A stretch of 64,000 nt of DNA, taken from positions 1 to 64,000 of the IMG/VR virus record IMGVR_UViG_3300031521_000011; one strand, given 5' to 3'. Origin of the DNA: a virus. The notes under the pieces were generated by a model. It did no database searches and was not told the origin of the DNA. It saw only the letters and a list, made by a program, of their open reading frames with translations. Below, in pieces: positions 1 through 64,000 of the stretch. Position 1 is the first letter of the stretch. Each line of letters begins with the position of its first letter. A program made the position numbers and the translations under genes.

Positions 1-228
1 GTCCCATGCCTTGATGATTCGGAAGATGTCGATTACGACAGAGGGGCTAGGGTCGGGGCGATTGAAGATATCCCCACCGCATAGTATGGCGGAGACCTGA
101 TTGTTGTGGGCAATCTGCCCTACCTCCACCAATTTCTCTTTAATGGTGGTAAAGTAATCGTCCTTCCTGGACTTGGGACTGACCCCCGTTATATGGGGGT
201 CAGTCATGAACAAGAATCTAAGACTCAA
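1..228 (-). CDS. Metallophosphoesterase, SbcD/Mre11/gp47-like nuclease (N-terminal part; runs off the window)
   Basis: Manual translation from TTG at 228: MSLRFLFMTDPHITG...ILCGGDIFNRP, with calcineurin-like DxH and GDxF motifs; RBS overlaps the NAMPT-like stop. Confidence 0.75.
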   Translation of the reverse strand, partial: MSLRFLFMTDPHITGVSPKSRKDDYFTTIKEKLVEVGQIAHNNQVSAILCGGDIFNRPDPSPSVVIDIFRIIKAWD

Positions 229-234
229 TTGTGA

Positions 235-1761
235 TCATCCTTTCAAGTCTGGAAATACATAGGGTCGCTGGCTGGCTAGGCGAGCCCGAATATCTGCCAA
301 TGTGTCATCAACCATAAGCTTTCCATCCAGGAATATATCTCGCATAAGATCATCGCTCATGGCCAATTCCCTATCAGCGGCAGAGAGTTCGTCTTGGTAG
401 TAGATTTCATTGTGGAAATCATCCATCAGCACAGCCACCATGCCCTTCTGGGATTTCTTGAAGTGGCTCTTGTCGGTGATGGGGTTCTTAAACAACTTCA
501 TCTCCTCGCCGTTGCAAACAGAATAGGTTGTCTTCAGGGCAAAGCCAAAGGTATCCCTTGTGACATACTGATAGGTAAAGGAGCCAATGCCGTATACCAT
601 ATTGGTAGAGGCAAAACCCTTGGCCATCAGGCGCTGGCAGATCTCTCGGCAGCGATCAATTGTGATAGCGTCGCCATAGATGCAGCCAATGTGTGTATCG
701 AGTTGCTTGAATCCATTTTTGGTGATCGTTCCTCCGAACACCTCCCACAGCAGCTCAATGGCGCCTTTGCGTTCCCATTCAGTCTCTCCATCGGGATCGC
801 CGCACACGATCAACACCGGGTCACCGGAGTCAGGCCGGATAACGACGCGGCCGTTGCGAGCCATGATGTTGGGCTTCAATGCCGGAAGTACCTGCGTCAG
901 GATCTTCCAGAAGTCCCATGTGTCGCTGACGATGCTCACGAAACCAGTCGGCTCAACATCTTCAATGATATGCCTGTAGGATTCCACTTCATCCGTTTGA
1001 CCGTGGCCGGCAGCTTCCATGACGGAATGCTCCGTGGCCGGGATTGATGTACCAACGAGCTCTTTCTCAATGTTAGCATTATAGAAATCTTCCATAGCCA
1101 TGATGGCCGGGATGGTGTCTGTGCCAGTAAAGGAGAGAAGGTGGCCCATACCACTGAGCTTCGCCGCCTCCAGGCAGGACATGCCGCGCATTGAAAAGTC
1201 GTGCCCTTGGAACTGCACGAACGTCGGGTCTCCGCCGGATACATGTGCATAGAAATCCAAGATACGACGATACTGGTCCGCAATCGTGGCGCTGGTGGAC
1301 GCCTGCCAGATCTCACATGACATCAATGTTTCCAGGCTGTTGGTGAGCCAGAAGAAATCCTTGTGAGTATTCTCGATGGTAAGCTGCGGGCACCTGATGG
1401 GCGTAAGGGTACCTTCCGGCACGGCACGGATGCGGATTGGCAGATAGTTGAGGTTCTTCAGCGCAACTATATGGGATGCATCAGGATTCTCCACGCCGAG
1501 AGTGTACTTGATGATGCGCTTGTATTCGGATATAACCTCATCCATCGTGCGCTCGAAGAAGAACTTGTTGAAGTACCAGATCAGATACTCCTTAACGAAT
1601 GCTTGATAGCCGAATGCGACTACCCTATCAACGCCGTCGATGCGGGACATTCGGGGCGTCCATGTGGAGTAGATGACTTCAGTACCCACAGGATACTGCT
1701 TGCGGTGCGACACCTTATAAAAGTCGCAAAGCAATGTTGCTGGATAGATGTAGTTCCCCAT
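235..1761 (-). CDS. Nicotinamide phosphoribosyltransferase-like protein (Namat-like, NARP1)
   Basis: DFYKVSH, HDFSMRG, ATEHSV, SDTWD, IRPDSGDP, IYGDAIT and KKSQKG motifs of the NAMPT family; 508 aa. Confidence 0.92.
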   Translation of the reverse strand: MGNYIYPATLLCDFYKVSHRKQYPVGTEVIYSTWTPRMSRIDGVDRVVAFGYQAFVKEYLIWYFNKFFFERTMDEVISEYKRIIKYTLGVENPDASHIVALKNLNYLPIRIRAVPEGTLTPIRCPQLTIENTHKDFFWLTNSLETLMSCEIWQASTSATIADQYRRILDFYAHVSGGDPTFVQFQGHDFSMRGMSCLEAAKLSGMGHLLSFTGTDTIPAIMAMEDFYNANIEKELVGTSIPATEHSVMEAAGHGQTDEVESYRHIIEDVEPTGFVSIVSDTWDFWKILTQVLPALKPNIMARNGRVVIRPDSGDPVLIVCGDPDGETEWERKGAIELLWEVFGGTITKNGFKQLDTHIGCIYGDAITIDRCREICQRLMAKGFASTNMVYGIGSFTYQYVTRDTFGFALKTTYSVCNGEEMKLFKNPITDKSHFKKSQKGMVAVLMDDFHNEIYYQDELSAADRELAMSDDLMRDIFLDGKLMVDDTLADIRARLASQRPYVFPDLKG

Positions 1762-1775
1762 TTGTTATTCTCCTC

Positions 1776-2621
1776 CTATTTATTTATTGTATCGTTAAGT
1801 AGATCCAGCACCGTAAATTTGCTGTTGTAGTGGGTAAGTATGCTGTTGGTTGTGAACACCCTTTCGATGAGTGTGCTGTCCGGAATCTCCCCTTCGTTGA
1901 CCGTGTCCTCGCAATGGCCAACGAGAAGATATATTGCCCCGGCATTTCTAGCCTTCAATGCTTTGGCACCCATCATGAATGTTCCGCCTCTGGAGCATAG
2001 GTCATCAATCATCAATACTTTAGCCCCCGCCAAGCCCTGGCCGAGGCTGGGCTCACCTATACCAATGATCTGGAGGTCCTTGATTACCCCTGTGTCAAAG
2101 TCTCTGTCCTTGTGCCCCACTAATACCTTACGGAATTTGAACATCTTGCCATACCGCTTGGCTGCACCGGCATCCGGGAAATAAGCATAGTCATTTCCTA
2201 TATCGAACTTAGACAAGTGAAGCGCCTGCTGGAGCAACTCCTGTGTAAAATATCTGGGTGCGCTTCTATCCACAAGGGCCATGACAACATCTGAGTGCGG
2301 CTCGCCGATCTCAACAATATTGAATTCAAGAGAGTTGATAAACTCAGCCACATACTTCAGTGTAAATACGGAATTGTTTTCCACCCGATCCATGCGCTCA
2401 TAAGGCATGTAGTACATCTTGAGATTACAACTGCCGCCGTAGGATTGGATGTGCCTGACCACAAACATTAGTTTTATAAGGTCTGCATCACTTTGATACC
2501 AGAACTGAATGTTGCTTACGGCGCCCTTAAATATATGTGAGTTAATAAGGACTGGCTTGATGTTTGTCTCACCGTTGGGAAATTGTTCAAATGAAAGGCG
2601 GTTTCCGTTTAGGAAAATCAT
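1776..2621 (-). CDS. Ribose-phosphate pyrophosphokinase-like protein (Adps-like, NARP1)
   Basis: FPNGE, YMPYERMDR, EPHS, FPDAGAAKRY and IDDLCSRGGTF PRPP-binding loop; directly upstream of the NAMPT-like gene. Confidence 0.88.
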   Translation of the reverse strand: MIFLNGNRLSFEQFPNGETNIKPVLINSHIFKGAVSNIQFWYQSDADLIKLMFVVRHIQSYGGSCNLKMYYMPYERMDRVENNSVFTLKYVAEFINSLEFNIVEIGEPHSDVVMALVDRSAPRYFTQELLQQALHLSKFDIGNDYAYFPDAGAAKRYGKMFKFRKVLVGHKDRDFDTGVIKDLQIIGIGEPSLGQGLAGAKVLMIDDLCSRGGTFMMGAKALKARNAGAIYLLVGHCEDTVNEGEIPDSTLIERVFTTNSILTHYNSKFTVLDLLNDTINK

Positions 2622-3067
2622 TCTCTTTCTCCTCCTGTTTCTTCCAAATCGTCCTCTGGCTCATCGTCCTCATCGAGGGTTGCTTCCTCCCCCTCGGCGG
2701 CTGGCTTCTTTACCTTTTTCTCCTTATTGATGCGGTCCGTCCTTAGCGCAGATATGTAACTCCGGCCGACACGCCGGATGACAAGCGCTTCATAGATATT
2801 GCCATCTTCATCGCAAAGGAGGTACTGCGTGGAATCCCTGGCCTTCTCCGGCACCATGTCTTTGTGGGGAGATAAGCCAAGAAATGAGAGCTTGGTTGAC
2901 TTTGTGTACTTCTTATCCTTGTCTGTGCAGGTATACTTGTAGTCGATTTTGTCGAAGAGGGCTGAGGATCTGCTCAACTCAATAGAGAGGTTCTTGTTAA
3001 AAAACCTCTCTTTGGATGGAACTGACATGATGATACCTCGCTTTATATAGAAATGTCGACAAGCCAT
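2618..3067 (-). CDS. Hypothetical protein with acidic C-terminal tail
   Basis: ORF coupled to neighbours; D/E-rich tail; true start probably the internal MMSVPS. Confidence 0.55.
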   Translation of the reverse strand: MACRHFYIKRGIIMSVPSKERFFNKNLSIELSRSSALFDKIDYKYTCTDKDKKYTKSTKLSFLGLSPHKDMVPEKARDSTQYLLCDEDGNIYEALVIRRVGRSYISALRTDRINKEKKVKKPAAEGEEATLDEDDEPEDDLEETGGERE

Positions 3068-3612
3068 GCTGTGATTTTGCGTTTAAATTCGGCAATACAT
3101 ATGCCGGTATTGTCGATCATGGAATCACATAGTCCGTTATCCATGATATACTGTGCGCTGATTTCCGTTTCGTGTTTGAATGCTGTTTCTTGGTTAAACC
3201 CGTCGCGGCCCCTCAGGCGCAGCGCTCTGACGAATGGGTCTGCCTGTACGCCTACGACATGAAAACCGCGCTTCTTCCAGAACTCGACCTCGTTAACCTG
3301 GCGGCCGTCGGCAATGACGAATGGATAGGGTGCGGAAGAGAAGGCGCCCGCCAGCATGCTCATTGAGTTCAATGTTGCCACATTCCAAACATCGGGCCCA
3401 TAATTTTTCCGTGCCCACTGGCCATATTCCTGGTATAGCTGCCTTTTCCTGTCCGGTGTTTCGTCGTAGTACAGCAAGTCTACGTGCTCCCTGATCCACC
3501 TCCCCAATTTAAGGGTGCGATAATCAGCCAGCTCATGGAGTGTGTCAGCCACAGTGTCTTTTCCACTGCCCATACATCCAATTATGAGAATGTTTGGAAA
3601 TTTCTTTGCCAT
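3043..3612 (-). CDS. P-loop nucleoside monophosphate kinase (dNMP / dephospho-CoA kinase-like)
   Basis: GCMGSGKDT Walker A, IADGRQVNE, HETE; GGAG RBS. Confidence 0.8.
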   Translation of the reverse strand: MAKKFPNILIIGCMGSGKDTVADTLHELADYRTLKLGRWIREHVDLLYYDETPDRKRQLYQEYGQWARKNYGPDVWNVATLNSMSMLAGAFSSAPYPFVIADGRQVNEVEFWKKRGFHVVGVQADPFVRALRLRGRDGFNQETAFKHETEISAQYIMDNGLCDSMIDNTGICIAEFKRKITAWLVDISI

Positions 3613-3672
3613 AAAAACTCCTCCTTCAGCTACAAGTATTTTATCCCTTGTAGCTGAAGCAATTTCCAGTTT

Positions 3673-4605
3673 TTACCTTTCAGGTAAAGTGATTTGGGAC
3701 ATCTGTACACCCTTCTTTGCCAGAAGTTTTATGGTGTTCTGGTCGGGGCGGTACTCATTATAGTAATATATTCGCTTAATGCCCGCCTGCAGTAAAGTCT
3801 TTACGCAGATGTAGCATGGGCAGTGAGTGACGTAGATCTCGGCGCCGTCACAGGAATGGCCAAGCCTTGCGCTTTGGATCAATGCATTGGCTTCAGCATG
3901 CACTGTACGGATACAATGTCCATCAACCATCAGGTGCCCCACATCATCACAGTGATCATCACCAGAGACACTGCCGTTGTAACCGGTGGCTATGAGCATA
4001 TGGTTCTTGGCAATGACGCAACCGACACGAGCCCTGTCGCAGGTGGCCCGGGTGGCCGCCTCCAGCGCCAGGCGCATGAAATACACCTCCCACGACTCAC
4101 GGCGGAAAGGATTTTCACATTTAGTCGGAGGATTATTGAGTGTTGCCAAGGCTTTATCCTTGTATTCACTGGAAATTTTACCTTGCTCAACAAGTCTTAT
4201 CATGCGGCTTTGAGGAATCTTACCAAACTCGATACTGAATTCAGTGAATCTTTTTAGCATCCAAAAAAGCCGCTGCATTTCATCTCGTTCATCAATTGTA
4301 AAGGTGTACTCTGCAGGATTTGTGAGCCGATTTACAACATACTCATCATCAATTACAACAATAAGCTCCTTGTATTCGTGAAGAAGTACCCTTTCCGCCT
4401 CAAGAAATATTGCGCGAGCGTACCAAAACAGCTTCGTCGGCTTGGCCTCATTGACATTGACACGAATAAGACCATCTTCTCCGAAGCTTATCTGAGCTAT
4501 GGAGTTTTTGATGATTGGGTATGTGACAGGTTTTCCCTGAAGCTCATTCAGGAGTCCACTCGAAATGCTTTCAACTCCGGCGTAGTAAACAGTTGATGTT
4601 TTCAT
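3673..4605 (-). CDS. dCMP deaminase fused to an N-terminal degenerate RNase H-like domain
   Basis: C-terminal ATGYNG, HAEANA and PCYIC zinc-deaminase motifs; about 165-aa N-terminal extension (LIVVIDDEYVVNRL). Confidence 0.85.
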   Translation of the reverse strand: MKTSTVYYAGVESISSGLLNELQGKPVTYPIIKNSIAQISFGEDGLIRVNVNEAKPTKLFWYARAIFLEAERVLLHEYKELIVVIDDEYVVNRLTNPAEYTFTIDERDEMQRLFWMLKRFTEFSIEFGKIPQSRMIRLVEQGKISSEYKDKALATLNNPPTKCENPFRRESWEVYFMRLALEAATRATCDRARVGCVIAKNHMLIATGYNGSVSGDDHCDDVGHLMVDGHCIRTVHAEANALIQSARLGHSCDGAEIYVTHCPCYICVKTLLQAGIKRIYYYNEYRPDQNTIKLLAKKGVQMSQITLPER

Positions 4606-5183
4606 TATTCCTCCTCTTGGAATATGTTTGTGAAGAAGCGCTGCACGTCGTTATGGTTAAAGAGATGAATACCCACATACCCCATATTATGAGTATAGTC
4701 ACCGAAGCAAATTTTTGTGCCTTTGAACTGGCTCATGCTGACTGGGCTGTCGTCCATCAGGAATGCCCGCGTCTCTGGCGGCTCTGCCAATACGGACTTG
4801 TTTGGAGAAATGAATGTCTGCCCCATAGTCGTCAGCATGATAACATTCTCAACGAATGGAGCATATTTCTCAAGCCACCAATATTTCCCCGGGGCGGCGC
4901 TGGCGAATGCCTGTGTGGCAATTATCAGCCTGGCGTTCTCATGAATCATCCTCATGGTATCAATGGCGCCGGGCAGCGGATAGAGATACTTGAAGAACTG
5001 AGGAGTGCGATACACGTTGGTAACCCATTCTTCGGAGCATTTGGTGAAGTTTGGATGACCCCATCCGCCGGCGGAGGTAAGGTTCTCGTGGAATTCTTCA
5101 TTGTATCTGTTGACGATGCCGGCATCCGTATCGACGGTGGTCAGGTCCATGTCCATGTAGACAATAATGTCATCCCTACGCAT
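4605..5183 (-). CDS. HAD-family 5'(3')-deoxyribonucleotidase
   Basis: DMDLT motif I, FFKYLYPLPGA, KYWWL, LMDD motif IV. Confidence 0.78.
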   Translation of the reverse strand: MRRDDIIVYMDMDLTTVDTDAGIVNRYNEEFHENLTSAGGWGHPNFTKCSEEWVTNVYRTPQFFKYLYPLPGAIDTMRMIHENARLIIATQAFASAAPGKYWWLEKYAPFVENVIMLTTMGQTFISPNKSVLAEPPETRAFLMDDSPVSMSQFKGTKICFGDYTHNMGYVGIHLFNHNDVQRFFTNIFQEEE

Positions 5184-5536
5184 TAATTTAGCCTCTTCTT
5201 TCTGTCCGCGATGTTCACAATGGATAGTGGTGGATTTGCTGACGCCTCTGGCGACTCTTTCTGTTTCTTCCTTTCCGAAAGAAGAGGAAGGATCTGCTGC
5301 CGCAGTTCAGGTGGAATCATTTCCTCCTTCAGCTCAGGTATAACTTGGGCGACTATGGCTTCGGAACATTTTTCCCCATCAAAAATCGCCTTGCATACCT
5401 CATAGATGTGCGTTGAGTCAAAGTGAAGGACACTAAAATCCACCATGTCATTGACCATGGCCAGCAATGAGTTGCCGAGCAGGTTGCAAAATTCTTGAAT
5501 CCTGGGATCGTCCTGAGTGATGTTTTTATTATCCAT
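5183..5536 (-). CDS. Hypothetical protein
   Basis: AAGGAGGG RBS before MDNKN; stop overlaps the next start. Confidence 0.6.
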   Translation of the reverse strand: MDNKNITQDDPRIQEFCNLLGNSLLAMVNDMVDFSVLHFDSTHIYEVCKAIFDGEKCSEAIVAQVIPELKEEMIPPELRQQILPLLSERKKQKESPEASANPPLSIVNIADRKKRLN

Positions 5537-5546
5537 GTTACCCTCC

Positions 5547-5777
5547 TTATATATTCCTGAAAGTAGTCTCAATAATCGGGCACCACTCTGGCGGCTCGAT
5601 ATCTTGAAAGTAAGGGTTGAGTGAAGCAAAATATTCCTCGTCACGGCTGATTTCTTTTCCATTCCAGTTACACCGAAGAACACCTTCATCAGTATACTCA
5701 TCTGATTTGACAAGCAGTCCGAGAGGGCATTGAAGGCACTTTTGTGGGCGCTTATCAAACTTGAGGATGAACGCCAT
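5547..5777 (-). CDS. Small Cys-containing hypothetical protein (DKRPQxCxxC family)
   Basis: GGAGG RBS before MAFILK; similar motif in 30461..30685. Confidence 0.55.
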   Translation of the reverse strand: MAFILKFDKRPQKCLQCPLGLLVKSDEYTDEGVLRCNWNGKEISRDEEYFASLNPYFQDIEPPEWCPIIETTFRNI

Positions 5778-6114
5778 CTGGAGCCTCCAATAAATGCTTG
5801 ATTTGGGTAAAAATCTCAGGTACCAGGCAAACAGTAATATTGATAGGCTGAATGCTTGGATCATCGAAGAAACCATGCAAACCCATCCTATCCAGGCCAT
5901 AATCCTTGTGCCATGAAATAAAGCAGCCAGTATTGTGCACTTGCTGTAGGACGGCCGCCATATCATTTAATGGAGAATAGTCATTACTCTTTCCTCCGCA
6001 CTTGAAGTGAAGGGTTCCTTTATCAATAGCTTCCTTAATTTGAGCAGCAAGTATTATTCCTTTTTCCATGCCATATCTGAAGTCTTTTGGGATAGCGAGA
6101 TCGTACCTTTCCAT
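5755..6114 (-). CDS. Hypothetical protein
   Basis: GAGGT RBS; fits the operon. Confidence 0.6.
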   Translation of the reverse strand: MERYDLAIPKDFRYGMEKGIILAAQIKEAIDKGTLHFKCGGKSNDYSPLNDMAAVLQQVHNTGCFISWHKDYGLDRMGLHGFFDDPSIQPINITVCLVPEIFTQIKHLLEAPDGVHPQV

Positions 6115-6141
6115 ATGAACACCTCACAATATCAGAATAGT

Positions 6142-6390
6142 CTAATTATAGCATACACCGAGACAAAAAGAAGGCAAGTGTGCACGATTCCTAAAGTTCT
6201 GTACTCCATCCTCAAGCGTGCGTGCCCAACTGCCACGCTCAACTTGAGCATTCCCGTCTTTCACGTAGTAGTCCCATACAATAAACGGCCTGCATGTGTT
6301 GTGCGGATACAAACAAAGGACGGTGTCCCCTTCCTTAGCAAGTACATAAGCTGGCTCGCCATTCACTATGATGATTTCAATTGGACTCAT
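6142..6390 (-). CDS. Hypothetical protein
   Basis: GGAGGGG RBS; preceded by a conserved-motif copy at 6430-6444. Confidence 0.6.
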   Translation of the reverse strand: MSPIEIIIVNGEPAYVLAKEGDTVLCLYPHNTCRPFIVWDYYVKDGNAQVERGSWARTLEDGVQNFRNRAHLPSFCLGVCYN

Positions 6391-6692
6391 ATTCCCCTCC
6401 TAAAATATTAGCCGGGCAATGCCCGGCTCTTTTGTTACTTATACCCATAGGTTATCTCAGGGTTGACATATGAGATATATCCACACACCTACAACCACTA
6501 GGATTGCCAATAACCAGACCAAAATACCCATATTGAACTTCTTGTGTGGAAGAAAATCTCGCACCACCCTGTAGGGAATGGTTTTGTGAAGTCTTCTCCT
6601 GTATCCCACCATGCTCGCCGGCAGGATGCCATGGCCAGTGATCATAAAGCCCTTACGTCCAGCACGGATTCTGATGATAGCCTTTGCCCTCA

Positions 6693-7076
6693 TTAAATAC
6701 TTTTCCTTTCCCATCCATATCTTTCTTCCCATTTATGCCCGCAGAGGCACTCAACTTCCCAGAAGAATGAATCCTTTGGAAGTGCGGCTATTGTATCGTG
6801 CCCTTTGCATCTTGGGCATGGAAACTTGGGCAAAAAAGGAGACCGCAGCGCGGCCCCCTTTTCAAATTCTATAATGTCAGGATATTTGTCGAGTATATTC
6901 TCCTCGCATGGGAGGCATACATAAAGATGGCGGTCATATACCTCACCACAATCGCCGGTTGCGGGTACTGATCCTGTGAGGGCCACCAAGCCCACGGGGA
7001 TGTTTCTCTCGCACAGGTAACACCAATGGCTGATTCTTTGCTTCACGTGCCTTCTGTCGAAGATCATCCTTTTCAT
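6693..7076 (-). CDS. Cys-rich (Zn-finger) hypothetical protein
   Basis: CYLC, CLPC, CPRC and CLC pairs; overlaps neighbours. Confidence 0.55.
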   Translation of the reverse strand: MKRMIFDRRHVKQRISHWCYLCERNIPVGLVALTGSVPATGDCGEVYDRHLYVCLPCEENILDKYPDIIEFEKGAALRSPFLPKFPCPRCKGHDTIAALPKDSFFWEVECLCGHKWEERYGWERKSI

Positions 7077-7551
7077 GCCTCCTATACATTTGTACGCAGG
7101 ACTTTACCTGCGTCACGAACTGCTGACCTGAGTGACGCCAACCCTTATTGCGAACACCATTCTCGATAAGAGCGTCCATGGCGCTGTCGAGTATTTTTTG
7201 TGCGGCATCCTCCGCCTCATCCATCGACACAATGATATAGGATGCTGTGTCGATAAAGCTACCAGTTTCGCTGTTAATGACAGAGTGGAGTACGATTTTC
7301 CCACCCGGCAGCATGCCATAGTCGAAGACGAAGAAATAATCCGAATCACCAACCCCGAACTGCAATATCCCATATGGGTTGGTGAGAGTCATACCCATGG
7401 TGGCATCTCCTTCGCCTTTTGCCGGCCGCATGTCGTTATTGATGATGCACGTTGGGTCTAGCGCATGGTTGAATTCGTCGAAGGGTATGCCGTCTTTCCA
7501 TTTGGCAATCTTGGCCATCGGGTAATTATTGCTCATTGTTATACCCTCCAT
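6943..7551 (-). CDS. Hypothetical protein
   Basis: Long ORF; GGAGGG RBS before MSNNY. Confidence 0.55.
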   Translation of the reverse strand: MEGITMSNNYPMAKIAKWKDGIPFDEFNHALDPTCIINNDMRPAKGEGDATMGMTLTNPYGILQFGVGDSDYFFVFDYGMLPGGKIVLHSVINSETGSFIDTASYIIVSMDEAEDAAQKILDSAMDALIENGVRNKGWRHSGQQFVTQVKSCVQMYRRHEKDDLRQKAREAKNQPLVLPVREKHPRGLGGPHRISTRNRRLW

Positions 7552-7921
7552 AAGCTCCCATTAGCAGAGAGAAGAAGTTGATATTGTCAGGAATATCCCT
7601 CATTACGATTACCAACGCCTCCGCCTTCTCGAACAAACCCCTGGTAGCCAAGAGGTCCTTTTGTGCATGCCCAATAACCTCATTGATTTCCTGCTGCTCG
7701 GCAGGTTTTGTATACTTTTCCAGTAGTCCTGTGAGATACTTTATATCCGATTCCTTGTCGAATATGTTTCTCTCGCAGTCCCTACTATAGCTTTCCGCTA
7801 TAACTCTCATGTTACTAAACATGCCCTTGAACTTGTCGGGCTGTTCTGAGAACATGAATGCACTGGAGTGATACTGAGACATCACACCAGTGAATACCTG
7901 TGGATTGTAATTCTGTGGCAT
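7526..7921 (-). CDS. Hypothetical protein
   Basis: GGAGGGG RBS; conserved motif at 7939-7953. Confidence 0.65.
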   Translation of the reverse strand: MPQNYNPQVFTGVMSQYHSSAFMFSEQPDKFKGMFSNMRVIAESYSRDCERNIFDKESDIKYLTGLLEKYTKPAEQQEINEVIGHAQKDLLATRGLFEKAEALVIVMRDIPDNINFFSLLMGAYGGYNNEQ

Positions 7922-7992
7922 TTGATCCCCTCCCTAAATTTTATTTCTTATACAAAAGGCTTTGCCCGGGTACCTACACCCGGGCAAAGTTG

Positions 7993-8487
7993 TCAGCCAT
8001 TATCACACCCATAGGTGTTGATATATCCAATGGCTTCCATAAGCCACCCTTCATCGCGACTGCTGTCCAGATATGGCCTAATAATATCAGCGATCAAGAT
8101 CCTCATCTGATCCTCATTAATGTCCCGGTGTGTCTCATCCCACTCGTGCTGTTGCCAAGGCAAGCCGGCTGCATACATCAGAAACATGCCATTATCAGCA
8201 CTATCCGTACAGGCACACTCCAGTGGGATACGGCCTTCTTCGCGCCCCTTATCACTAAGCACTTCAATGAACTCTTGTAAGTCCACATCAACATCAATAC
8301 ATGCGGCCTGCCATGTATCAGAAACTGTTATGCCAGTGTCTTCTTCGATCTTGGCATAATTCGGGATATAGACCAATCCGTCCCGGCAAAGCGCCACAGC
8401 CTTCGTAATGTCGATGATTGGTTTGTCGAAAATTTGGTTTTCCAACTGGATCCCGAAGCCTTGGACAGCCCAATGTCTAGTTCCCAT
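7993..8487 (-). CDS. Hypothetical protein, tandem paralogue of 8500..8943
   Basis: Shared W-x-x-x-G-x-GI N-terminus and I-x-[YF]-INTYGC C-terminus; RBS. Confidence 0.75.
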   Translation of the reverse strand: MGTRHWAVQGFGIQLENQIFDKPIIDITKAVALCRDGLVYIPNYAKIEEDTGITVSDTWQAACIDVDVDLQEFIEVLSDKGREEGRIPLECACTDSADNGMFLMYAAGLPWQQHEWDETHRDINEDQMRILIADIIRPYLDSSRDEGWLMEAIGYINTYGCDNG

Positions 8488-8499
8488 TGTTTCTCCTCC

Positions 8500-8943
8500 T
8501 CAACCGCACCCGTAGGTGTTAATGAAATCTATTTCATCCTCTAGCCATTCCCTAGTACGCCCTTCAGCAAGATAGGGCTCCAGAAGATCAGCTAAAACCT
8601 GACGTACAGAATTCTCCGTGAGTACCAAGTCCTTAAGTTTAAATTCCCACGGATATGCCGGCCAGTAAAGCATGAATTCGCCATTACATGCATTGCCTGT
8701 AGTGGACCAATCGAAATTATATCCCTCAGGCGCCTTGTCGCTTAGGAAAGCAATTATATCCGCCCACTCAGGGGCTTTGATATCAACCCCGGGAAATTCA
8801 CTGGCGATCTTCGCCAGATCTATCACCGGGCCGCCGGGTATGTCTACGTGATATACCCCTTCGCTACTTCTGCGCATCTCGCGTGTTGGCCTGGGTTCCA
8901 TATTGATACCCAAACCCATTATTGGCCAATAATCTGTACTCAT
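8500..8943 (-). CDS. Hypothetical protein, tandem paralogue of 7993..8487
   Basis: Same shared termini; RBS AAGGAGG; conserved motif at 8959-8973. Confidence 0.75.
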   Translation of the reverse strand: MSTDYWPIMGLGINMEPRPTREMRRSSEGVYHVDIPGGPVIDLAKIASEFPGVDIKAPEWADIIAFLSDKAPEGYNFDWSTTGNACNGEFMLYWPAYPWEFKLKDLVLTENSVRQVLADLLEPYLAEGRTREWLEDEIDFINTYGCG

Positions 8944-8984
8944 CTTATCCTCCTTGAGTTTTATTACTTATACCAAATTTATGG

Positions 8985-9272
8985 CAAAAAAAGGGAGGTA
9001 GGCAGGACAAGCTCAGGGGCACTGCGCCCGTGGCCTATCCTGTCCCGCCTCCAATTGGCCGGATGGGTAAGTGTAGCCCGATCATAACGGACACCGCCAC
9101 CCAGACTTCTTACGCCAGCAAAGCCCCGGGGAGTGCCGCGACCCGCTATTGCGGATGGGACTCTCCGTAGGCGGCTGGCAAATAATAATAGCACCGGAAC
9201 CCACCTCAACCTCCGGCACTAACGACAGGTATGGATGCACAGAGATTCTTAACTCCCGAGTGACGCCAATCC
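8985..9272 (-). ncRNA. Candidate structured non-coding RNA (four GC-rich hairpins ending in a U-tract)
   Basis: Minus-strand stems AGTGCCGGA/TCCGGTGCT, GCCAGC/GCTGGC, GGGTGG..GTGT/ACAC..TTACCC and GGAGG..CAGGATAGGC/GCTTGTCCTG..CCTCC followed by T7. Confidence 0.45.
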
Positions 9273-9640
9273 CCTTAAATGCGCCACATGCACCCTACAT
9301 ATACTGACTCCATACAAACATCCACCTCAGAGTTGGGTAACAATAAGATTGGTCTTTCGCATATGGTTTTGAGCACGCATACGCAATGCTCATCTTCGTT
9401 CAAGCAACAGGGACGCTGCAAATGCTCGAGCGCAGCCTTCAGAGATTTTACCTTACCCACCTTCTACCGCCGTTTCTTTGTCATACATATCTTAGAGGGA
9501 GGCCGGATATGCGAGCGCTCACAATACCACTCCGCTCCAGATTGTTTGGTCCTCGACTGCACTACCACCCGGATATCACAGGTGTCATACAATTACATAA
9601 GAAACTTTTTCGACTCCACGGCTCAGCGCAATAAATACTG

Positions 9641-9892
9641 CTACTCTGTAACTTTAGCTGCTTCCTTGGCTGCCTTTCCAGCCTTGATAGCGTCAATGGT
9701 ATTCTCTACCATCTCGCCTACGAACCCGCCGGCCACCATGCCGCCTGCGACAACAATGCCGCTGTTGAACGAAGTGCCGATAAGAGAAGTGCTGCTGGTG
9801 TCTTCATGGGATGGATTAAGGGCGTCAACGCCCACGAGAGTCAGTCCGATTGCGCCGCCGATGACAGCACCGATTTTTGCACCTTTTTTCAT
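9641..9892 (-). CDS. Small glycine-zipper membrane protein
   Basis: GAKIGAVIGGAIG and GGMVAGGFVG segments; RBS. Confidence 0.7.
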   Translation of the reverse strand: MKKGAKIGAVIGGAIGLTLVGVDALNPSHEDTSSTSLIGTSFNSGIVVAGGMVAGGFVGEMVENTIDAIKAGKAAKEAAKVTE

Positions 9893-9964
9893 TTTGATTT
9901 CCCCTTTTCTTATTTAATATAGAATCCCTGATTGCGCCTGTATCAGGGTAATCCCCAAATAGAA

Positions 9965-10054
9965 CTACCTCCATATCCGCAAACCACACTTTACCAGTGA
10001 TTTAAGTATGAAGTTAGCAATAAAAACGAGTATCTTAATGATACTCACCTCCAT
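9965..10054 (-). CDS. Putative 29-aa hydrophobic peptide (MEVSIIKILVFIANFILKSLVKCGLRIWR)
   Basis: Open 30-codon frame immediately after the conserved motif (10056-10070); below the ORF-track cutoff. Confidence 0.3.
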   Translation of the reverse strand: MEVSIIKILVFIANFILKSLVKCGLRIWR

Positions 10055-10104
10055 ATTTTATTTCTTATACCAAAGGATGGATAAAGTGTAAAAAGAAACC
10101 CGGC

Positions 10105-10296
10105 TTATCGCCGGGTTCTTACGTTGTATTTCATTTGAGCTGTCATGCGCTCCTCACGTTCTCGGCGACCCATCTCACAATCGTACTCCTCTTGGAGCCT
10201 GGTGAGGTGGGCATTTACCCTAAACTTATTGATAATCCTAAATACAGGATATCCGAAAATCACAATAAATAACAAGACCCATCCAAACCAATCCAT
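10105..10296 (-). CDS. Small single-TM membrane protein
   Basis: MDWFGWVLLFIVIFG; GGAGG RBS; motif at 10314-10328. Confidence 0.65.
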   Translation of the reverse strand: MDWFGWVLLFIVIFGYPVFRIINKFRVNAHLTRLQEEYDCEMGRREREERMTAQMKYNVRTRR

Positions 10297-10382
10297 CTCC
10301 ATACCTCCATGTGTTTTATATCTTATACCCAATATATGGAAATATAGAAGGAATAAGGTGCGCCTTGCAGCGCACCTTGTGA

Positions 10383-11084
10383 TTATAGATCCTCCGGAAG
10401 CTTAACGCCACACTCATCGCAGATCTTCCTCAGATCGAGCGGCCAGCCATTCGTCTCCATGTCATTGTACAGGCTAAGGTCCATCTCGCCCACAGATACC
10501 ACCATAAGATACATGCAGGATATGATTACATCAGCAATAGTACTATTATATAGCCTTCCTTTAGATTTAAAGTAGTCGCAAACCTTATAGCAACTATATA
10601 CTGCGTCAGCCTTGCGAGTTCCTTGTATTGCGCGATTAGACATAGACCGAAATAATTTACTTATCCACTTTGCGGTGAATCCTTTGGTCCATAACCACGC
10701 CCATACCCTAAACGAAATATTCTTTTCGACAAGCATCATGCACTTTAACATGATTTGGATTTTTTGCATATCAGACATGCTGACTTCGTCGATTCGCTTA
10801 ATAGGCATTAAGGATGTGCAGCCCATCTTGCAAAGGCGATCAAAATGGTGTACACCACCGGACTCCATAACCCACAATACCTTACCATGGTCATATACAT
10901 CGTCCATTAAGTGGGCCGGAGACAAGAGCTGCGCTATCCTTGGGTCAACATAGCCGTGATACCAGCCTGAAGTGCATAGCCTCCCATCCTCTCGTGGGTA
11001 TATGATATACCGTGTAATACCAGCTTCCCATTGAGTGTAATTTTTGGTCTGATTCTTCGGGTTGGTGTATTTGTATACCTTCAT
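10383..11084 (-). CDS. Hypothetical protein, paralogue of 11084..11785
   Basis: Shared N-terminal MKVxK...WExG...LCxxxW[YF]HxY domain. Confidence 0.7.
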   Translation of the reverse strand: MKVYKYTNPKNQTKNYTQWEAGITRYIIYPREDGRLCTSGWYHGYVDPRIAQLLSPAHLMDDVYDHGKVLWVMESGGVHHFDRLCKMGCTSLMPIKRIDEVSMSDMQKIQIMLKCMMLVEKNISFRVWAWLWTKGFTAKWISKLFRSMSNRAIQGTRKADAVYSCYKVCDYFKSKGRLYNSTIADVIISCMYLMVVSVGEMDLSLYNDMETNGWPLDLRKICDECGVKLPEDL

Positions 11085-11785
11085 TACTCAGCCTCCTTGT
11101 AGTTCAGCACCTTGAAGCCGCACTGGTCCATGAACGCGAACAGATCAAACTTATTAAGCTCATGGCATGGATCAGTAAGGAGGTCATTGATGCCCTCACC
11201 CAGATAATCTATTATGGCACTTGGGTTAAAGCTATCGACTTTAATAATGCGGTGAGCGGTCCTGGAAATGCATTCCTCATACATCTTATTGGAATACTTG
11301 TCAAGATCTACAAATAAATCATCATCATCTTGTGTGAGCTGTTTCTCTTCCCTAGCATCATATTCATCAAGCCACTTAACACATCCTCGGTAAAAATCCT
11401 CTTTATAACACACCCGATCCTTGCTGCAGGCAAGGACATATAGCCTGACCAACATCAGCCACGCCGACGTAAGATCTACTTCCGGCCACGGTATCTCTTT
11501 GGTAAGGGTCAGTTCTGTGCAGCCCATCTTATCCTTCTCTATAGAATGCCTAATAGCCCCCTCTGCCTCCGCCTCGAATAGCAGTACATTATTCCAACCG
11601 CAATGCAGTGCTCTATGGAAGAGCGCTACCTGGCGCAGGTCATGATAGCAATGGAACCAGTGGCAGTTGCATAAGCATGCTTCAGAGTCTATCAGAGCCC
11701 TATTGATACTATTCTTCTTACCGACTTCCCATTCCGTGGCGCCATTGGTCATCATGCTCGCCATTGTCACTTTGAATACCTTCAT
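11084..11785 (-). CDS. Hypothetical protein, paralogue of 10383..11084
   Basis: Same shared domain; GGAGGAG RBS before MKVFKV; motif at 11820-11834. Confidence 0.7.
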   Translation of the reverse strand: MKVFKVTMASMMTNGATEWEVGKKNSINRALIDSEACLCNCHWFHCYHDLRQVALFHRALHCGWNNVLLFEAEAEGAIRHSIEKDKMGCTELTLTKEIPWPEVDLTSAWLMLVRLYVLACSKDRVCYKEDFYRGCVKWLDEYDAREEKQLTQDDDDLFVDLDKYSNKMYEECISRTAHRIIKVDSFNPSAIIDYLGEGINDLLTDPCHELNKFDLFAFMDQCGFKVLNYKEAE

Positions 11786-12372
11786 TGTAATTCTCCTCCC
11801 ATAATAATACATTTCTGTATTTTATTACTTATACATATAGCCAAAAAAGAGGTGGGCTTAAGCCCATCTCTTAAATGTAATTAGGTACTTGTCAGCATCC
11901 GACAGCTCCAGCCGGGTAACTGAGGCGACATTGCGGCTCATGAATCGCAGTTGGCTTTCGATGTTCTTCTTGCTATCGTCCGGGAATGTGCTTATGTCAA
12001 CGATATGATCTGAGCATTCAGCACCAGCCCGGCTTATTTCAAGCTGTAAGGCGCAGAGACTCGCGGCTATCCCGATACTCATGTCGTCACCAGATATCTC
12101 GTGCCCTCGATGAGGGTTATAAAGATAGTTGGCCCGAACCATGGTATCAACGATACGATCCCTGAATGGTACTGTTCAGGAACATCAGCCAAGTCTATCT
12201 CAACCTGACCTGTGCCGTCGTGCATGCACTCAGAAATCTGAAGATGAATTGGGAGTAGGTACCTGGACATCGGCGAAGAAGACGGCGTTTCAACTGTCAT
12301 AATAGATCCCCCTTGAATGTTTTATCGCTTATACCCAATATTTAGGCGAAAAAAAAAAGGGGGCCGAAGCCC

Positions 12373-12921
12373 CTATAGTCTGCATTCCCCAATGTAACGC
12401 AGCACAGTTATTGCTGCATCGTACTGGGATTGAAAGCTTTGGTGCTTGTCGAGATTCTGCGCCCCGACATCTGCTGCAATTAAATGCAGAAGGTCCCACA
12501 CCAGATCTGACCCGTATTTCTGTACGAGCCCGCGTATGGCAGTTACGGAGTCAAGCGCTTGGCCAAACCCAAGCCCATAGTCATGCTCGCCGATGAGGAT
12601 GAGGATTTGCCTAAGCTCCTCTTCGTCGAGGAGATCACCAACCATGGGGCGCAGAATCCTTTCTGCAATCTCAACGCTTGGCTTGGCATGATTATAGAAA
12701 TGGTCCACGCCATCCCTTGTGAACTTCACGACGGGCTTACCAATGTCGTGAAGGAGGGCGGCCACTCTCACATCGCCAGTGTAGCCAGCGCTATTCAAGT
12801 AGGCGCGATTCATATGCTCGCCTACATTGAACAGGTGAAAGGCATTGTTCTGCTCACAATTGATGCAAGTCTTGTATTCCTCGCTGGCCCGGATAGCTTT
12901 GACGATTTTGGAAATCTTCAT
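12373..12921 (-). CDS. HD-domain metal-dependent phosphohydrolase
   Basis: H...ALLHDIGKP...FYNHA...GEHD...AAD pattern; RBS before MKISK. Confidence 0.85.
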   Translation of the reverse strand: MKISKIVKAIRASEEYKTCINCEQNNAFHLFNVGEHMNRAYLNSAGYTGDVRVAALLHDIGKPVVKFTRDGVDHFYNHAKPSVEIAERILRPMVGDLLDEEELRQILILIGEHDYGLGFGQALDSVTAIRGLVQKYGSDLVWDLLHLIAADVGAQNLDKHQSFQSQYDAAITVLRYIGECRL

Positions 12922-13187
12922 AGCAATGTCCCCTTTGAATGTTTTATGGCTTATACGCCATATTTGAGTGGTTTGAAATGCCTGCACCGCCCCCAACACC
13001 CCCTCATTACAGCGTCAGAGATGTGAGCGACAAAGAGCGGATGCATAGTATGCGTGCCCGGCTCTGCTGGCGGGGCGTGCATCGACGTAAGGAGTGCACG
13101 GTGGCGCCGCCAGCATGGATAACGCCTCTGGCGACTCTGGCGATGTGAGTATGCATACAATGTATAATTATACAAAAAAATTCCTTG

Positions 13188-13652
13188 TTGGCACGGTACC
13201 CCCCTCTCTTGGCAGAGAAGTGCCCTCTCTTGGCAGAGAAGTGCCCTCTCTTGGCAGACTCTTGGCAGACAAATTGGTAAAAAAAGGAAATTTTTCTTAT
13301 AAATGTATAAAGCTAAAACGTGCCAGAATGGCTCTATTACTTATATATATATAATAATATAATATATATATATACAGTAGTATACAGATGGCTGCCAAGA
13401 GAGGAGAGGGAAAACATATAAGGAGATAATTTTTATTTTTTCTTTAAAAGAAATTGCTCTTTTCAAAAAAAAAATATTTATACCCCCGGGTACCTTTTCT
13501 GAGAATTTCGTGCCTCTTGGCAGAGAAATGCCCTCAAACCCGCATGAATCCTCACTTTACCAGTTTTTGCCTGTGCCAAGAGAGGGGGGTATCGTGCCAA
13601 GAGACCATGTTTTTCTGCCAACAGTTGGCACAAAGTGCCCCCTTGTTGGCAC
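13188..13652. repeat. Iteron-like direct and inverted repeats (TTGGCA core) around an AT-rich segment; candidate replication origin
   Basis: 21-bp CCCTCTCTTGGCAGAGAAGTG in tandem from 13202; 27-bp inverted pair at 13188-13214 and about 13574-13600 (1 mismatch); (TA)n-rich run at 13341-13374. Confidence 0.6.
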
Positions 13653-14101
13653 GCGAAGCGTCCGATTTCCACTTCCGTGCTGTAATGGAGGAGCTCTGGG
13701 CTCTGAAATTATGCCCTGGATGTCATCGCCGGCCGCCTTGCGGGCAGATTTTGCAGACCAATGTGGTAGCAAAACGGAGCATGAGCGAGAAAAACCCTCG
13801 TATGTAACACTTGGTGAAAGAAGGATTGATGCCAAGGCTGAATATGGGGAGTGGAAAAGTGGATAGGGTTGTGAGCATATGGCTGTTGACATATGGCTTG
13901 AAAATGCAAACGATTTTGTTTGCATTGGAGGAAAGCAAAGGATTTTGTTTGCATTCGGTTGACAAAACAGAGGGAATAGGAGGATTGGTTGACAAATGGG
14001 GTGAGGAATGACTTTGACGACTCTGACGTTGCGCCCGGGGATGGATGTGTTTTATAATGATGGGGAGATTGGTAAGGCAACCTGGACCTGTTGATACTGC
14101 T

Positions 14102-14130
14102 TTGCCGTCATAGTGTTACTGTGTTATAAT
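14102..14130 (+). promoter_or_regulatory. Sigma70/SigA-type promoter for the plus-strand block
   Basis: TTGCCG-N17-TATAAT with extended -10 TG. Confidence 0.5.
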
Positions 14131-14169
14131 AAGCCGAATTACAGCGCTCACGCAGAAAGGAGTCGCATC

Positions 14170-14364
14170 ATGGAAAAAACAGGAACGATATACTGTGGTA
14201 TGAACATATACATCAATCCTTTAACGGGTGAACAGTTCCAGAAGACTGCAGGCGAGAAGTTTGAACGCATGGACTCACGCCAATTGAAAGTCGAACAGCG
14301 CTTCATAAAGAAGCATGCGAAAGATATGGCTAACAAGATAGGGGAGGTTGCACTCAATGGATAA
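14170..14364 (+). CDS. Small hypothetical protein
   Basis: GAAAGGAG RBS before MEKTG; overlaps the next gene. Confidence 0.6.
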   Translation: MEKTGTIYCGMNIYINPLTGEQFQKTAGEKFERMDSRQLKVEQRFIKKHAKDMANKIGEVALNG

Positions 14365-16876
14365 GTTTGCTGCAAGTTTGGCTGAAGGTTTCATTCCAGA
14401 AAGAACCATGCAAATGAACCTCGATCCTCAGTACGATCAGATTCGCAAAACTGCCGGCATGGTGCTCCATGGCAAGAAATCTGATGACATCAAGAAGTTC
14501 GTTTTGAATTATATACGCCCTGACCTGAAGGCCGCTGGTGTTGAGGGCGAATTGAGCTGCTCTATAGAGTCCTCGGATGTTGGAAAAAATGACAATAGCG
14601 ATATACTGGAAGGAACTGGAAAGGTAAACATTAAGAAGGATGGGGCCACAATTTCCATTCCTTTCGTCGTTTCTAGCGGAGAAGTTTCCATTGATGTGAT
14701 TCAAGTTGCCGATAAAACGATACCTTACGACAGAGAGAACTTAGGAAAAATATTTGAGGCACTTGGCCATGCTGGAAAAGAAAAAGCAGCGTTCGATGGC
14801 ACATCCGGCTTTATCGGAACAGAGAAGCCCATTGCCATGAGCACTGACCCAGGCTTCCTTGCTGATGTCATGCAGATTCGTGACAAGCATGTCAGCAAGA
14901 ACATTGTTGATGGAAATCATTATGTCTATGCCTTCGAGCATCTTGACACTGCTCTCGAAAAGACTGCGGGTATCGCCGAACTGACGAAGGCATCGTTGGC
15001 GACGATAGAGCAGCTTGCTGTAGCAGCATTTGAAAATGAAGTCGAAGAGCAGATCAAGAAAGCATGCGCGGGCACGGAAGACATGGATAAACTGGCAGAA
15101 GATGTCAGGATGTTCCTTGAGGACGCAGCCGGCCTGTCCTGGAAGCTTGCATCGCAGATTGCTGATGGCCAGCACATTGTCTTCCCTGAGAAGAATGGAA
15201 AAGAAATTTCAATGACTCACGCTGTAGTGTTCAAAAATGCATTGCTTATGCGTGAACCATACGATATGGCGCAATCATTAAGCGACAGCGCTTCTCCGTA
15301 TGAACATGATCGCAACAACCTGCAGAAGATGGAGTATGACAATAAGAAAAACTCCATTATCATTATCACGAACGACAACAGATTTGTTGTTCTTCAAAAC
15401 AACGAACCATTCTGGGCTATTGAGTCGGATGAGTCGTGGACATTCAAAACAACAACCCCATGGGCTATGCAGCCGAGCAGCATTTACTGCGGCATATTCG
15501 GTAACTCCATCACGTTCCCTTTCCAGGTTCGTTATGTTGAAAATGCAACCAAGCGGGATGTCAACGCTCCAATGCCTGATGGCATCATTGAGTCCACAAT
15601 GGCTCAGGTCGACAACATCCCGAAGATCCTCAGGGCTCGCTGTTCTGAATGGCCTTCGGAGAATCACAGCTTCAACCTGATGGGCATCCCTGGCACAAGA
15701 TTTAAGGCGTTGACAGCGCAAGCAGCGCAAGATGCGTGGAAGGGCCTAATGAAGGATATCTCTCCTGAGTGGGCGATGAGAATCATGGCCACCACCAGTT
15801 ATGGCGATGTCTGGGCTACCGACCCTGAACTCACCCGTCTCATTCCCATCAAAGGATTCATCGGAGATTATCTGCGCAATGCAAAGCAAGTCGAGTTCAC
15901 CGCCGGTGATACCCTGTTTAAGGAAGCCGGCAGCCAGATGGTCAAGCTCACGTGCTATGACAAGATGCGTGGCATCTTTGATGTTTATGTGCAATACAAA
16001 AACGACGTCAACAAGATCTTCAAGACCACCATCAAAACCTTCAACAAAGTTGACCGCTATACCGTTATGGGCATCCTTCGCACCATCGGGTTTGCTCCTT
16101 CCGAAGTGGTTGAGTTGGTTGAGAAGGCCAGCATCAACAACACAGCCTCCGCCGATATGCCAAAGGATGCAACCCCTGAGAACATCGAAGGCGGCGACAC
16201 TCAGACAAAGGCAAGAGCTCTTGTGAAGAAGCTCGTCGGCAAGGCTTTGACAGCAGACAACGTCAGCAATATGGGCGCATCCATCGCCGGGGCCCAGCTC
16301 GCAGACATCGCAGAAGACAATGACAATCTCAAGCACATCCTCACATCCGTGCATGAGTGGACAAAGAAGTCAGAGTTGTGTGCATGTGAATTCGAGAAGC
16401 TTGCCATCGAGACACAGTCGGACCAGGCACTCAACGTGGCCAAAGTATTGGTCTCAGCATACTACACCGGCACAGCAATCGGTGATGCCTGCAATGGCAA
16501 GGTCATGAATCATTTCAAGGAAGCGATGGAGTCCGTTCGCGCTGCTCAACCCGAGATCGAGAAGCTTGCCTACGAACTTATTGCTATGAAGATAGACGGA
16601 TTCAAGGCTGGCACACAGATCATTTCTCCGAATCTCATTACAGCAGCCATCGGATGCATGGACAGGTTGGTCAAGGTGGCCAACTCTGGCGGCACGGCAC
16701 ACTCAGAAGTGATTTGTGAGGAGTGTGGTAAGAAGGCCGAGGCCGGGCAGCAGCTCATCCAGGGTAAATGCCCCGCATGCTACCAGGAAGAGCAGCAGAA
16801 AAGCAATGACGGCAGCGCTACGGTGATCCAGGATGACAAAGACAGAGTAACCCCAGTATCATCATCAATGCAGTAG
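14357..16876 (+). CDS. Large K-x-A-rich protein with C-terminal Zn ribbon, probably virion/head associated
   Basis: 839 aa; GGGGAGG RBS; more than ten K-x-A sites (MDKFA, EKTA, DKLA, EKLA twice, FKEA twice); CEEC...CPAC. Confidence 0.6.
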   Translation: MDKFAASLAEGFIPERTMQMNLDPQYDQIRKTAGMVLHGKKSDDIKKFVLNYIRPDLKAAGVEGELSCSIESSDVGKNDNSDILEGTGKVNIKKDGATISIPFVVSSGEVSIDVIQVADKTIPYDRENLGKIFEALGHAGKEKAAFDGTSGFIGTEKPIAMSTDPGFLADVMQIRDKHVSKNIVDGNHYVYAFEHLDTALEKTAGIAELTKASLATIEQLAVAAFENEVEEQIKKACAGTEDMDKLAEDVRMFLEDAAGLSWKLASQIADGQHIVFPEKNGKEISMTHAVVFKNALLMREPYDMAQSLSDSASPYEHDRNNLQKMEYDNKKNSIIIITNDNRFVVLQNNEPFWAIESDESWTFKTTTPWAMQPSSIYCGIFGNSITFPFQVRYVENATKRDVNAPMPDGIIESTMAQVDNIPKILRARCSEWPSENHSFNLMGIPGTRFKALTAQAAQDAWKGLMKDISPEWAMRIMATTSYGDVWATDPELTRLIPIKGFIGDYLRNAKQVEFTAGDTLFKEAGSQMVKLTCYDKMRGIFDVYVQYKNDVNKIFKTTIKTFNKVDRYTVMGILRTIGFAPSEVVELVEKASINNTASADMPKDATPENIEGGDTQTKARALVKKLVGKALTADNVSNMGASIAGAQLADIAEDNDNLKHILTSVHEWTKKSELCACEFEKLAIETQSDQALNVAKVLVSAYYTGTAIGDACNGKVMNHFKEAMESVRAAQPEIEKLAYELIAMKIDGFKAGTQIISPNLITAAIGCMDRLVKVANSGGTAHSEVICEECGKKAEAGQQLIQGKCPACYQEEQQKSNDGSATVIQDDKDRVTPVSSSMQ

Positions 16877-16886
16877 GAGTGAAGAC

Positions 16887-17786
16887 ATGGAGAAAATAGC
16901 GGAAGAATCAAATGCTCGCGCAATGAAGGGCGCCAACTCGGAAAGATTGTATACCGCACTGCGCCTGGCTGAGCTGAAAGAAGTGGAGCAATATAAAAAG
17001 GATAACAAGAAATCTATCCTTACCGGCGTAGCGGCCGGCATTGCTCCCCCTGTGATCGGTGCTTTGATTGGCTCTCGTATTGGGAGCAAAGAATACAGAG
17101 GCGCCAGGGCTATTGCTGGCGGAATTGCGGGCGGCGTCCTTTCTCCATTTACTGGCACGGGCGCCTATGTCTTAGATGCGTGGCGAAGGGCAAACAAAAG
17201 AACCTTCAACCACCCGGCGCTGGTGAGAGAAATGCTTGAGGAGAAGAATGCCTCCGAGGATCGCATCGATATGTATAAAGACCAAATCATGGAAAAAGTA
17301 GCAACATCCGCATGGCGCTCTCGCGTTCACCATATGTTCAACGCCGGGGATATTCATGGTGCTGCAGATATGCTCGGCAGGATAAAAGCATCTCCATACA
17401 AGAGCCTTGTAGCTGATTCTTTTCGTAAGGGCGCTACAAACGATGCCTATCTGTTACTCAAGCAGAATGGCAAAGATGGATTGATGAAGGGTATTGCTAA
17501 TCTCCAAGAATCATTAAAGATGCGTCAACGAGCTGGAGAGGCTCTAATCACAAGCTCGCCAAAGACTGGATTTGTTCACTATGAATTGGAGTCTGCAAGA
17601 AGGTCGCTGAACAACAATAAGCAGCGGTTGGCTGATAAGACTCAGAGGTACGGCGCAACACCTAGCCCAAAGAATCAGGAATATCTGAATGATCTAAGGC
17701 AGCGTATCCGGAGGGATGAAACTGACCTGCATCGCGCCAAAACAAACGCCCGTGTTTATCTCAATGGAGCCAAGGGTAATAAGTAA
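16887..17786 (+). CDS. Two-module K-x-A leader protein (Gly-zipper module plus TSAW module)
   Basis: MEKIA start; internal YKDQIMEKVA-TSAWRSRV junction; second module homologous to the tail of the SNF2 protein. Confidence 0.7.
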   Translation: MEKIAEESNARAMKGANSERLYTALRLAELKEVEQYKKDNKKSILTGVAAGIAPPVIGALIGSRIGSKEYRGARAIAGGIAGGVLSPFTGTGAYVLDAWRRANKRTFNHPALVREMLEEKNASEDRIDMYKDQIMEKVATSAWRSRVHHMFNAGDIHGAADMLGRIKASPYKSLVADSFRKGATNDAYLLLKQNGKDGLMKGIANLQESLKMRQRAGEALITSSPKTGFVHYELESARRSLNNNKQRLADKTQRYGATPSPKNQEYLNDLRQRIRRDETDLHRAKTNARVYLNGAKGNK

Positions 17787-17798
17787 ATCCGCTTGACA

Positions 17799-17838
17799 AG
17801 CCCTAGCAATTGCTAGGGCTTTTTCTTTACTGTATAAT
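17799..17838 (+). terminator. Intrinsic terminator overlapping a SigA-like promoter (TTGCTA-N17-TATAAT)
   Basis: AGCCCTAGC-AATT-GCTAGGGCT followed by TTTT. Confidence 0.55.
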
Positions 17839-17850
17839 GAATGGCGTGAG

Positions 17851-19974
17851 GTGCGAGAGATGTTAAAACGGGCTGCATTGAATAAAGATGTAAAGTTAAG
17901 ACCACACCAACAGCGCATCGTTGATGCTGAAGGTGATGGCATCGTTATAGCACACGCACCCGGCAGCGGGAAGACACTCAGCAGCATAGCTCGATTCGAG
18001 AAGCAGAAAGCCAATGGTAAGGCCAAGAAAGCCCTCGTTGTTGTGCCTGCAGGTCTCCGAGACAACTTTGGTGTTTCTGGTGTTGGTAAATTCACAAATA
18101 GCTCTTATCAAATCATAGGCAACAAGCAGGAGATCTCTAGTGGATCCGCATACGGCAATCCAGATCCCAACAAAGATTACAACATCATCTCCTATGAGAT
18201 GTTCAGGAGCAATCCTGATTATTATATAAAGGCTACGGGTGCAGACACCCTCATTTCAGATGAAGCCCATCGCGGAAAGAATGAGGACACTGCGACCCTG
18301 AAGAGCATTCGTAAATCACGCCCGAAATTCAAAAACTACACAGGCCTCACCGGAAGCGTGATCTCGAACAAGATATCCGATGTCTATCCTTTAATTGATG
18401 TGGCATCGGGCGGGAATAATCAACTCGGCGTAAAGAACAAGGACGAGTTTGAGTCGAGGTATCTAGCCCGCAGCAATGAAAAGGCGTATCGAGGAATGCC
18501 GCCGGCAAGGATTCCAGTAGTTGGATTCAAGCATAGGGGCCAACTGAAGAGTGAACTCGGAAAATATATCGATTACATGGATGAGGATGACATATCTGAT
18601 GTGGCTGATATGCCTCGTAAGAAGGTCAATGTCAAAAAGGTCCCCATGACAAAGGAGCAGGCCAAGCTCTACAAGGGAATACTGAATGACAACCCGAAGG
18701 TACGGCAGATGATCGTCAGAAAGCGCCTGGAGACACTCAAAGATGATGAGCTATCGAAGCTCTATTCGTCAATGATAGAGTCCAGGAAACTAGTCAATAG
18801 CGTGGGCTCCGTGACCCCGGGTATGTCTTTAAGGGAAAGCCTAAAGAGAACGCCGAAGACATCTCAGATGCTGGATGATCTGTCTGATCATTTGAGCAAA
18901 ACCAAAGATGGCCAGGCTATCGTGATGAGTCATCTCATCAATGGTGGAATTGATATTGCAGAGCAAGGCCTCAAGGACCGCAAGATATCATATGGTAAGT
19001 TCATTGGTAAGGGCAACGAGGGTGTATCAGAGGAGTCCAGGCAAAAGGCTGTTCAGGATTTTAACAAGAGGAAGAATCGCGTGATGCTTCTCTCTTCTGC
19101 CGGCGGAGAAGGCGTTTCCCTGAATGATACAACATGGGAAGGTGTCCTGGACCCACATTATAATCCTGAGAAGATGAAACAGATGGAGGCTCGGGGCATC
19201 CGGAGTGGCGGATTGAGCCATAGGCCACGTGAAAATCGTGAAGTCGAGGTCAATAGATACATGTCCACGATGCCTCGGCGCTTATTCGGCATGCTGCCAC
19301 CCAAGTATAAAAGCCCGGATGAGGTCATATACGACATCGCCAATCGCAAAGAGCAGCAGAACAAGATTTTACAAAACCTTATGAAGGAGAATCACAAGAA
19401 GATGGAAAAGATATCGATGGAGAAGATCGCCACATCCGCCTGGAAGAGTCGTGTTCGTAATATGATTCATGCCGGTGACCTTAAGGGTGCGTCAAATATA
19501 CTTGGAAGATTTCGTGCTGGTGCAATCAACTCGGAAGTCCCAGACTTTATGAGCACGGTTGGGCATGGATCCAGCGCAGATATGATAGAGGGCGAGATGA
19601 GGTCCAACTGGAAGAACCTCATTCACACCAAAGAGCCGCGGTACAAATCTACACAGCCACTTACTTCTGATGGCTCATATCCGGAAAGTGCACATGCAAT
19701 GCATAAGCTTCTTAATGATGGCAGCATAAATCTGGTGAGGTCAACACTTGGGCCCGATGACTTTACCAGAAAAATGATGAGATCAAAAAGAATGAGAAAT
19801 GAGTTAATGAGGGCGCGTAAGACATATGATGATGCAGGCGTTCTTGCTGCTACAAGTCGTAAAGGAGATCTGGGCAGAAAGACCAAGCAGAAATTGGACG
19901 ACTCTATGGATGAACTGGTAAACGCCAAAGTAAATGCTCGGCACATGATTCATATAAATAAGAACACAAAGTAG
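17851..19974 (+). CDS. SNF2-like superfamily 2 helicase with an appended MEKISMEKIA module
   Basis: LRPHQ, APGSGKT, VVVPA, SDEAH, GLTGS, AGGEGVSL, YNP..QMEARGIR; extra module of about 190 aa from 19402. Confidence 0.88.
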   Translation: MREMLKRAALNKDVKLRPHQQRIVDAEGDGIVIAHAPGSGKTLSSIARFEKQKANGKAKKALVVVPAGLRDNFGVSGVGKFTNSSYQIIGNKQEISSGSAYGNPDPNKDYNIISYEMFRSNPDYYIKATGADTLISDEAHRGKNEDTATLKSIRKSRPKFKNYTGLTGSVISNKISDVYPLIDVASGGNNQLGVKNKDEFESRYLARSNEKAYRGMPPARIPVVGFKHRGQLKSELGKYIDYMDEDDISDVADMPRKKVNVKKVPMTKEQAKLYKGILNDNPKVRQMIVRKRLETLKDDELSKLYSSMIESRKLVNSVGSVTPGMSLRESLKRTPKTSQMLDDLSDHLSKTKDGQAIVMSHLINGGIDIAEQGLKDRKISYGKFIGKGNEGVSEESRQKAVQDFNKRKNRVMLLSSAGGEGVSLNDTTWEGVLDPHYNPEKMKQMEARGIRSGGLSHRPRENREVEVNRYMSTMPRRLFGMLPPKYKSPDEVIYDIANRKEQQNKILQNLMKENHKKMEKISMEKIATSAWKSRVRNMIHAGDLKGASNILGRFRAGAINSEVPDFMSTVGHGSSADMIEGEMRSNWKNLIHTKEPRYKSTQPLTSDGSYPESAHAMHKLLNDGSINLVRSTLGPDDFTRKMMRSKRMRNELMRARKTYDDAGVLAATSRKGDLGRKTKQKLDDSMDELVNAKVNARHMIHINKNTK

Positions 19975-19982
19975 GTGCCGTA

Positions 19983-21338
19983 ATGGAAAAGATATCGATG
20001 GAAAAGATTGCCGCCGCTTTTGGGATAATAACTTTCCCAAAGGCGGAGTATAACTCATTAACGAATAGGCTTGCCCAGGGCAAGCCTATAATGACAACTA
20101 GGGTGAGTTTAGAAAAAGATAAATACAAAGTAGGAAAGGTATATAGATCAGACCTTGGGGTAAAATTAAAAGTTGTAAGTGTGAAGTCTTACAACTCTAT
20201 TAATGAACATCCCTATTTAGGTGAGTTGACATCAACTCAAAAGAATGCAATCTCTAAATATGGACCGTATGATTTTATCGTACTTAGAAAAGTCTCTGAA
20301 GCAATGAATAAAGATGCTATGGAGAAGATAGCCCTTCCGAAATGGAAAAGCATATATGGGGAGCTCTCTCAGTTTGCAAAGAACAAGCTCTTAATGAGCG
20401 GCATTCATAACCCTGAAAAGGAAATGTTTGGCATACAAAAAGGAACTAGGCAACTTGTTAAGTCTCAGGGCGGGATTATTGATAGATCAAAAACTGGTCA
20501 TAAGATAATCCATGAGATTATGACCAGAGGAAAACAAATGGGAGATAGCTCAGAAGAGATTGATGCTTTAAAAAATATAGTGAGTCTCAAGCATGATCGT
20601 GGGCGTGGGTTCATGACAATTCCTATGGTTAAAGGCGTACCAAATGTTACTGATTCAAAATCAATTGTTGGGCAAGGTAGTTATAAAAGACACTTAAGTC
20701 CAGAACCAGCAGAATTTTTAAAAAAACAGAATAGACTGTCTGGAGATGATTTATTTCAATTTGTACACGACGCTATGAAAAAGGGTACAAAATCTGAGCG
20801 CAATTATTTAGATGCATTGGCAAATCGGCACGAGGCTGACGAATTGAGATACTTCAATAAAAATACCAAACTAGGTAAGCACACAAAGATGACAGAAAAA
20901 GGTGAGTGGCCTAGAACAAGTATCCTGGGCCACCACATATCCCCCAACGTATTACATCAAGAATCCACACACATAGCTCTTGCTCCACCGAATGTTGGAA
21001 ATGTGTTACTAACCATGCGTGGTAGTCCAGATTACGGAGATGAGGGAGTATGGTTAAAAAAGCATGGTTTGGAATATGGAAAAAGCACAAGGTTCAATAA
21101 AAAACTTGCAAAGAAACTCGATGACGATTTGATACGCACTAGTATTGAATATGAGGCGCGCTCCAAACGTCTTGCTGAATATAAAGCACGCTCAGCTAAA
21201 TGGGAAGCAGAGGATGCAATTGATCAAGCTAATTATGACGCTAAACTCAAGAATACCAATGACTTTAATGATAGAAGAAAAGTAATGGATGAATATTATG
21301 AATCTAAACGTCAAAAACGCATGGACAGATATAAATAA
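19983..21338 (+). CDS. MEKISMEKIA-leader protein with two modules
   Basis: N-terminal leader plus internal KDAMEKIA at about 20310-20333; highly basic. Confidence 0.7.
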   Translation: MEKISMEKIAAAFGIITFPKAEYNSLTNRLAQGKPIMTTRVSLEKDKYKVGKVYRSDLGVKLKVVSVKSYNSINEHPYLGELTSTQKNAISKYGPYDFIVLRKVSEAMNKDAMEKIALPKWKSIYGELSQFAKNKLLMSGIHNPEKEMFGIQKGTRQLVKSQGGIIDRSKTGHKIIHEIMTRGKQMGDSSEEIDALKNIVSLKHDRGRGFMTIPMVKGVPNVTDSKSIVGQGSYKRHLSPEPAEFLKKQNRLSGDDLFQFVHDAMKKGTKSERNYLDALANRHEADELRYFNKNTKLGKHTKMTEKGEWPRTSILGHHISPNVLHQESTHIALAPPNVGNVLLTMRGSPDYGDEGVWLKKHGLEYGKSTRFNKKLAKKLDDDLIRTSIEYEARSKRLAEYKARSAKWEAEDAIDQANYDAKLKNTNDFNDRRKVMDEYYESKRQKRMDRYK

Positions 21339-21358
21339 AACAAGAGTAGGTGAATGTG

Positions 21359-22084
21359 ATGGAAAAGATATCGATGGAGAAGATTGCCCTGAACGCTCAG
21401 AAAGCCCGGGAGATGGCAAGCGCCGCCGGGCTTCTTCCTTATGGTAAGTGGAAGATAGCATTGAAGGCTATGAGGAATGGTCGGGGCGATCTCCTTCAAG
21501 GCCGTGCGCTCGCTGAGACTAAGCAAAAGCTGGGTAAGTTACCGAATAATGTAAGGCAAAGGATACTGAGCATAAATGATCGATATAATCCAGGTAAAGA
21601 AATTCTGGTTGCCATGGATAAGCAGTGGGATAGCAATAAATACGAGAGACCATACTTCACTCTTGGTGGTCATGATATCTCAACCAGGGCCGGTCTTTCT
21701 AAACTTATTGCCCATACTCACCCACAAGAGTCGTTAACGAAGACATTAAGATCAAAGATGACGGTGAATAGAGTAAAGGAGCTTTACTTACCAAGGCGTC
21801 AGAGAATTATCGATACTATGGATTTGAATGATCCTAAGGTTGCTGCTCGGCTCCGTAATTTGGATTCTATCTGGGATAGTACAAAAAATCTTGAGAAAAT
21901 GCTTAAAGAGCCGCAGTCAGGAATGAGTAGCACAGATCTTTCATCTGCAGTAGAGGATATTCGCCAGCTTGGAACGAGTCATGATCGTTCAAGTATTATA
22001 GGCCATGGCGACCAAACCGAAGGTATCCACACCGTTATGCCTGACGGCCGTGCAAAGTCCATCTACTTCAAGTATAATAAGTAG
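21359..22084 (+). CDS. MEKISMEKIA-leader protein with a possible JAB/MPN-like motif
   Basis: Leader; E...IAHTHP...SSTD. Confidence 0.65.
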   Translation: MEKISMEKIALNAQKAREMASAAGLLPYGKWKIALKAMRNGRGDLLQGRALAETKQKLGKLPNNVRQRILSINDRYNPGKEILVAMDKQWDSNKYERPYFTLGGHDISTRAGLSKLIAHTHPQESLTKTLRSKMTVNRVKELYLPRRQRIIDTMDLNDPKVAARLRNLDSIWDSTKNLEKMLKEPQSGMSSTDLSSAVEDIRQLGTSHDRSSIIGHGDQTEGIHTVMPDGRAKSIYFKYNK

Positions 22085-22099
22085 TATGGGGGTGGGCTT

Positions 22100-24238
22100 G
22101 TGGCAATCTATGTCGATGGAATGAATATCAATGGTATCATTGAGCTCGGTCAGCAAAAAGAATACGGTATAAAGAAGGTATATGCATCACTACAGGATAC
22201 CCAGTTGTCTCGTGCAACTATGGAATCTTTGCTTTTTCGCATACTCTTTCAGCTACCTGATGAAACCACACTTATGTCTCCCGAGCTTATCTTTACTGAT
22301 GGTGAAGCTGAATACACTATAGAGGAAATCCTCACCCTGAAGCATGGCTATGGTTCAGCTCAGCTCATCGCTTCGCTTGGAGCTGATATAGTCTGGAGAG
22401 ATCACATTTTTCCAACCCTTGTCAAACCCTCAATCGATGAAGGCGATACTCCACCGGATGCCGTACCGAGCTGGATAACTCAGCTCAACGCATCAAAAAG
22501 AGATGCAGATATAGCGTCGGCAGCCGCAATTGAAGCTGCAGCAAGTATAGCGCTTGGCATAGAAGAAGGATTATTCACTGGGCCTACTGGACCTACCGGC
22601 GTTGGTATCACTGGTATGATAGGCCCTACCGGAGCGGATAGCATTGTGCCTGGTTCAACAGGTCCCACCGGACCGACAGGCATTGGAATCACCGGCATGA
22701 CCGGCCCTACAGGTGTTGGTATTACTGGTGTTACTGGCATAACAGGAATCACTGGATCTACTGGTCCAATTGGCCTAGCAGGAATTACTGGTATAACAGG
22801 CGCAACTGGCCCTACAGGTATCGGTATTATAGGTGTTAAGGGAATTACAGGCGCAACGGGTGTAACTGGGATAACAGGCATAACCGGCCATACTGGTTCG
22901 GTTGGAGTTACTGGAATCTCCGGAGTAACTGGCATGACTGGCCCTACAGGTATAAGCGGTGCTATTGGAATCTCTGGAGCAACAGGTCAAGCTGGACCTA
23001 TTGGACAAACAGGCGCCGGAGTAACTGGCGCTACTGGTGCTGTAGGCTCCACAGGCCCCGCAGGAACGACGGGAGTAACAGGTGCCACTGGAATAGGTGT
23101 AACCGGCGCGAGTGGTCCTGCTGGACAGACAGGCGCCGTTGGACCTACTGGAGCGAGTGGACAGACAGGCATCGGTGTAACCGGAGCTACTGGAGTGGGT
23201 ATAACGGGTGCCACAGGACCTATTGGAGTTACTGGAGCTACTGGAGTCGGAGTCACTGGTGCAACTGGGCAAACCGGACCTACAGGTATATCGGGCGTCA
23301 AGGGAATCACTGGTGCGACAGGAGCTACTGGTGGTACTGGCGCTGCAGGCGCTATGGGAATAAGTGGACCTACCGGAATTGGTGTAACGGGTGCAGTAGG
23401 TGTCACTGGCGCAACTGGTCCTATAGGAATAACTGGTCCTCAGGGTATAACTGGCCCCACCGGGGCTGGGGTCACTGGCATAACCGGCGCGAGCGGTATT
23501 GGTAGCACTGGACCTCAAGGTGTAACCGGCGCAACTGGCGTTGGCATCACAGGCCAAACAGGTCCAACCGGCATTAGTGGTCCTCCAGGTCCTACAGGTA
23601 TTGGTGTAACAGGCGTAACAGGTGCTACTGGCCCTACTGGTGGCACTGGCGCAGTAGGCGGAAATGGAACGCAAGGCATAACGGGTGCAACAGGCCCTAC
23701 TGGTGGCACTGGCGCAGTAGGCGGAAATGGAACACAAGGCATAACGGGTGCAACAGGCCCTACTGGTGGCACTGGTGGCACCGGTGCTGCAGGCGGTAAC
23801 GGAGTACAAGGGGTCACTGGTGTGACGGGTGCTACCGGTACGGGAATTGCTGGTATGACAGGAGTAACTGGCGTTGGAATAACGGGCGCAACAGGTGCTA
23901 CTGGACCTACAGGTGCTCCCGGTGCAACCGGAGGAACTGGTGCTCCTGGTGCAGCAGGTGGTGGGTCAAGCATCGTCTCAGCGGCCATTACATCCAATAC
24001 AGTCATTTCAAACCAAACATTAGTTTTATGTAACGCTACGAATGGACCATTCTCTGTGACTCTTCCTTCAGGTAGTACGGCAACAACCCCTATCTATATC
24101 AAGAAAACAGATTCCAGTAAAAATGTCGTTACTGTTGTTGGTACTATAGACGGAGGTGCTAATTATCTGTTAGAATTGAAAGGTGAATTTGTCGAAGTAG
24201 CTCCGGATGGAACAAACTGGCAAGTAGTCGCTGAATGA
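22100..24238 (+). CDS. Collagen-like (G-X-T repeat) fibre protein
   Basis: About 460 aa of GPT/GVT/GAT triplets; C-terminal beta-rich fibre module (SVTLPS...DGTNWQVV). Confidence 0.85.
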
Positions 24239-24248
24239 GGTGAAATAA

Positions 24249-24668
24249 ATGTCTGATAAATTCGTAAAGGCGAGAGATGCTCAGGGAAATCCAATTGAGG
24301 TAGCGAGCGAAAATGGACTCGGCGTAGTAGCCAACATTCTCTATCTGCTTCGTAGGATTGTAAAGTTGCTTGAGTCAAACGCTGTAACAGATTCGCAACA
24401 GCGCCAAAAGGTTGTTGTTGAAGGTACAGTAGCTGCATCATTAGCTGCCTCAAGCGGTACATCTGTAATCTCCGGTACAGTTACGGCTAACATAGCCGGT
24501 TCGGCAGGAGTCGGCTCTCTTGTTGCGAATACGGCTGCAGGCAGTCCTTATGCCTCATCAAGTCAAACAGCCCAACTGGTTATGGAAGGTCCTGTTTCTC
24601 AAGAGTGGCGTATAATTGATGCCGCAAGAACTTCATTCGCAGTTGGAATAAGAACAAAGTTAACATAA
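24249..24668 (+). CDS. Hypothetical virion protein (fibre-associated)
   Basis: GAGGTG RBS; lies between two fibre-like genes. Confidence 0.65.
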   Translation: MSDKFVKARDAQGNPIEVASENGLGVVANILYLLRRIVKLLESNAVTDSQQRQKVVVEGTVAASLAASSGTSVISGTVTANIAGSAGVGSLVANTAAGSPYASSSQTAQLVMEGPVSQEWRIIDAARTSFAVGIRTKLT

Positions 24669-24681
24669 GGTGGTGTGACAT

Positions 24682-27510
24682 ATGCCTTTGACAAATAGTT
24701 TGAAAACAAAACTTGATCTTCCTGTATTTGAATGGTTGAGGTTTGCCCCCACTGCTACGGCAGCGACGTCGGCGATGTGTTTTGGTGATACATTAACTGA
24801 GCGGTACATGTATTATGTAACAGGAGTAAACTTCTATCGATATGATACAATCTCGGATTCATGGCAGACGCTTGCAAGTATCCCAACATGCGTCACTACT
24901 GTAGCGCTGAAGTATACTTCTTTCGGAGGATATCGCGGAAATATCCTCAGCGCCGGAGCGGCCAATGCTGTTATTCCTGGATTAAAGGGTACTCCATTGG
25001 TCGGATATAAAATCAGAATTATGAGCGGAACCGGCCAGGGTCAAGAAAGAACAATAAATGCATGTGCTGACGCGAAAGTTTACGATCACGGCATTGCCTC
25101 ATCTATCGGTGCTGGCGTATCCATTGTCGATAACTTGAAAAAGTGGCTGCCAAATCAGTGGGTAGGTTATCAGGTGCGTGTCGTTCTCGGTACAGGCTTC
25201 ACACAAGTCAGAAAAGTTCTGTATAATGATGCGACAACCCTTTATTTCCAGGATCCAAACTATCAGCAGCTTGAGCCATTCAATAACACATGGTTTGCTA
25301 CAGCGCCTGCTGCAGGTTCTCATTATTACATTGAAGCATCCACAATTACTGTTGATTCTTCATGGACCGTACAGCCAGATGTGACTTCCAGCTTCTGCAT
25401 TTTAAGCGGCGGCGTATGGGCGATAACAGCTACTGCAGTAGCTCCTTTCGCGGCTTATTATTATTACGATATTTTGACTGATACATGGAATAATAAGACA
25501 AGCCCGGGTGGGCATTTATATGCGGCGTTGGCAACGGATTGGTCTCTCGAAAGAACCGGCGAAGTCGGAGGATATTACGAAGCTGACACGACAGCGTCTT
25601 CCGGAGCCGCCAGGAGTATTACCTGCTCTGGTAAAACATATACGGCAGATATTTACTCAAATTACCAAATCAGGATCATATCAGGTACTGGAGTTGGACA
25701 ACGCCGCAGAATCATTGGAAATACTGCAGATACATTCTATGTAGATCGTCCATGGGATACAAATCCAGATAGTACATCCCATTTTGCTGTTCTTGGGAAT
25801 GTGGACAATATGTATCTGGTTGGCAACGGCGGCGGAACAATGTATAAATATTCCGTTGAGATTGATTACTGGGCTACGGGTGAATGCTCAGACTTCGGAA
25901 CAGCGGGAAATATGTCTTGCAAGTTTGCAGGGCAAGAAATGTTCACATTGACTTCTGCAACAAAGAACGCAGCCGGTATCCTAACTGTTGCAGTCAATGC
26001 TCCAGGCACAAACTATGTAGTCGGTGACATATTGACACTGTCTACTACTGGTACAGGTGCCAAAGTCAGGGTTGCAGCGGTTACCACATCAGGAGCAGTT
26101 AGCGCAGTAACCCTATATGCATCAGGAACTGGCTACACTTCGGTTACATCATCTGCGACAACAGGTGGTGCTGGTTCGGGTTGTACCATTACGACTACAG
26201 TCGGAGCGGTGGCTAGGGTTGTTACGGTACAGAATCACAATCTCTGCGTTGGTGACTCAGTTACTATTGCTGGCGTGGCAGATTCCTACTACAACGGAGC
26301 ATTCACTATAATCGGCGTGGATGGCATAGCAGGTTTTGATATTGCCATCAGTGCATCGGCAGCGGCGTCAGCATCGGCAAGCTTATCAAACAGTACGACA
26401 TTACTGGTTGATGCTTCAAAGAACTGGACAGCTCACGAGTTGATTGGAAAAATCCTCCATATTGCTGTCGCCGGTGTTTCACCAACCATTCAAAGCAGAA
26501 GGATCACAGAAAATACGGCGACATCAATCACGGTTGCCACGCTAACAGCGCAGGCTGTCAATGGTACATCGAGATATACCATCCAGGAACCATTTGCCTT
26601 TGGCCGTGATGAGCAATGGAAAGAGGCAGGATTCACCAATAACGGCTATGCCACAGGCGGCAGTGGAACAACCCTCATTGATTCCACAAAGACATGGTAT
26701 CTTAACCAGTGGGCTGGTTATAGAATCCGTATTGTAAGCGGAACTGGATTCGGAAGTGAGTTTGCTATCACATCCAATACATCAACAACGCTCACGTATT
26801 CTTCGCAAGGCTTCACACCAGATGCCACGACAAAGTACCTCATCATGGACACGTTTGGTATCGCAACAACCCTTACAAACTCAACAAATGCTGTAGTGAC
26901 GGATACTACGAAAGGATGGCCAGTGAATATATGGGCAGGTCAAAAACTCAGGATTACTGCAGGTGCTGGTATCGGTCAGGAAATCGTCATAACATCGAAT
27001 ACAGCCACAGCAATTACTTGCACGGGCGTCTTCGCTACAGCGCCAGATACGACATCTATGTATACGATCCTCGGATTACCAAATAGGGGTGCTGGAACGA
27101 ACATTTCGTGGTTATTTGGCGGTTCTATTGCGGTAAATAAGGGAAGATATATGCTGAGTTCACGCGGAGGCGGTTCTAACGCAATAGATAGGTTTGACAT
27201 CACAACTGGTGTTTGGGATTACACCATATTCATCATTCCTCAAACAGAAACGATGAATACTGGTACGATGTATACCTATGATGGTGGCGACTGGGTTTAC
27301 TTTACCAATGCAACAACATCATCATCTAAAATATTCAGGATCAATGTCAATACCTGGAAGGTTGAGCCTTGCACAGCGGCGCCCTATGGACACAACACAG
27401 CGGTTATTGGTAATAGAATGGAAATCGTTCAGACAGATGACGGTCTCCAGTTCTTATATATCATGCGACATACGGGCCAAGAAATGTGGAGAGTCCTGAT
27501 TTTCTGGTGA
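24682..27510 (+). CDS. Large Thr/Gly-rich repeat protein, putative tail fibre or receptor-binding protein
   Basis: Repeated NQWxGYxIRIxSGTGxGQ..IxxNT units; propeller-like YRYDT/RFDIT blades at both ends. Confidence 0.7.
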   Translation: MPLTNSLKTKLDLPVFEWLRFAPTATAATSAMCFGDTLTERYMYYVTGVNFYRYDTISDSWQTLASIPTCVTTVALKYTSFGGYRGNILSAGAANAVIPGLKGTPLVGYKIRIMSGTGQGQERTINACADAKVYDHGIASSIGAGVSIVDNLKKWLPNQWVGYQVRVVLGTGFTQVRKVLYNDATTLYFQDPNYQQLEPFNNTWFATAPAAGSHYYIEASTITVDSSWTVQPDVTSSFCILSGGVWAITATAVAPFAAYYYYDILTDTWNNKTSPGGHLYAALATDWSLERTGEVGGYYEADTTASSGAARSITCSGKTYTADIYSNYQIRIISGTGVGQRRRIIGNTADTFYVDRPWDTNPDSTSHFAVLGNVDNMYLVGNGGGTMYKYSVEIDYWATGECSDFGTAGNMSCKFAGQEMFTLTSATKNAAGILTVAVNAPGTNYVVGDILTLSTTGTGAKVRVAAVTTSGAVSAVTLYASGTGYTSVTSSATTGGAGSGCTITTTVGAVARVVTVQNHNLCVGDSVTIAGVADSYYNGAFTIIGVDGIAGFDIAISASAAASASASLSNSTTLLVDASKNWTAHELIGKILHIAVAGVSPTIQSRRITENTATSITVATLTAQAVNGTSRYTIQEPFAFGRDEQWKEAGFTNNGYATGGSGTTLIDSTKTWYLNQWAGYRIRIVSGTGFGSEFAITSNTSTTLTYSSQGFTPDATTKYLIMDTFGIATTLTNSTNAVVTDTTKGWPVNIWAGQKLRITAGAGIGQEIVITSNTATAITCTGVFATAPDTTSMYTILGLPNRGAGTNISWLFGGSIAVNKGRYMLSSRGGGSNAIDRFDITTGVWDYTIFIIPQTETMNTGTMYTYDGGDWVYFTNATTSSSKIFRINVNTWKVEPCTAAPYGHNTAVIGNRMEIVQTDDGLQFLYIMRHTGQEMWRVLIFW

Positions 27511-27520
27511 GATTGAGGCC

Positions 27521-27563
27521 AAAAAAAAGAGAAGTGCCCGGCATAATGCCGGGCACTTTGTTT
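27521..27563. terminator. Bidirectional intrinsic terminator between convergent blocks
   Basis: A8 tract, AAGTGCCCGGCA-TAA-TGCCGGGCACTT, T-rich tail. Confidence 0.8.
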
Positions 27564-27897
27564 AATCTTTCAGAACAACATCATCGCCTCGGGTCAGTCC
27601 CCTAAAGGTATGCGGCTCATCAGTTTTGAGAGCCGGGATAAACACATCTTTGCGCGTTGCCCTTAACGCTGACACAACCGCCCAGTTAGCAAGGTAGATT
27701 GTGTCAGGTTCTTCTGGAGGTAGATGTTTAATTCCATCGGAAACCGCGACAACCACCGGCAATCCGGCAATGCGATCGACTTCCTTTAGGCTTACTTGGG
27801 AATTTGCGGCTTGCTCTTGTATTGATAGGGCATGGATAACTTTACCATTATCATCTACGAATTTGATCGGATGCCCTGTTAGGTTAACGATTTTCAT
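27562..27897 (-). CDS. Phage hypothetical protein, NLTxH family (paralogue of 35063..35410)
   Basis: MKIVNLTGHPI...LPPEEPDTIYL...RKDVFIP; RBS. Confidence 0.7.
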   Translation of the reverse strand: MKIVNLTGHPIKFVDDNGKVIHALSIQEQAANSQVSLKEVDRIAGLPVVVAVSDGIKHLPPEEPDTIYLANWAVVSALRATRKDVFIPALKTDEPHTFRGLTRGDDVVLKD

Positions 27898-28243
27898 AAC
27901 CAAGACCTCCCTGCGGGCTATTTGGTATGGCTGAGAATCCAAAGGTGAACTCGATTTCATACTGCGCACTCTCGTCGTATATGAAATACGACATCTTATA
28001 TCCGGCTGCAATACCTAAATTAGTAAGATCATTGATCAACAAGGCAGAAATCTTGTTGGCTTCACCATATGTGATCTTGACCGGGAAGATAGCCTTCTTT
28101 GCTCCAGTATTGAAGGCCTTTTCGATACAGGTATTGGCATCTCCGATGAGTAGATCAAGAAGCTCTGCATACTCTACTCTCAGTGGCTCGAAGAATCTCT
28201 CTGCACCGAAAAACGCAACGCTTGCAGGTATTAATTTAGACAT
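27884..28243 (-). CDS. Hypothetical protein
   Basis: AAGGAGGGG RBS; motif at 28261-28275. Confidence 0.65.
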   Translation of the reverse strand: MSKLIPASVAFFGAERFFEPLRVEYAELLDLLIGDANTCIEKAFNTGAKKAIFPVKITYGEANKISALLINDLTNLGIAAGYKMSYFIYDESAQYEIEFTFGFSAIPNSPQGGLGYENR

Positions 28244-28260
28244 GTGTTCCCCTCCTTGAG

Positions 28261-28275
28261 TTTTATTACTTATAC
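28261..28275 (-). promoter_or_regulatory. Representative copy of the conserved motif GTATAAGnnATAAAA (phage-specific promoter candidate)
   Basis: About 20 same-orientation copies, usually about 12-35 nt upstream of minus-strand starts (see findings). Confidence 0.7.
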
Positions 28276-28294
28276 GGACTTTTGGGTTTCAGAG

Positions 28295-28696
28295 TTACTC
28301 GTATAGTAAGTACTGAATGCCCCGGGGGTGATGCTTATCAAACCAGTGCCAAATATCCTCGCGCTCCGTTCCCTTCTTCCAAATGTAAAAATCCTGTGCG
28401 AGGATCATATCACCGGCAGTATCATCAAATGGAACGTCTTCCAGTTCGCGCCATAGTCGGTCAATTTCATCACCCTTCATTTCATCTGAAAAGTCGTCAA
28501 CACAGTAAGAGTGTTCCACAAGGAAGGCTTCATCATCCGGAGTATACTCCGGACCTTTACTGCTATAATACTCACCGACAGCCCAGCAGAACTCCTCATT
28601 GTAGTAAGGGTCGTTGACCTGAAGACACATGCGGCCTTCGACATACCCTCGAAGGCCCTTGTCCCATACAAAGCAACTATTCATTTTGTTCTCCAT
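28295..28696 (-). CDS. Acidic hypothetical protein
   Basis: ORF in operon; EDIWHWFD C-terminal motif. Confidence 0.6.
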   Translation of the reverse strand: MENKMNSCFVWDKGLRGYVEGRMCLQVNDPYYNEEFCWAVGEYYSSKGPEYTPDDEAFLVEHSYCVDDFSDEMKGDEIDRLWRELEDVPFDDTAGDMILAQDFYIWKKGTEREDIWHWFDKHHPRGIQYLLYE

Positions 28697-29153
28697 TACC
28701 TTGTAGTCCTTTAGAGCCGTCCTCCATTGAAGTTAAGGGCCCAAATAGCTGCTTATAGTCGTCGGGCATAACAAAGCATTTCCCACGGTTCAAAATGCTT
28801 TGTTTGAGTTTATTTTGTATATCCCAACCCTCTACAGCTTCTCTCTTGATAACACAGAAAGTACCTGTTGGGTAGAAATCTACACCTCGATCTCTTTGTA
28901 TGGGCGGCATCCCCTCTATCTTGGGCGTTGTGCTCATCTCTATAAACGAGATGCCCTGCGCAAATTGTTCCTTGCACAGGGCACAGGGTTCATAGTCCAT
29001 AACGCCCAACATGGGAGCTTCTTTATCTCCCTTTAGCTTCCCGAGCAGAGCAATTTCGTTCTTCCCTTTTCCACACCAGAAACATTGAAGGATCATAGGA
29101 TTGACGCCGTGCTCATCGCTTAATCTGATTCCTGACATTGTATTCCTCCTCAT
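28677..29153 (-). CDS. Zn-binding hypothetical protein
   Basis: GVNP..CFWCGK and EPCALC. Confidence 0.65.
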   Translation of the reverse strand: MRRNTMSGIRLSDEHGVNPMILQCFWCGKGKNEIALLGKLKGDKEAPMLGVMDYEPCALCKEQFAQGISFIEMSTTPKIEGMPPIQRDRGVDFYPTGTFCVIKREAVEGWDIQNKLKQSILNRGKCFVMPDDYKQLFGPLTSMEDGSKGLQGNGEQNE

Positions 29154-29382
29154 CTGTTGTTTTTAGCAAGTCTAGTCGCTTTCTGTTTGTAAGCAGATCA
29201 TAATTTGGGACACTACTGCTTACCTTGTCGATTACGGCAACATCTATTCTGTTTGTATTGGCTTTTTTTGTTGCCAGCGCTGCCGTCATTGCTGACTCAA
29301 GAGTTCCCGTGTGGTCTTGGAGCCACACCCCATCTACAGACCCATTTGCCTCTTTATCCACATTAATTAAAGAAAACTTCAT
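29113..29382 (-). CDS. Hypothetical protein
   Basis: GAGGA RBS; coupled ORF. Confidence 0.55.
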   Translation of the reverse strand: MKFSLINVDKEANGSVDGVWLQDHTGTLESAMTAALATKKANTNRIDVAVIDKVSSSVPNYDLLTNRKRLDLLKTTDEEEYNVRNQIKR

Positions 29383-29577
29383 GCCTGACTATCCTCTTTT
29401 ATAGATTTCGAGTATAATCTTCTCCAGATGTTTGAGGGCGGTTTTGTTCATTTCCGCCGCCGCCCTCTTGATTGAATCGAGTAATTGCTTTATCCAGAGC
29501 GATGAAATCAGCATCAGCATCGGGAAGAGGCGTTAACTTATCACGCTCATCATTATAGATTTTCCAGAAATCACTAT

Positions 29578-30585
29578 TCATTTGTCCTCCATCACCTTGT
29601 AATCAGATATCTTATGTTCGCCGGTATAAAGCTGCACCTCTAGTTCCTCTGGTTTGCAACCATATAGATCGGCCAGCGCTTTGCGTAGGGGAGCGCCCTC
29701 TTTCCAGCGTACCTCATCAATGAGGAAGTATCCGCCGCAGTCATCAATGTCAAACTCAGTTCCACAACCGAGCCAAAGATGACCAATTTCGTTGATAGCA
29801 TCATCACTGTAATGGTCCGGGCAATAAAGCACTGTGCAATAATCGCCTTGTGAGTATCCAGCGAAAGCCTTGGTCTTCCACTTCACTTTTGTTTTTCGTC
29901 TAAGATACATGGAAACAAACCAAATATCCTTAATTTCATAGACTTCTTTGTCTTTTTCTTCGTTAATAGCTTCCATTTCAGCTTGAAGCGCTTTGTATTC
30001 TTTGATATGGAAGCCGGAAAGTCTACCCCAGCCTTCGTCTTGGATAATGTATAAAGTGCAATTCTCGCCGCCGGACTCATTAAAGCCATCATCGTCAAAA
30101 TATGTAGAGAAGTCTCTCGCTTCTGGAGAGACTTCTCGGGCTATGATCTTATCAGGCGCTTTATCTTCTTGGGCGGTCATTGTATTCTTTAGGTCGGTTA
30201 ATATTTCGATGTAGTTATCCAGCCATCCGGCATCGAAGCATACATTCCTTTCCACGCTCCAGAATGTATGCCCATCATCTTCTTGCATTAAATGTACTAA
30301 TGGGGCGCTTCCCTTTCTTTCTTGTATCCATACGGCCATTACGCCGCCGCGCTGATACAGGATTTTGTGGTCGTCCCAGAGGCTTTTGATGTCTTCTTCG
30401 TCAAAACTCTGGTCGTAGCCGAAGACATCAATCCTGTCTTTGTCCCTGTAGATTGTATACCTAGGCATTGTCGTCCCCCTCCAGTAATTGGCATTTGGGA
30501 TAGATCTTTTTTCTGAAACTCTTGTCGCGCATGTCTTCGCCATCCATGAATCCAAAGGTGCAATTTGCTTCCGTGCCTCTTTCAT
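29578..30585 (-). CDS. Acidic hypothetical protein
   Basis: Long ORF; real start probably MPRYTI after GGAGGGG. Confidence 0.6.
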   Translation of the reverse strand: MKEARKQIAPLDSWMAKTCATRVSEKRSIPNANYWRGTTMPRYTIYRDKDRIDVFGYDQSFDEEDIKSLWDDHKILYQRGGVMAVWIQERKGSAPLVHLMQEDDGHTFWSVERNVCFDAGWLDNYIEILTDLKNTMTAQEDKAPDKIIAREVSPEARDFSTYFDDDGFNESGGENCTLYIIQDEGWGRLSGFHIKEYKALQAEMEAINEEKDKEVYEIKDIWFVSMYLRRKTKVKWKTKAFAGYSQGDYCTVLYCPDHYSDDAINEIGHLWLGCGTEFDIDDCGGYFLIDEVRWKEGAPLRKALADLYGCKPEELEVQLYTGEHKISDYKVMEDK

Positions 30586-30685
30586 TCATGCACTGATATT
30601 GATGTTCTGAATAACAGAAGCACTCACCGCAAGTCTGAGGACGCTTATCGATAATGATCGTGGCGTTTTTCACTTTGTACTGCAT
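30461..30685 (-). CDS. Small Cys-rich hypothetical protein
   Basis: DKRPQTCGEC; RBS AAGGAGG. Confidence 0.6.
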   Translation of the reverse strand: MQYKVKNATIIIDKRPQTCGECFCYSEHQYQCMNERGTEANCTFGFMDGEDMRDKSFRKKIYPKCQLLEGDDNA

Positions 30686-31188
30686 TTGTTATCCTCCTTG
30701 GGTTTGTAATTAGTACCTGAAGCCAGGCAGTTTTCACAGGCTTTTCCGATGTTCTGACACGAATAACACATTGGGGGCATACTCATGGTCATTTCCTCCT
30801 CAATCTTCCAGAACCCGAAGCATGATGCATCACCTTCCAGTGTTCCATAGTAATATCCTTTAGGCGCAATGCCAGAGAAGTACTCCATTATCTCCTCGTT
30901 AATGAGATGGCTGATATATTCCAACCGCTGCACTCGAGCCAGCGCCGTGGGGTACTTCTTCTCCCACCTCTCTCGGTCACTTTTGCGGAAAGAATCCTCG
31001 AGCTTCGCATCCGGTAGCGCCGATTTCCATTCGGCAAAGCATCTTGGACGCAGCTTATATTCGCGCACAATCGCGATATGTGCCTCTATAAGATCAGAGT
31101 CACGCAATGTAGCATGGCTTACTTCAAGGCTGCCGGCCTGCTTGATGGCATTAATCAAATCTTTCTTCATAGTATTACCCCTTTTCAA
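30670..31188 (-). CDS. Hypothetical protein with Cys-rich C-terminus
   Basis: APKGYYYG..EGDASCFGFW; coupled to neighbours. Confidence 0.6.
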   Translation of the reverse strand: MKRGNTMKKDLINAIKQAGSLEVSHATLRDSDLIEAHIAIVREYKLRPRCFAEWKSALPDAKLEDSFRKSDRERWEKKYPTALARVQRLEYISHLINEEIMEYFSGIAPKGYYYGTLEGDASCFGFWKIEEEMTMSMPPMCYSCQNIGKACENCLASGTNYKPKEDNKCSTK

Positions 31189-32224
31189 CTTCGTGTATTA
31201 CCGCCGGCAGCGCATCCTCCTCAGAGGCGTTAACCAGCGCCGGATGTAACCATTTTACAATAAGCTCCTGCGCCTCTTTCCTTGGGCCCGTCCAATAATG
31301 ATGCCAGTGAGCCCGGCGGACATGCGGGCGTGGGCGATTATGTCCACCCTCATGAGGCGTCCGGGTTGCTCCAGAGTTTTCCGGGTGAACCTTGCGAATT
31401 GCAGCCCCAACCCGGACGCCGACATCCCACTGAATAGGGAAATAGGATGACGTTTTGTTGGGTGACTTATGAGTGGAGTGGGGATTGTGATTTACGATAT
31501 CAGGTTTCTCGGAACACAGATAAAGAACGTGATGAAGCATTGGGGCAATCAAGTTTTTCGTATGCTCTATAACAGCTTCTTCACTATGGCTGTAGAAATT
31601 ATTATTGTACAGCCTCCTATTTAACTCGATGCCAAGCTTTAGGCTCTCCTCTATGGTGATATCGCTTAAGTGAATGCAAAGCGGAGCGCACACCATCTTG
31701 TCATTTCCACAAGTTGGAAGAAGAAACAGAACATCGTCCCCACTTTTATCGCTGCAATCAGGGAGTACAAAGAATTCGGTGCAGTTTTTGATTGGAGATT
31801 CTGGAATTTCTATAAACATGCACCAATCTGGCAACTTCAGTAAAGCTTTAACGGGAACGTTCCCGTCGAATTTGGTATTTAATAGCTCATCTGATATTGT
31901 TTTATCAAACTTGTAGATATTTTTGGTTTTGCTCCAGTTGTAAATAGCGCAGAGTGTTGGGACGAGGAAGTTCAAAGCCTCAATCCTGTCGGCGTACTCT
32001 GCTCGTTTGTCTGGATCAACAAGATCACGCACATTTTCCATCCCAATAATATCTCCGATAACCTTGGTGATGACGATGTATGGTGTATGACACCAACCTG
32101 GCCACTCCCCAGTATCCATCTCAGACCGAGCCTTCGTTATTAAGCCCCAAAGGCCAGGAAACTTGTTGGTGTAGTATTGGATCATACGCCCCGGGGCGGT
32201 GTCATTAATGCTCTGCTTCTTCAT
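31175..32224 (-). CDS. AcrVA2/FinQ-family protein (anti-CRISPR homologue)
   Basis: W..T..IY.FD, LPDWCMFI, LYLCSEKPDI, VGVRVG, RPHVRRAHWHHYW.G and KW..PALVN match the AcrVA2 motif order. Confidence 0.82.
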   Translation of the reverse strand: MKKQSINDTAPGRMIQYYTNKFPGLWGLITKARSEMDTGEWPGWCHTPYIVITKVIGDIIGMENVRDLVDPDKRAEYADRIEALNFLVPTLCAIYNWSKTKNIYKFDKTISDELLNTKFDGNVPVKALLKLPDWCMFIEIPESPIKNCTEFFVLPDCSDKSGDDVLFLLPTCGNDKMVCAPLCIHLSDITIEESLKLGIELNRRLYNNNFYSHSEEAVIEHTKNLIAPMLHHVLYLCSEKPDIVNHNPHSTHKSPNKTSSYFPIQWDVGVRVGAAIRKVHPENSGATRTPHEGGHNRPRPHVRRAHWHHYWTGPRKEAQELIVKWLHPALVNASEEDALPAVIHEVEKG

Positions 32225-32850
32225 CTGTCTTCTCCCCATGTTCCCTTATATTCCTCTTTTAGTTCGTTTCTCAATTCTTTAAAGGAGTCAAGTTCCATTT
32301 GGGCCCTGCGCTTCTCTGATAATGATAACTGCATGCCCATTGTGTATTCCGTCATCGAACCTGTGTCAAAAGCATTTCTAGGCCTATCAGTAACCGTGTA
32401 TCCGTCAGAGGTGAAGCCCTTGTATAAAGGCGTTTCCTTTACTGAAAAATCCTCAGCTCGTAGCCTGTCATTTCTTGCCTTATTGGTGAAATACGGAGTG
32501 TATGTTGACATTTTGTTCGTGCGCCATTTCCTCATAACATCATAGCGTTCGGACTTATTCATCACTACAAAATGATGAACCAAACACTCAATGACTTCAT
32601 TTTTACTGAGATCTGAAATGGCTTCATTATTAAGTTGGGTGGCCTTGATTGCATCATCGAAGGCAGCTCCAAGATCAGGTGCAAGGTGAAGCACACACTC
32701 AATGTCGTCAGGATGCAACTGACTCTTCATCATTCTGCTTCTTTCAATGGATCTCCTAAAAGCCATACGTCGAAGCAAATTATTGACAGGTATAATAATG
32801 AGCCATCCGAAACCCCACGTAACCAGGATGATTATTATTGTCGGATCCAT
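32221..32850 (-). CDS. Membrane-anchored hypothetical protein
   Basis: N-terminal TM segment; GGGAGGGG RBS; ATGA overlap with the AcrVA2-like gene. Confidence 0.6.
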   Translation of the reverse strand: MDPTIIIILVTWGFGWLIIIPVNNLLRRMAFRRSIERSRMMKSQLHPDDIECVLHLAPDLGAAFDDAIKATQLNNEAISDLSKNEVIECLVHHFVVMNKSERYDVMRKWRTNKMSTYTPYFTNKARNDRLRAEDFSVKETPLYKGFTSDGYTVTDRPRNAFDTGSMTEYTMGMQLSLSEKRRAQMELDSFKELRNELKEEYKGTWGEDR

Positions 32851-32918
32851 TTCATTCCCCTCCCCTTTTTTGTCATACAAAAAGTAGGGTATAGGCATTG
32901 TGCCTATACCCTTATCTC

Positions 32919-33410
32919 CTACATCATATTGAGCGCCGTCCATCTTTTCGATAAGTCCTCGTAAGAGATGTCATCTATGACATATGGCTTGAGCAGATCT
33001 ATCATGATATCCTTAACCTGCTCTGGCGTGTGCCAGTAATCGAATTTATTGCCTTTTTTCCTCACCAACCACATCAACCATTGATCGTGATCATCCTGAT
33101 CGATCACGAGCCTGCAGCCTTCAGGCAGGAGCTTATGGAAGGCCCTCAGCAGTTCATCATTACTGACAAAATGATCAGCCATCCACCACCCTATAAACTT
33201 ATAGGGCACATACTGATTATGCTTCACGAATGCATTGTTTAGTATAGGCTCAAGCTTCGCTGGGCTGAGAAGCCAATTCCCAGAAGGCTCATCATTGAGG
33301 TTAATTCCGAACCCCTTCCAATCCTGGTGTGGGTGCCGTGGTTCGATCTTAAAGACCTTGTTGAAGGTGTTCTTTACCCTCAATATGAAAAGCCTAATTG
33401 TTAGTTTCAT
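32919..33410 (-). CDS. Hypothetical protein
   Basis: RBS; weak C-terminal resemblance to the 7993/8500 paralogues. Confidence 0.55.
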   Translation of the reverse strand: MKLTIRLFILRVKNTFNKVFKIEPRHPHQDWKGFGINLNDEPSGNWLLSPAKLEPILNNAFVKHNQYVPYKFIGWWMADHFVSNDELLRAFHKLLPEGCRLVIDQDDHDQWLMWLVRKKGNKFDYWHTPEQVKDIMIDLLKPYVIDDISYEDLSKRWTALNMM

Positions 33411-33840
33411 GTTTATCCTTCCTTCCTTTTGAATATTGTTTATAGAGCTCCATTACCTTTATCATGGCCGGATGATCATCAGGTAGGTCAACGCTTTCCG
33501 CAACCTTGAAGAGAGCAATACTTGCCATGATGATCCTCACGCTCCAGAATATGACCATCAAGCTGGTGGGCTTGTAAATCATTCTGAACCATCCTCGAAC
33601 CATTGTGCACAAGTTGTTAAATATTACCCTCTGGATCTTTGGATCTTTAGAAGCCAATGACACTGCCATCATGCTCATAAGGAATTCCTGATTGAGCTTT
33701 ATTCTCCGAGCACCTTCTTTGCGCCCTTTTGATTCCAAATCAAGAGCGATCACTTTGATCGCATAGTCCAGGTCATCCAGGTGGCCTTGTTTCAAAAACC
33801 GAAGCTCTCTGTGGATTTCATAGTCTTCCAAGTCATTCAT
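33394..33840 (-). CDS. Hypothetical protein
   Basis: GGAGGGG RBS; motif at 33859-33873 just after a terminator hairpin. Confidence 0.65.
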   Translation of the reverse strand: MNDLEDYEIHRELRFLKQGHLDDLDYAIKVIALDLESKGRKEGARRIKLNQEFLMSMMAVSLASKDPKIQRVIFNNLCTMVRGWFRMIYKPTSLMVIFWSVRIIMASIALFKVAESVDLPDDHPAMIKVMELYKQYSKGRKDKHETNN

Positions 33841-33918
33841 GGTATCCCCTCCAGTGTGTTTTATTACTTATACGGCAAAAAAAAGAAATAGGGAGTCGAT
33901 AATATCGACTCCCTTCTG

Positions 33919-34428
33919 TCATAAATCGTCAGGGTGTTTGATGCCTAACATTTCACATGCTTTGCGCAGCGCCGGGCGGCCATACTGCGGATACAGTGAG
34001 TCGTCGTTGAGTACTTCCGCGACATCTGGCCTATCCAGGCATTTCATCCAAGCTGAGAGCTTGGAGATGCTTCTGCCGGCAGACAACCCTCGCTGGTCAA
34101 ATGCCTTCATCCAGGCAAATACCATATAATCCAAGAAATCTTGGACTGCCTCTTTGACATCTGTAACCTGTGTCCAGGTCTTCTTTCCAGCCAGAACTTC
34201 GGCAACGTAGTCGGCGTCAAGGTGTGGACTGGCGTCATCGAATGATACAAAATTAGCTGCGACCTCAAAACCAAACCCAAACACATCATGCGTGTCTTCC
34301 ATGCATGCCTTCGCGGCCTCAAGGTTGATTGAAAGTTTATTGTTGGCAATGAACTCATCATTTACCGGGATACGCGGCTCATCTCCGTCAGGGCACTTCC
34401 TCATGTATTCCACAGCATTATCCTCCAA
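33919..34428 (-). CDS. Hypothetical protein
   Basis: DYMVFAWMKA..QRGLSA.RS, YPQYGRP; looks like a conserved phage protein. Confidence 0.65.
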   Translation of the reverse strand: MEDNAVEYMRKCPDGDEPRIPVNDEFIANNKLSINLEAAKACMEDTHDVFGFGFEVAANFVSFDDASPHLDADYVAEVLAGKKTWTQVTDVKEAVQDFLDYMVFAWMKAFDQRGLSAGRSISKLSAWMKCLDRPDVAEVLNDDSLYPQYGRPALRKACEMLGIKHPDDL

Positions 34429-34638
34429 GATTTATTTTACCGAATTTCCTTCAGGAAGCCTTCCAGTTTATCCAGACTTTCTAGCACCTCTGGTAGCACC
34501 AGAAATATTCCGGCCGCCAGCATACCGATGCCCAGGCTACTGATTGCTAAAACCTCGCACCCCTTTCTGACAGGGGATACCCTCGTTATGGGTGCAATCT
34601 TCCGTTTGATCTTTAATGGCATTTCGCTTACCTCCTGC

Positions 34639-34731
34639 TTATTTTCCCAACTTAATGGCGCCGGTTAATAATGACTGAGCCAGAACCAGAATGGCCACAA
34701 GGGCGATGTCCTTATTCTTACTATTGCTCAC
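34639..34731 (-). CDS. 30-aa hydrophobic peptide (MSNSKNKDIALVAILVLAQSLLTGAIKLGK)
   Basis: GTG start with GGAGGTG RBS, preceded by a motif variant at 34755-34769. Confidence 0.5.
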   Translation of the reverse strand: MSNSKNKDIALVAILVLAQSLLTGAIKLGK

Positions 34732-35062
34732 AGTTACTCACCTCCTCATTATTTTTTTATTGTTTATACGGGCATATTGGCATTTTCCCACGATATAGAA
34801 AGTATCATCTTTCCTATATTGCCAAGAATTTTATTCTCAAGTGTATAACCCGCCTGTTCCAGGGTTCTTTGGACAGATTCCATAACCTCAGCAGGAGCAT
34901 CATTAAAGTCATGGCCCGTGGAAGTTTCACCATGCTCCGTTGCGTACCAAATCCTATTTCTGATTATCTCAAGATTTACTGAGATACTCTGCTCTTCTTT
35001 GGTGAGCGTGCGACCCTTATTTTTAAGGGATAACTCAAGTGCCGATTGCGCTGTTATCATGG

Positions 35063-35410
35063 CTATACCTGCGTGAGTGCGCGGCACCCGATGATATGCC
35101 CATCTGCATCCCGGACTACGTCATCCGGAACATACAAGTCTTCCGTGCGACCATTAAGCTTGGCGGCCTGGGCGCAGACGAGGCTCACAATGTAAGCTAC
35201 GCCCTCTTTGGGTTCGGGGAGGTCCTGCAATTCGCCGAAAACCGTGCTATTGACAGGCATTCCATTGACATACCCAACCAGTTCCCGGGTTACAGTAACC
35301 CGGGCCGTTGGAAGCACGGCCCGGATTGCGCAGATAAATTCGTTTCCGCGATCCAGGATATTGACCGGGTGAGGCGTGAGGTTGATAAGAGCGACGTCAC
35401 GATTGAACAT
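35063..35410 (-). CDS. Phage hypothetical protein, NLTPH family
   Basis: LINLTPHPVNI...LPEPKEGVAYIVS...RDADGHIIGCRAL; motif at 35431-35445. Confidence 0.75.
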   Translation of the reverse strand: MFNRDVALINLTPHPVNILDRGNEFICAIRAVLPTARVTVTRELVGYVNGMPVNSTVFGELQDLPEPKEGVAYIVSLVCAQAAKLNGRTEDLYVPDDVVRDADGHIIGCRALTQV

Positions 35411-35481
35411 TTGATTCTCCTCCAGTGCATTTTTATTACTTATACGGAGTATATAGTGAAAAAAAGAGGGGCATTTAGCCC

Positions 35482-35799
35482 CTAATAATCGTAGCGGGAT
35501 CTGCGAAGTGCCCGCGTAATCCCCATCAACTCAGAAACCGCCTCCGAGCCTTTGATGAGCTTCTTGATATCCTCATCACTCCGGCCGGATATCTTGAGCG
35601 TCTGCTCGTACTTTTCTTTCAGTACTTCCAGCTCTTGATTGAGCTTCACATTTTCCGCATTGGATACGGTAACTTCGCGTGACAATGCTTCAATGACATT
35701 CTGTTGAGACGCAGTCTTGTGATTGAACTCAGCGCGGAGCTTTTGCATGCGTTTTTCACATTCGGCGTTGATGTCTTTGTTCTTGATATCTTTTCCCAT
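35482..35799 (-). CDS. Coiled-coil hypothetical protein
   Basis: AAGGAGG RBS before MGKDIK; motif at 35817-35831. Confidence 0.65.
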   Translation of the reverse strand: MGKDIKNKDINAECEKRMQKLRAEFNHKTASQQNVIEALSREVTVSNAENVKLNQELEVLKEKYEQTLKISGRSDEDIKKLIKGSEAVSELMGITRALRRSRYDY

Positions 35800-35881
35800 A
35801 GCGCCCTCCTTGAATATTTTATTACTTATACTGAATATATGGCTAAAAAAGGGGCGGCTCTGTGCCGCCCATGCGTTAGAA

Positions 35882-36250
35882 TTATTCGTACCCACTACCT
35901 GGCAACAACGGAACCTCATAGGATTCACTCACGAGAAATGTGCCATTTGCGAGCCCTCCCCTTGCATGAAGCTTTCTTGCACATATTTCCATGAACTCAG
36001 TTGGTGAGATGAGCATGACATCAAGAATGGCATCGATCACTGTAACGAGATCGCACAGCTCTATTACCTTCTTGCTGTCATCCTTTTCTCTGTAATATTC
36101 CAGCAGCTCTTCCATGAGTTTCTTGTCAAGCTGCTCCCGATAAGAGGCGTCGTCGAGCGTTATAAAGACACCGTCTCTTTTTTCATCCTTTAACACTTGA
36201 GGTAAATGATCACGGACGAGTTTTCCGTAAACCCTTGTTTTAATTGGCAT
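35882..36250 (-). CDS. MazG-like all-alpha NTP pyrophosphohydrolase
   Basis: YGKLVRD, KKLMEELLEY, ELCDL, RGG. Confidence 0.8.
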   Translation of the reverse strand: MPIKTRVYGKLVRDHLPQVLKDEKRDGVFITLDDASYREQLDKKLMEELLEYYREKDDSKKVIELCDLVTVIDAILDVMLISPTEFMEICARKLHARGGLANGTFLVSESYEVPLLPGSGYE

Positions 36251-36265
36251 TTTTAAATCCTCCTT

Positions 36266-36757
36266 TTATTTTATAAAGAACGCCAGCGCCAGCAGCGTCA
36301 GTTCATGGAGCCTGTGGTCGATGCCGATGTGCATGAACCAGAAGTGCGGATCTTCCTCAATCTGCTCTTTGGTCATGCCTTTTAGCTTCAGTATCCACTT
36401 CACAGGGATTCTGGTATCAATGAATGCATGTGTAACGAATAGATAGAGAAATATGAGGTAATAGTATGGAATCTGAATGATCAGCGTGTTCATAAGGAAC
36501 ATTGTAATAATGCTTGTAGCGCCGGCGTATATTAGGGAATGACTGACAAGGGCTAGAATACTATTCGATATAGATGGCATCTCCGTTTCAACTTTAAGGG
36601 CGCGGATCGGAAAACCAGGTCCTACCGGCCATTGAGTAATCTTCTTTCGAGGCCCCCAGAAACTCTTGTTGGCCGCCTGCCATTGATCCTGAAACACCCA
36701 ATCGACAAACGTGCCAATTATGAACGTGATGATGAAGAATTTGACATTGAGCTCCAT
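36266..36757 (-). CDS. DUF3307-like membrane protein
   Basis: DWVFQ..WQA.NK, HSLIY, THAFID and DHRLH in hydrophobic helices. Confidence 0.7.
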   Translation of the reverse strand: MELNVKFFIITFIIGTFVDWVFQDQWQAANKSFWGPRKKITQWPVGPGFPIRALKVETEMPSISNSILALVSHSLIYAGATSIITMFLMNTLIIQIPYYYLIFLYLFVTHAFIDTRIPVKWILKLKGMTKEQIEEDPHFWFMHIGIDHRLHELTLLALAFFIK

Positions 36758-37263
36758 TTAATCATTACCTCCAATACTTCATGTGTGACATAGTTTGCCA
36801 TGAAAGAGTGATCACGATGGGTGAATACTTCATTTGCCATCGTAGATGAAATCACTGGAAACCGTGACCTGATATACACTGTTTCCATGCTCGACCAGAG
36901 TTTCCGGTTTGCTTCAGCGAGGATTTCCTCCTGCATGAAGTCGTTGACATTGCGAATCCCGCGAACGAGGTAGTCAATGCGATCATCGTGAACGAGGCTA
37001 AAGTTGTGAGCGGCGTCAACAGTGAATTGCTTCGATTCTATGAAGATAATCCTATCTTCATAGTCATGGTGCAGAAACATATTCTTTGCGGCAGCCATCA
37101 TCTCGTGCATATTATACTTGCGCTGCTTGGTAGGATTGATGGCGAAAAGGACATACACCCTGTCGAACAGGTCCAGCGCCTGTTCGACAATATCTGTGTG
37201 TCCGTGGGTCCAGGGATCAAATGTGCCGGCGTAGATGGCATTACATATCCTTCTTTGGCTCAT
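36718..37263 (-). CDS. coaD: Phosphopantetheine adenylyltransferase-like nucleotidyltransferase
   Basis: AIYAGTFDPWTHGH, VRGIR..DF..E, ISST; RBS before MSQRR. Confidence 0.78.
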   Translation of the reverse strand: MSQRRICNAIYAGTFDPWTHGHTDIVEQALDLFDRVYVLFAINPTKQRKYNMHEMMAAAKNMFLHHDYEDRIIFIESKQFTVDAAHNFSLVHDDRIDYLVRGIRNVNDFMQEEILAEANRKLWSSMETVYIRSRFPVISSTMANEVFTHRDHSFMANYVTHEVLEVMIKWSSMSNSSSSRS

Positions 37264-37876
37264 TGGCATCCTCCGCCGGCGCTGCCGGCAACTCCTCATA
37301 CCTCTTCCCACATATCGGGCAGAAGGTGTGTAAGATGTGAAATGTCCTAGGCTTCTTCGCTCCGGGCATCGTAACACTTACATCTGAGAAGATCTTACCT
37401 GACAACAGCTCCATATTATCGAAGCTTACCTTTTCACAGCCAGGGAATTTCTCCCTGGTCTTACTGAGCATTTCCTTGATGCAGTTGCACATTGCTTTTC
37501 TCTCCCATTCTTTCAGATAAGTCCATGTAGTGCATGCCATTGATTCTCAACGGCGACAACAGATCCATGATGGCCTTTTCAAGATCTTTCTTAAGGTAAC
37601 CGACGCTTTCGTTAGTGTATTTTGTCGGGTCATTTAGCGTCTCAAGTAGCAACTGCAGTGCAAATGCATCGCAACTTGGTCCGCCATCCTTTTGAGTGAA
37701 AACGATATTTGCAACCCCGGCCGCAATCTCTTTATTTGTCATTGGTGCCCTCCTTACGCCGAATCTTGAATACGCAGCATGGCAGTGGGCAGATGTACAA
37801 CACTTGCTTTCCTTTGTCGTAGAACCAACCAACCCAGAAGTCATACCATGCGAAGAAAAAGGATACTCTCATGGCC

Positions 37877-38257
37877 TTACTCCTTCTTATTCTCGTCCTC
37901 GTATGCGGCGAACATCCTACGGACCATCTCTCCGCCGATGCTACCCTGTGTTGGTGATTGGCTTAGTTCGTAGCGGTAGGCTCCCTGACGGACCCTATCC
38001 TTTTGCGCCTGGATCAGTGTCGGATTACTGGTACCATACTCGCGCTCGTTTGCGATTTTAATGAGGCCAATCAGGTCGATTCCCTCAAGGATTTCATCCA
38101 GATCGTCGTCGCCGGTCTCCGCCTCATCTGGGTCCTGAGAATATGAACCATCTGGATTTCTCGTAACAGAGATTGTAAGGTCTGGATCCTGACCATCCCT
38201 TAAAGTCAGGATTGCTTTGTCCTCATCGACGTCGACAGTAACGTTGATCTTACTCAT
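37877..38257 (-). CDS. Acidic protein ending in an alpha/beta-SASP-like helix
   Basis: C-terminal GSIGGEMVRRMFAAYE. Confidence 0.55.
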   Translation of the reverse strand: MSKINVTVDVDEDKAILTLRDGQDPDLTISVTRNPDGSYSQDPDEAETGDDDLDEILEGIDLIGLIKIANEREYGTSNPTLIQAQKDRVRQGAYRYELSQSPTQGSIGGEMVRRMFAAYEDENKKE

Positions 38258-39072
38258 TGCATCATCCTCCTCATTGCTTGCAGTATTTCTTTTGCATTGG
38301 CGTCATCAATTTCGCGGAGGGTGCTTCTCATCTTCTCTAGAGTGGCGAGAGCAATGTCGGCAGGGCTCTCCTGTTGGTCCTCAGGGACTGCCAATGATTC
38401 AAGGACGATCTTTTCAACTTTTCCATCAGCATTGATGGCCACTGGGTCGCCCGGCTTTAAATCACAATCTACATTCACCTTAAGCACCCGCATGAAATCA
38501 TTTCCCTGATGCACCAGGGCAACTTGGGGTTGCTTAGTGCGCCAATCCCTGATCTTCTTTGCAATGTCGCAACCATCAAAGTCAGGACAATTACCGAAAT
38601 AATCATCATAGTGGTCATCCTTACATCTTTCGCAAGCAACATCACATGGCTTTGGATCGTCAAATAAACCATTCACGGGTATTGTATGGTGATACGCTGA
38701 CGGAGTTTTTCCCATCAGATGAGATATCATATGATCCCCCGGTCCCATATGGGATACCATAAATGGAATGCCAGGATCTCCAACTTTGGATGCTGATACC
38801 GCCGTATATAGGTTGGCATTCTTTGTTGGTTTGTCAAATTGCAGCACTGGCAACTTGAGTATCTCTGAGGTTGTAGTTGGTTCATCAGGCGTTATGGTAA
38901 CATTCCTGAGTTTGACCAGCATCTCCGCTATCGCCAAGGCTAAATCTTGCATGAACAAATCTAGATTATTCCCAGGCAGCGGAAGGGTGTACCAATGAAA
39001 ATCAGGGAGCCCTATGAGCTCCCTGATTTTATTAATATTCTCAAATGTATCCATACATATTTTACTATCCAA
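38254..39072 (-). CDS. Hypothetical protein with Cys cluster
   Basis: Coupled ORF; CDVACERC..C..C. Confidence 0.6.
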   Translation of the reverse strand: MDSKICMDTFENINKIRELIGLPDFHWYTLPLPGNNLDLFMQDLALAIAEMLVKLRNVTITPDEPTTTSEILKLPVLQFDKPTKNANLYTAVSASKVGDPGIPFMVSHMGPGDHMISHLMGKTPSAYHHTIPVNGLFDDPKPCDVACERCKDDHYDDYFGNCPDFDGCDIAKKIRDWRTKQPQVALVHQGNDFMRVLKVNVDCDLKPGDPVAINADGKVEKIVLESLAVPEDQQESPADIALATLEKMRSTLREIDDANAKEILQAMRRMMQ

Positions 39073-39691
39073 TAATATCCTCCAATCCTTCCACTAGGGG
39101 TTTGACGTCAACATAGTAACCAATAGTTACTATGTTGAGTATGAGATCTTTGATCTCATCACCCATTTTTAATAGGTTATCCTGGTCGATAGTCTTTGCG
39201 GCGTAGTTGCGACTTATCGCATCCATCTTCCCTGAGAAGTCCATGAATTCCTGGTGGAAATTAGGATGCGATAGTACGCCATACACATGCAGTTCCATTA
39301 TTGGCATATCTGGGCTTACTGAGACGGTTATGTGAAATTCATCAGAACCACTGGAAAGGATATTATAAGCCTTCTTGGCCGCCGGGGTATCCTCATCTTC
39401 ATCTTCGTCATCGTCAGTCATGCGCAGTTTGCCGGGATCACGGTCTGCGAAGTACGCCATCAGGAGGTCATCCAGAGGGACAATCCACAGAATATGCCTA
39501 TGTATTGCGGATAAAAAATCGAAATCATCCGGATTCGATTTTGTGAACTGTTCGCAAGCAAGTCCGTCTGCCTGCAGCTTTATTCCGTACCGGAACCGCT
39601 GTTCTTTGTACGAACCCTCAATGACAGCCGTCTTCTTAAGCTCGTCAATCTGCACTTTAAATGCAAAATTGGTTGGGTTTTTTCTTCCCAT
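39065..39691 (-). CDS. Hypothetical protein
   Basis: Coupled ORF. Confidence 0.6.
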   Translation of the reverse strand: MGRKNPTNFAFKVQIDELKKTAVIEGSYKEQRFRYGIKLQADGLACEQFTKSNPDDFDFLSAIHRHILWIVPLDDLLMAYFADRDPGKLRMTDDDEDEDEDTPAAKKAYNILSSGSDEFHITVSVSPDMPIMELHVYGVLSHPNFHQEFMDFSGKMDAISRNYAAKTIDQDNLLKMGDEIKDLILNIVTIGYYVDVKPLVEGLEDIIG

Positions 39692-40032
39692 TACTCATCT
39701 TCCTCCAGCATTTCGATTTCAATCTCCTGCTCTTCGACTTCATCCCCGAAGCGACGGCAGTTCCATCCATCGACCACATCATTATCATCGATGCTCTCGC
39801 AGATATCAATAAGGTCACCGATTTCCCTAAAGATGTCCTCCATCTTTTCGGCCTCTTCATCAGTTAGAAATTTCATATCATCAATATGTGTGCCGGTGCC
39901 GTACAAGGCAGGATGAATTTTGTCGCTAGGTGTGGATTTTCTCCATCCCCATTCTGTATCATTTCCTCTAATATTGGCCTTAACGACAACTTTTTCCTCA
40001 TCAGCCTCTATGGTCATTGTGATTTTAGCCAT
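39691..40032 (-). CDS. Acidic hypothetical protein
   Basis: RBS; coupled ORF. Confidence 0.6.
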   Translation of the reverse strand: MAKITMTIEADEEKVVVKANIRGNDTEWGWRKSTPSDKIHPALYGTGTHIDDMKFLTDEEAEKMEDIFREIGDLIDICESIDDNDVVDGWNCRRFGDEVEEQEIEIEMLEEDE

Positions 40033-40508
40033 TTTGTTTCTCCTTCATACACCACTTCACCATTGTTGAATTTAACATCAAAGTCTGGCCAGAATTTATT
40101 GAGCGCTATGAGTGTAGGTGGAAAAATATTGCCATCGGTAGTTGTCATAATTTGTGTTGGCGTCATCCAGGTTAACCCACGCATTTCTTTGTCATGATCT
40201 GTGAGATATACCTTATCCGGGGATGCGCCGGCGTTATATTTAAAGATGACGGATCGAACTGGCTGCATTATGCCATGAATCCTAGCAATGCATAAAATTG
40301 CTCCACAGAGCTCCATATCTTTTTCATAGATAATGATTCCGAATTCCTCACGCGCCTCACGAACTGCTGTCTCAAGAAAGGTCTCACCCGGGTCAACCTT
40401 GCCTCCAGCAATAGCCCATCCCTGCCCATCGCTTCTTTCACCCATAAGAATTTTACCACCGGAATGAACAATGATACCGGTGCCGCCTGTGTAAATTTTC
40501 TGTCTCAC
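40014..40508 (-). CDS. Nudix hydrolase
   Basis: Nudix box GGKVDPGETFLETAVREAREEFGI. Confidence 0.9.
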   Translation of the reverse strand: MRQKIYTGGTGIIVHSGGKILMGERSDGQGWAIAGGKVDPGETFLETAVREAREEFGIIIYEKDMELCGAILCIARIHGIMQPVRSVIFKYNAGASPDKVYLTDHDKEMRGLTWMTPTQIMTTTDGNIFPPTLIALNKFWPDFDVKFNNGEVVYEGETKWLKSQ

Positions 40509-40870
40509 TCTTCTGTCCCCTTCTTTAATATAGTTTTTTCGCGAAACCTGTTCACAGTAAGGTTTGCTGCCTGTGAGCTTCTATGATACTGAATCGTAGA
40601 TTTGCCGTTGGCTCTGTTGATAAGGGATACCCATGGTAGCACAGCTCCATTGTCCCTGAAGACAAACTTACCAGGTTCTTTGTTCTCAATAAGCTTTCTG
40701 CCAAGTTCAGTGGATATAATCTGAATCTTTTTCATATTGCTCACCTCTCGATAAAATTACACTATTATCATATCACAACCTTTCATTGTTTTATATCTTA
40801 TACAAATCTTCCATTAAGTTGATATATTGGAAGATTTATCTTATAATAAATAAAAAGGATGGTGAGTGTT

Positions 40871-41206
40871 ATGGAAAAGATATCTATGGAAAAAATAGCG
40901 CTCCAGGCCGGTATCAAATATAAAATTTCAGGTAAGGTTCCGAGAGATATTAGGGCCATGCAAACAATAAACTTAGTTAAGAGTAATCTTAAGAAGTATA
41001 TTGCCTTGGTAAACAAGACAAAAAAGGCTACTGGCCTATCGTATAAGTCGGGAGAATTTTCCAATGTTCAGAAGAATATTGAATCTGGAAATGAAACCAT
41101 CAGAATGCTGACAGATATGAGGAAAAATACATTCCCACTCATGATAAAAGCGCATGGTAATAGTAAAAAGACTGTGTTGAAAAAGATTCCGAAAGAGGTA
41201 TTTTAA
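40871..41206 (+). CDS. Basic MEKISMEKIA-leader protein
   Basis: Leader MEKISMEKIAL; GGTGAG RBS. Confidence 0.7.
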   Translation: MEKISMEKIALQAGIKYKISGKVPRDIRAMQTINLVKSNLKKYIALVNKTKKATGLSYKSGEFSNVQKNIESGNETIRMLTDMRKNTFPLMIKAHGNSKKTVLKKIPKEVF

Positions 41207-41207
41207 A

Positions 41208-41711
41208 ATGAATAAGCTTGCAATGTACAAAGAAGCCATCTACAAACGAGCAACACGTGTTGCCAATCCCTATATATTTAGGGGTCCAGCATCGAATGAG
41301 GACCCTGAATCCTACTCAGCCCGGCTGCAAGGCATGTACGATAAGGGTGAGAAAATAAAGAACACCGCCAACATCGCCAGCCTTGGTATTGGTGCTGGCG
41401 CATTGGCGACAAGTATCCTGTCCGGACGCGGTGCATCGAAGCGGCTTAAGCAACTCGCAGACTCTGGCAAACTTGATGCCCTGGCTCTCAAGATCAAGAA
41501 GTCCGTTCCTGAAACCAAGCAAATATTGAGCCGTGCTATTGGACGGCGCATTGGCCTCTCTGCCGGCGCCGGAATCGGTGGAGTACCGGCCATGATGCTT
41601 ACTGAGGGAATCGGTAGAACATTGGCCAACAAATCAACACTCAGATCCATGACACCTGATGAGCGTCAGCGCTATAATGATGTCACCAAAATCAGACACA
41701 ATGGAATATAG
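41208..41711 (+). CDS. YKExIYK-leader Gly-zipper protein
   Basis: MNKLAMYKEAIYKRA; GIGAGALA and GAGIGG segments. Confidence 0.7.
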   Translation: MNKLAMYKEAIYKRATRVANPYIFRGPASNEDPESYSARLQGMYDKGEKIKNTANIASLGIGAGALATSILSGRGASKRLKQLADSGKLDALALKIKKSVPETKQILSRAIGRRIGLSAGAGIGGVPAMMLTEGIGRTLANKSTLRSMTPDERQRYNDVTKIRHNGI

Positions 41712-41723
41712 GAGGAAAAGACA

Positions 41724-42374
41724 ATGGACAAGGTAGCAGCATATAAAGAGGCCATCTACAAGGTGGCTGCAGAAGGAAAGAAAAATCCGAATTCATCTTT
41801 TCTGTTCCCCTTGAACCGTGATTACATCCGTGAGGAGGATTTTTCTCCCGCGTATGCAAAGGCGTCAAGGGAACAGGGCCATATCAATAAGGTTGTTGGC
41901 GGCGTTAGCCTGGGTGGTTTGGCACTTGGTGGAGGCAGCGTAATCGGCGGTTTTGCTCTTGGTGCGAAAACCGCAGACAAGGCACGAAGGCTTGCTAAGC
42001 CAGCTGCCAAGGCTACTCTAAATATCATCAAAAGAGATATTTACAATGGCAGAAGAGGAATGCAGGACCTCTTTAGCCCCGTTCATTCTGAGATAGCTGC
42101 TCACAACGTCCTCAACAAGTCTAAGATTTTTAACGACGTAACGAAGCGACTTCGTCGAAACAACAAAATCGCTGACGGCTTAGTCCTTGGCGGGTTACTC
42201 GTTCCCTCAGTCGCGATGGCAGCTGCCAGTGCTCCATTTATGAAGAAGCGTCAGGAAGTGGTCAAAAGCCTGATGAAGTCAGCGCCCCGCAATAGGAGTG
42301 AGGAGAATTTCAAGGCGGACATGCTAAATCTGCCGAAGAACATCTCTCCAAGGAAACGCCACGCCGATGAATGA
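41724..42374 (+). CDS. YKExIYK-leader Gly-zipper protein
   Basis: MDKVAAYKEAIYKVA; GGVSLGGLALGGG. Confidence 0.7.
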   Translation: MDKVAAYKEAIYKVAAEGKKNPNSSFLFPLNRDYIREEDFSPAYAKASREQGHINKVVGGVSLGGLALGGGSVIGGFALGAKTADKARRLAKPAAKATLNIIKRDIYNGRRGMQDLFSPVHSEIAAHNVLNKSKIFNDVTKRLRRNNKIADGLVLGGLLVPSVAMAAASAPFMKKRQEVVKSLMKSAPRNRSEENFKADMLNLPKNISPRKRHADE

Positions 42375-42433
42375 TACCGGTTTACTTGCTCAGTAAGTAG
42401 TGGTATCATAGCAGTCGAAAGGAAGTGTTAATT

Positions 42434-43165
42434 ATGGCAACGGGTAAAAACCTTGTTGATATTCTTGTTCCGAAGATCGGAAGCGGTTATGTATATGGTG
42501 GGCAAGGCCAGATTTGCACGATGGCCATGATCAACACACTCATGGCCCGGTACGGACGCGATCACTATTACTTTAAGGGTTATAGTGCCGAGAAGTGGAT
42601 CGGCAAGCCCTCCTTTGACTGCTCCGGCTTTGTCAGCTGGGGGCGCTACATGCTCGGATTGAACCCAGGCCACAAGAGTTACAGCGCCAATGGCTATTAC
42701 ACCATGACAACTCGCATCTCCAAGCTGCAGCTCTTGGCTGGCGATCTCTGTTTCATCGTGAACAGCGATGGCCACGCTACCCATGTTGGTGTATATATGG
42801 GGAACGGTTACGTTGTTCAGGCTGCCAGCACAAAATCAGGCGTTATCAAAACGAAACTTGGTACCGGTTGGAGCGGCTACGGCAGACTGAAGGACCTAGT
42901 GCAGGTTGTCGTGAAACCAACCGTTGAGTATACCGAGATTAAGTTTGGAGCAAATGGCCCCGAGGTTTATCAGATGCAAAAGGCGCTGGCCCTCCTGAAC
43001 TACAACCCAGGTCCGCTCGACGGAGTCTTTGGGCCACTGACACTGACCGCAGTGAGGGCATTTCAAAAAGGAAACCAGCTGTACGTGGATGGCCGCCCTG
43101 GTCAGCAGACTCTCAGTGTACTTTATGGTACCGCAGATGTTGTTCCAAAGAAGGCTGCTGCCTAA
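42434..43165 (+). CDS. NlpC/P60 peptidoglycan endopeptidase with PG-binding domain (lysin)
   Basis: YVYGG, FDCSGFV, GDL, HVGVYMG; C-terminal DGVFGPLT..AVRAFQ..L.VDG. Confidence 0.9.
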   Translation: MATGKNLVDILVPKIGSGYVYGGQGQICTMAMINTLMARYGRDHYYFKGYSAEKWIGKPSFDCSGFVSWGRYMLGLNPGHKSYSANGYYTMTTRISKLQLLAGDLCFIVNSDGHATHVGVYMGNGYVVQAASTKSGVIKTKLGTGWSGYGRLKDLVQVVVKPTVEYTEIKFGANGPEVYQMQKALALLNYNPGPLDGVFGPLTLTAVRAFQKGNQLYVDGRPGQQTLSVLYGTADVVPKKAAA

Positions 43166-43175
43166 ACCGAAGTCC

Positions 43176-43217
43176 AAAAAAAAAGATAGAGCCCGGCCAT
43201 ATGGCCGGGCTGTTTTT
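43176..43217. terminator. Bidirectional intrinsic terminator
   Basis: A9 tract, AGCCCGGCCAT/ATGGCCGGGCT, T-rich tail between convergent genes. Confidence 0.75.
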
Positions 43218-43641
43218 ATGATAGGGATCCCATTTCTTTGAGCATGGACAGCTTTACCACCAGGGATACATCTCTTCTTTCCATGTATGGACAGATGATA
43301 TTCTGGAAGATATCATCCCTTCTAACAAGGGCGACGGCGCGTTGATTCCTGGTCATCACCAGGTAATTGTCCAGCGCAGCCACTAATATGTCATTGAGGG
43401 ATACGTCAAATCCCAGATCAGCAGTTTCCGAAACCAGTTTTGTCATCAAATCTTCAGGGATTCTGATCTGAAGATTAACGAACGGCTCTACTGCTGGAGG
43501 ACATTCGACCTTAACCTTCGTCGGCTCCACATAAGTGACGACAATTGGCTCCTTAGGTCTGCGCTTGAACCCAGGCTTTGGACCAGGCTTTTTCCTTTCG
43601 ATGACGTCATCGACATTAACACCTTTGTCGTTTTTATCCAT
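43216..43641 (-). CDS. Putative DNA-binding protein (KKPGPKP hook plus ribbon-helix-helix-like region)
   Basis: RKKPGPKPG; LQIRIPEDL...SLNDILVAALDNYL; motif at 43660-43674. Confidence 0.55.
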   Translation of the reverse strand: MDKNDKGVNVDDVIERKKPGPKPGFKRRPKEPIVVTYVEPTKVKVECPPAVEPFVNLQIRIPEDLMTKLVSETADLGFDVSLNDILVAALDNYLVMTRNQRAVALVRRDDIFQNIICPYMERRDVSLVVKLSMLKEMGSLS

Positions 43642-43715
43642 GATAACCCCTCCATTGTGTTTTATTGCTTATACTCCGTTTTTACCTTATAATAAATCGA
43701 GTAGAGGTGAGTAAT

Positions 43716-44462
43716 ATGGAAAAGATATCTCTTGAAAAAGTCCATCCTGCCCTTAAAGAGATGCAGGATTCGTTTGAAGATCCGGTTTCAAAGAAAGTGG
43801 CTACGATGATTGCCACTTCTCATGAATATAAAACTCCCAACATAAAAGCCGGGCACCACTTTACGAGGAATTACAGATGGAGCAATGGCACGATGAAGAT
43901 CAGTGACCTTCAGGGTATCAACAAGCCGATCACGCAGGAAAAGGTTGATAGCCTTGTGAAAGCCATTGGTAAGTCTGGCAGGGTAGATCCTTTCGTTGTC
44001 GTGAACCAGTTAGATGCCATCCGCCCACAGACGCCCGGCAAAAAAGTATTGATCGACGGACATCACCGGCTGGAGGCCTGCAAGAAACTCGGCATCGATG
44101 AAGTCCCTGTATATCGCGGCGACTACACTGGCGATGCTCACAGGGATATTGAGGAATTAAAGAAGGCAGCCAGCTTTGCGTCTGTCTATAATTTTGTTTA
44201 CAATAATCCATACCTTGGTATGGGAAAGGAAGCCTCTCAAGATGGCATCTCGGAAGTCCGGCGGCTCACAAAAGATCGCCAATTTACCATTGACCCAATC
44301 GTTGCAGGTGAGTTGGGCGGGCTTGGCCTTATGGGAACCTCTCTTATCATCAAGAAGAGACTTCCGTCAAGGAGTACCTTGCTTCGCAACGCTGGTATCG
44401 GCATCGGTCTCGGCAGCGCCGCAATTGGCACGGCTCGCACGATCAGAAAGGGTGAAAAATAA
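43716..44462 (+). CDS. MEKISLEK-leader protein with ParB/Srx-like domain
   Basis: KVDSLVKAI..PFVV..LIDGHHRLEA..LG..EVP; internal KKAA and KEA sites; Gly-rich tail. Confidence 0.75.
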   Translation: MEKISLEKVHPALKEMQDSFEDPVSKKVATMIATSHEYKTPNIKAGHHFTRNYRWSNGTMKISDLQGINKPITQEKVDSLVKAIGKSGRVDPFVVVNQLDAIRPQTPGKKVLIDGHHRLEACKKLGIDEVPVYRGDYTGDAHRDIEELKKAASFASVYNFVYNNPYLGMGKEASQDGISEVRRLTKDRQFTIDPIVAGELGGLGLMGTSLIIKKRLPSRSTLLRNAGIGIGLGSAAIGTARTIRKGEK

Positions 44463-45589
44463 TGGGAAAGACTTATATGGAAGAGATGTTCAAAAACGCA
44501 GCAAGCGAAGAGGATGATTTCGCCAACCTTATGGGAAGTCTTAAACATACCAATCGTGATGATTGGGAGAGCGCAGTGACGAAGCATAATCCAAACTGGA
44601 AATATGTCTATCCAGTATCGCCAGATGGTGGAGCTCCATATGTTCTTCAGGAGGGCAATAGATCCAGTGGACTGATCGCCATGCATCACAAGAATGGAAA
44701 AATATCCATTGCTCTCTCTTTTCATCCTGAAGGATTTGATCCAAATGAGCACGTGCGGTCCGTATTTGATGTTTCTGGATCAGGGCGCAGAAACGAAGGC
44801 TTTACACTTGATAATGCTGCATCTGCTAACTTTCATCCCAAGGGTTTTCATGGAGAAGATGCATACAGCGTTACAGATAAAGGGCAAGTTCGCCATGGGC
44901 GTGGTGAGCGCCAGGCGGTAGCTCCTAAAGCGAAACCTCAACCGAAATCCGAACCGAAGGCTGAACCAAAGCCAGAGCCGAAACAGGAACCAAAGACTCA
45001 ACCAAAGCCTGCTGAGTCACAGATGCAACAGGCGTTTTCGCAACCTCAACCAAAAGCAGCGCCACAGCCCCAGCCAGCGCCCCAGGCTGCACCGCAGCCA
45101 CAGGCACAGCAGCCCACCCCACAAGTACAGCCTCAATCCGCGTCGCAGCCACAGGCCCAGCCACAGCCTCAGCAGCAGGCTACACCTAAAGCTCAACCAC
45201 AACCGCAGGCAGCCCCGGCAGCAGCGCCAGTTCCTCCCGTTGCGGCTGCAGAGGGAGTTGAGCAGGCCGCAGCTAAGGAAGCACCACAAGCCGAAAAAGG
45301 CTTGCTTACAGCCATCAAAAAGCTTAAACTATCACCAGGATTAGCGAAGGCTGCACCATGGGTTGGTGGAGGCGTTGCCGGATTAGCGGCGGGCGCTGGC
45401 TTGATGGCGATGAGCAACAAAAAGAAACAGCAAAAGACTGCAGTATATAAAGAAGAAATTTATAAACTGGCTGGCCTGATGTCCGCTCCTAAAGCAGTGG
45501 CAGCAAAGGTACCATCCTTCAGTAAGCCGAAGATCGCAAAAGCGGTAAATCGTGCTCGTAGAGCATCATTCGTAAAATCAATTCATTAG
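44462..45589 (+). CDS. Pro/Gln-rich K-x-A protein with internal YKEEIYKLA linker
   Basis: PQ/AP low-complexity region; Gly-rich hydrophobic segment; QKTAVYKEEIYKLA. Confidence 0.7.
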   Translation: MGKTYMEEMFKNAASEEDDFANLMGSLKHTNRDDWESAVTKHNPNWKYVYPVSPDGGAPYVLQEGNRSSGLIAMHHKNGKISIALSFHPEGFDPNEHVRSVFDVSGSGRRNEGFTLDNAASANFHPKGFHGEDAYSVTDKGQVRHGRGERQAVAPKAKPQPKSEPKAEPKPEPKQEPKTQPKPAESQMQQAFSQPQPKAAPQPQPAPQAAPQPQAQQPTPQVQPQSASQPQAQPQPQQQATPKAQPQPQAAPAAAPVPPVAAAEGVEQAAAKEAPQAEKGLLTAIKKLKLSPGLAKAAPWVGGGVAGLAAGAGLMAMSNKKKQQKTAVYKEEIYKLAGLMSAPKAVAAKVPSFSKPKIAKAVNRARRASFVKSIH

Positions 45590-45598
45590 GAGGAAGTA

Positions 45599-46057
45599 AT
45601 GGATAAGGTTGCATTTTATAAGGAACAAATCTACAAAGTCGCCTATACTTCTGCTGGATATAATAGACTCTATATGACAAAGGACCTTAAAGGCAGAACA
45701 AACGTAAAGTATAAAACACCAAATCGGGTTCCTATGCGCTTTAAGAACGAGCGCGTAGATCCATCAATGTCGATGGTCCCGGCTGGTCCTGTGAAAACGC
45801 ACTCAAATCCCAGCAGACTCAGGCGACTGAGGAAAATAAACAATACTCGCCACGGTCTCAGTAGGGATACGAGAGAAGCAATCCGGCTTGGTGGAGCAGT
45901 TGATTCAAAGGCAGCTAAGGAAATTGCCGAAAAATCATTAGCCCGGGCCGCCAGTAAGGGCATGCCGCTATATGCCGGCGGGGGAATTGGACTTGCTGCA
46001 ATTGCGGCTGCCGCAATTGCAATGAGCAACAAAAAAAAGCACAAAGATGCTGAGTGA
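45599..46057 (+). CDS. YKExIYK-leader basic protein
   Basis: MDKVAFYKEQIYKVA; GGGIGLAAIAAAA-MSNKKK. Confidence 0.72.
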   Translation: MDKVAFYKEQIYKVAYTSAGYNRLYMTKDLKGRTNVKYKTPNRVPMRFKNERVDPSMSMVPAGPVKTHSNPSRLRRLRKINNTRHGLSRDTREAIRLGGAVDSKAAKEIAEKSLARAASKGMPLYAGGGIGLAAIAAAAIAMSNKKKHKDAE

Positions 46058-46068
46058 GGTGGATGGAT

Positions 46069-46770
46069 ATGGACAAAGTAGCTTTTTACAAGGAATATAT
46101 CTACAAGGTTGCCGACGCTTATGATGATATCATCAAGCGTAATGAGGCAAGTAGGCCCAGGATGTATACCGTGAAGCCAAACGGTGAAACAATTCTCGAC
46201 GGATTCATTGCCGACGAAAAATACTCTAAGCCAAATGTGGACCGTACTGTTTCTGGAGTCAAGGATCTGCTGAAAACCAAGGGTGGAAAGCTTAAGGTAT
46301 TGAAGCCATACCTTATTGGCGCTGCTGGCGGCGCTGCCTTGCTTGGGAGCGGCATGTCGCTCATGGAACAACGTCGGAAAAATATGCGTAAGCGCATGCA
46401 TAAATCAGCTTCATTTATTGACAAACTCCTTGGAAAAAAAAAGCCCAAACCCAAGTCTAAGGCCAGACTCCAGTATGATGCTCTGGTAGCAAGCGAAGAA
46501 GCGGCAGAGGCGCGGCGTCTTAAAAGAGAACAGGAAGCTGTTGCAGCCCGGGCAGAGAAATTCAGATCCCAAAGAGGACCTCTTCGACTGACCAGCGGGG
46601 CCTCACAAGCAGCTCCTGCGGCAAAGTCCACAATAATCGATGCAGCACCGACCATTGCAAGAAAGATTCCGAAACAGTTACTCAGGAAGGCCGGGCCGTG
46701 GGCGCTTGGCGGACTTGGTTTAGCCGGGGGTGGTGCGGCAATACTCAGTAGGAAAAAAGAAGACAAATAA
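46069..46770 (+). CDS. YKExIYK-leader two-module protein
   Basis: MDKVAFYKEYIYKVA; internal MHKSA; two Gly-rich hydrophobic segments. Confidence 0.72.
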   Translation: MDKVAFYKEYIYKVADAYDDIIKRNEASRPRMYTVKPNGETILDGFIADEKYSKPNVDRTVSGVKDLLKTKGGKLKVLKPYLIGAAGGAALLGSGMSLMEQRRKNMRKRMHKSASFIDKLLGKKKPKPKSKARLQYDALVASEEAAEARRLKREQEAVAARAEKFRSQRGPLRLTSGASQAAPAAKSTIIDAAPTIARKIPKQLLRKAGPWALGGLGLAGGGAAILSRKKEDK

Positions 46771-46810
46771 AAAAGATAGACCGGGTGGCGTTTGCCACCC
46801 GGTCTTGTTA
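46768..46810. terminator. Bidirectional terminator
   Basis: AGACCGGGTGGC-GTTT-GCCACCCGGTCT between convergent genes. Confidence 0.75.
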
Positions 46811-47125
46811 CTTTAGACTAATTGACCAATCAGTATTTATGCGGGAAACCCTTGTTTCTATAAGACCCTCCCGCAGGTCGATTGCCCTTTCGCGGGCAGA
46901 AAGCTCGCGCTCTTTGATATTCGCCTTACGCTCACGGCGGACGAGGAGTTCATTCATATCACTCTGCTCCTCAGAGACGCGAATGATTTCCTTTGCTGAA
47001 ATAGATTTGAGCTTTTTTCTGTCTCTCATTGAGATAAATACGGCGGCCATCGTAATAGCTCCCATTAAGAAACCGATGCTTGCCAGAATTAGGTCCCAAT
47101 AGATAGTGCCGTATAAATTACTCAT
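46808..47125 (-). CDS. Single-TM coiled-coil protein
   Basis: N-terminal hydrophobic helix; GAGGAGG RBS. Confidence 0.6.
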   Translation of the reverse strand: MSNLYGTIYWDLILASIGFLMGAITMAAVFISMRDRKKLKSISAKEIIRVSEEQSDMNELLVRRERKANIKERELSARERAIDLREGLIETRVSRINTDWSISLK

Positions 47126-47453
47126 TACAGTATCCTCCTCAGTTGTTTTGGGTATTCCTCGCAAAGAGCTTGATCGATATAACACGTTCCACGGATTGCC
47201 TGGTTCCGGGCGATAGACATTGTTGCCCTTGCTAGCCCGGTAATGTTTCCGGTGAAGAATCTGAGCTGGTGCAACCGGCGCTGCTCCTCAACAGCTTGCT
47301 GTATTGCACCGTTGGTAGAATAGACCATTCTCTCGGACTCTTGTGGTATCTGCTGGCGGTCTAATTGGCACTTAAACGACATAACTTTGTTTCCCTCTCC
47401 ATCTGTCATTTTTATGTCTTATACCTAGGTTTGGAGCGCAAAAAAAGAGGGGG

Positions 47454-47783
47454 TTAGCCCTCCTTTTCCGTGCTTTCCTCGCTGGGTTCGGATGCTGCAT
47501 TCTGCATCATATACGCAACATCGCCTGGCACCGGAATATCCCAGGCAACCTGAACGACCCTATTTATGTCCTGAGGATCTTCCGTGGGATACTCGGTTGA
47601 GTTTCCGGCGATGACATCATATACATACCCAATCAGTTTGCCACCAAGGATACCGACACCTACATTGATTGCGGCATCGAGCGCTCCGGGAATTTGATTC
47701 TTCTTTAAAGCTTGAACGCCGGTGGCGGCCAAGGCGACTGTCATGCCTGCCAGGGCACCGACACGCCTTCCTATTGTTGACAT
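47454..47783 (-). CDS. Small Gly-zipper membrane protein
   Basis: VGALAG and GVGILGG; GGAGG RBS. Confidence 0.65.
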   Translation of the reverse strand: MSTIGRRVGALAGMTVALAATGVQALKKNQIPGALDAAINVGVGILGGKLIGYVYDVIAGNSTEYPTEDPQDINRVVQVAWDIPVPGDVAYMMQNAASEPSEESTEKEG

Positions 47784-47821
47784 TAAAATACCTCCAAATC
47801 TGAGTTGTAAAAAGAGAGGGG

Positions 47822-48097
47822 CTATTGCCCCTCTGTGTTCGTGTTTACGATTGGTGATTCGATAGGTACGATGGGTGTAGCCGATTGTTCCTTATCGAAC
47901 ATTCCGCCGATTGCGCCGCCGATGACAGCTCCTCCTGTTGCGGAAAGAGCCAAGCCTCCGACATATTCAAGGCTTGGCTCTTCAAGCCTTTTTTGCCTGG
48001 CTTTCGCAGAAAAGAATGGAATACCCCATAACAGTACTCCTGCTAGAGCACCGAGCATGCCGCCCAATTCTTGATTGACGGTATTTTTATTTGACAT
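47822..48097 (-). CDS. Small Gly-zipper membrane protein
   Basis: GGMLGALAG and GGAVIGGAIGG; motif at 48121-48135. Confidence 0.65.
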   Translation of the reverse strand: MSNKNTVNQELGGMLGALAGVLLWGIPFFSAKARQKRLEEPSLEYVGGLALSATGGAVIGGAIGGMFDKEQSATPIVPIESPIVNTNTEGQ

Positions 48098-48186
48098 AAA
48101 TGAAACACCTCCTTTGCTAGTTTTATTACTTATACCAACAATGAGCGCAAAAAAGGGGCCCTTGCAGGCCCCCATACTGAATAAGA

Positions 48187-48603
48187 TCAGGTATTGGTTG
48201 TGCCGAGTACGCCGCGAGCAGCGCGGTCATCGGTACGCTTCCGAAGATACATGAGCGCTTCCTCAAGCTTCTGGATGACGATTTCATTCTCCTTGCATTT
48301 GAAGCGGCCTGCCTGAAATGCCTTCATGCGCTCCAGTACCATGGCGATAACATCGGGATCAAACACGCCATTGACGCCCACTTCGTTGACGGGGCCTTGC
48401 TGGAAGTTGATGACGGCAAGAACTTCAATATCATTCGTGTCGATATCACCTATTTCGATATCCTTCTGGTCTGTGGAGTATGTACTGCCGGCGCTGTCCA
48501 ACACTGCGAAGTGATGCGGCGCTCCGTAGTACATATCTTCGGGGTTTTCATGAAAAACGACGGTATGCTTGTTTGTATAGAGCGAGCCTACAACTTTTTT
48601 CAT
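48187..48603 (-). CDS. Tad1-like (Acb2/Tad1 fold) anti-defence nucleotide sponge
   Basis: GAPHH, FQQG..GV.D.D, FQAG.F...EN, EEALM.L.KR..DR..R.VLGT match Tad1. Confidence 0.82.
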   Translation of the reverse strand: MKKVVGSLYTNKHTVVFHENPEDMYYGAPHHFAVLDSAGSTYSTDQKDIEIGDIDTNDIEVLAVINFQQGPVNEVGVNGVFDPDVIAMVLERMKAFQAGRFKCKENEIVIQKLEEALMYLRKRTDDRAARGVLGTTNT

Positions 48604-48803
48604 TTTCGTGCTCTCTTTCTTTTCCATTTACGATCAAGTTTCTTCCAATAATGTTCGCGGCTTACCTTGTCCCAGAATACAATCCAGTGCGCAACGAAAT
48701 TCCATACCGGATTGGCATATGATGCACACCATAATCGGATCCATCCGATTCCAGGAGGTCCCCACCACGCTGGGATGCTGCTCTTCCTCTTCTTCATTTT
48801 CAG

Positions 48804-49214
48804 TCAGTCCTTTTTTATAACATCGAGCTTGCCTCGTATGTCATTAGGAAGACCGCCCTTCCACTGGAAGCTGTTTTGCGTGATGTAATTATTGTATGAG
48901 CTGGCAGTACGGTTGGCTCTCATCATGGCTCCGGCAGCCCATTCTTTCTCATTGGCGTCTGTGCTGTCTTTATACTGCTCATAGGTGGCCTTATCAGCTT
49001 CGTAGCTGGATATCATGGCGCGAGCAGTATCCTCAACCTTTTTGAGTGTTTCGTAATTGGTTGCATCATCAGCCTTGTGCACGCTGAAGAACCAGCTATT
49101 CCATGCTGCCCTGCCGCCCGGGGTGGCGCCAAATATAATAAGGCCAATAATTAAAATTATGGCCACAACTAATCCAATGACCTTCCAGACGGTCCCGACT
49201 GAAGGTTCAAACAT
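48804..49214 (-). CDS. Membrane-anchored phage protein
   Basis: N-terminal TM; NYET.KKVEDT.RAMI. Confidence 0.65.
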   Translation of the reverse strand: MFEPSVGTVWKVIGLVVAIILIIGLIIFGATPGGRAAWNSWFFSVHKADDATNYETLKKVEDTARAMISSYEADKATYEQYKDSTDANEKEWAAGAMMRANRTASSYNNYITQNSFQWKGGLPNDIRGKLDVIKKD

Positions 49215-49215
49215 G

Positions 49216-49809
49216 TCACTTTACCTCCGTAATAATGCTGGGCGTATTTATCTTAACAGGCTGGTCTGTGTATTCATAGTATCCTTTATATTCATGATAG
49301 ATGCCGTCGGGGGTGAAGTAAAATACTCCTTCGGAATTTGCTCCATAGGAGCCGTCAACATCTGCAAGCCATTTATTGCGGTAGAGGCCGGTGGAGCCAG
49401 TAGTAATTTCGTAAAATTCACTTTCAGGTGTTAGGTAACTATTTAGATCACTGAGCTTGCCCTCAACAACATCCATTCCCAGGATAGCTCCGCTTTGTGT
49501 GTACTTAATAATATAACCTAGGGGTGGATTTGAAATAGGGCACGGTAAACTGAGTGCTTTTTCGCGCTGGCCATTCACCCAATAAGCACGACGTATCAAA
49601 TTGAAGCGCTCCAAGGAATAGTTGATGTCTGTTGGTGTTGGCTGAGTTTCCTCAAGCGTCTTGGATACAGCGAGTTGATTTTGAGAATCAGAACTGCTGT
49701 TCGTGTCATACTCGCAGGTCTCAGCTGTCAGCATTACGAATGCAATCAGGACAACGAAAATCAACAAGGCTTTCAGAATAGGTCTTCTCTTCATTCTCTT
49801 TCTCCTCAA
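49216..49809 (-). CDS. Exported or lipoprotein-like phage protein
   Basis: Signal-like N-terminus; QPTPTDI.YSLER, LADVDGSYG.N. Confidence 0.65.
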   Translation of the reverse strand: MRRKRMKRRPILKALLIFVVLIAFVMLTAETCEYDTNSSSDSQNQLAVSKTLEETQPTPTDINYSLERFNLIRRAYWVNGQREKALSLPCPISNPPLGYIIKYTQSGAILGMDVVEGKLSDLNSYLTPESEFYEITTGSTGLYRNKWLADVDGSYGANSEGVFYFTPDGIYHEYKGYYEYTDQPVKINTPSIITEVK

Positions 49810-50345
49810 ATTATATTTTCTGTGTCATCCGGAACCATTGCCGTTATTACGGATACGATGGCTGCGAGATACTTTCTCACTTCCACTCTGTCGCTCTCTT
49901 TTTCTTGCTCAGACAGATTGGTGTATGATGTGGATGCCTGCCGCTTCCACCTTTCGGCCGCCCATGTCGGAATGGTGACACTGCCGTCGTCATTTTCAGT
50001 ACATTTCGAGAATAGGTAATTCATCCAGCCCGACCAGGATTCATGCTCCACTATTCCGCAAGCTTCAATCATTGCGGGAGCATTGAAATAGAGTCTTTCT
50101 GCAAGATCCGATTCCATAATCTTTCTCCTTTCTAGTATTCTTACTGTTTCTCTGACATCTATCATCCGTGCCCCGGCCTCCACCGCCTGCTTCCTCTTGC
50201 GAGCCGTAGTAAGGTCAAAGTGTGGATGGTTCGACTTCTTATTTTGAAACCATTCGCGCCGTAAGTCAATAGCGAGAGCGAATTTTATTAACTCGCTCTC
50301 GCTAGAGTCGGAAACCATGTGACCCATCTGGTCTACGAAAATCAT
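49806..50345 (-). CDS. DUF4031-like domain fused to a second domain
   Basis: HMVSDS..EL..FA..I.L.REWFQ..HPHFDL. Confidence 0.65.
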   Translation of the reverse strand: MIFVDQMGHMVSDSSESELIKFALAIDLRREWFQNKKSNHPHFDLTTARKRKQAVEAGARMIDVRETVRILERRKIMESDLAERLYFNAPAMIEACGIVEHESWSGWMNYLFSKCTENDDGSVTIPTWAAERWKRQASTSYTNLSEQEKESDRVEVRKYLAAIVSVITAMVPDDTENII

Positions 50346-50616
50346 TCTGACGGCTCCTCTTCGGGACCCTTGATAACCAGGTAGATACCTTCATTGTTTG
50401 CGAATGTCTGGATGAACTCCATATTCAGATTTACAGCAAGAGCCTTAAGCTCATCATTGTATGGGGTAAATCTGAAATACTCTTCACCTATCCTGTATTT
50501 TAGATAGTATCGGATATCATCTTTATTTTCCCTATTCTTATAGACAGTGTCCATGATAAGGTCTTCATATTTTTCCCAAGTAAGGTATATACCAACGCTT
50601 TTCTGTATATCCATAT

Positions 50617-51093
50617 CTACGCCTCCGCAGGTGTTGGGTCTCCGGCGATGTGCACATCAATCAGGATGTATTCCATAGGCTTTACGGGAGTGACTTGTCG
50701 ACTCACAATAAAGTACGCATCGCTCTTCCATTTGATTACATCGACGACGGACGTTCCGCCGTATATTTCATACCGGATGGTTATGACTGACGAGGAAAGC
50801 TCCTCGTCAGTCACCTCTGGCACTTGATCATTGTAAAAAAGTCGCAGGGCAACTCTTCTTGCATTGATATCGGGCATTGATTTTTTCCTCCATTGATCTG
50901 CAGTATATTCAACCAAAAGGGGTACACCGATCAGATCATCTATGTAGGTATGTGGGCAGAAGTCCTTCCATTTGATTCCTTCAGACTCCGCCCAGATTTT
51001 GAGTAACTCGAGAGCCTGGTCCGATTCGGCATCTTCGTGCGCAACCATGACGATACACAGTTGTCGAATCCAGAGTTTGAACAGTGGGTTCAT
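50617..51093 (-). CDS. Hypothetical protein
   Basis: ATGA-coupled to ligA. Confidence 0.55.
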   Translation of the reverse strand: MNPLFKLWIRQLCIVMVAHEDAESDQALELLKIWAESEGIKWKDFCPHTYIDDLIGVPLLVEYTADQWRKKSMPDINARRVALRLFYNDQVPEVTDEELSSSVITIRYEIYGGTSVVDVIKWKSDAYFIVSRQVTPVKPMEYILIDVHIAGDPTPAEA

Positions 51094-53102
51094 TTTATCA
51101 TCTCCAGGAAGTCTGCCTGAGAGATACAGGGGATTCCCAAAGAAACCGCCTTCTCCTGCTTGCTCCCGGCGTTTTCACCCACCAGCACAAACGACGTCTT
51201 CGCCGATACGCTGCCGGATACCTTACCACCATTCTTCTCAACCAGCTCTTCAGCCTCCTTGCGCCCAAGCGTCGGGAGCGTACCGGTCACAACAACAGTT
51301 TTACCTTTAAGAACGCCGTCAGCAACGAGTACTTCATCCTTCGGGCGCACGCCGGCGGCATACATCATGTTGAGCGCATCGATATTCGTCGGGTTATCGA
51401 AGAAGTCCCTGATGGACGTCGCTACGATGTCCCCGATATCCTGAATGCTCATCAGCTCATCATAGGTGGCCTTGAAGACATTGTCAAATGTGCCAAACCT
51501 CTTGGCAAGCCGTTTTGCAGTTCCCTCTCCGGAGTTGGGCATGCCCAGCGCATAAATGAAGTGCTTGAGGTCCGGATTTTTCGCAGCTTCGATTGCCGCC
51601 AGCAACTTCTCAACCTTCCGCACACCCACCCCTGCAAGCTGACACATTTCATCCTTGTAGGTATGCAGATAGAAGATCGAATCGATGCCCTTCAGCATGC
51701 CGGCATTGAACAACAATTTGATCGTTTGCTCACTGAGGCCGTCGATATCAAGGCAATCCTTGGATGCCAGGTGTGTCATCGCACCGACGATTTGCGGAGG
51801 ACAGCTCAGTGTATTGCTGCAGAATATATGCGCACCAAACTCAATAACTGCAGCTCCGCAGGCCGGGCAGACGACAGGAACAATTACATTCCTCTCAACA
51901 TTAGAATCGATGCCGGCATCATTCGGTGCGGAACCCATGATCTCGGGGATGACGTCGTTGCTACGGCGGATCCACACCCGTCCATTGATCTTTACTTGCT
52001 TTCTCTCAACGTCGCCAGCGTTGTTAAGCGTCGCCCGGCGGATGGTTGCGCCACCAATATCAATCGGGTCCACTTCGGCGACAGGTGTCAGCTTGCCTGT
52101 GTGGCCGACTTCCCATACAACATCGCGTATCGTGGTGATAAGCTCTTCAGCCTCGAACTTCCAAGCGATGGCCCACCGGGGATACCTGTTTGTCCACCCA
52201 AGAACATCGCGCGTGGGGAAGTCGATAACCTTGATAACGGCTCCGTCGATGAGATAATCCAGACCACTCCTCTGTTTTTGCAGTCCATCAATTTCCTCGA
52301 TGATTTGCTCGATGCTACCGGTGGCCTTTAGGAAGCGGTTGGTGGGGAATTTGTTCCAGCGCAGGAACTCCATCATGTCCATATGGCCGTTCATTACGCC
52401 GCCGGTTGGGCTCATGGCATTCGGGAGGTCAATGTAGTTGACGTTATAGAAGAACGCCCTGATCCCCCGGGCGGCCGTTTCTTTAGGGTTGAGATTGCGA
52501 ATCGCGCCGGCCACGGCGTTCCGTGCATTCTTCAATTGCGACTCTGACTTGGCGTTATATGCGGCCAGCGCTGACAATGGCATATACGCCTCTCCCTGAG
52601 CCTCTAGGAGCCCTTTGTACGGTATCGAAAGAGGAACCGTCTTAATGGTCTTGACCTGCTCCAGAACGCACTCTCCGGTCTCGCCGTCGCCCCTGGTGGT
52701 AGCCTGAATGAGATTGCCCTCATTGTATGTGAGATTGATTGTCAACCCATCGAACTTCATCTCAAGAGCATACTGAACCTTTGGAAGATTGTACTCCACT
52801 GCAGTGGCTTCAATCTTGGCAGCCCATGAGCGCAGGTCATCAATCGTCCGGACCTTATCAAGGCTATAGAGCGGTGCGAGATGTTTGTGCTGCTGGAACC
52901 CTGTCAGTGTAGCGCCGCCCACACGCTGGGTCGGTGAGTTCGGAAGGAAGTAGCCAAGTTCGGCTTCCATTTTCAGGAGGTCATCGAATTTCTTGTCATA
53001 CTCTGCATCCGACACTCTTGGCTCGTCGAGCACATAGTACCGATACGCCAGGTCATTGAGTTCATCGACGAGTAGTGCCATTGCCTCTGCCATTGGTTTC
53101 AT
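51090..53102 (-). CDS. ligA: NAD-dependent DNA ligase
   Basis: YY..D.P..D..YD, SPTQRVG, EMKFDG, TRGDG, PRWAIAWKF, C4 zinc finger, HhH, C-terminal BRCT. Confidence 0.96.
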   Translation of the reverse strand: MKPMAEAMALLVDELNDLAYRYYVLDEPRVSDAEYDKKFDDLLKMEAELGYFLPNSPTQRVGGATLTGFQQHKHLAPLYSLDKVRTIDDLRSWAAKIEATAVEYNLPKVQYALEMKFDGLTINLTYNEGNLIQATTRGDGETGECVLEQVKTIKTVPLSIPYKGLLEAQGEAYMPLSALAAYNAKSESQLKNARNAVAGAIRNLNPKETAARGIRAFFYNVNYIDLPNAMSPTGGVMNGHMDMMEFLRWNKFPTNRFLKATGSIEQIIEEIDGLQKQRSGLDYLIDGAVIKVIDFPTRDVLGWTNRYPRWAIAWKFEAEELITTIRDVVWEVGHTGKLTPVAEVDPIDIGGATIRRATLNNAGDVERKQVKINGRVWIRRSNDVIPEIMGSAPNDAGIDSNVERNVIVPVVCPACGAAVIEFGAHIFCSNTLSCPPQIVGAMTHLASKDCLDIDGLSEQTIKLLFNAGMLKGIDSIFYLHTYKDEMCQLAGVGVRKVEKLLAAIEAAKNPDLKHFIYALGMPNSGEGTAKRLAKRFGTFDNVFKATYDELMSIQDIGDIVATSIRDFFDNPTNIDALNMMYAAGVRPKDEVLVADGVLKGKTVVVTGTLPTLGRKEAEELVEKNGGKVSGSVSAKTSFVLVGENAGSKQEKAVSLGIPCISQADFLEMIK

Positions 53103-53488
53103 TGTTGTTCCTCCTCAATTTTACATCCAGCAGCTTTCATAATGCGAAGCCACTTTTCTTCAGTAGTATGACCATCCCAGTTGGACTTTTCCATCTTGCG
53201 AAGATTTCCGAGATCAAAACTGTCCGGGATATGGAATGTTATCTCTCCGCCATTCAGACTTATAACCCTTAACCATCCGGCCCACGATGGATCATCGGCA
53301 TGGTCTTCATCGTAGTACCAACCTGGGCGCGCCGAGTCATCTGCTGGCCTGCAGCATTCATCCGCCCATAGGTTTGCTTCAACAGCCATTGCCAATGCCA
53401 ACATATTTCTTTCCCAATAAGCGAGGTCTAGGGCTTGTTTGGCGCTTAGATCCTTATTCCAGGTCGTTATTACTTTTGGAATTTTCAT
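53099..53488 (-). CDS. WDGH-motif phage protein
   Basis: Y.ERN.L, ITFH, WDGHT; motif at 53500-53514. Confidence 0.65.
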   Translation of the reverse strand: MKIPKVITTWNKDLSAKQALDLAYWERNMLALAMAVEANLWADECCRPADDSARPGWYYDEDHADDPSWAGWLRVISLNGGEITFHIPDSFDLGNLRKMEKSNWDGHTTEEKWLRIMKAAGCKIEEEQQ

Positions 53489-53521
53489 ATTCGCCCTCCT
53501 TTTATCTCTTATACTAAAGGT

Positions 53522-54076
53522 TTACTCTTTCTCGCTGTCAAGATATTCATTGCAGTCTTTTGGCAGCACGCAGATAGTGGCTTCAGGAGCATTTTCTTCA
53601 ATGAGTTTACGGACGATTTTCCAATCTCCTCCGGCCAGCCCGCAGCCAAGCCTGAAAGGTAAATAGAGAGGGAGGTCCAACTTGCGGGAAAGCTCCGCTA
53701 CAGTGCGAAGACATTTCGTCAATGCATCATAATCTGTCGCCACGCCAGACTGTGCGAATACACTCACTCCGGAATCCAGGTCAATTACTACATTGTCTTC
53801 GACCATCTTATTAAGAATTTTCTTAAAGTCAGTGATTCCATCCTGCGCTGCCATGTTGGCGATACAAAGATCGTTTTCAACAGCGACTGTGAGTACTACG
53901 CCGAGCTTTAAATCACCGCTCTCATAAAACTGATGATACTGCTCATATGCGTATGGGTACATTCTGCGGATCTGCAGCGCCAGGCCACCGCCCATGACGC
54001 CGATACAGTTAACCTGATGGCCAATGATTCCTCTTTTGTTGTCGAGGATGTTTCTTATTACAACATGGTTTTTCAT
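53522..54076 (-). CDS. Macrodomain protein (ADP-ribose binding/hydrolase, Poa1p/DarG-like)
   Basis: HQVNCIGVMGGGLALQIR, TDYDAL, LGCGLAGGDW. Confidence 0.9.
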   Translation of the reverse strand: MKNHVVIRNILDNKRGIIGHQVNCIGVMGGGLALQIRRMYPYAYEQYHQFYESGDLKLGVVLTVAVENDLCIANMAAQDGITDFKKILNKMVEDNVVIDLDSGVSVFAQSGVATDYDALTKCLRTVAELSRKLDLPLYLPFRLGCGLAGGDWKIVRKLIEENAPEATICVLPKDCNEYLDSEKE

Positions 54077-54126
54077 CTTTCCTCCTAAAAAATAAGGGCC
54101 CCTGGCGGGGCCCTGGAATGCAGGTG

Positions 54127-54741
54127 TTACAGTTGCTGTGTCTGCCGCTCAATGACATCCTTACGGATATCGTCGAACTGCTTGCAGTTGAGAGCGAAAT
54201 TATCTTCAGAGAGAATGACGTAATCCGACATGGATGGAGGAATAAACTCCTCATTCTCCACAGCATTGATGAGGCGTTCGATAGCCAGTCGATGCCTGAT
54301 ATGCTCACATGACATACTGCGAGACTTGTCTGCCAACATGTGCCTAAGACAAGTCTCGGCTGAAGCATAGAGGAATATTCTGACAATCATGCACTCTTTG
54401 GAATTGAATACTTGTTTCATTGCCGCTGCCCCTACCCGCTCCATCACGATGCAAATTTCGTCATGCTGCTGGAGTTTTTCTTCAACTTCATTTTTGGATG
54501 TGCCATACATGTAGTTGTTGTAAGGAGCTGTTTCTACAAAAAGTTCTTGTCTTTCCATGAGATCAAAAGCATAATTCCCCTTAACAAAATGATAGTTAAC
54601 CCCGTCAACTTCACCCAGGCGCATCGGGCGAGACGTATGACTGATCAGCTCGCCCATGCCATATGTAGGCTTGATATATTCATTTACCAGTGTGGTCTTG
54701 CCGGATCCAGATGGACCCACAATGATGTAGATTGTCTTCAT
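54127..54741 (-). CDS. gmk: Guanylate kinase-like protein
   Basis: GPSGSGKT, SHTSRPMR.GEVDGVNYHF, YGTS. Confidence 0.88.
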   Translation of the reverse strand: MKTIYIIVGPSGSGKTTLVNEYIKPTYGMGELISHTSRPMRLGEVDGVNYHFVKGNYAFDLMERQELFVETAPYNNYMYGTSKNEVEEKLQQHDEICIVMERVGAAAMKQVFNSKECMIVRIFLYASAETCLRHMLADKSRSMSCEHIRHRLAIERLINAVENEEFIPPSMSDYVILSEDNFALNCKQFDDIRKDVIERQTQQL

Positions 54742-55172
54742 TTACTTACCCTCTCAAATATATTCCCACAGGTATAACACTCACAAAAATTTGGTTGATT
54801 AGCTACTGCTCCGCAAAGTTCCTCATTACAGACAGGGCATGGAGGAAAGTTTACTTTCCTTAGTTTACCCCGGCCGGCAGCCAGTTTAAACATTGCCGTT
54901 ACAGGTGGAGCATAATATGGAATGAAATGCCTTTTTTTGGTTCGCTTTTTGTCATATCGAGGTTCTGCTTTTTCATATCCCTCAACAAGATATCTGGCGC
55001 CCGGTGTTGGTTTAGGATTATACTTGTCTTGGTGTCTAAACCATGACAGGCCAAGCCTATCTATCACATCTTTGGGTTTTTCTCCAGGCTGGATAACGCA
55101 AATTACTTTGCCTTCCATTTTGGTTCTATGACTTCTAGATATCCATGTGACGGCTTGGCCTATAATATCCAT
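54738..55172 (-). CDS. Basic hypothetical protein with C-terminal Zn ribbon
   Basis: CPVC...CYTC. Confidence 0.6.
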   Translation of the reverse strand: MDIIGQAVTWISRSHRTKMEGKVICVIQPGEKPKDVIDRLGLSWFRHQDKYNPKPTPGARYLVEGYEKAEPRYDKKRTKKRHFIPYYAPPVTAMFKLAAGRGKLRKVNFPPCPVCNEELCGAVANQPNFCECYTCGNIFERVSK

Positions 55173-55732
55173 GTATATTACTCCTCTATCAGGAATCGTT
55201 CTCTGAAAACCGGATTCAATGTATCAATACATAAGTTGAGGACATTGATAAACTGTGCTTCATCCTTATCGATCAAGTTCCTCGTAATCGATGCAATGGC
55301 GTCATGGCCAGCCCAGTCGAGCTGAAGGGCCTTTTCTTCACTTAAGCCGAGAAGCAGATCAAGGGTAACAATAACGCATAGCCTGCCTTCTTCATTTTCC
55401 TTAAAAAGCCTCATTACCTCACTGAACAAACTATTCATGTCAGTCCTCCGGCATGATAAGCATAATCGTTGATCCGTTATCAATTGCCTCAAAGGCCATA
55501 TCTCCATATATTACGCTTTGATGATAACAAGCTCCTTCTGGACTGTCAACCCGCTCTTGAATCAAGCTAACAATTTTAGTTACGAATGATACCATCGATT
55601 CTCCTTCCAGTAAAGGAGTCATCGTGTTGGTGAAATTGTCAGAGAGGGTAATTCCTGATTGATATCGAATAGGGTCAAAGTCTGCGGTTTTGCAGCCCCC
55701 TTCCTGTGGCTTTAGGCGTAGTTCAGGCATGG

Positions 55733-56101
55733 TCAATCCCTTTCTTCATATTGTAATTTTTCTCCGCATCTGATTGCTCCAAAGTGAGTGTTTAGGTATT
55801 TTGAGAGGAGATGCCTGTGGCAGAATTGTCCAGGTATACAATAACAGGCAAGATGATATGTTGCCTCTTTATCTGGAAAAACCTCTTCAAAGATACCCAT
55901 GGTGAGAGCCCTATTGAGAATGTCAAAATATCTTTTCTCATATTCATCTGCCGTAATTTTCCCCTTCTTTACCTTGTTCACCATGTCCCAGGTAGGGGAC
56001 AGTGTCCGTGCATGTCCAGATGCACTCGCTGCCGTGATATCAATTACATTAGGTAGATTCAAGATGTTGGCAACCGATATTTGGACCGTGTAAACTTTCA
56101 T
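55733..56101 (-). CDS. DUF488-like protein
   Basis: LSPTWD, YEKRY, LACYC....CHRHLL. Confidence 0.7.
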   Translation of the reverse strand: MKVYTVQISVANILNLPNVIDITAASASGHARTLSPTWDMVNKVKKGKITADEYEKRYFDILNRALTMGIFEEVFPDKEATYHLACYCIPGQFCHRHLLSKYLNTHFGAIRCGEKLQYEERD

Positions 56102-56187
56102 CATTACTCCTTTCATGTCAAAAAATAACAATAAGTGCTGACAGCAAAAAGCTGTCAGCACTACATACTTTTATTACTTATACCAGA

Positions 56188-57555
56188 TTATCTGTTGGTG
56201 GAGGCAAATTCGATGATATATCGAATAGCTTGCTGACCGCTATCATATACGATGAATTCATTGTGCAATAGACTGCTTCCTGCAACTCCCTTGACACTAT
56301 CAAATCCGGAAGGCGCCTTGAGATGGTAAACGGAGTTTCGCTCCTCTTTGATCCTTCCGCAGGCGACGTCGGCGACGAATAGGAAGGCAGTGGGATGGGC
56401 ATTTTGACGACCACCGAAGCGGCTGCACGCATACTGGGTAGATTTAGTCGATTGATCAGCGAAATAGATTCCAGGTCCAAACATTGCTCCAGTGATATAC
56501 ACCCCCGACAATTGTGTTGGGAGCTTAAGGAAAGAGGAGAGAATCCCGGGCAGGTTGGCCGTTCTTGAGCCATGAAAAAGTTCTTTGACATTACCAATTC
56601 CCTCCTTGAATGCCGGCGCACGCTTCTGCTTTACGCCGAACATATTGACAGCGCTTAGCTTGACGGAGTGATGGTTGCTCTGGGAGTTGATCATATAGTC
56701 CTCCAGATGCCGCCATAGACCTGAACCACGTGGAATCGCCCAAAGATCACTATACAAGGAATCGTAGCGTTTGTCGATATCGTCGCTGACGATGACATCC
56801 TCCATGCGCAGGGAGTCCTCATAAAATTTCAACAGATCAAGCTCCATGCTGATTTTGTCATCATTACCGATGAGGACATCTTCCAGACTTATTTTCCTGC
56901 TGCCGAACGAGCGGGGAATAATGCGGCGATACTGCTCCGATAAACTCTGAATCATTGGAGCATCATGTATCTTGATGGACTTCGCAATCTCCTCAAGCGC
57001 TGCCCGGCCCATGCCGATTTGTTTATTACTGAGCTTACCAAGCGGAGCTTTCTGGTCTAGTGTGGCCTGACCATTAATGAATGAAGAAAGGGCTGCTCCG
57101 CTTTCATCGAAGATGTGTTGCACGAACTTCCGGACCTCAGGCTCAAGATTGCTCCGGTTTTCTGCTTTAATGGTAGTTGGGGCAGCAATGACTTCATTGG
57201 CGTCAATCATCTTCTGGGCTTCGGCGCTGCCAGTGGAACTCTGTGCCAGCTCGATCTCCACGTATCCCTTCTTGGTCTTTTCATGGACGATTGCACTGAA
57301 TTCCGAGCGAGCCAGACTTGCAGAGATGCCAGAGTTGCCACGCACCTGTTTTGTGGACGTTACCCCAAGCCTTCCGTATTCAGAGAAAATCCTATAGACA
57401 CCATTAGCTCCCTCATGAAGTTCAATGGTGTAGTATTTGTTCGAGTTTACGCCCACCTCAAAGAAGTTTAAGGTCTTTTTATCCACGACCTTATAGGACG
57501 AGAATGGGCTCCCCACATCCAAGTGAGGAGCCCAGTTAAGTGCGCTTAGTCCCAT
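56188..57555 (-). CDS. Poly(ADP-ribose) polymerase-like protein (WGR, helical regulatory and ART domains)
   Basis: NKYY.IEL..YGRLG..F..K.KKGY (WGR); PLGKLS..QI, Y..IP..FG (regulatory); LFHGS, MFGPGIYFA..KS.QY, NEFIVYD (H-Y-E triad); GGAGG RBS before MGLS. Confidence 0.9.
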   Translation of the reverse strand: MGLSALNWAPHLDVGSPFSSYKVVDKKTLNFFEVGVNSNKYYTIELHEGANGVYRIFSEYGRLGVTSTKQVRGNSGISASLARSEFSAIVHEKTKKGYVEIELAQSSTGSAEAQKMIDANEVIAAPTTIKAENRSNLEPEVRKFVQHIFDESGAALSSFINGQATLDQKAPLGKLSNKQIGMGRAALEEIAKSIKIHDAPMIQSLSEQYRRIIPRSFGSRKISLEDVLIGNDDKISMELDLLKFYEDSLRMEDVIVSDDIDKRYDSLYSDLWAIPRGSGLWRHLEDYMINSQSNHHSVKLSAVNMFGVKQKRAPAFKEGIGNVKELFHGSRTANLPGILSSFLKLPTQLSGVYITGAMFGPGIYFADQSTKSTQYACSRFGGRQNAHPTAFLFVADVACGRIKEERNSVYHLKAPSGFDSVKGVAGSSLLHNEFIVYDSGQQAIRYIIEFASTNR

Positions 57556-57556
57556 G

Positions 57557-58330
57557 TTAGCCTCCAAATCCATCCTTTACAGAGTGAGGGCCGTCGATGC
57601 CGAGGAAGGTTGCTTCGGTGATTGGGGTAAGTGGTGCCGCGCAGGTATCGATTTCTACTGCAGTGACAGAGGGCGCTGTAAGGGCGGGCACAGGGCAATC
57701 CACAATCTTCTTGTAGAGTACATTCTCCCGATAGCGCCGCGCTTCCTTCTGAAGTATCTTGTAGAACAAGATTTCCTTACCAAGCTCTACGTCCTGCACG
57801 TTGTTGGCTTGGCACCTTATCTTCCTGATATGGAGCTTGCCATCGAATCCGTAGTATTTTGCTACGGTAACAGGACCACTTGTGAAATATTCGACAATCG
57901 GAAGAGCAGCCATCAGTATTTGTACGTTCTGATATTTCTTCGGGATCTCAATCTGTGTGCCGCCCATTGGGACAACATGCTGAGCAGCCCTAAATTCCGG
58001 CTTGATGTCGGGTAATTCTTTTTCAATGATCTCGTATTGGGCAGGATTCTGATATCTTATGGAGCGGCTGCCGGCCTGACGAATGATGCCAATGTCGCCA
58101 GTTTCCTCAACTTGCGCGAGCAAGTACTCACAATCGGGCTCAAGGAGGTCGGCGCGTTCAACGCCCTTGCATCCCGTTATCTTGATAGAGTCGTCCTGGA
58201 AGTCTTTAGGGGACAGAATCAACACGGTTCTGTTTTTGAGCCATCTGTTGAGATCAAAGCCACCTGCGTCAATGACTTTGGCTTTGTCGCCGGGGACCAG
58301 CTTCTGAATGTCGAGTGTAGTGTCGCACAT
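57557..58330 (-). CDS. Hypothetical protein
   Basis: AAAGGAG RBS; coupled to the PARP gene. Confidence 0.6.
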   Translation of the reverse strand: MCDTTLDIQKLVPGDKAKVIDAGGFDLNRWLKNRTVLILSPKDFQDDSIKITGCKGVERADLLEPDCEYLLAQVEETGDIGIIRQAGSRSIRYQNPAQYEIIEKELPDIKPEFRAAQHVVPMGGTQIEIPKKYQNVQILMAALPIVEYFTSGPVTVAKYYGFDGKLHIRKIRCQANNVQDVELGKEILFYKILQKEARRYRENVLYKKIVDCPVPALTAPSVTAVEIDTCAAPLTPITEATFLGIDGPHSVKDGFGG

Positions 58331-58557
58331 GGGTGAGAGTGCTCCTTTCTTTATTTTGGAAATTTTAGAAACGAAAAAAGCGGTTCTATTTGCGCTTCAT
58401 AGAAACCATCTGCCTTTCCTATTTTATATCTTGTGTCATAGCCATTTTCCTTTTTTTTCCATTTCCGTCTTTAATTGCAGGTATGAGTCAAATCGATTAT
58501 AATGAACTGAGTAAAAAGCATTATACCACAAAACAATCCACAGTTGGAGGAGTTAAA

Positions 58558-59250
58558 ATGAATCAAGTTAAATTCAAGCAAAAGACTGCCACAGAAATTA
58601 TTGAGTTCCTAAAAGAAGCAAGGGCTATGAGGCCAGATGAAAGCAAACATGATCCATATAAAACCACGAAGACTGTAGGAAAGGTAAATGCCATTGATAT
58701 GGGTCTTAATATAGGACAGGACCTGGTTGCGAATATGGCTGGAGCGCTTACTGTCGGATTGGCAGGCACTGCGCTTGGTGGACATTCCAAGTTGCATACT
58801 CCAGAAGATATAGCAAAATTGAAAGAGAGCCTGGAGAGTTATAATCATACGCCTGAAGCACACACCCGATTGCACAATGTTATTAATGAAATGCAGCGTG
58901 GTGGAGAGGCAAGTCTCGGCGATACAATGAAGAACATCGGGCATAGCTTCAGACGTGATGGCTATAAGAAGACTATGGATGGAATTAAGGCAGCCACAAA
59001 AACACCGGCCTTTAAAGATGCTCTTTCATCTTTCAAGAATTCACAAAAGATTCTGATCCCTGCAGGTTTAGGATTGACGGGCCTTTATACCTTAAATGCA
59101 TATAATCAAGATCGAAAAGATCTTCTTGCTCAGCAAAAGGAAATGAAGAAAACTGCAGCAGTCATTGAGCAGTCAATGCCGCATGCCCGGCCAGAAGATA
59201 TTCCAGGGACATACTGGTGGATTCGCTCGATGATGGCCAAAAAAAAGTAA
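58558..59250 (+). CDS. K-x-A Gly-zipper protein
   Basis: GGAGG RBS; QKTA and KKTA sites; two Gly-rich hydrophobic segments. Confidence 0.65.
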   Translation: MNQVKFKQKTATEIIEFLKEARAMRPDESKHDPYKTTKTVGKVNAIDMGLNIGQDLVANMAGALTVGLAGTALGGHSKLHTPEDIAKLKESLESYNHTPEAHTRLHNVINEMQRGGEASLGDTMKNIGHSFRRDGYKKTMDGIKAATKTPAFKDALSSFKNSQKILIPAGLGLTGLYTLNAYNQDRKDLLAQQKEMKKTAAVIEQSMPHARPEDIPGTYWWIRSMMAKKK

Positions 59251-59254
59251 AGTG

Positions 59255-59281
59255 AAAGGACCCCATTTTTGGGGTCCTTTT
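59255..59281. terminator. Bidirectional terminator downstream of the tRNA
   Basis: AAAGGACCCC-ATTTTT-GGGGTCCTTT. Confidence 0.75.
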
Positions 59282-59284
59282 GAT

Positions 59285-59362
59285 TGGTTGCGGGTGAAGG
59301 ATTTGAACCTCCGAACCTTCGGGTTATGAACCCGACGAGCTACCAGACTGCTCTAACCCGCG
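59285..59362 (-). tRNA. tRNA-Met(CAU), initiator type, encoded CCA
   Basis: Full cloverleaf; C1-A72 mismatch; GGG/CCC in anticodon stem; CAT anticodon; TTCAAAT T-loop; 3' ACCA. Confidence 0.95.
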
Positions 59363-59367
59363 ATAAT

Positions 59368-59396
59368 GTTATACCATTTTTACGACTTGCTGTCAA
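59368..59396 (-). promoter_or_regulatory. SigA-type promoter of the tRNA
   Basis: TTGACA-N17-TATAAC with TG extension, directly upstream of the tRNA. Confidence 0.75.
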
Positions 59397-59644
59397 CTCT
59401 TATAAACGATTCCGTCCTCAGAGTGTGATTGAAACTGGTGGAGAGCAGAAGCAACTTCAGCCACTCCGCCCGGTTTGGAAAGCACGTTGCGCTGAAGTGC
59501 GCGAACAAATGAGTCCATAATAAGATCGAGACCACTGCTGTTGAGTAAAATGCGAAATGAATTGTCTTTATAGGTACCTGAAACTTCAAGCCTATTGTTA
59601 CCTTTTTTTTCTTCTTTCGCCTCAATAAAAAGAACCGATGCCAT
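59393..59644 (-). CDS. Hypothetical protein
   Basis: GAGGAGGTG RBS; motif at 59663-59677. Confidence 0.6.
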   Translation of the reverse strand: MASVLFIEAKEEKKGNNRLEVSGTYKDNSFRILLNSSGLDLIMDSFVRALQRNVLSKPGGVAEVASALHQFQSHSEDGIVYKS

Positions 59645-59766
59645 AACAGCACCTCCTCATTGTTTTATTACTTATACGGTTTTTCTGATTATGAAATGAA
59701 AATTGCGCCTGTTTTGAGATTGTGGTATGATAATCCAGAGAATATGCTGCGGAAGAGGTGCAAACA

Positions 59767-61236
59767 ATGAATTACACATATAGAGACGCTTTGATGGATT
59801 TAGAGAAACTTGAGTCAACATTGCTTACTGAGGAATTTGAGAAATTCGCAGAAGAGATGATGGAAAAAGAAGCTCTGCCACTTGGCGCTATTTGGAGTGG
59901 CCTCAAGGCTTTTGGAACTGGCGCAGGTCAAATATTGCGCGGTGCCGGCAGATCTGTCGCTCCTGCATTGAAGGGTGTTGGTTCAGCACTTTCAAAAGGT
60001 GTAGGCGCAAAGACCCTTGCAGAAGGTGTTGATGGCGCCAAAGGTTTGAAGAGTTCGCTTGGCGAACTTGGTAAGACAGTAAAGGGCCAGGCCTCCGGCG
60101 TCGCAGATAAGATGAAGGACCTTGGAACTCAGACTAAGAAGTTCATGAATCCTCCAAAACCGGTTGCGCCAACTCCTCCAAGTACGGCGCTGGCTACTAT
60201 TCCGAAAGAGAAGGGATTTACTACCCCGGATGGAGTGAATACCCAATCCAACACGGCGGCGGGAAGAAATGCTGGAAAGCCCAAAACTGGTCTCGCTACA
60301 ACACCGAAACCAAATACAGACTTCACCACCCCAGGCGGAGTAAATACCCATTCTGATACAGCAGCCGGAAGACGGGCTGGTTCTGGACTTCCTGCGCAAA
60401 GACCAGAAAGTGAATGGCTCATGAATACAATGATACCTAAAGAGCAAGCTGCTGGTGCAGCCGGCGCTGTCAAGAAGAAGATGCCTGAATGGGTGGTCCC
60501 CGGTGCGGTTGGTGTCGGCGCGGGTGCATTGGGTATGCATGCATACGACAATAATCAGGCGGATAAGGCTGCAAGCGATGTTTCTTGCACAGACATGCTT
60601 GGTTATATGGATGTTTTGGCGGCCTCATTATCTGAAGAAGATTTTGAGAAAATTTCTCAGGAGATTATGGAAAAGAACGCCAATGTGCTTATCAATATGG
60701 GAAAAGCCATTGGTCGGAGTGCTGAATCAGCCGGTGCTCGCAAAGCAATAGGCGCAACCCTTAAACAGGACGTTAAAGCTGCAAAAGGAACTTTTAAGGC
60801 TGGCGTTAAAGACCTGAAAGATAAGGCCAAGCTGGATAAAGGCAATGTCGGAAAACCCGCCCCCGCAGCAGCCCCGGCAGCGGCAGCTACACCAACTCCC
60901 GCAGCGGCCCCGGCAGCAGCACCGGCAGCGGCTCCACAGTCTTTAGCGACTCCAGCCCCGGCGGCCGGCGCAACCGGCGCGGCCCCGGCAGCACCTGGAA
61001 AGAAGCCAAAGAAACCTGCCTCCTTTACCGACAAGGTAAAAGCATTCGGAACAGGTGCAGGCGTAGGCGCACTCGGCGTAGGTGTTGGATCGCAGTTTAT
61101 AGGGAAGAAGCCTGATGAGCAGCAATCGGTGTATGCATGTGCCGACATCCTTCATGATTTCGATAAGGTTTCTGTTGATTTAAGTGAAGAGGACGTAGAG
61201 ACTCTTGCAAAAGAAATCCTGCGTGATATCATGTAA
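59767..61236 (+). CDS. Modular K-x-A protein with three acidic helical repeats and Ala/Pro-rich linkers
   Basis: L..EE.FEK..EE.MEK.A repeat three times (third degenerate); duplicated FTTP.GVNT.S.TAAGR; Gly-rich hydrophobic segments. Confidence 0.7.
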   Translation: MNYTYRDALMDLEKLESTLLTEEFEKFAEEMMEKEALPLGAIWSGLKAFGTGAGQILRGAGRSVAPALKGVGSALSKGVGAKTLAEGVDGAKGLKSSLGELGKTVKGQASGVADKMKDLGTQTKKFMNPPKPVAPTPPSTALATIPKEKGFTTPDGVNTQSNTAAGRNAGKPKTGLATTPKPNTDFTTPGGVNTHSDTAAGRRAGSGLPAQRPESEWLMNTMIPKEQAAGAAGAVKKKMPEWVVPGAVGVGAGALGMHAYDNNQADKAASDVSCTDMLGYMDVLAASLSEEDFEKISQEIMEKNANVLINMGKAIGRSAESAGARKAIGATLKQDVKAAKGTFKAGVKDLKDKAKLDKGNVGKPAPAAAPAAAATPTPAAAPAAAPAAAPQSLATPAPAAGATGAAPAAPGKKPKKPASFTDKVKAFGTGAGVGALGVGVGSQFIGKKPDEQQSVYACADILHDFDKVSVDLSEEDVETLAKEILRDIM

Positions 61237-61253
61237 GGACAACGGGAGGATGG

Positions 61254-62531
61254 TTGTCCATGAGTACCAGAACGCATAAGGGGCCAAATCCAAAGAATCA
61301 AGACTCTCAAAAGGTTGCGGTAACCGTTCTTGATGGTCGTATACAGAACACCATCAACATCATTGATAGTAAGCCGCATGCCAAATATATTAGATATCTG
61401 CTTTCAAAGAGATACTCTCCGAGGCAGATAAAAAATGAACTACAGCGACTAGCTCTTTCAGCGCCTCATGAGAAGGCGCTGAAAGCTTATTATTTTGCCG
61501 TCATGGATCCTGTAATTAAGACGCTTGGACTCGGAAAACTTTATTCAGATTATAAGAATAAACTTCTCCGAACTGATAACATTAAAGGTGATTTTGTTAA
61601 TTACTTGTTGAAGTTCCGGCTAGAGCTCGATAGATCTCTGGAGGACCAGGTTTCTTTTTGCAAATTTGTTCAAGAGATGGATATTGAAGAATGCTGGTCT
61701 CATGAAGTTTTGGGGTTTTATGGTACGGTAGCCAACATCCCCGAAGATGAAAATGGCAATCGAATTATCAAGACACCGAATTTCAGGGGAACAGTTCCTG
61801 AAAAGATTCTAATGAGCGAGAAGCGCTACCTGATTGATAAGTTCGTTTTAGAGAACGTTCCAGATGCCAGAATCAGCGCTTACGCCAGAACAGAACTCAA
61901 AATACCGATTACTGATGGGGATGTTTCCTATTATAAGAAAGTATTCTTCAATCTGCGCACCAAAGGTTTCGATGAAAAGATACAAGCCCTAGAGTCCGAG
62001 AAGACATCCCTGGAAAGTTTCATTGAGGTCATCGCCAGCGATAATGAGATGGAGGCCAGCGAAAGGGCGCTCATAAGGCGACAGACTAACGATAGGATCA
62101 GGGAGCTTGAGGATAGCATCAAAACATTGAACATGTTGTTCAGTGAGTCTGTAAATGGACAACTCCGCACTGAGAATGAATCTATAGAACAAATATTCCT
62201 TGATGTACTGCATCGTACACACAACCGGTTCAAGCAACTTGATAGGAGTCAGGACCGCGACGTCGTGGAACCAATATTTAAGACAGTCAGGATTCTGGCT
62301 ATGGCAGCAGATAAGCTGGAGGCTCTCAAAAAGCATGACGACTCTGGCAATGAAGACAAGCATTCACAGACAGAACTCTTGCAGCTATATAAGGCTCGTG
62401 TGGATGAGGCTTATGACGAGCAAGATGTAAAGCTAGTCAATCCGCCCGGGGGCGATGAAGATGCTGAAGGAATCCTTGGATTGGATGAGATTGGTATGAT
62501 TCCTGGAGGAGAAGAAGAGACAGACGAATGA
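61254..62531 (+). CDS. Hypothetical protein (helical/coiled-coil, acidic tail)
   Basis: 425-aa ORF with GGGAGG RBS. Confidence 0.7.
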   Translation: MSMSTRTHKGPNPKNQDSQKVAVTVLDGRIQNTINIIDSKPHAKYIRYLLSKRYSPRQIKNELQRLALSAPHEKALKAYYFAVMDPVIKTLGLGKLYSDYKNKLLRTDNIKGDFVNYLLKFRLELDRSLEDQVSFCKFVQEMDIEECWSHEVLGFYGTVANIPEDENGNRIIKTPNFRGTVPEKILMSEKRYLIDKFVLENVPDARISAYARTELKIPITDGDVSYYKKVFFNLRTKGFDEKIQALESEKTSLESFIEVIASDNEMEASERALIRRQTNDRIRELEDSIKTLNMLFSESVNGQLRTENESIEQIFLDVLHRTHNRFKQLDRSQDRDVVEPIFKTVRILAMAADKLEALKKHDDSGNEDKHSQTELLQLYKARVDEAYDEQDVKLVNPPGGDEDAEGILGLDEIGMIPGGEEETDE

Positions 62532-62533
62532 AT

Positions 62534-62575
62534 AAAAAAGGAATAGGGACCCCCATCCGGGGTCCCTATTTTTAT
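62534..62575. terminator. Bidirectional terminator
   Basis: AATAGGGACCCC...GGGGTCCCTATT flanked by A and T tracts. Confidence 0.75.
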
Positions 62576-62785
62576 TCATCACCTAGTGACTTTACTTCAC
62601 GCGCAACTCTGATGTTGTCCACGGCCTTGGCCAACGATAGCGCTACGATGTCGATTGCTCCGCCCCTTATTTTAAGACGGGTAGTTCTTGACATAATTGA
62701 ACCATCGATAATTATGTCATTGTCCTCGCTGCGAGCCTCAAGATTAATGTCTATAAGCTTCGCATCTTCAGGCGTGATAATAACC

Positions 62786-63616
62786 TCACTGTCTTGCATA
62801 TTGTCCCTCCTTTGCAGATTTATATGTTGCTCTCTCCGGAAGCTCCTCCCGGACATATGAATCAAGGAACTTAATAAAAGTGTCCCTGGTCCTTTCTTGA
62901 TTGGTGACATCCACGATGAATTTGTGGTCGTTGGTAGCCCAATCCACGAAGCACTCCAGAAGATTCATATTCATGGCCATATGGGCGATCAGCCATTCAG
63001 GCGGATCTTCTTTGCAAAGCCCATTGCCCGTATCATATTTTGCGAATTCTTCCACATTGAAACTTCCTTCGATGTCCTCAAAGAGATATATTATTTCATG
63101 CCTTAGGCCAATTTCATAAGCCATAGCATACACCTTTTCGGCAGAGTAGAACATTACATTATCCCACTTCCAGCGCCGCTGCTCTTCTGTAATTGCATCC
63201 CTAATCTTATCAACATCAAATTCCGAACTGGCAATTGTACTCTCAAGGTTGAGTGGCATTCCCTTTACATACTTGATTGCTTCTGGGCAATCAGAATCAA
63301 TTGCTCTACTACCGAGAATTTCGCGGCCATCTTTTAATTCCGAGCAAAGTGCAAGTAATTCAGAAGAATCCGCACTCATTGCAATCCGACGAGCTTCTTC
63401 CTCATTTGCAGCCTCCACCGGTACAACTATGCAGCATGATATATCCATCAGATATAATGGCTTTGGCTTCTCATCTGGACGCCCTTCAATTACAACAAGA
63501 GGAACCTCGTCAAAGTTGCCATCACTGAGTTCACCGATTCCAAGGGTGCCGAGAAGACGAGCCTGTGCCTCGGGAGTGAGGTCACGCGCCATGACTTTGA
63601 ATTGCATATTTTTCAT
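62786..63616 (-). CDS. Acidic hypothetical protein
   Basis: GGAGGGG RBS; motif at 63659-63673. Confidence 0.65.
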   Translation of the reverse strand: MKNMQFKVMARDLTPEAQARLLGTLGIGELSDGNFDEVPLVVIEGRPDEKPKPLYLMDISCCIVVPVEAANEEEARRIAMSADSSELLALCSELKDGREILGSRAIDSDCPEAIKYVKGMPLNLESTIASSEFDVDKIRDAITEEQRRWKWDNVMFYSAEKVYAMAYEIGLRHEIIYLFEDIEGSFNVEEFAKYDTGNGLCKEDPPEWLIAHMAMNMNLLECFVDWATNDHKFIVDVTNQERTRDTFIKFLDSYVREELPERATYKSAKEGQYARQ

Positions 63617-63660
63617 GCTTTCCCCTCCATAAAATTTAAGAGGAGCAATTTGCTCCTCTT

Positions 63661-63993
63661 TTATTCCTTATACCGTTTTTTCTTCTTCTTTGGATAAAAC
63701 TTCTTATAGATTTCAAAATCCCCGTATAATACTTTGCTTAATCCTTGTTGTAATCGCCTTGGGTAATGGAATGGCCAACTATGTTCTCTGCCATTGACCA
63801 TTCTGGCGGCTCGTGTCGCAATCATCTTAGCTATTGAGAAGTCGTTATCACCAGGGATGTGACAATGATATATTTCTGGTGAAGGGGCATCTTCGGGTGG
63901 TTTAAGATTCACGACGGTCCAATAACAACCGCCGCTGTTTGGATTTCTTACAACAATGAAATCTCCTCTAGAGAATCTTATGTCTCTGGACAT
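63661..63993 (-). CDS. Basic hypothetical protein
   Basis: 110-aa ORF at the window edge. Confidence 0.5.
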   Translation of the reverse strand: MSRDIRFSRGDFIVVRNPNSGGCYWTVVNLKPPEDAPSPEIYHCHIPGDNDFSIAKMIATRAARMVNGREHSWPFHYPRRLQQGLSKVLYGDFEIYKKFYPKKKKKRYKE

Positions 63994-64000
63994 AAAACCT

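Follow-up and report, generated by a model that had tools for sequence, protein, structure and literature searches.

Tandem hydrophobic-x-K-x-A pentads on unrelated proteins of an uncultured 168-kb phage as candidate propeptides and linkers for its prohead protease

In phage T4, the internal proteins IPI-III and Alt have a shared capsid-targeting sequence (CTS) that is removed by gp21 (Mullaney and Black 1996, as summarised in PMC5694885). The propeptides of phiKZ-like giant phages, such as those of SPN3US (gp245) and 201phi2-1, contain several copies of an A/S/G-x-E motif, and a virion RNA polymerase is among the numerous proteins that these phages eject (PMC10052503, PMC5694885). Here we analysed a 64-kb stretch (the window, positions 1 to 64,000) of the 168-kb genome of an uncultured phage, as well as the head module beyond it, and found about 15 otherwise unrelated proteins that are tagged by short repeated MEKIA-type peptides at their N-termini and between their modules (Table 1).

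Two leader families had been listed in a preliminary description of the window, and both were found where it had placed them. Family 1 comprises MEKISMEKIA at 19402 (internal, amino acids 518-527 of the SNF2 helicase), 19983, 21359 and 40871, the leader at 43716, which we read as MEKISLEKV, and MEKIA at 16887 and 20319 (internal), with an additional MEKIA at 68651, beyond the window. Family 2, K-x-A-x-YKExIYK-x-A, starts the proteins at 41208, 41724, 45599 and 46069, recurs inside the 44462 protein and has a variant in the 16887 protein. Both families are tandem five-residue units of the form hydrophobic-x-Lys-x-Ala. Apart from one 43-aa paralogous stretch, the payloads have no mutual BLAST matches, and one short N-terminal leader is common to otherwise unrelated proteins, as in T4-type CTS cargo.

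Table 1. Leader-bearing and head-module genes, with their K-x-A leaders, linkers and sites (genome coordinates).
Feature	Coordinates	Strand	Leaders, sites and domains
842-aa K-x-A-rich protein	14348..16876	+	16 K-x-A sites vs 6.9 expected, P 0.002; probable start ATG 14357, giving MDKFA leader; C-terminal zinc ribbon
299-aa protein	16887..17786	+	MEKIA leader 16887-16901; Gly-zipper segment; internal linker MYKDQIMEKVA 17271-17303
SNF2 helicase	17851..19974	+	Pfam SNF2-rel_dom and Helicase_C; short N-terminal leader MLKRA (17860-17874) ahead of core; internal MEKISMEKIA linker 19402-19431, then 180-aa C-terminal module
451-aa two-module protein	19983..21338	+	MEKISMEKIA leader 19983-20012; internal linker MNKDAMEKIA 20304-20333
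~241-aa protein	21350..22084	+	True start ATG 21359; MEKISMEKIA leader 21359-21388
~111-aa basic protein	40859..41206	+	True start ATG 40871; MEKISMEKIA leader 40871-40900
167-aa Gly-zipper protein	41208..41711	+	Three-pentad leader MNKLA-MYKEA-IYKRA, 41208-41252
216-aa Gly-zipper protein	41724..42374	+	Three-pentad leader MDKVA-AYKEA-IYKVA, 41724-41768; 7 K-x-A sites vs 2.95 expected; N-terminal site passes protease-derived matrix
ParB-like nuclease-domain protein	43665..44462	+	PHROG ParB-like and nuclease families; true start ATG 43716; leader MEKISLEKV 43716-43742; C-terminal Gly-zipper
375-aa protein, Pro/Gln-rich stretch and Gly-zipper	44462..45589	+	Internal leader copy QKTAVYKEEIYKLA (45431-45472), then 38-aa basic tail
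152-aa protein, C-terminal Gly-zipper anchor	45599..46057	+	Leader MDKVAFYKEQIYKVA, 45599-45643
~233-aa protein, C-terminal Gly-zipper anchor	46054..46770	+	True start ATG 46069; leader MDKVAFYKEYIYKVA, 46069-46113
Gly-zipper protein with K-x-A sites, weaker member	58390..59250	+	5 sites vs 2.6 expected; one site (aa 254) passes protease-derived matrix
492-aa protein	59758..61236	+	Two repeated acidic units, aa 27-39 and 296-308, each ending FEK(F/I)(A/S)..(M)MEKxA; two sites pass matrix, one being the genome's top score
Prohead protease gene	91291..93939		882 aa; catalytic domain aa 30-193; beyond the window
Scaffold-like genes	94021..95675		Head module, beside protease
Capsid gene	96243..97241		Head module, beside protease

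Among the payload types proposed earlier, the SNF2 helicase is borne out by Pfam and the ParB-like protein, weak in Pfam, by PHROGs, and the supposed JAB-like protein has no family match. The tandem leaders are confined to plus-strand late genes, in agreement with the earlier remark that no minus-strand gene carries one, and even a single near-N-terminal hydrophobic-x-K-x-A is found in 16 of 78 plus-strand versus 10 of 119 minus-strand ORFs (P 0.018). The near-identity of the family-1 leader DNA was also verified, as its 26 nt occur four times in the genome (three exact, one with two mismatches) and in none of 100 shuffles, with identity ending at the leader edges. The family-2 copies have diverged at many synonymous sites, indicating that selection acts on the peptide. 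The suggestion that shared DNA allows payloads to be swapped by recombination is weak: in family 1 this DNA spans only ~30 nt, and the family-2 copies are synonymously diverged.

With composition corrected per protein, bare K-x-A was observed 139 times versus 84.3 expected (1.65x, P 3e-8) in 23 head and leader proteins, a set picked partly on the basis of the finding itself, and was top of the 1600 residue pairs tested there; the other 185 ORFs showed no enrichment (173 vs 188). An enrichment of only 1.65x means that many K-x-A copies cannot be sites. Flank preferences were confined to sites in the head set, with Met at P5 (6x), Glu at P4 (3x) and Ser at P1' (2.8x), and in eight head-protein families of 23-57% identity an aligned K-x-A was retained in 34.9% of comparisons, second of 174 pair types, against a mean of 11.9% for all i,i+2 pairs. 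The motif here is hydrophobic-E-K-x-A and differs from the T4 cleavage motif L/I-x-E; the phiKZ-like A/S/G-x-E pairs showed no enrichment, K.A being the top pair. The pattern recurred in four related genomes and in Salmonella phage Arash, and the pentad is kept in orthologues from genomes of 31-38% G+C under other leader wording, for example MS(N/Q)LLMEK(I/V)A and MDKIAMEKVAMYKEAIYKEA. Punctuation by K-x-A, earlier ascribed to three proteins, holds for the 14348 protein, which had no match in Pfam and PHROG searches and whose orthologues in the related genomes G001-G003 are enriched as well (total 71 vs 32.2). The excess in the 58390 protein is not individually significant, and the 59758 protein contains 7 sites and lies outside the 30 most enriched.

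The catalytic domain of the prohead protease is predicted by AlphaFold2 with a pLDDT of ~90, and Foldseek against the PDB gave T4 gp21 as the best match (5jbl, probability 1.00, target TM 0.59, rmsd 3.3 A over 165 columns), with the HCMV protease also matching (1nkk, probability 0.91). A PHROG head-maturation-protease match (E 5.5e-6) was found, and, as candidates for the catalytic His and Ser, the residues H85, S136, H162 and H187 do not vary across 59 homologues. The neighbouring capsid gene product matches phage G gp27 (6wkk, E 7e-25). In 120 protease homologues, partly from Clostridia-type bins, K-x-A reached an observed/expected ratio of 2.54 (1905 vs 751), with no homologue below 1.6. 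The sites K24, K222 and K581 are 98-99% conserved among them, and those at 211, 801, 280 and 559 are 70-81% conserved. The conserved sites bracket the catalytic domain and lie in or beside low-confidence AlphaFold linkers, only 7 of the 17 protease sites being within segments of pLDDT <50. The consensus of 711 pooled homologue sites, [LIMF]-E-K-[TVI]-A followed by S, coincides with the leader core MEKIA.

A flank-only matrix built from the homologue sites, leaving out this phage's own protease, picked 29 sites in the genome, 25 on the plus strand, versus ~3 per shuffled proteome. Four leaders are among its matches, together with sites in the capsid N-arm, at portal aa 47, in a scaffold-like protein and in the 59758 protein; the large terminase N-terminus and four minus-strand proteins also match well. 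The tagged proteins thus share with the capsid, portal and scaffold-like proteins a motif at which cutting is predicted, as in CTS-type systems. One scaffold-like protein of 196 aa has nine motif copies. The capsid N-terminus, where the preliminary description had suggested looking for K-x-A, holds two candidates (aa 7-9 and 32-34), and its N-arm copy LEKIALEKL passes the matrix and aligns with the K-x-A of the Arash capsid; K-x-A is absent at the aligned place in the phage G capsid protein.

The internal copies fall at module junctions. Among SNF2 homologues, K-x-A stands at a fixed offset ahead of the core in 74 of 78, directly before it in 57/59 N-terminal and 19/19 internal cases, and at the junction after the core in all 12 homologues with a C-terminal module. 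Because the offset is fixed, the pre-core K-x-A could belong to the helicase fold and not be a cut site. A similar junction pattern was found in relatives for the ParB-like module, which in G002 is embedded in an 882-aa chain between the junctions FEKAA and IDKIAM..IYKAA, and for the second module of the 19983 protein (aa 110-385), which in G005 and G002 is a separate gene with its own leader. The G002 orthologue of the 21359 protein has an internal ..IYKEA site immediately ahead of the homologous region, and the module behind the linker of the 16887 protein is paralogous to the SNF2 C-terminal module (SNF2 aa 523-565, 55% identity).

The phage sigma factor has an N-terminal motif in four of five genomes and K-L-G in the fifth. 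The RNA polymerase is without leader, is depleted in K-x-A in all five genomes (41 vs 71.3, P 7e-5) and is probably packaged. Helicase, sigma factor and RNA polymerase were detected in Arash virions (PMC10585845, Table 2), and the Arash orthologues of helicase and sigma lack a leader of this kind, indicating that the leader is not needed for packaging in the Arash lineage. K-x-A is enriched in the Arash protease and three neighbouring head proteins, with no enrichment in its tail proteins, and in phage G the protease, gp19, contains 8 sites where 2.4 would be expected. Neither the phage G genome paper nor the Arash paper, in its main text, mentions a processing motif.

Taken together, we consider it likely that these peptides form a T4-like propeptide and polyprotein-linker system of new, assemblin-like specificity, with cleavage, head residence and ejection as predicted steps. 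The prohead protease that the phage itself encodes would recognise the pentad hydrophobic-(E/D)-K-(I/V/T)-A, in most cases with S, A or G as the next residue, and would cut after Ala. Leaders of one to four tandem pentads would serve at the N-terminus as short propeptides of head-internal proteins, and pentads inside an ORF as linkers at which the protease separates fused modules once the chain is in the prohead. The same sites would free the catalytic domain from the long helical C-terminal part of the protease, which would itself be cut up, dismantle the scaffold-like proteins, and trim the capsid N-arm and the portal N-terminus. Since the tags match the predicted cut site of the head protease, the tagged proteins are probably head-internal and trimmed as in T4. 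The interpretation in the preliminary description is upheld in part. K-x-A as a putative protease site, the leaders as candidate removable propeptides and the internal copies as predicted linkers are all well supported by independent computational lines: conserved positions among orthologues, the match to the protease's own conserved sites, the junctions in fused homologues, the fold and the polymerase depletion. An address to the prohead core, as provided by the T4 CTS, is the least secure step.

Alternatively, the pentads could be an uncleaved docking or assembly motif, such as an amphipathic helix that oligomerises or binds scaffold or the protease C-terminal domain, recruiting proteins to the prohead or another complex without cutting. 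The hydrophobic residues of family-2 leaders, spaced at about i, i+3/4 and i+7, would suit such a helix, as would the alignment of the capsid LEKIALEKL with a segment present in the deposited phage G capsid protein and the fixed offset ahead of the helicase core. We nevertheless regard docking as unlikely, as the most conserved sites bracket the protease catalytic domain in predicted linkers, the combination of a small P1 residue and Ser at P1' is typical of protease sites and common to assemblins, a 196-aa scaffold-like protein holds nine copies, and the RNA polymerase depletion fits a cut site and not a docking helix. Very unlikely, in our view, is a nucleotide origin of functionless N-termini, by conversion or duplication of a 5' cassette or as an A-rich unstructured translation start: three family-1 copies are indeed identical over 26 nt, and highly expressed genes often have A-rich codons at positions two and three, but identity stops at the leader edges, family 2 is synonymously diverged, copies also lie inside ORFs remote from any start, and orthologues at 31-38% G+C have the same pentad in other leader wording.

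A function of the leaders in a host system, as signals either for export and signal peptidase acting on Gly-zipper membrane proteins or for the Firmicute L27 protease Prp (as for staphylococcal phage 80alpha), appears highly improbable. Many leader proteins do contain hydrophobic Gly-zipper segments with runs of Lys behind them, and some of the protease homologues derive from Clostridia-type bins; however, the leaders, at 5-15 aa, are short and hydrophilic, unlike signal peptides, and do not resemble L27-type motifs, which end in two Phe then Ala. Soluble enzymes (helicase, sigma) bear the motif too, and its density is highest in the phage protease and the scaffold-like proteins. Chance is hardly credible as an explanation, even though the head proteins are Lys- and Ala-rich helical proteins that could simply hold many K-x-A, and the set was chosen partly from the finding: composition was corrected per protein, positions are conserved, the matrix came from other genomes, and four relatives and Arash repeat the pattern. 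The pair ranking, the conservation in head families and protease, and the matrix result already contradict it.

Returning to the propeptide and linker system, we can extend it, tentatively and with some doubt, to a portable code (hydrophobic-E-K-x-A)n that recruits proteins via the core-resident protease and is then erased by it, in a large clade of mostly uncultured phages of Clostridia-type hosts, with a simpler form in phage G and Arash and a gp21 fold of herpesvirus-like Ala/Ser specificity. If so, a pentad placed in front would turn any module into capsid cargo or part of a polyprotein.

Among known systems, homologues of the protease and of the capsid protein are present in both Arash and Bacillus (Lysinibacillus) phage G, with a similar K-x-A enrichment in the protease and the head proteins next to it, but the portable tandem leader was not seen in the examined parts of their genomes. 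The phiKZ-like phages likewise have several motif copies per propeptide, process protease, portal, capsid and abundant internal proteins, package a polymerase and prefer Ser at P1', whereas their P1 is Glu and not Ala, they have no sequence relationship to this system, and their propeptides are long and not common to different proteins, in contrast to the short portable leader that recurs here. Herpesvirus assemblin belongs to the same protease fold family (1nkk) and prefers an Ala-Ser cut at its maturation and release sites; an Ala/Ser cut and self-release from a scaffold-like C-terminal extension are predicted here as well, although assemblin is a eukaryotic virus enzyme with a hydrophobic P3 instead of Lys and without a leader-tagged cargo family. 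T4 similarly places a short shared leader on the N-termini of unrelated proteins, ending in the motif of the protease's capsid, scaffold and self sites, and gp21 has the same fold as this protease (Foldseek 5jbl). However, T4 cuts after Glu in L/I-x-E, whereas a cut after Ala in hydrophobic-E-K-x-A is predicted here; moreover, unlike gp21, this protease has a ~650-aa helical C-terminal extension, and, unlike in T4, the leaders consist of the predicted site repeated as tandem pentads, which also occur as internal module linkers.

The preliminary description had read K-x-A as a protease cleavage site, and enrichment of this motif over composition holds for one defined group of proteins. In a scan of 400 residue pairs at gaps of 0-3, corrected for composition protein by protein, no pair was more enriched than K.A in 23 head and leader proteins (139 observed vs 84.3 expected, P 3e-8), whereas it was not enriched in the remaining 185 ORFs (173 vs 188). 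Only at sites of the head set were particular flanks favoured, namely P5 Met, Ile or Phe, P4 Glu, P2 Ile, Val or Thr and P1' Ser. The proteins richest in K-x-A were the prohead protease (17 vs 6.6), the 14348 protein (16 vs 6.9) and a 196-aa scaffold-like protein (9 vs 3.4). Capsid proteins of 57-74% identity are encoded on nine IMG/VR contigs. The relatives compared comprise three complete genomes and a partial contig (G+C content 31-38% vs 46% in this phage), and across eight head-protein families an aligned K-x-A was kept in 34.9% of comparisons, against a mean of 11.9% for all i,i+2 pairs.

The window covers the initial 64 kb of a complete uncultured virus record of 168,244 bp. Late and structural genes are carried in plus-strand blocks, and the head module is found just past the window end. 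A megablast search of 14000-27600 against phage records gave no match, and Pfam gave none for most leader proteins, the protease, the scaffold-like proteins and the capsid protein, while among the leader and head proteins searched against PHROGs only the helicase, the ParB-like protein, the protease and the capsid protein were matched. The nearest solved relative of the capsid protein is phage G gp27 (6wkk, E 7e-25). Around aa 293 the capsid protein of this phage lacks a nine-residue segment present in all eight relatives aligned, which may reflect a genuine deletion or a fault in the assembly. Probable fibre or receptor-binding genes come immediately after the leader-protein block, in downstream order the collagen-like gene, a 139-aa ORF and the gene of a 942-aa protein whose Kelch match stays below threshold (E 1.3e-4, 22.3 bits, cut-off 25.3). 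A cell-wall hydrolase lies amid the family-2 leader cluster, and such an enzyme is among the virion proteins of Salmonella phage Arash (PMC10585845).

Coordinates of the features discussed
Feature	Coordinates	Remarks
Small leader proteins	16887-17786; 41208-46770; 58390-59250	
Collagen-like protein, 712 aa	window 22100-24238	long Gly-X-Thr/Gly-X-Y triplet runs
Probable fibre or receptor-binding genes	window 22100-27510	
Cell-wall hydrolase (NlpC/P60 + PG_binding_1)	window 42425-43165	without leader
tRNA-Met (CAT)	window 59285-59362	minus strand, between two plus-strand leader-type genes
Listed 78-aa ORF	59284-59520	mirror reading of the tRNA-Met gene
Large terminase	genome 65389-67224	
Portal	genome 73508-75829	
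Single-chain RNA polymerase, 2296 aa	genome 76254-83144	
882-aa protein	genome 91291-93939	N-terminus matches PHROG head-maturation protease
Two acidic scaffold-like proteins	genome 94021-95675	
Major capsid protein	genome 96243-97241	

In the AlphaFold2 model of the protease, a confident domain (aa 30-193) is followed by a long helical region with low-confidence linkers, and the conserved K-x-A sites lie in or beside such linkers: at aa 24-26 ahead of the domain, in a cluster at 211-282 behind it, and further on at 559-583 and 801. A sequence search of the protease against solved structures gave no match; by Foldseek, T4 gp21 was the best solved match and the HCMV protease was matched too. 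Five protease orthologues carry K-x-A at common places with diverged flanks, and among 120 database homologues the observed/expected ratio was 2.54, with the K24, K222 and K581 sites 98-99% conserved and four others 70-81%. The consensus of 711 pooled conserved sites, [LIMF]-E-K-[TVI]-A followed by S, corresponds to MEKIA, the core of the leaders. For the catalytic domain (aa 27-205) and residues 1-40 of the 41724 leader protein, complex prediction scored 0.02, which counts neither way, and a search of the literature for K-x-A in connection with prohead proteases found nothing.

All leader copies named in the preliminary description are present at their places. The 26-mer encoding family 1, the MEKISMEKIA type, occurs four times in the genome and never in shuffles, and its DNA identity stops where the 10-codon leader stops. 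Copies of family 2, the K-x-A-x-YKExIYK-x-A type, show many synonymous differences, indicating that the conserved thing is the peptide. Split into fives, both families are repeats of one unit: MEKIS-MEKIA comprises two hydrophobic-x-K-x-(A/S) units, MDKVA-FYKEQ-IYKVA three, and a relative carries a four-unit leader, MDKIA-MEKVA-MYKEA-IYKEA. Since the degenerate family-1 DNA pattern was absent from five relatives searched, and the family-2 pattern turned up in no IMG/VR contigs but two relatives of the comparison set, the exact leaders are private to the clade. In most of the small leader proteins a hydrophobic Gly-zipper segment leads into a run of Lys, an arrangement that often serves as C-terminal anchor; these proteins may be membrane-active ejection proteins if packed in the head.

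The motif also marks junctions between modules. In the SNF2 helicase it stands directly ahead of the core in all five genomes, N-terminally in three and internally, behind a fused module, in two. Among database homologues it was present in 76 of 78, at one fixed offset in 74; it preceded the core in all 19 homologues with an internal core, and each of the 12 C-terminally extended chains had a leader-like K-x-A junction behind the core, ahead of quite different modules. The second module of the 19983 leader protein is a stand-alone leader-led gene in two relatives, and in another relative the ParB module lies inside an 882-aa chain, flanked by two junction motifs. Helicase homologues from other uncultured phages (P0151-P0213) are fused to PARP (PF00644), DNA ligase (PF01068), KTSC (PF13619) and others, with a K-x-A junction behind the helicase core in the extended chains examined; the partners look like a varied set of enzyme cargo.

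A matrix built only from the flanks of conserved protease sites, this phage's own protease left out, picked 29 sites in the genome, whereas a shuffled proteome gave about 3, and 25 of the 29 were on the plus strand. They include four leaders, portal aa 47, a scaffold-like protein, the 59758 protein and the capsid N-arm. The large terminase, which is not head-internal, has a good match at its N-terminus (EFLEKYA, matrix score 7.0), possibly by chance.

Processing of the leaders by a host Prp/L27-type protease or by signal peptidase was rejected on motif grounds. As to cargo, the phage sigma factor has the motif at its start in four of five genomes. The RNA polymerase carries no leader, and each of the five genomes shows K-x-A depletion in it, to about half of the composition expectation (41 vs 71.3, P 7e-5); just this would be expected of an enzyme that has to withstand the protease within the prohead. 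K-x-A is abundant in the homologous protease of Arash and in three head proteins next to it, but not in tail proteins, and the Arash capsid N-arm site aligns with that of this phage; in phage G, the protease gp19 and gp21 are K-x-A-rich. Orthologues of the helicase, sigma factor and polymerase are present in Arash virions (PMC10585845, Table 2; its coverage column was left out as it looks unreliable, with 100% from 2 peptides), and these lack leaders, indicating that the leader is not the sole route into the head. The supplements of that paper hold no peptide-level data (PMC10585845).

A C-terminal capsid cut site was also considered and rejected; the idea was prompted by the ends of the phage G and Arash capsid chains. 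In the deposited phage G chain (6wkk), which covers residues 1-280 of 282, the last residues are ...A-K-I-S, the Arash capsid protein (gp226) ends ...G-K-V-A-L-A, and both ends agree with a K-x-(A/S) cut that removes the last two residues. This site is not conserved in the peat clade of this phage, where the aligned position reads K-L-I and the chain runs on.

In the proposed reading, K-x-A would be the cleavage site of the prohead protease and the leaders would mark proteins for the head; that a leader by itself addresses its protein there is the weakest part. If the reading is true, the T4 principle, in which an address to the capsid is joined to a protease site, would extend to an unrelated phage lineage with another cleavage code, and cutting after Ala in K-x-A would be the predicted specificity of a whole clade of gp21/assemblin-fold proteases, which takes in two cultured phages with published virion mass-spectrometry data, G and Arash. 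It would also account for the modular shuffling of such cargo among relatives and provide a short defined tag for loading foreign proteins into these capsids, as with the T4 tag. The analysis gives an objective list of likely head-internal and ejected proteins: the SNF2 helicase, the ParB-like nuclease, the sigma factor and a set of Gly-zipper membrane-type proteins. The predicted Ala/Ser scissile bond resembles that of herpesvirus assemblin. The system follows the same logic as the T4 capsid-targeting sequence and as phiKZ-like phages with their multi-site propeptides (PMC10052503, PMC5694885), and it differs from them in code.
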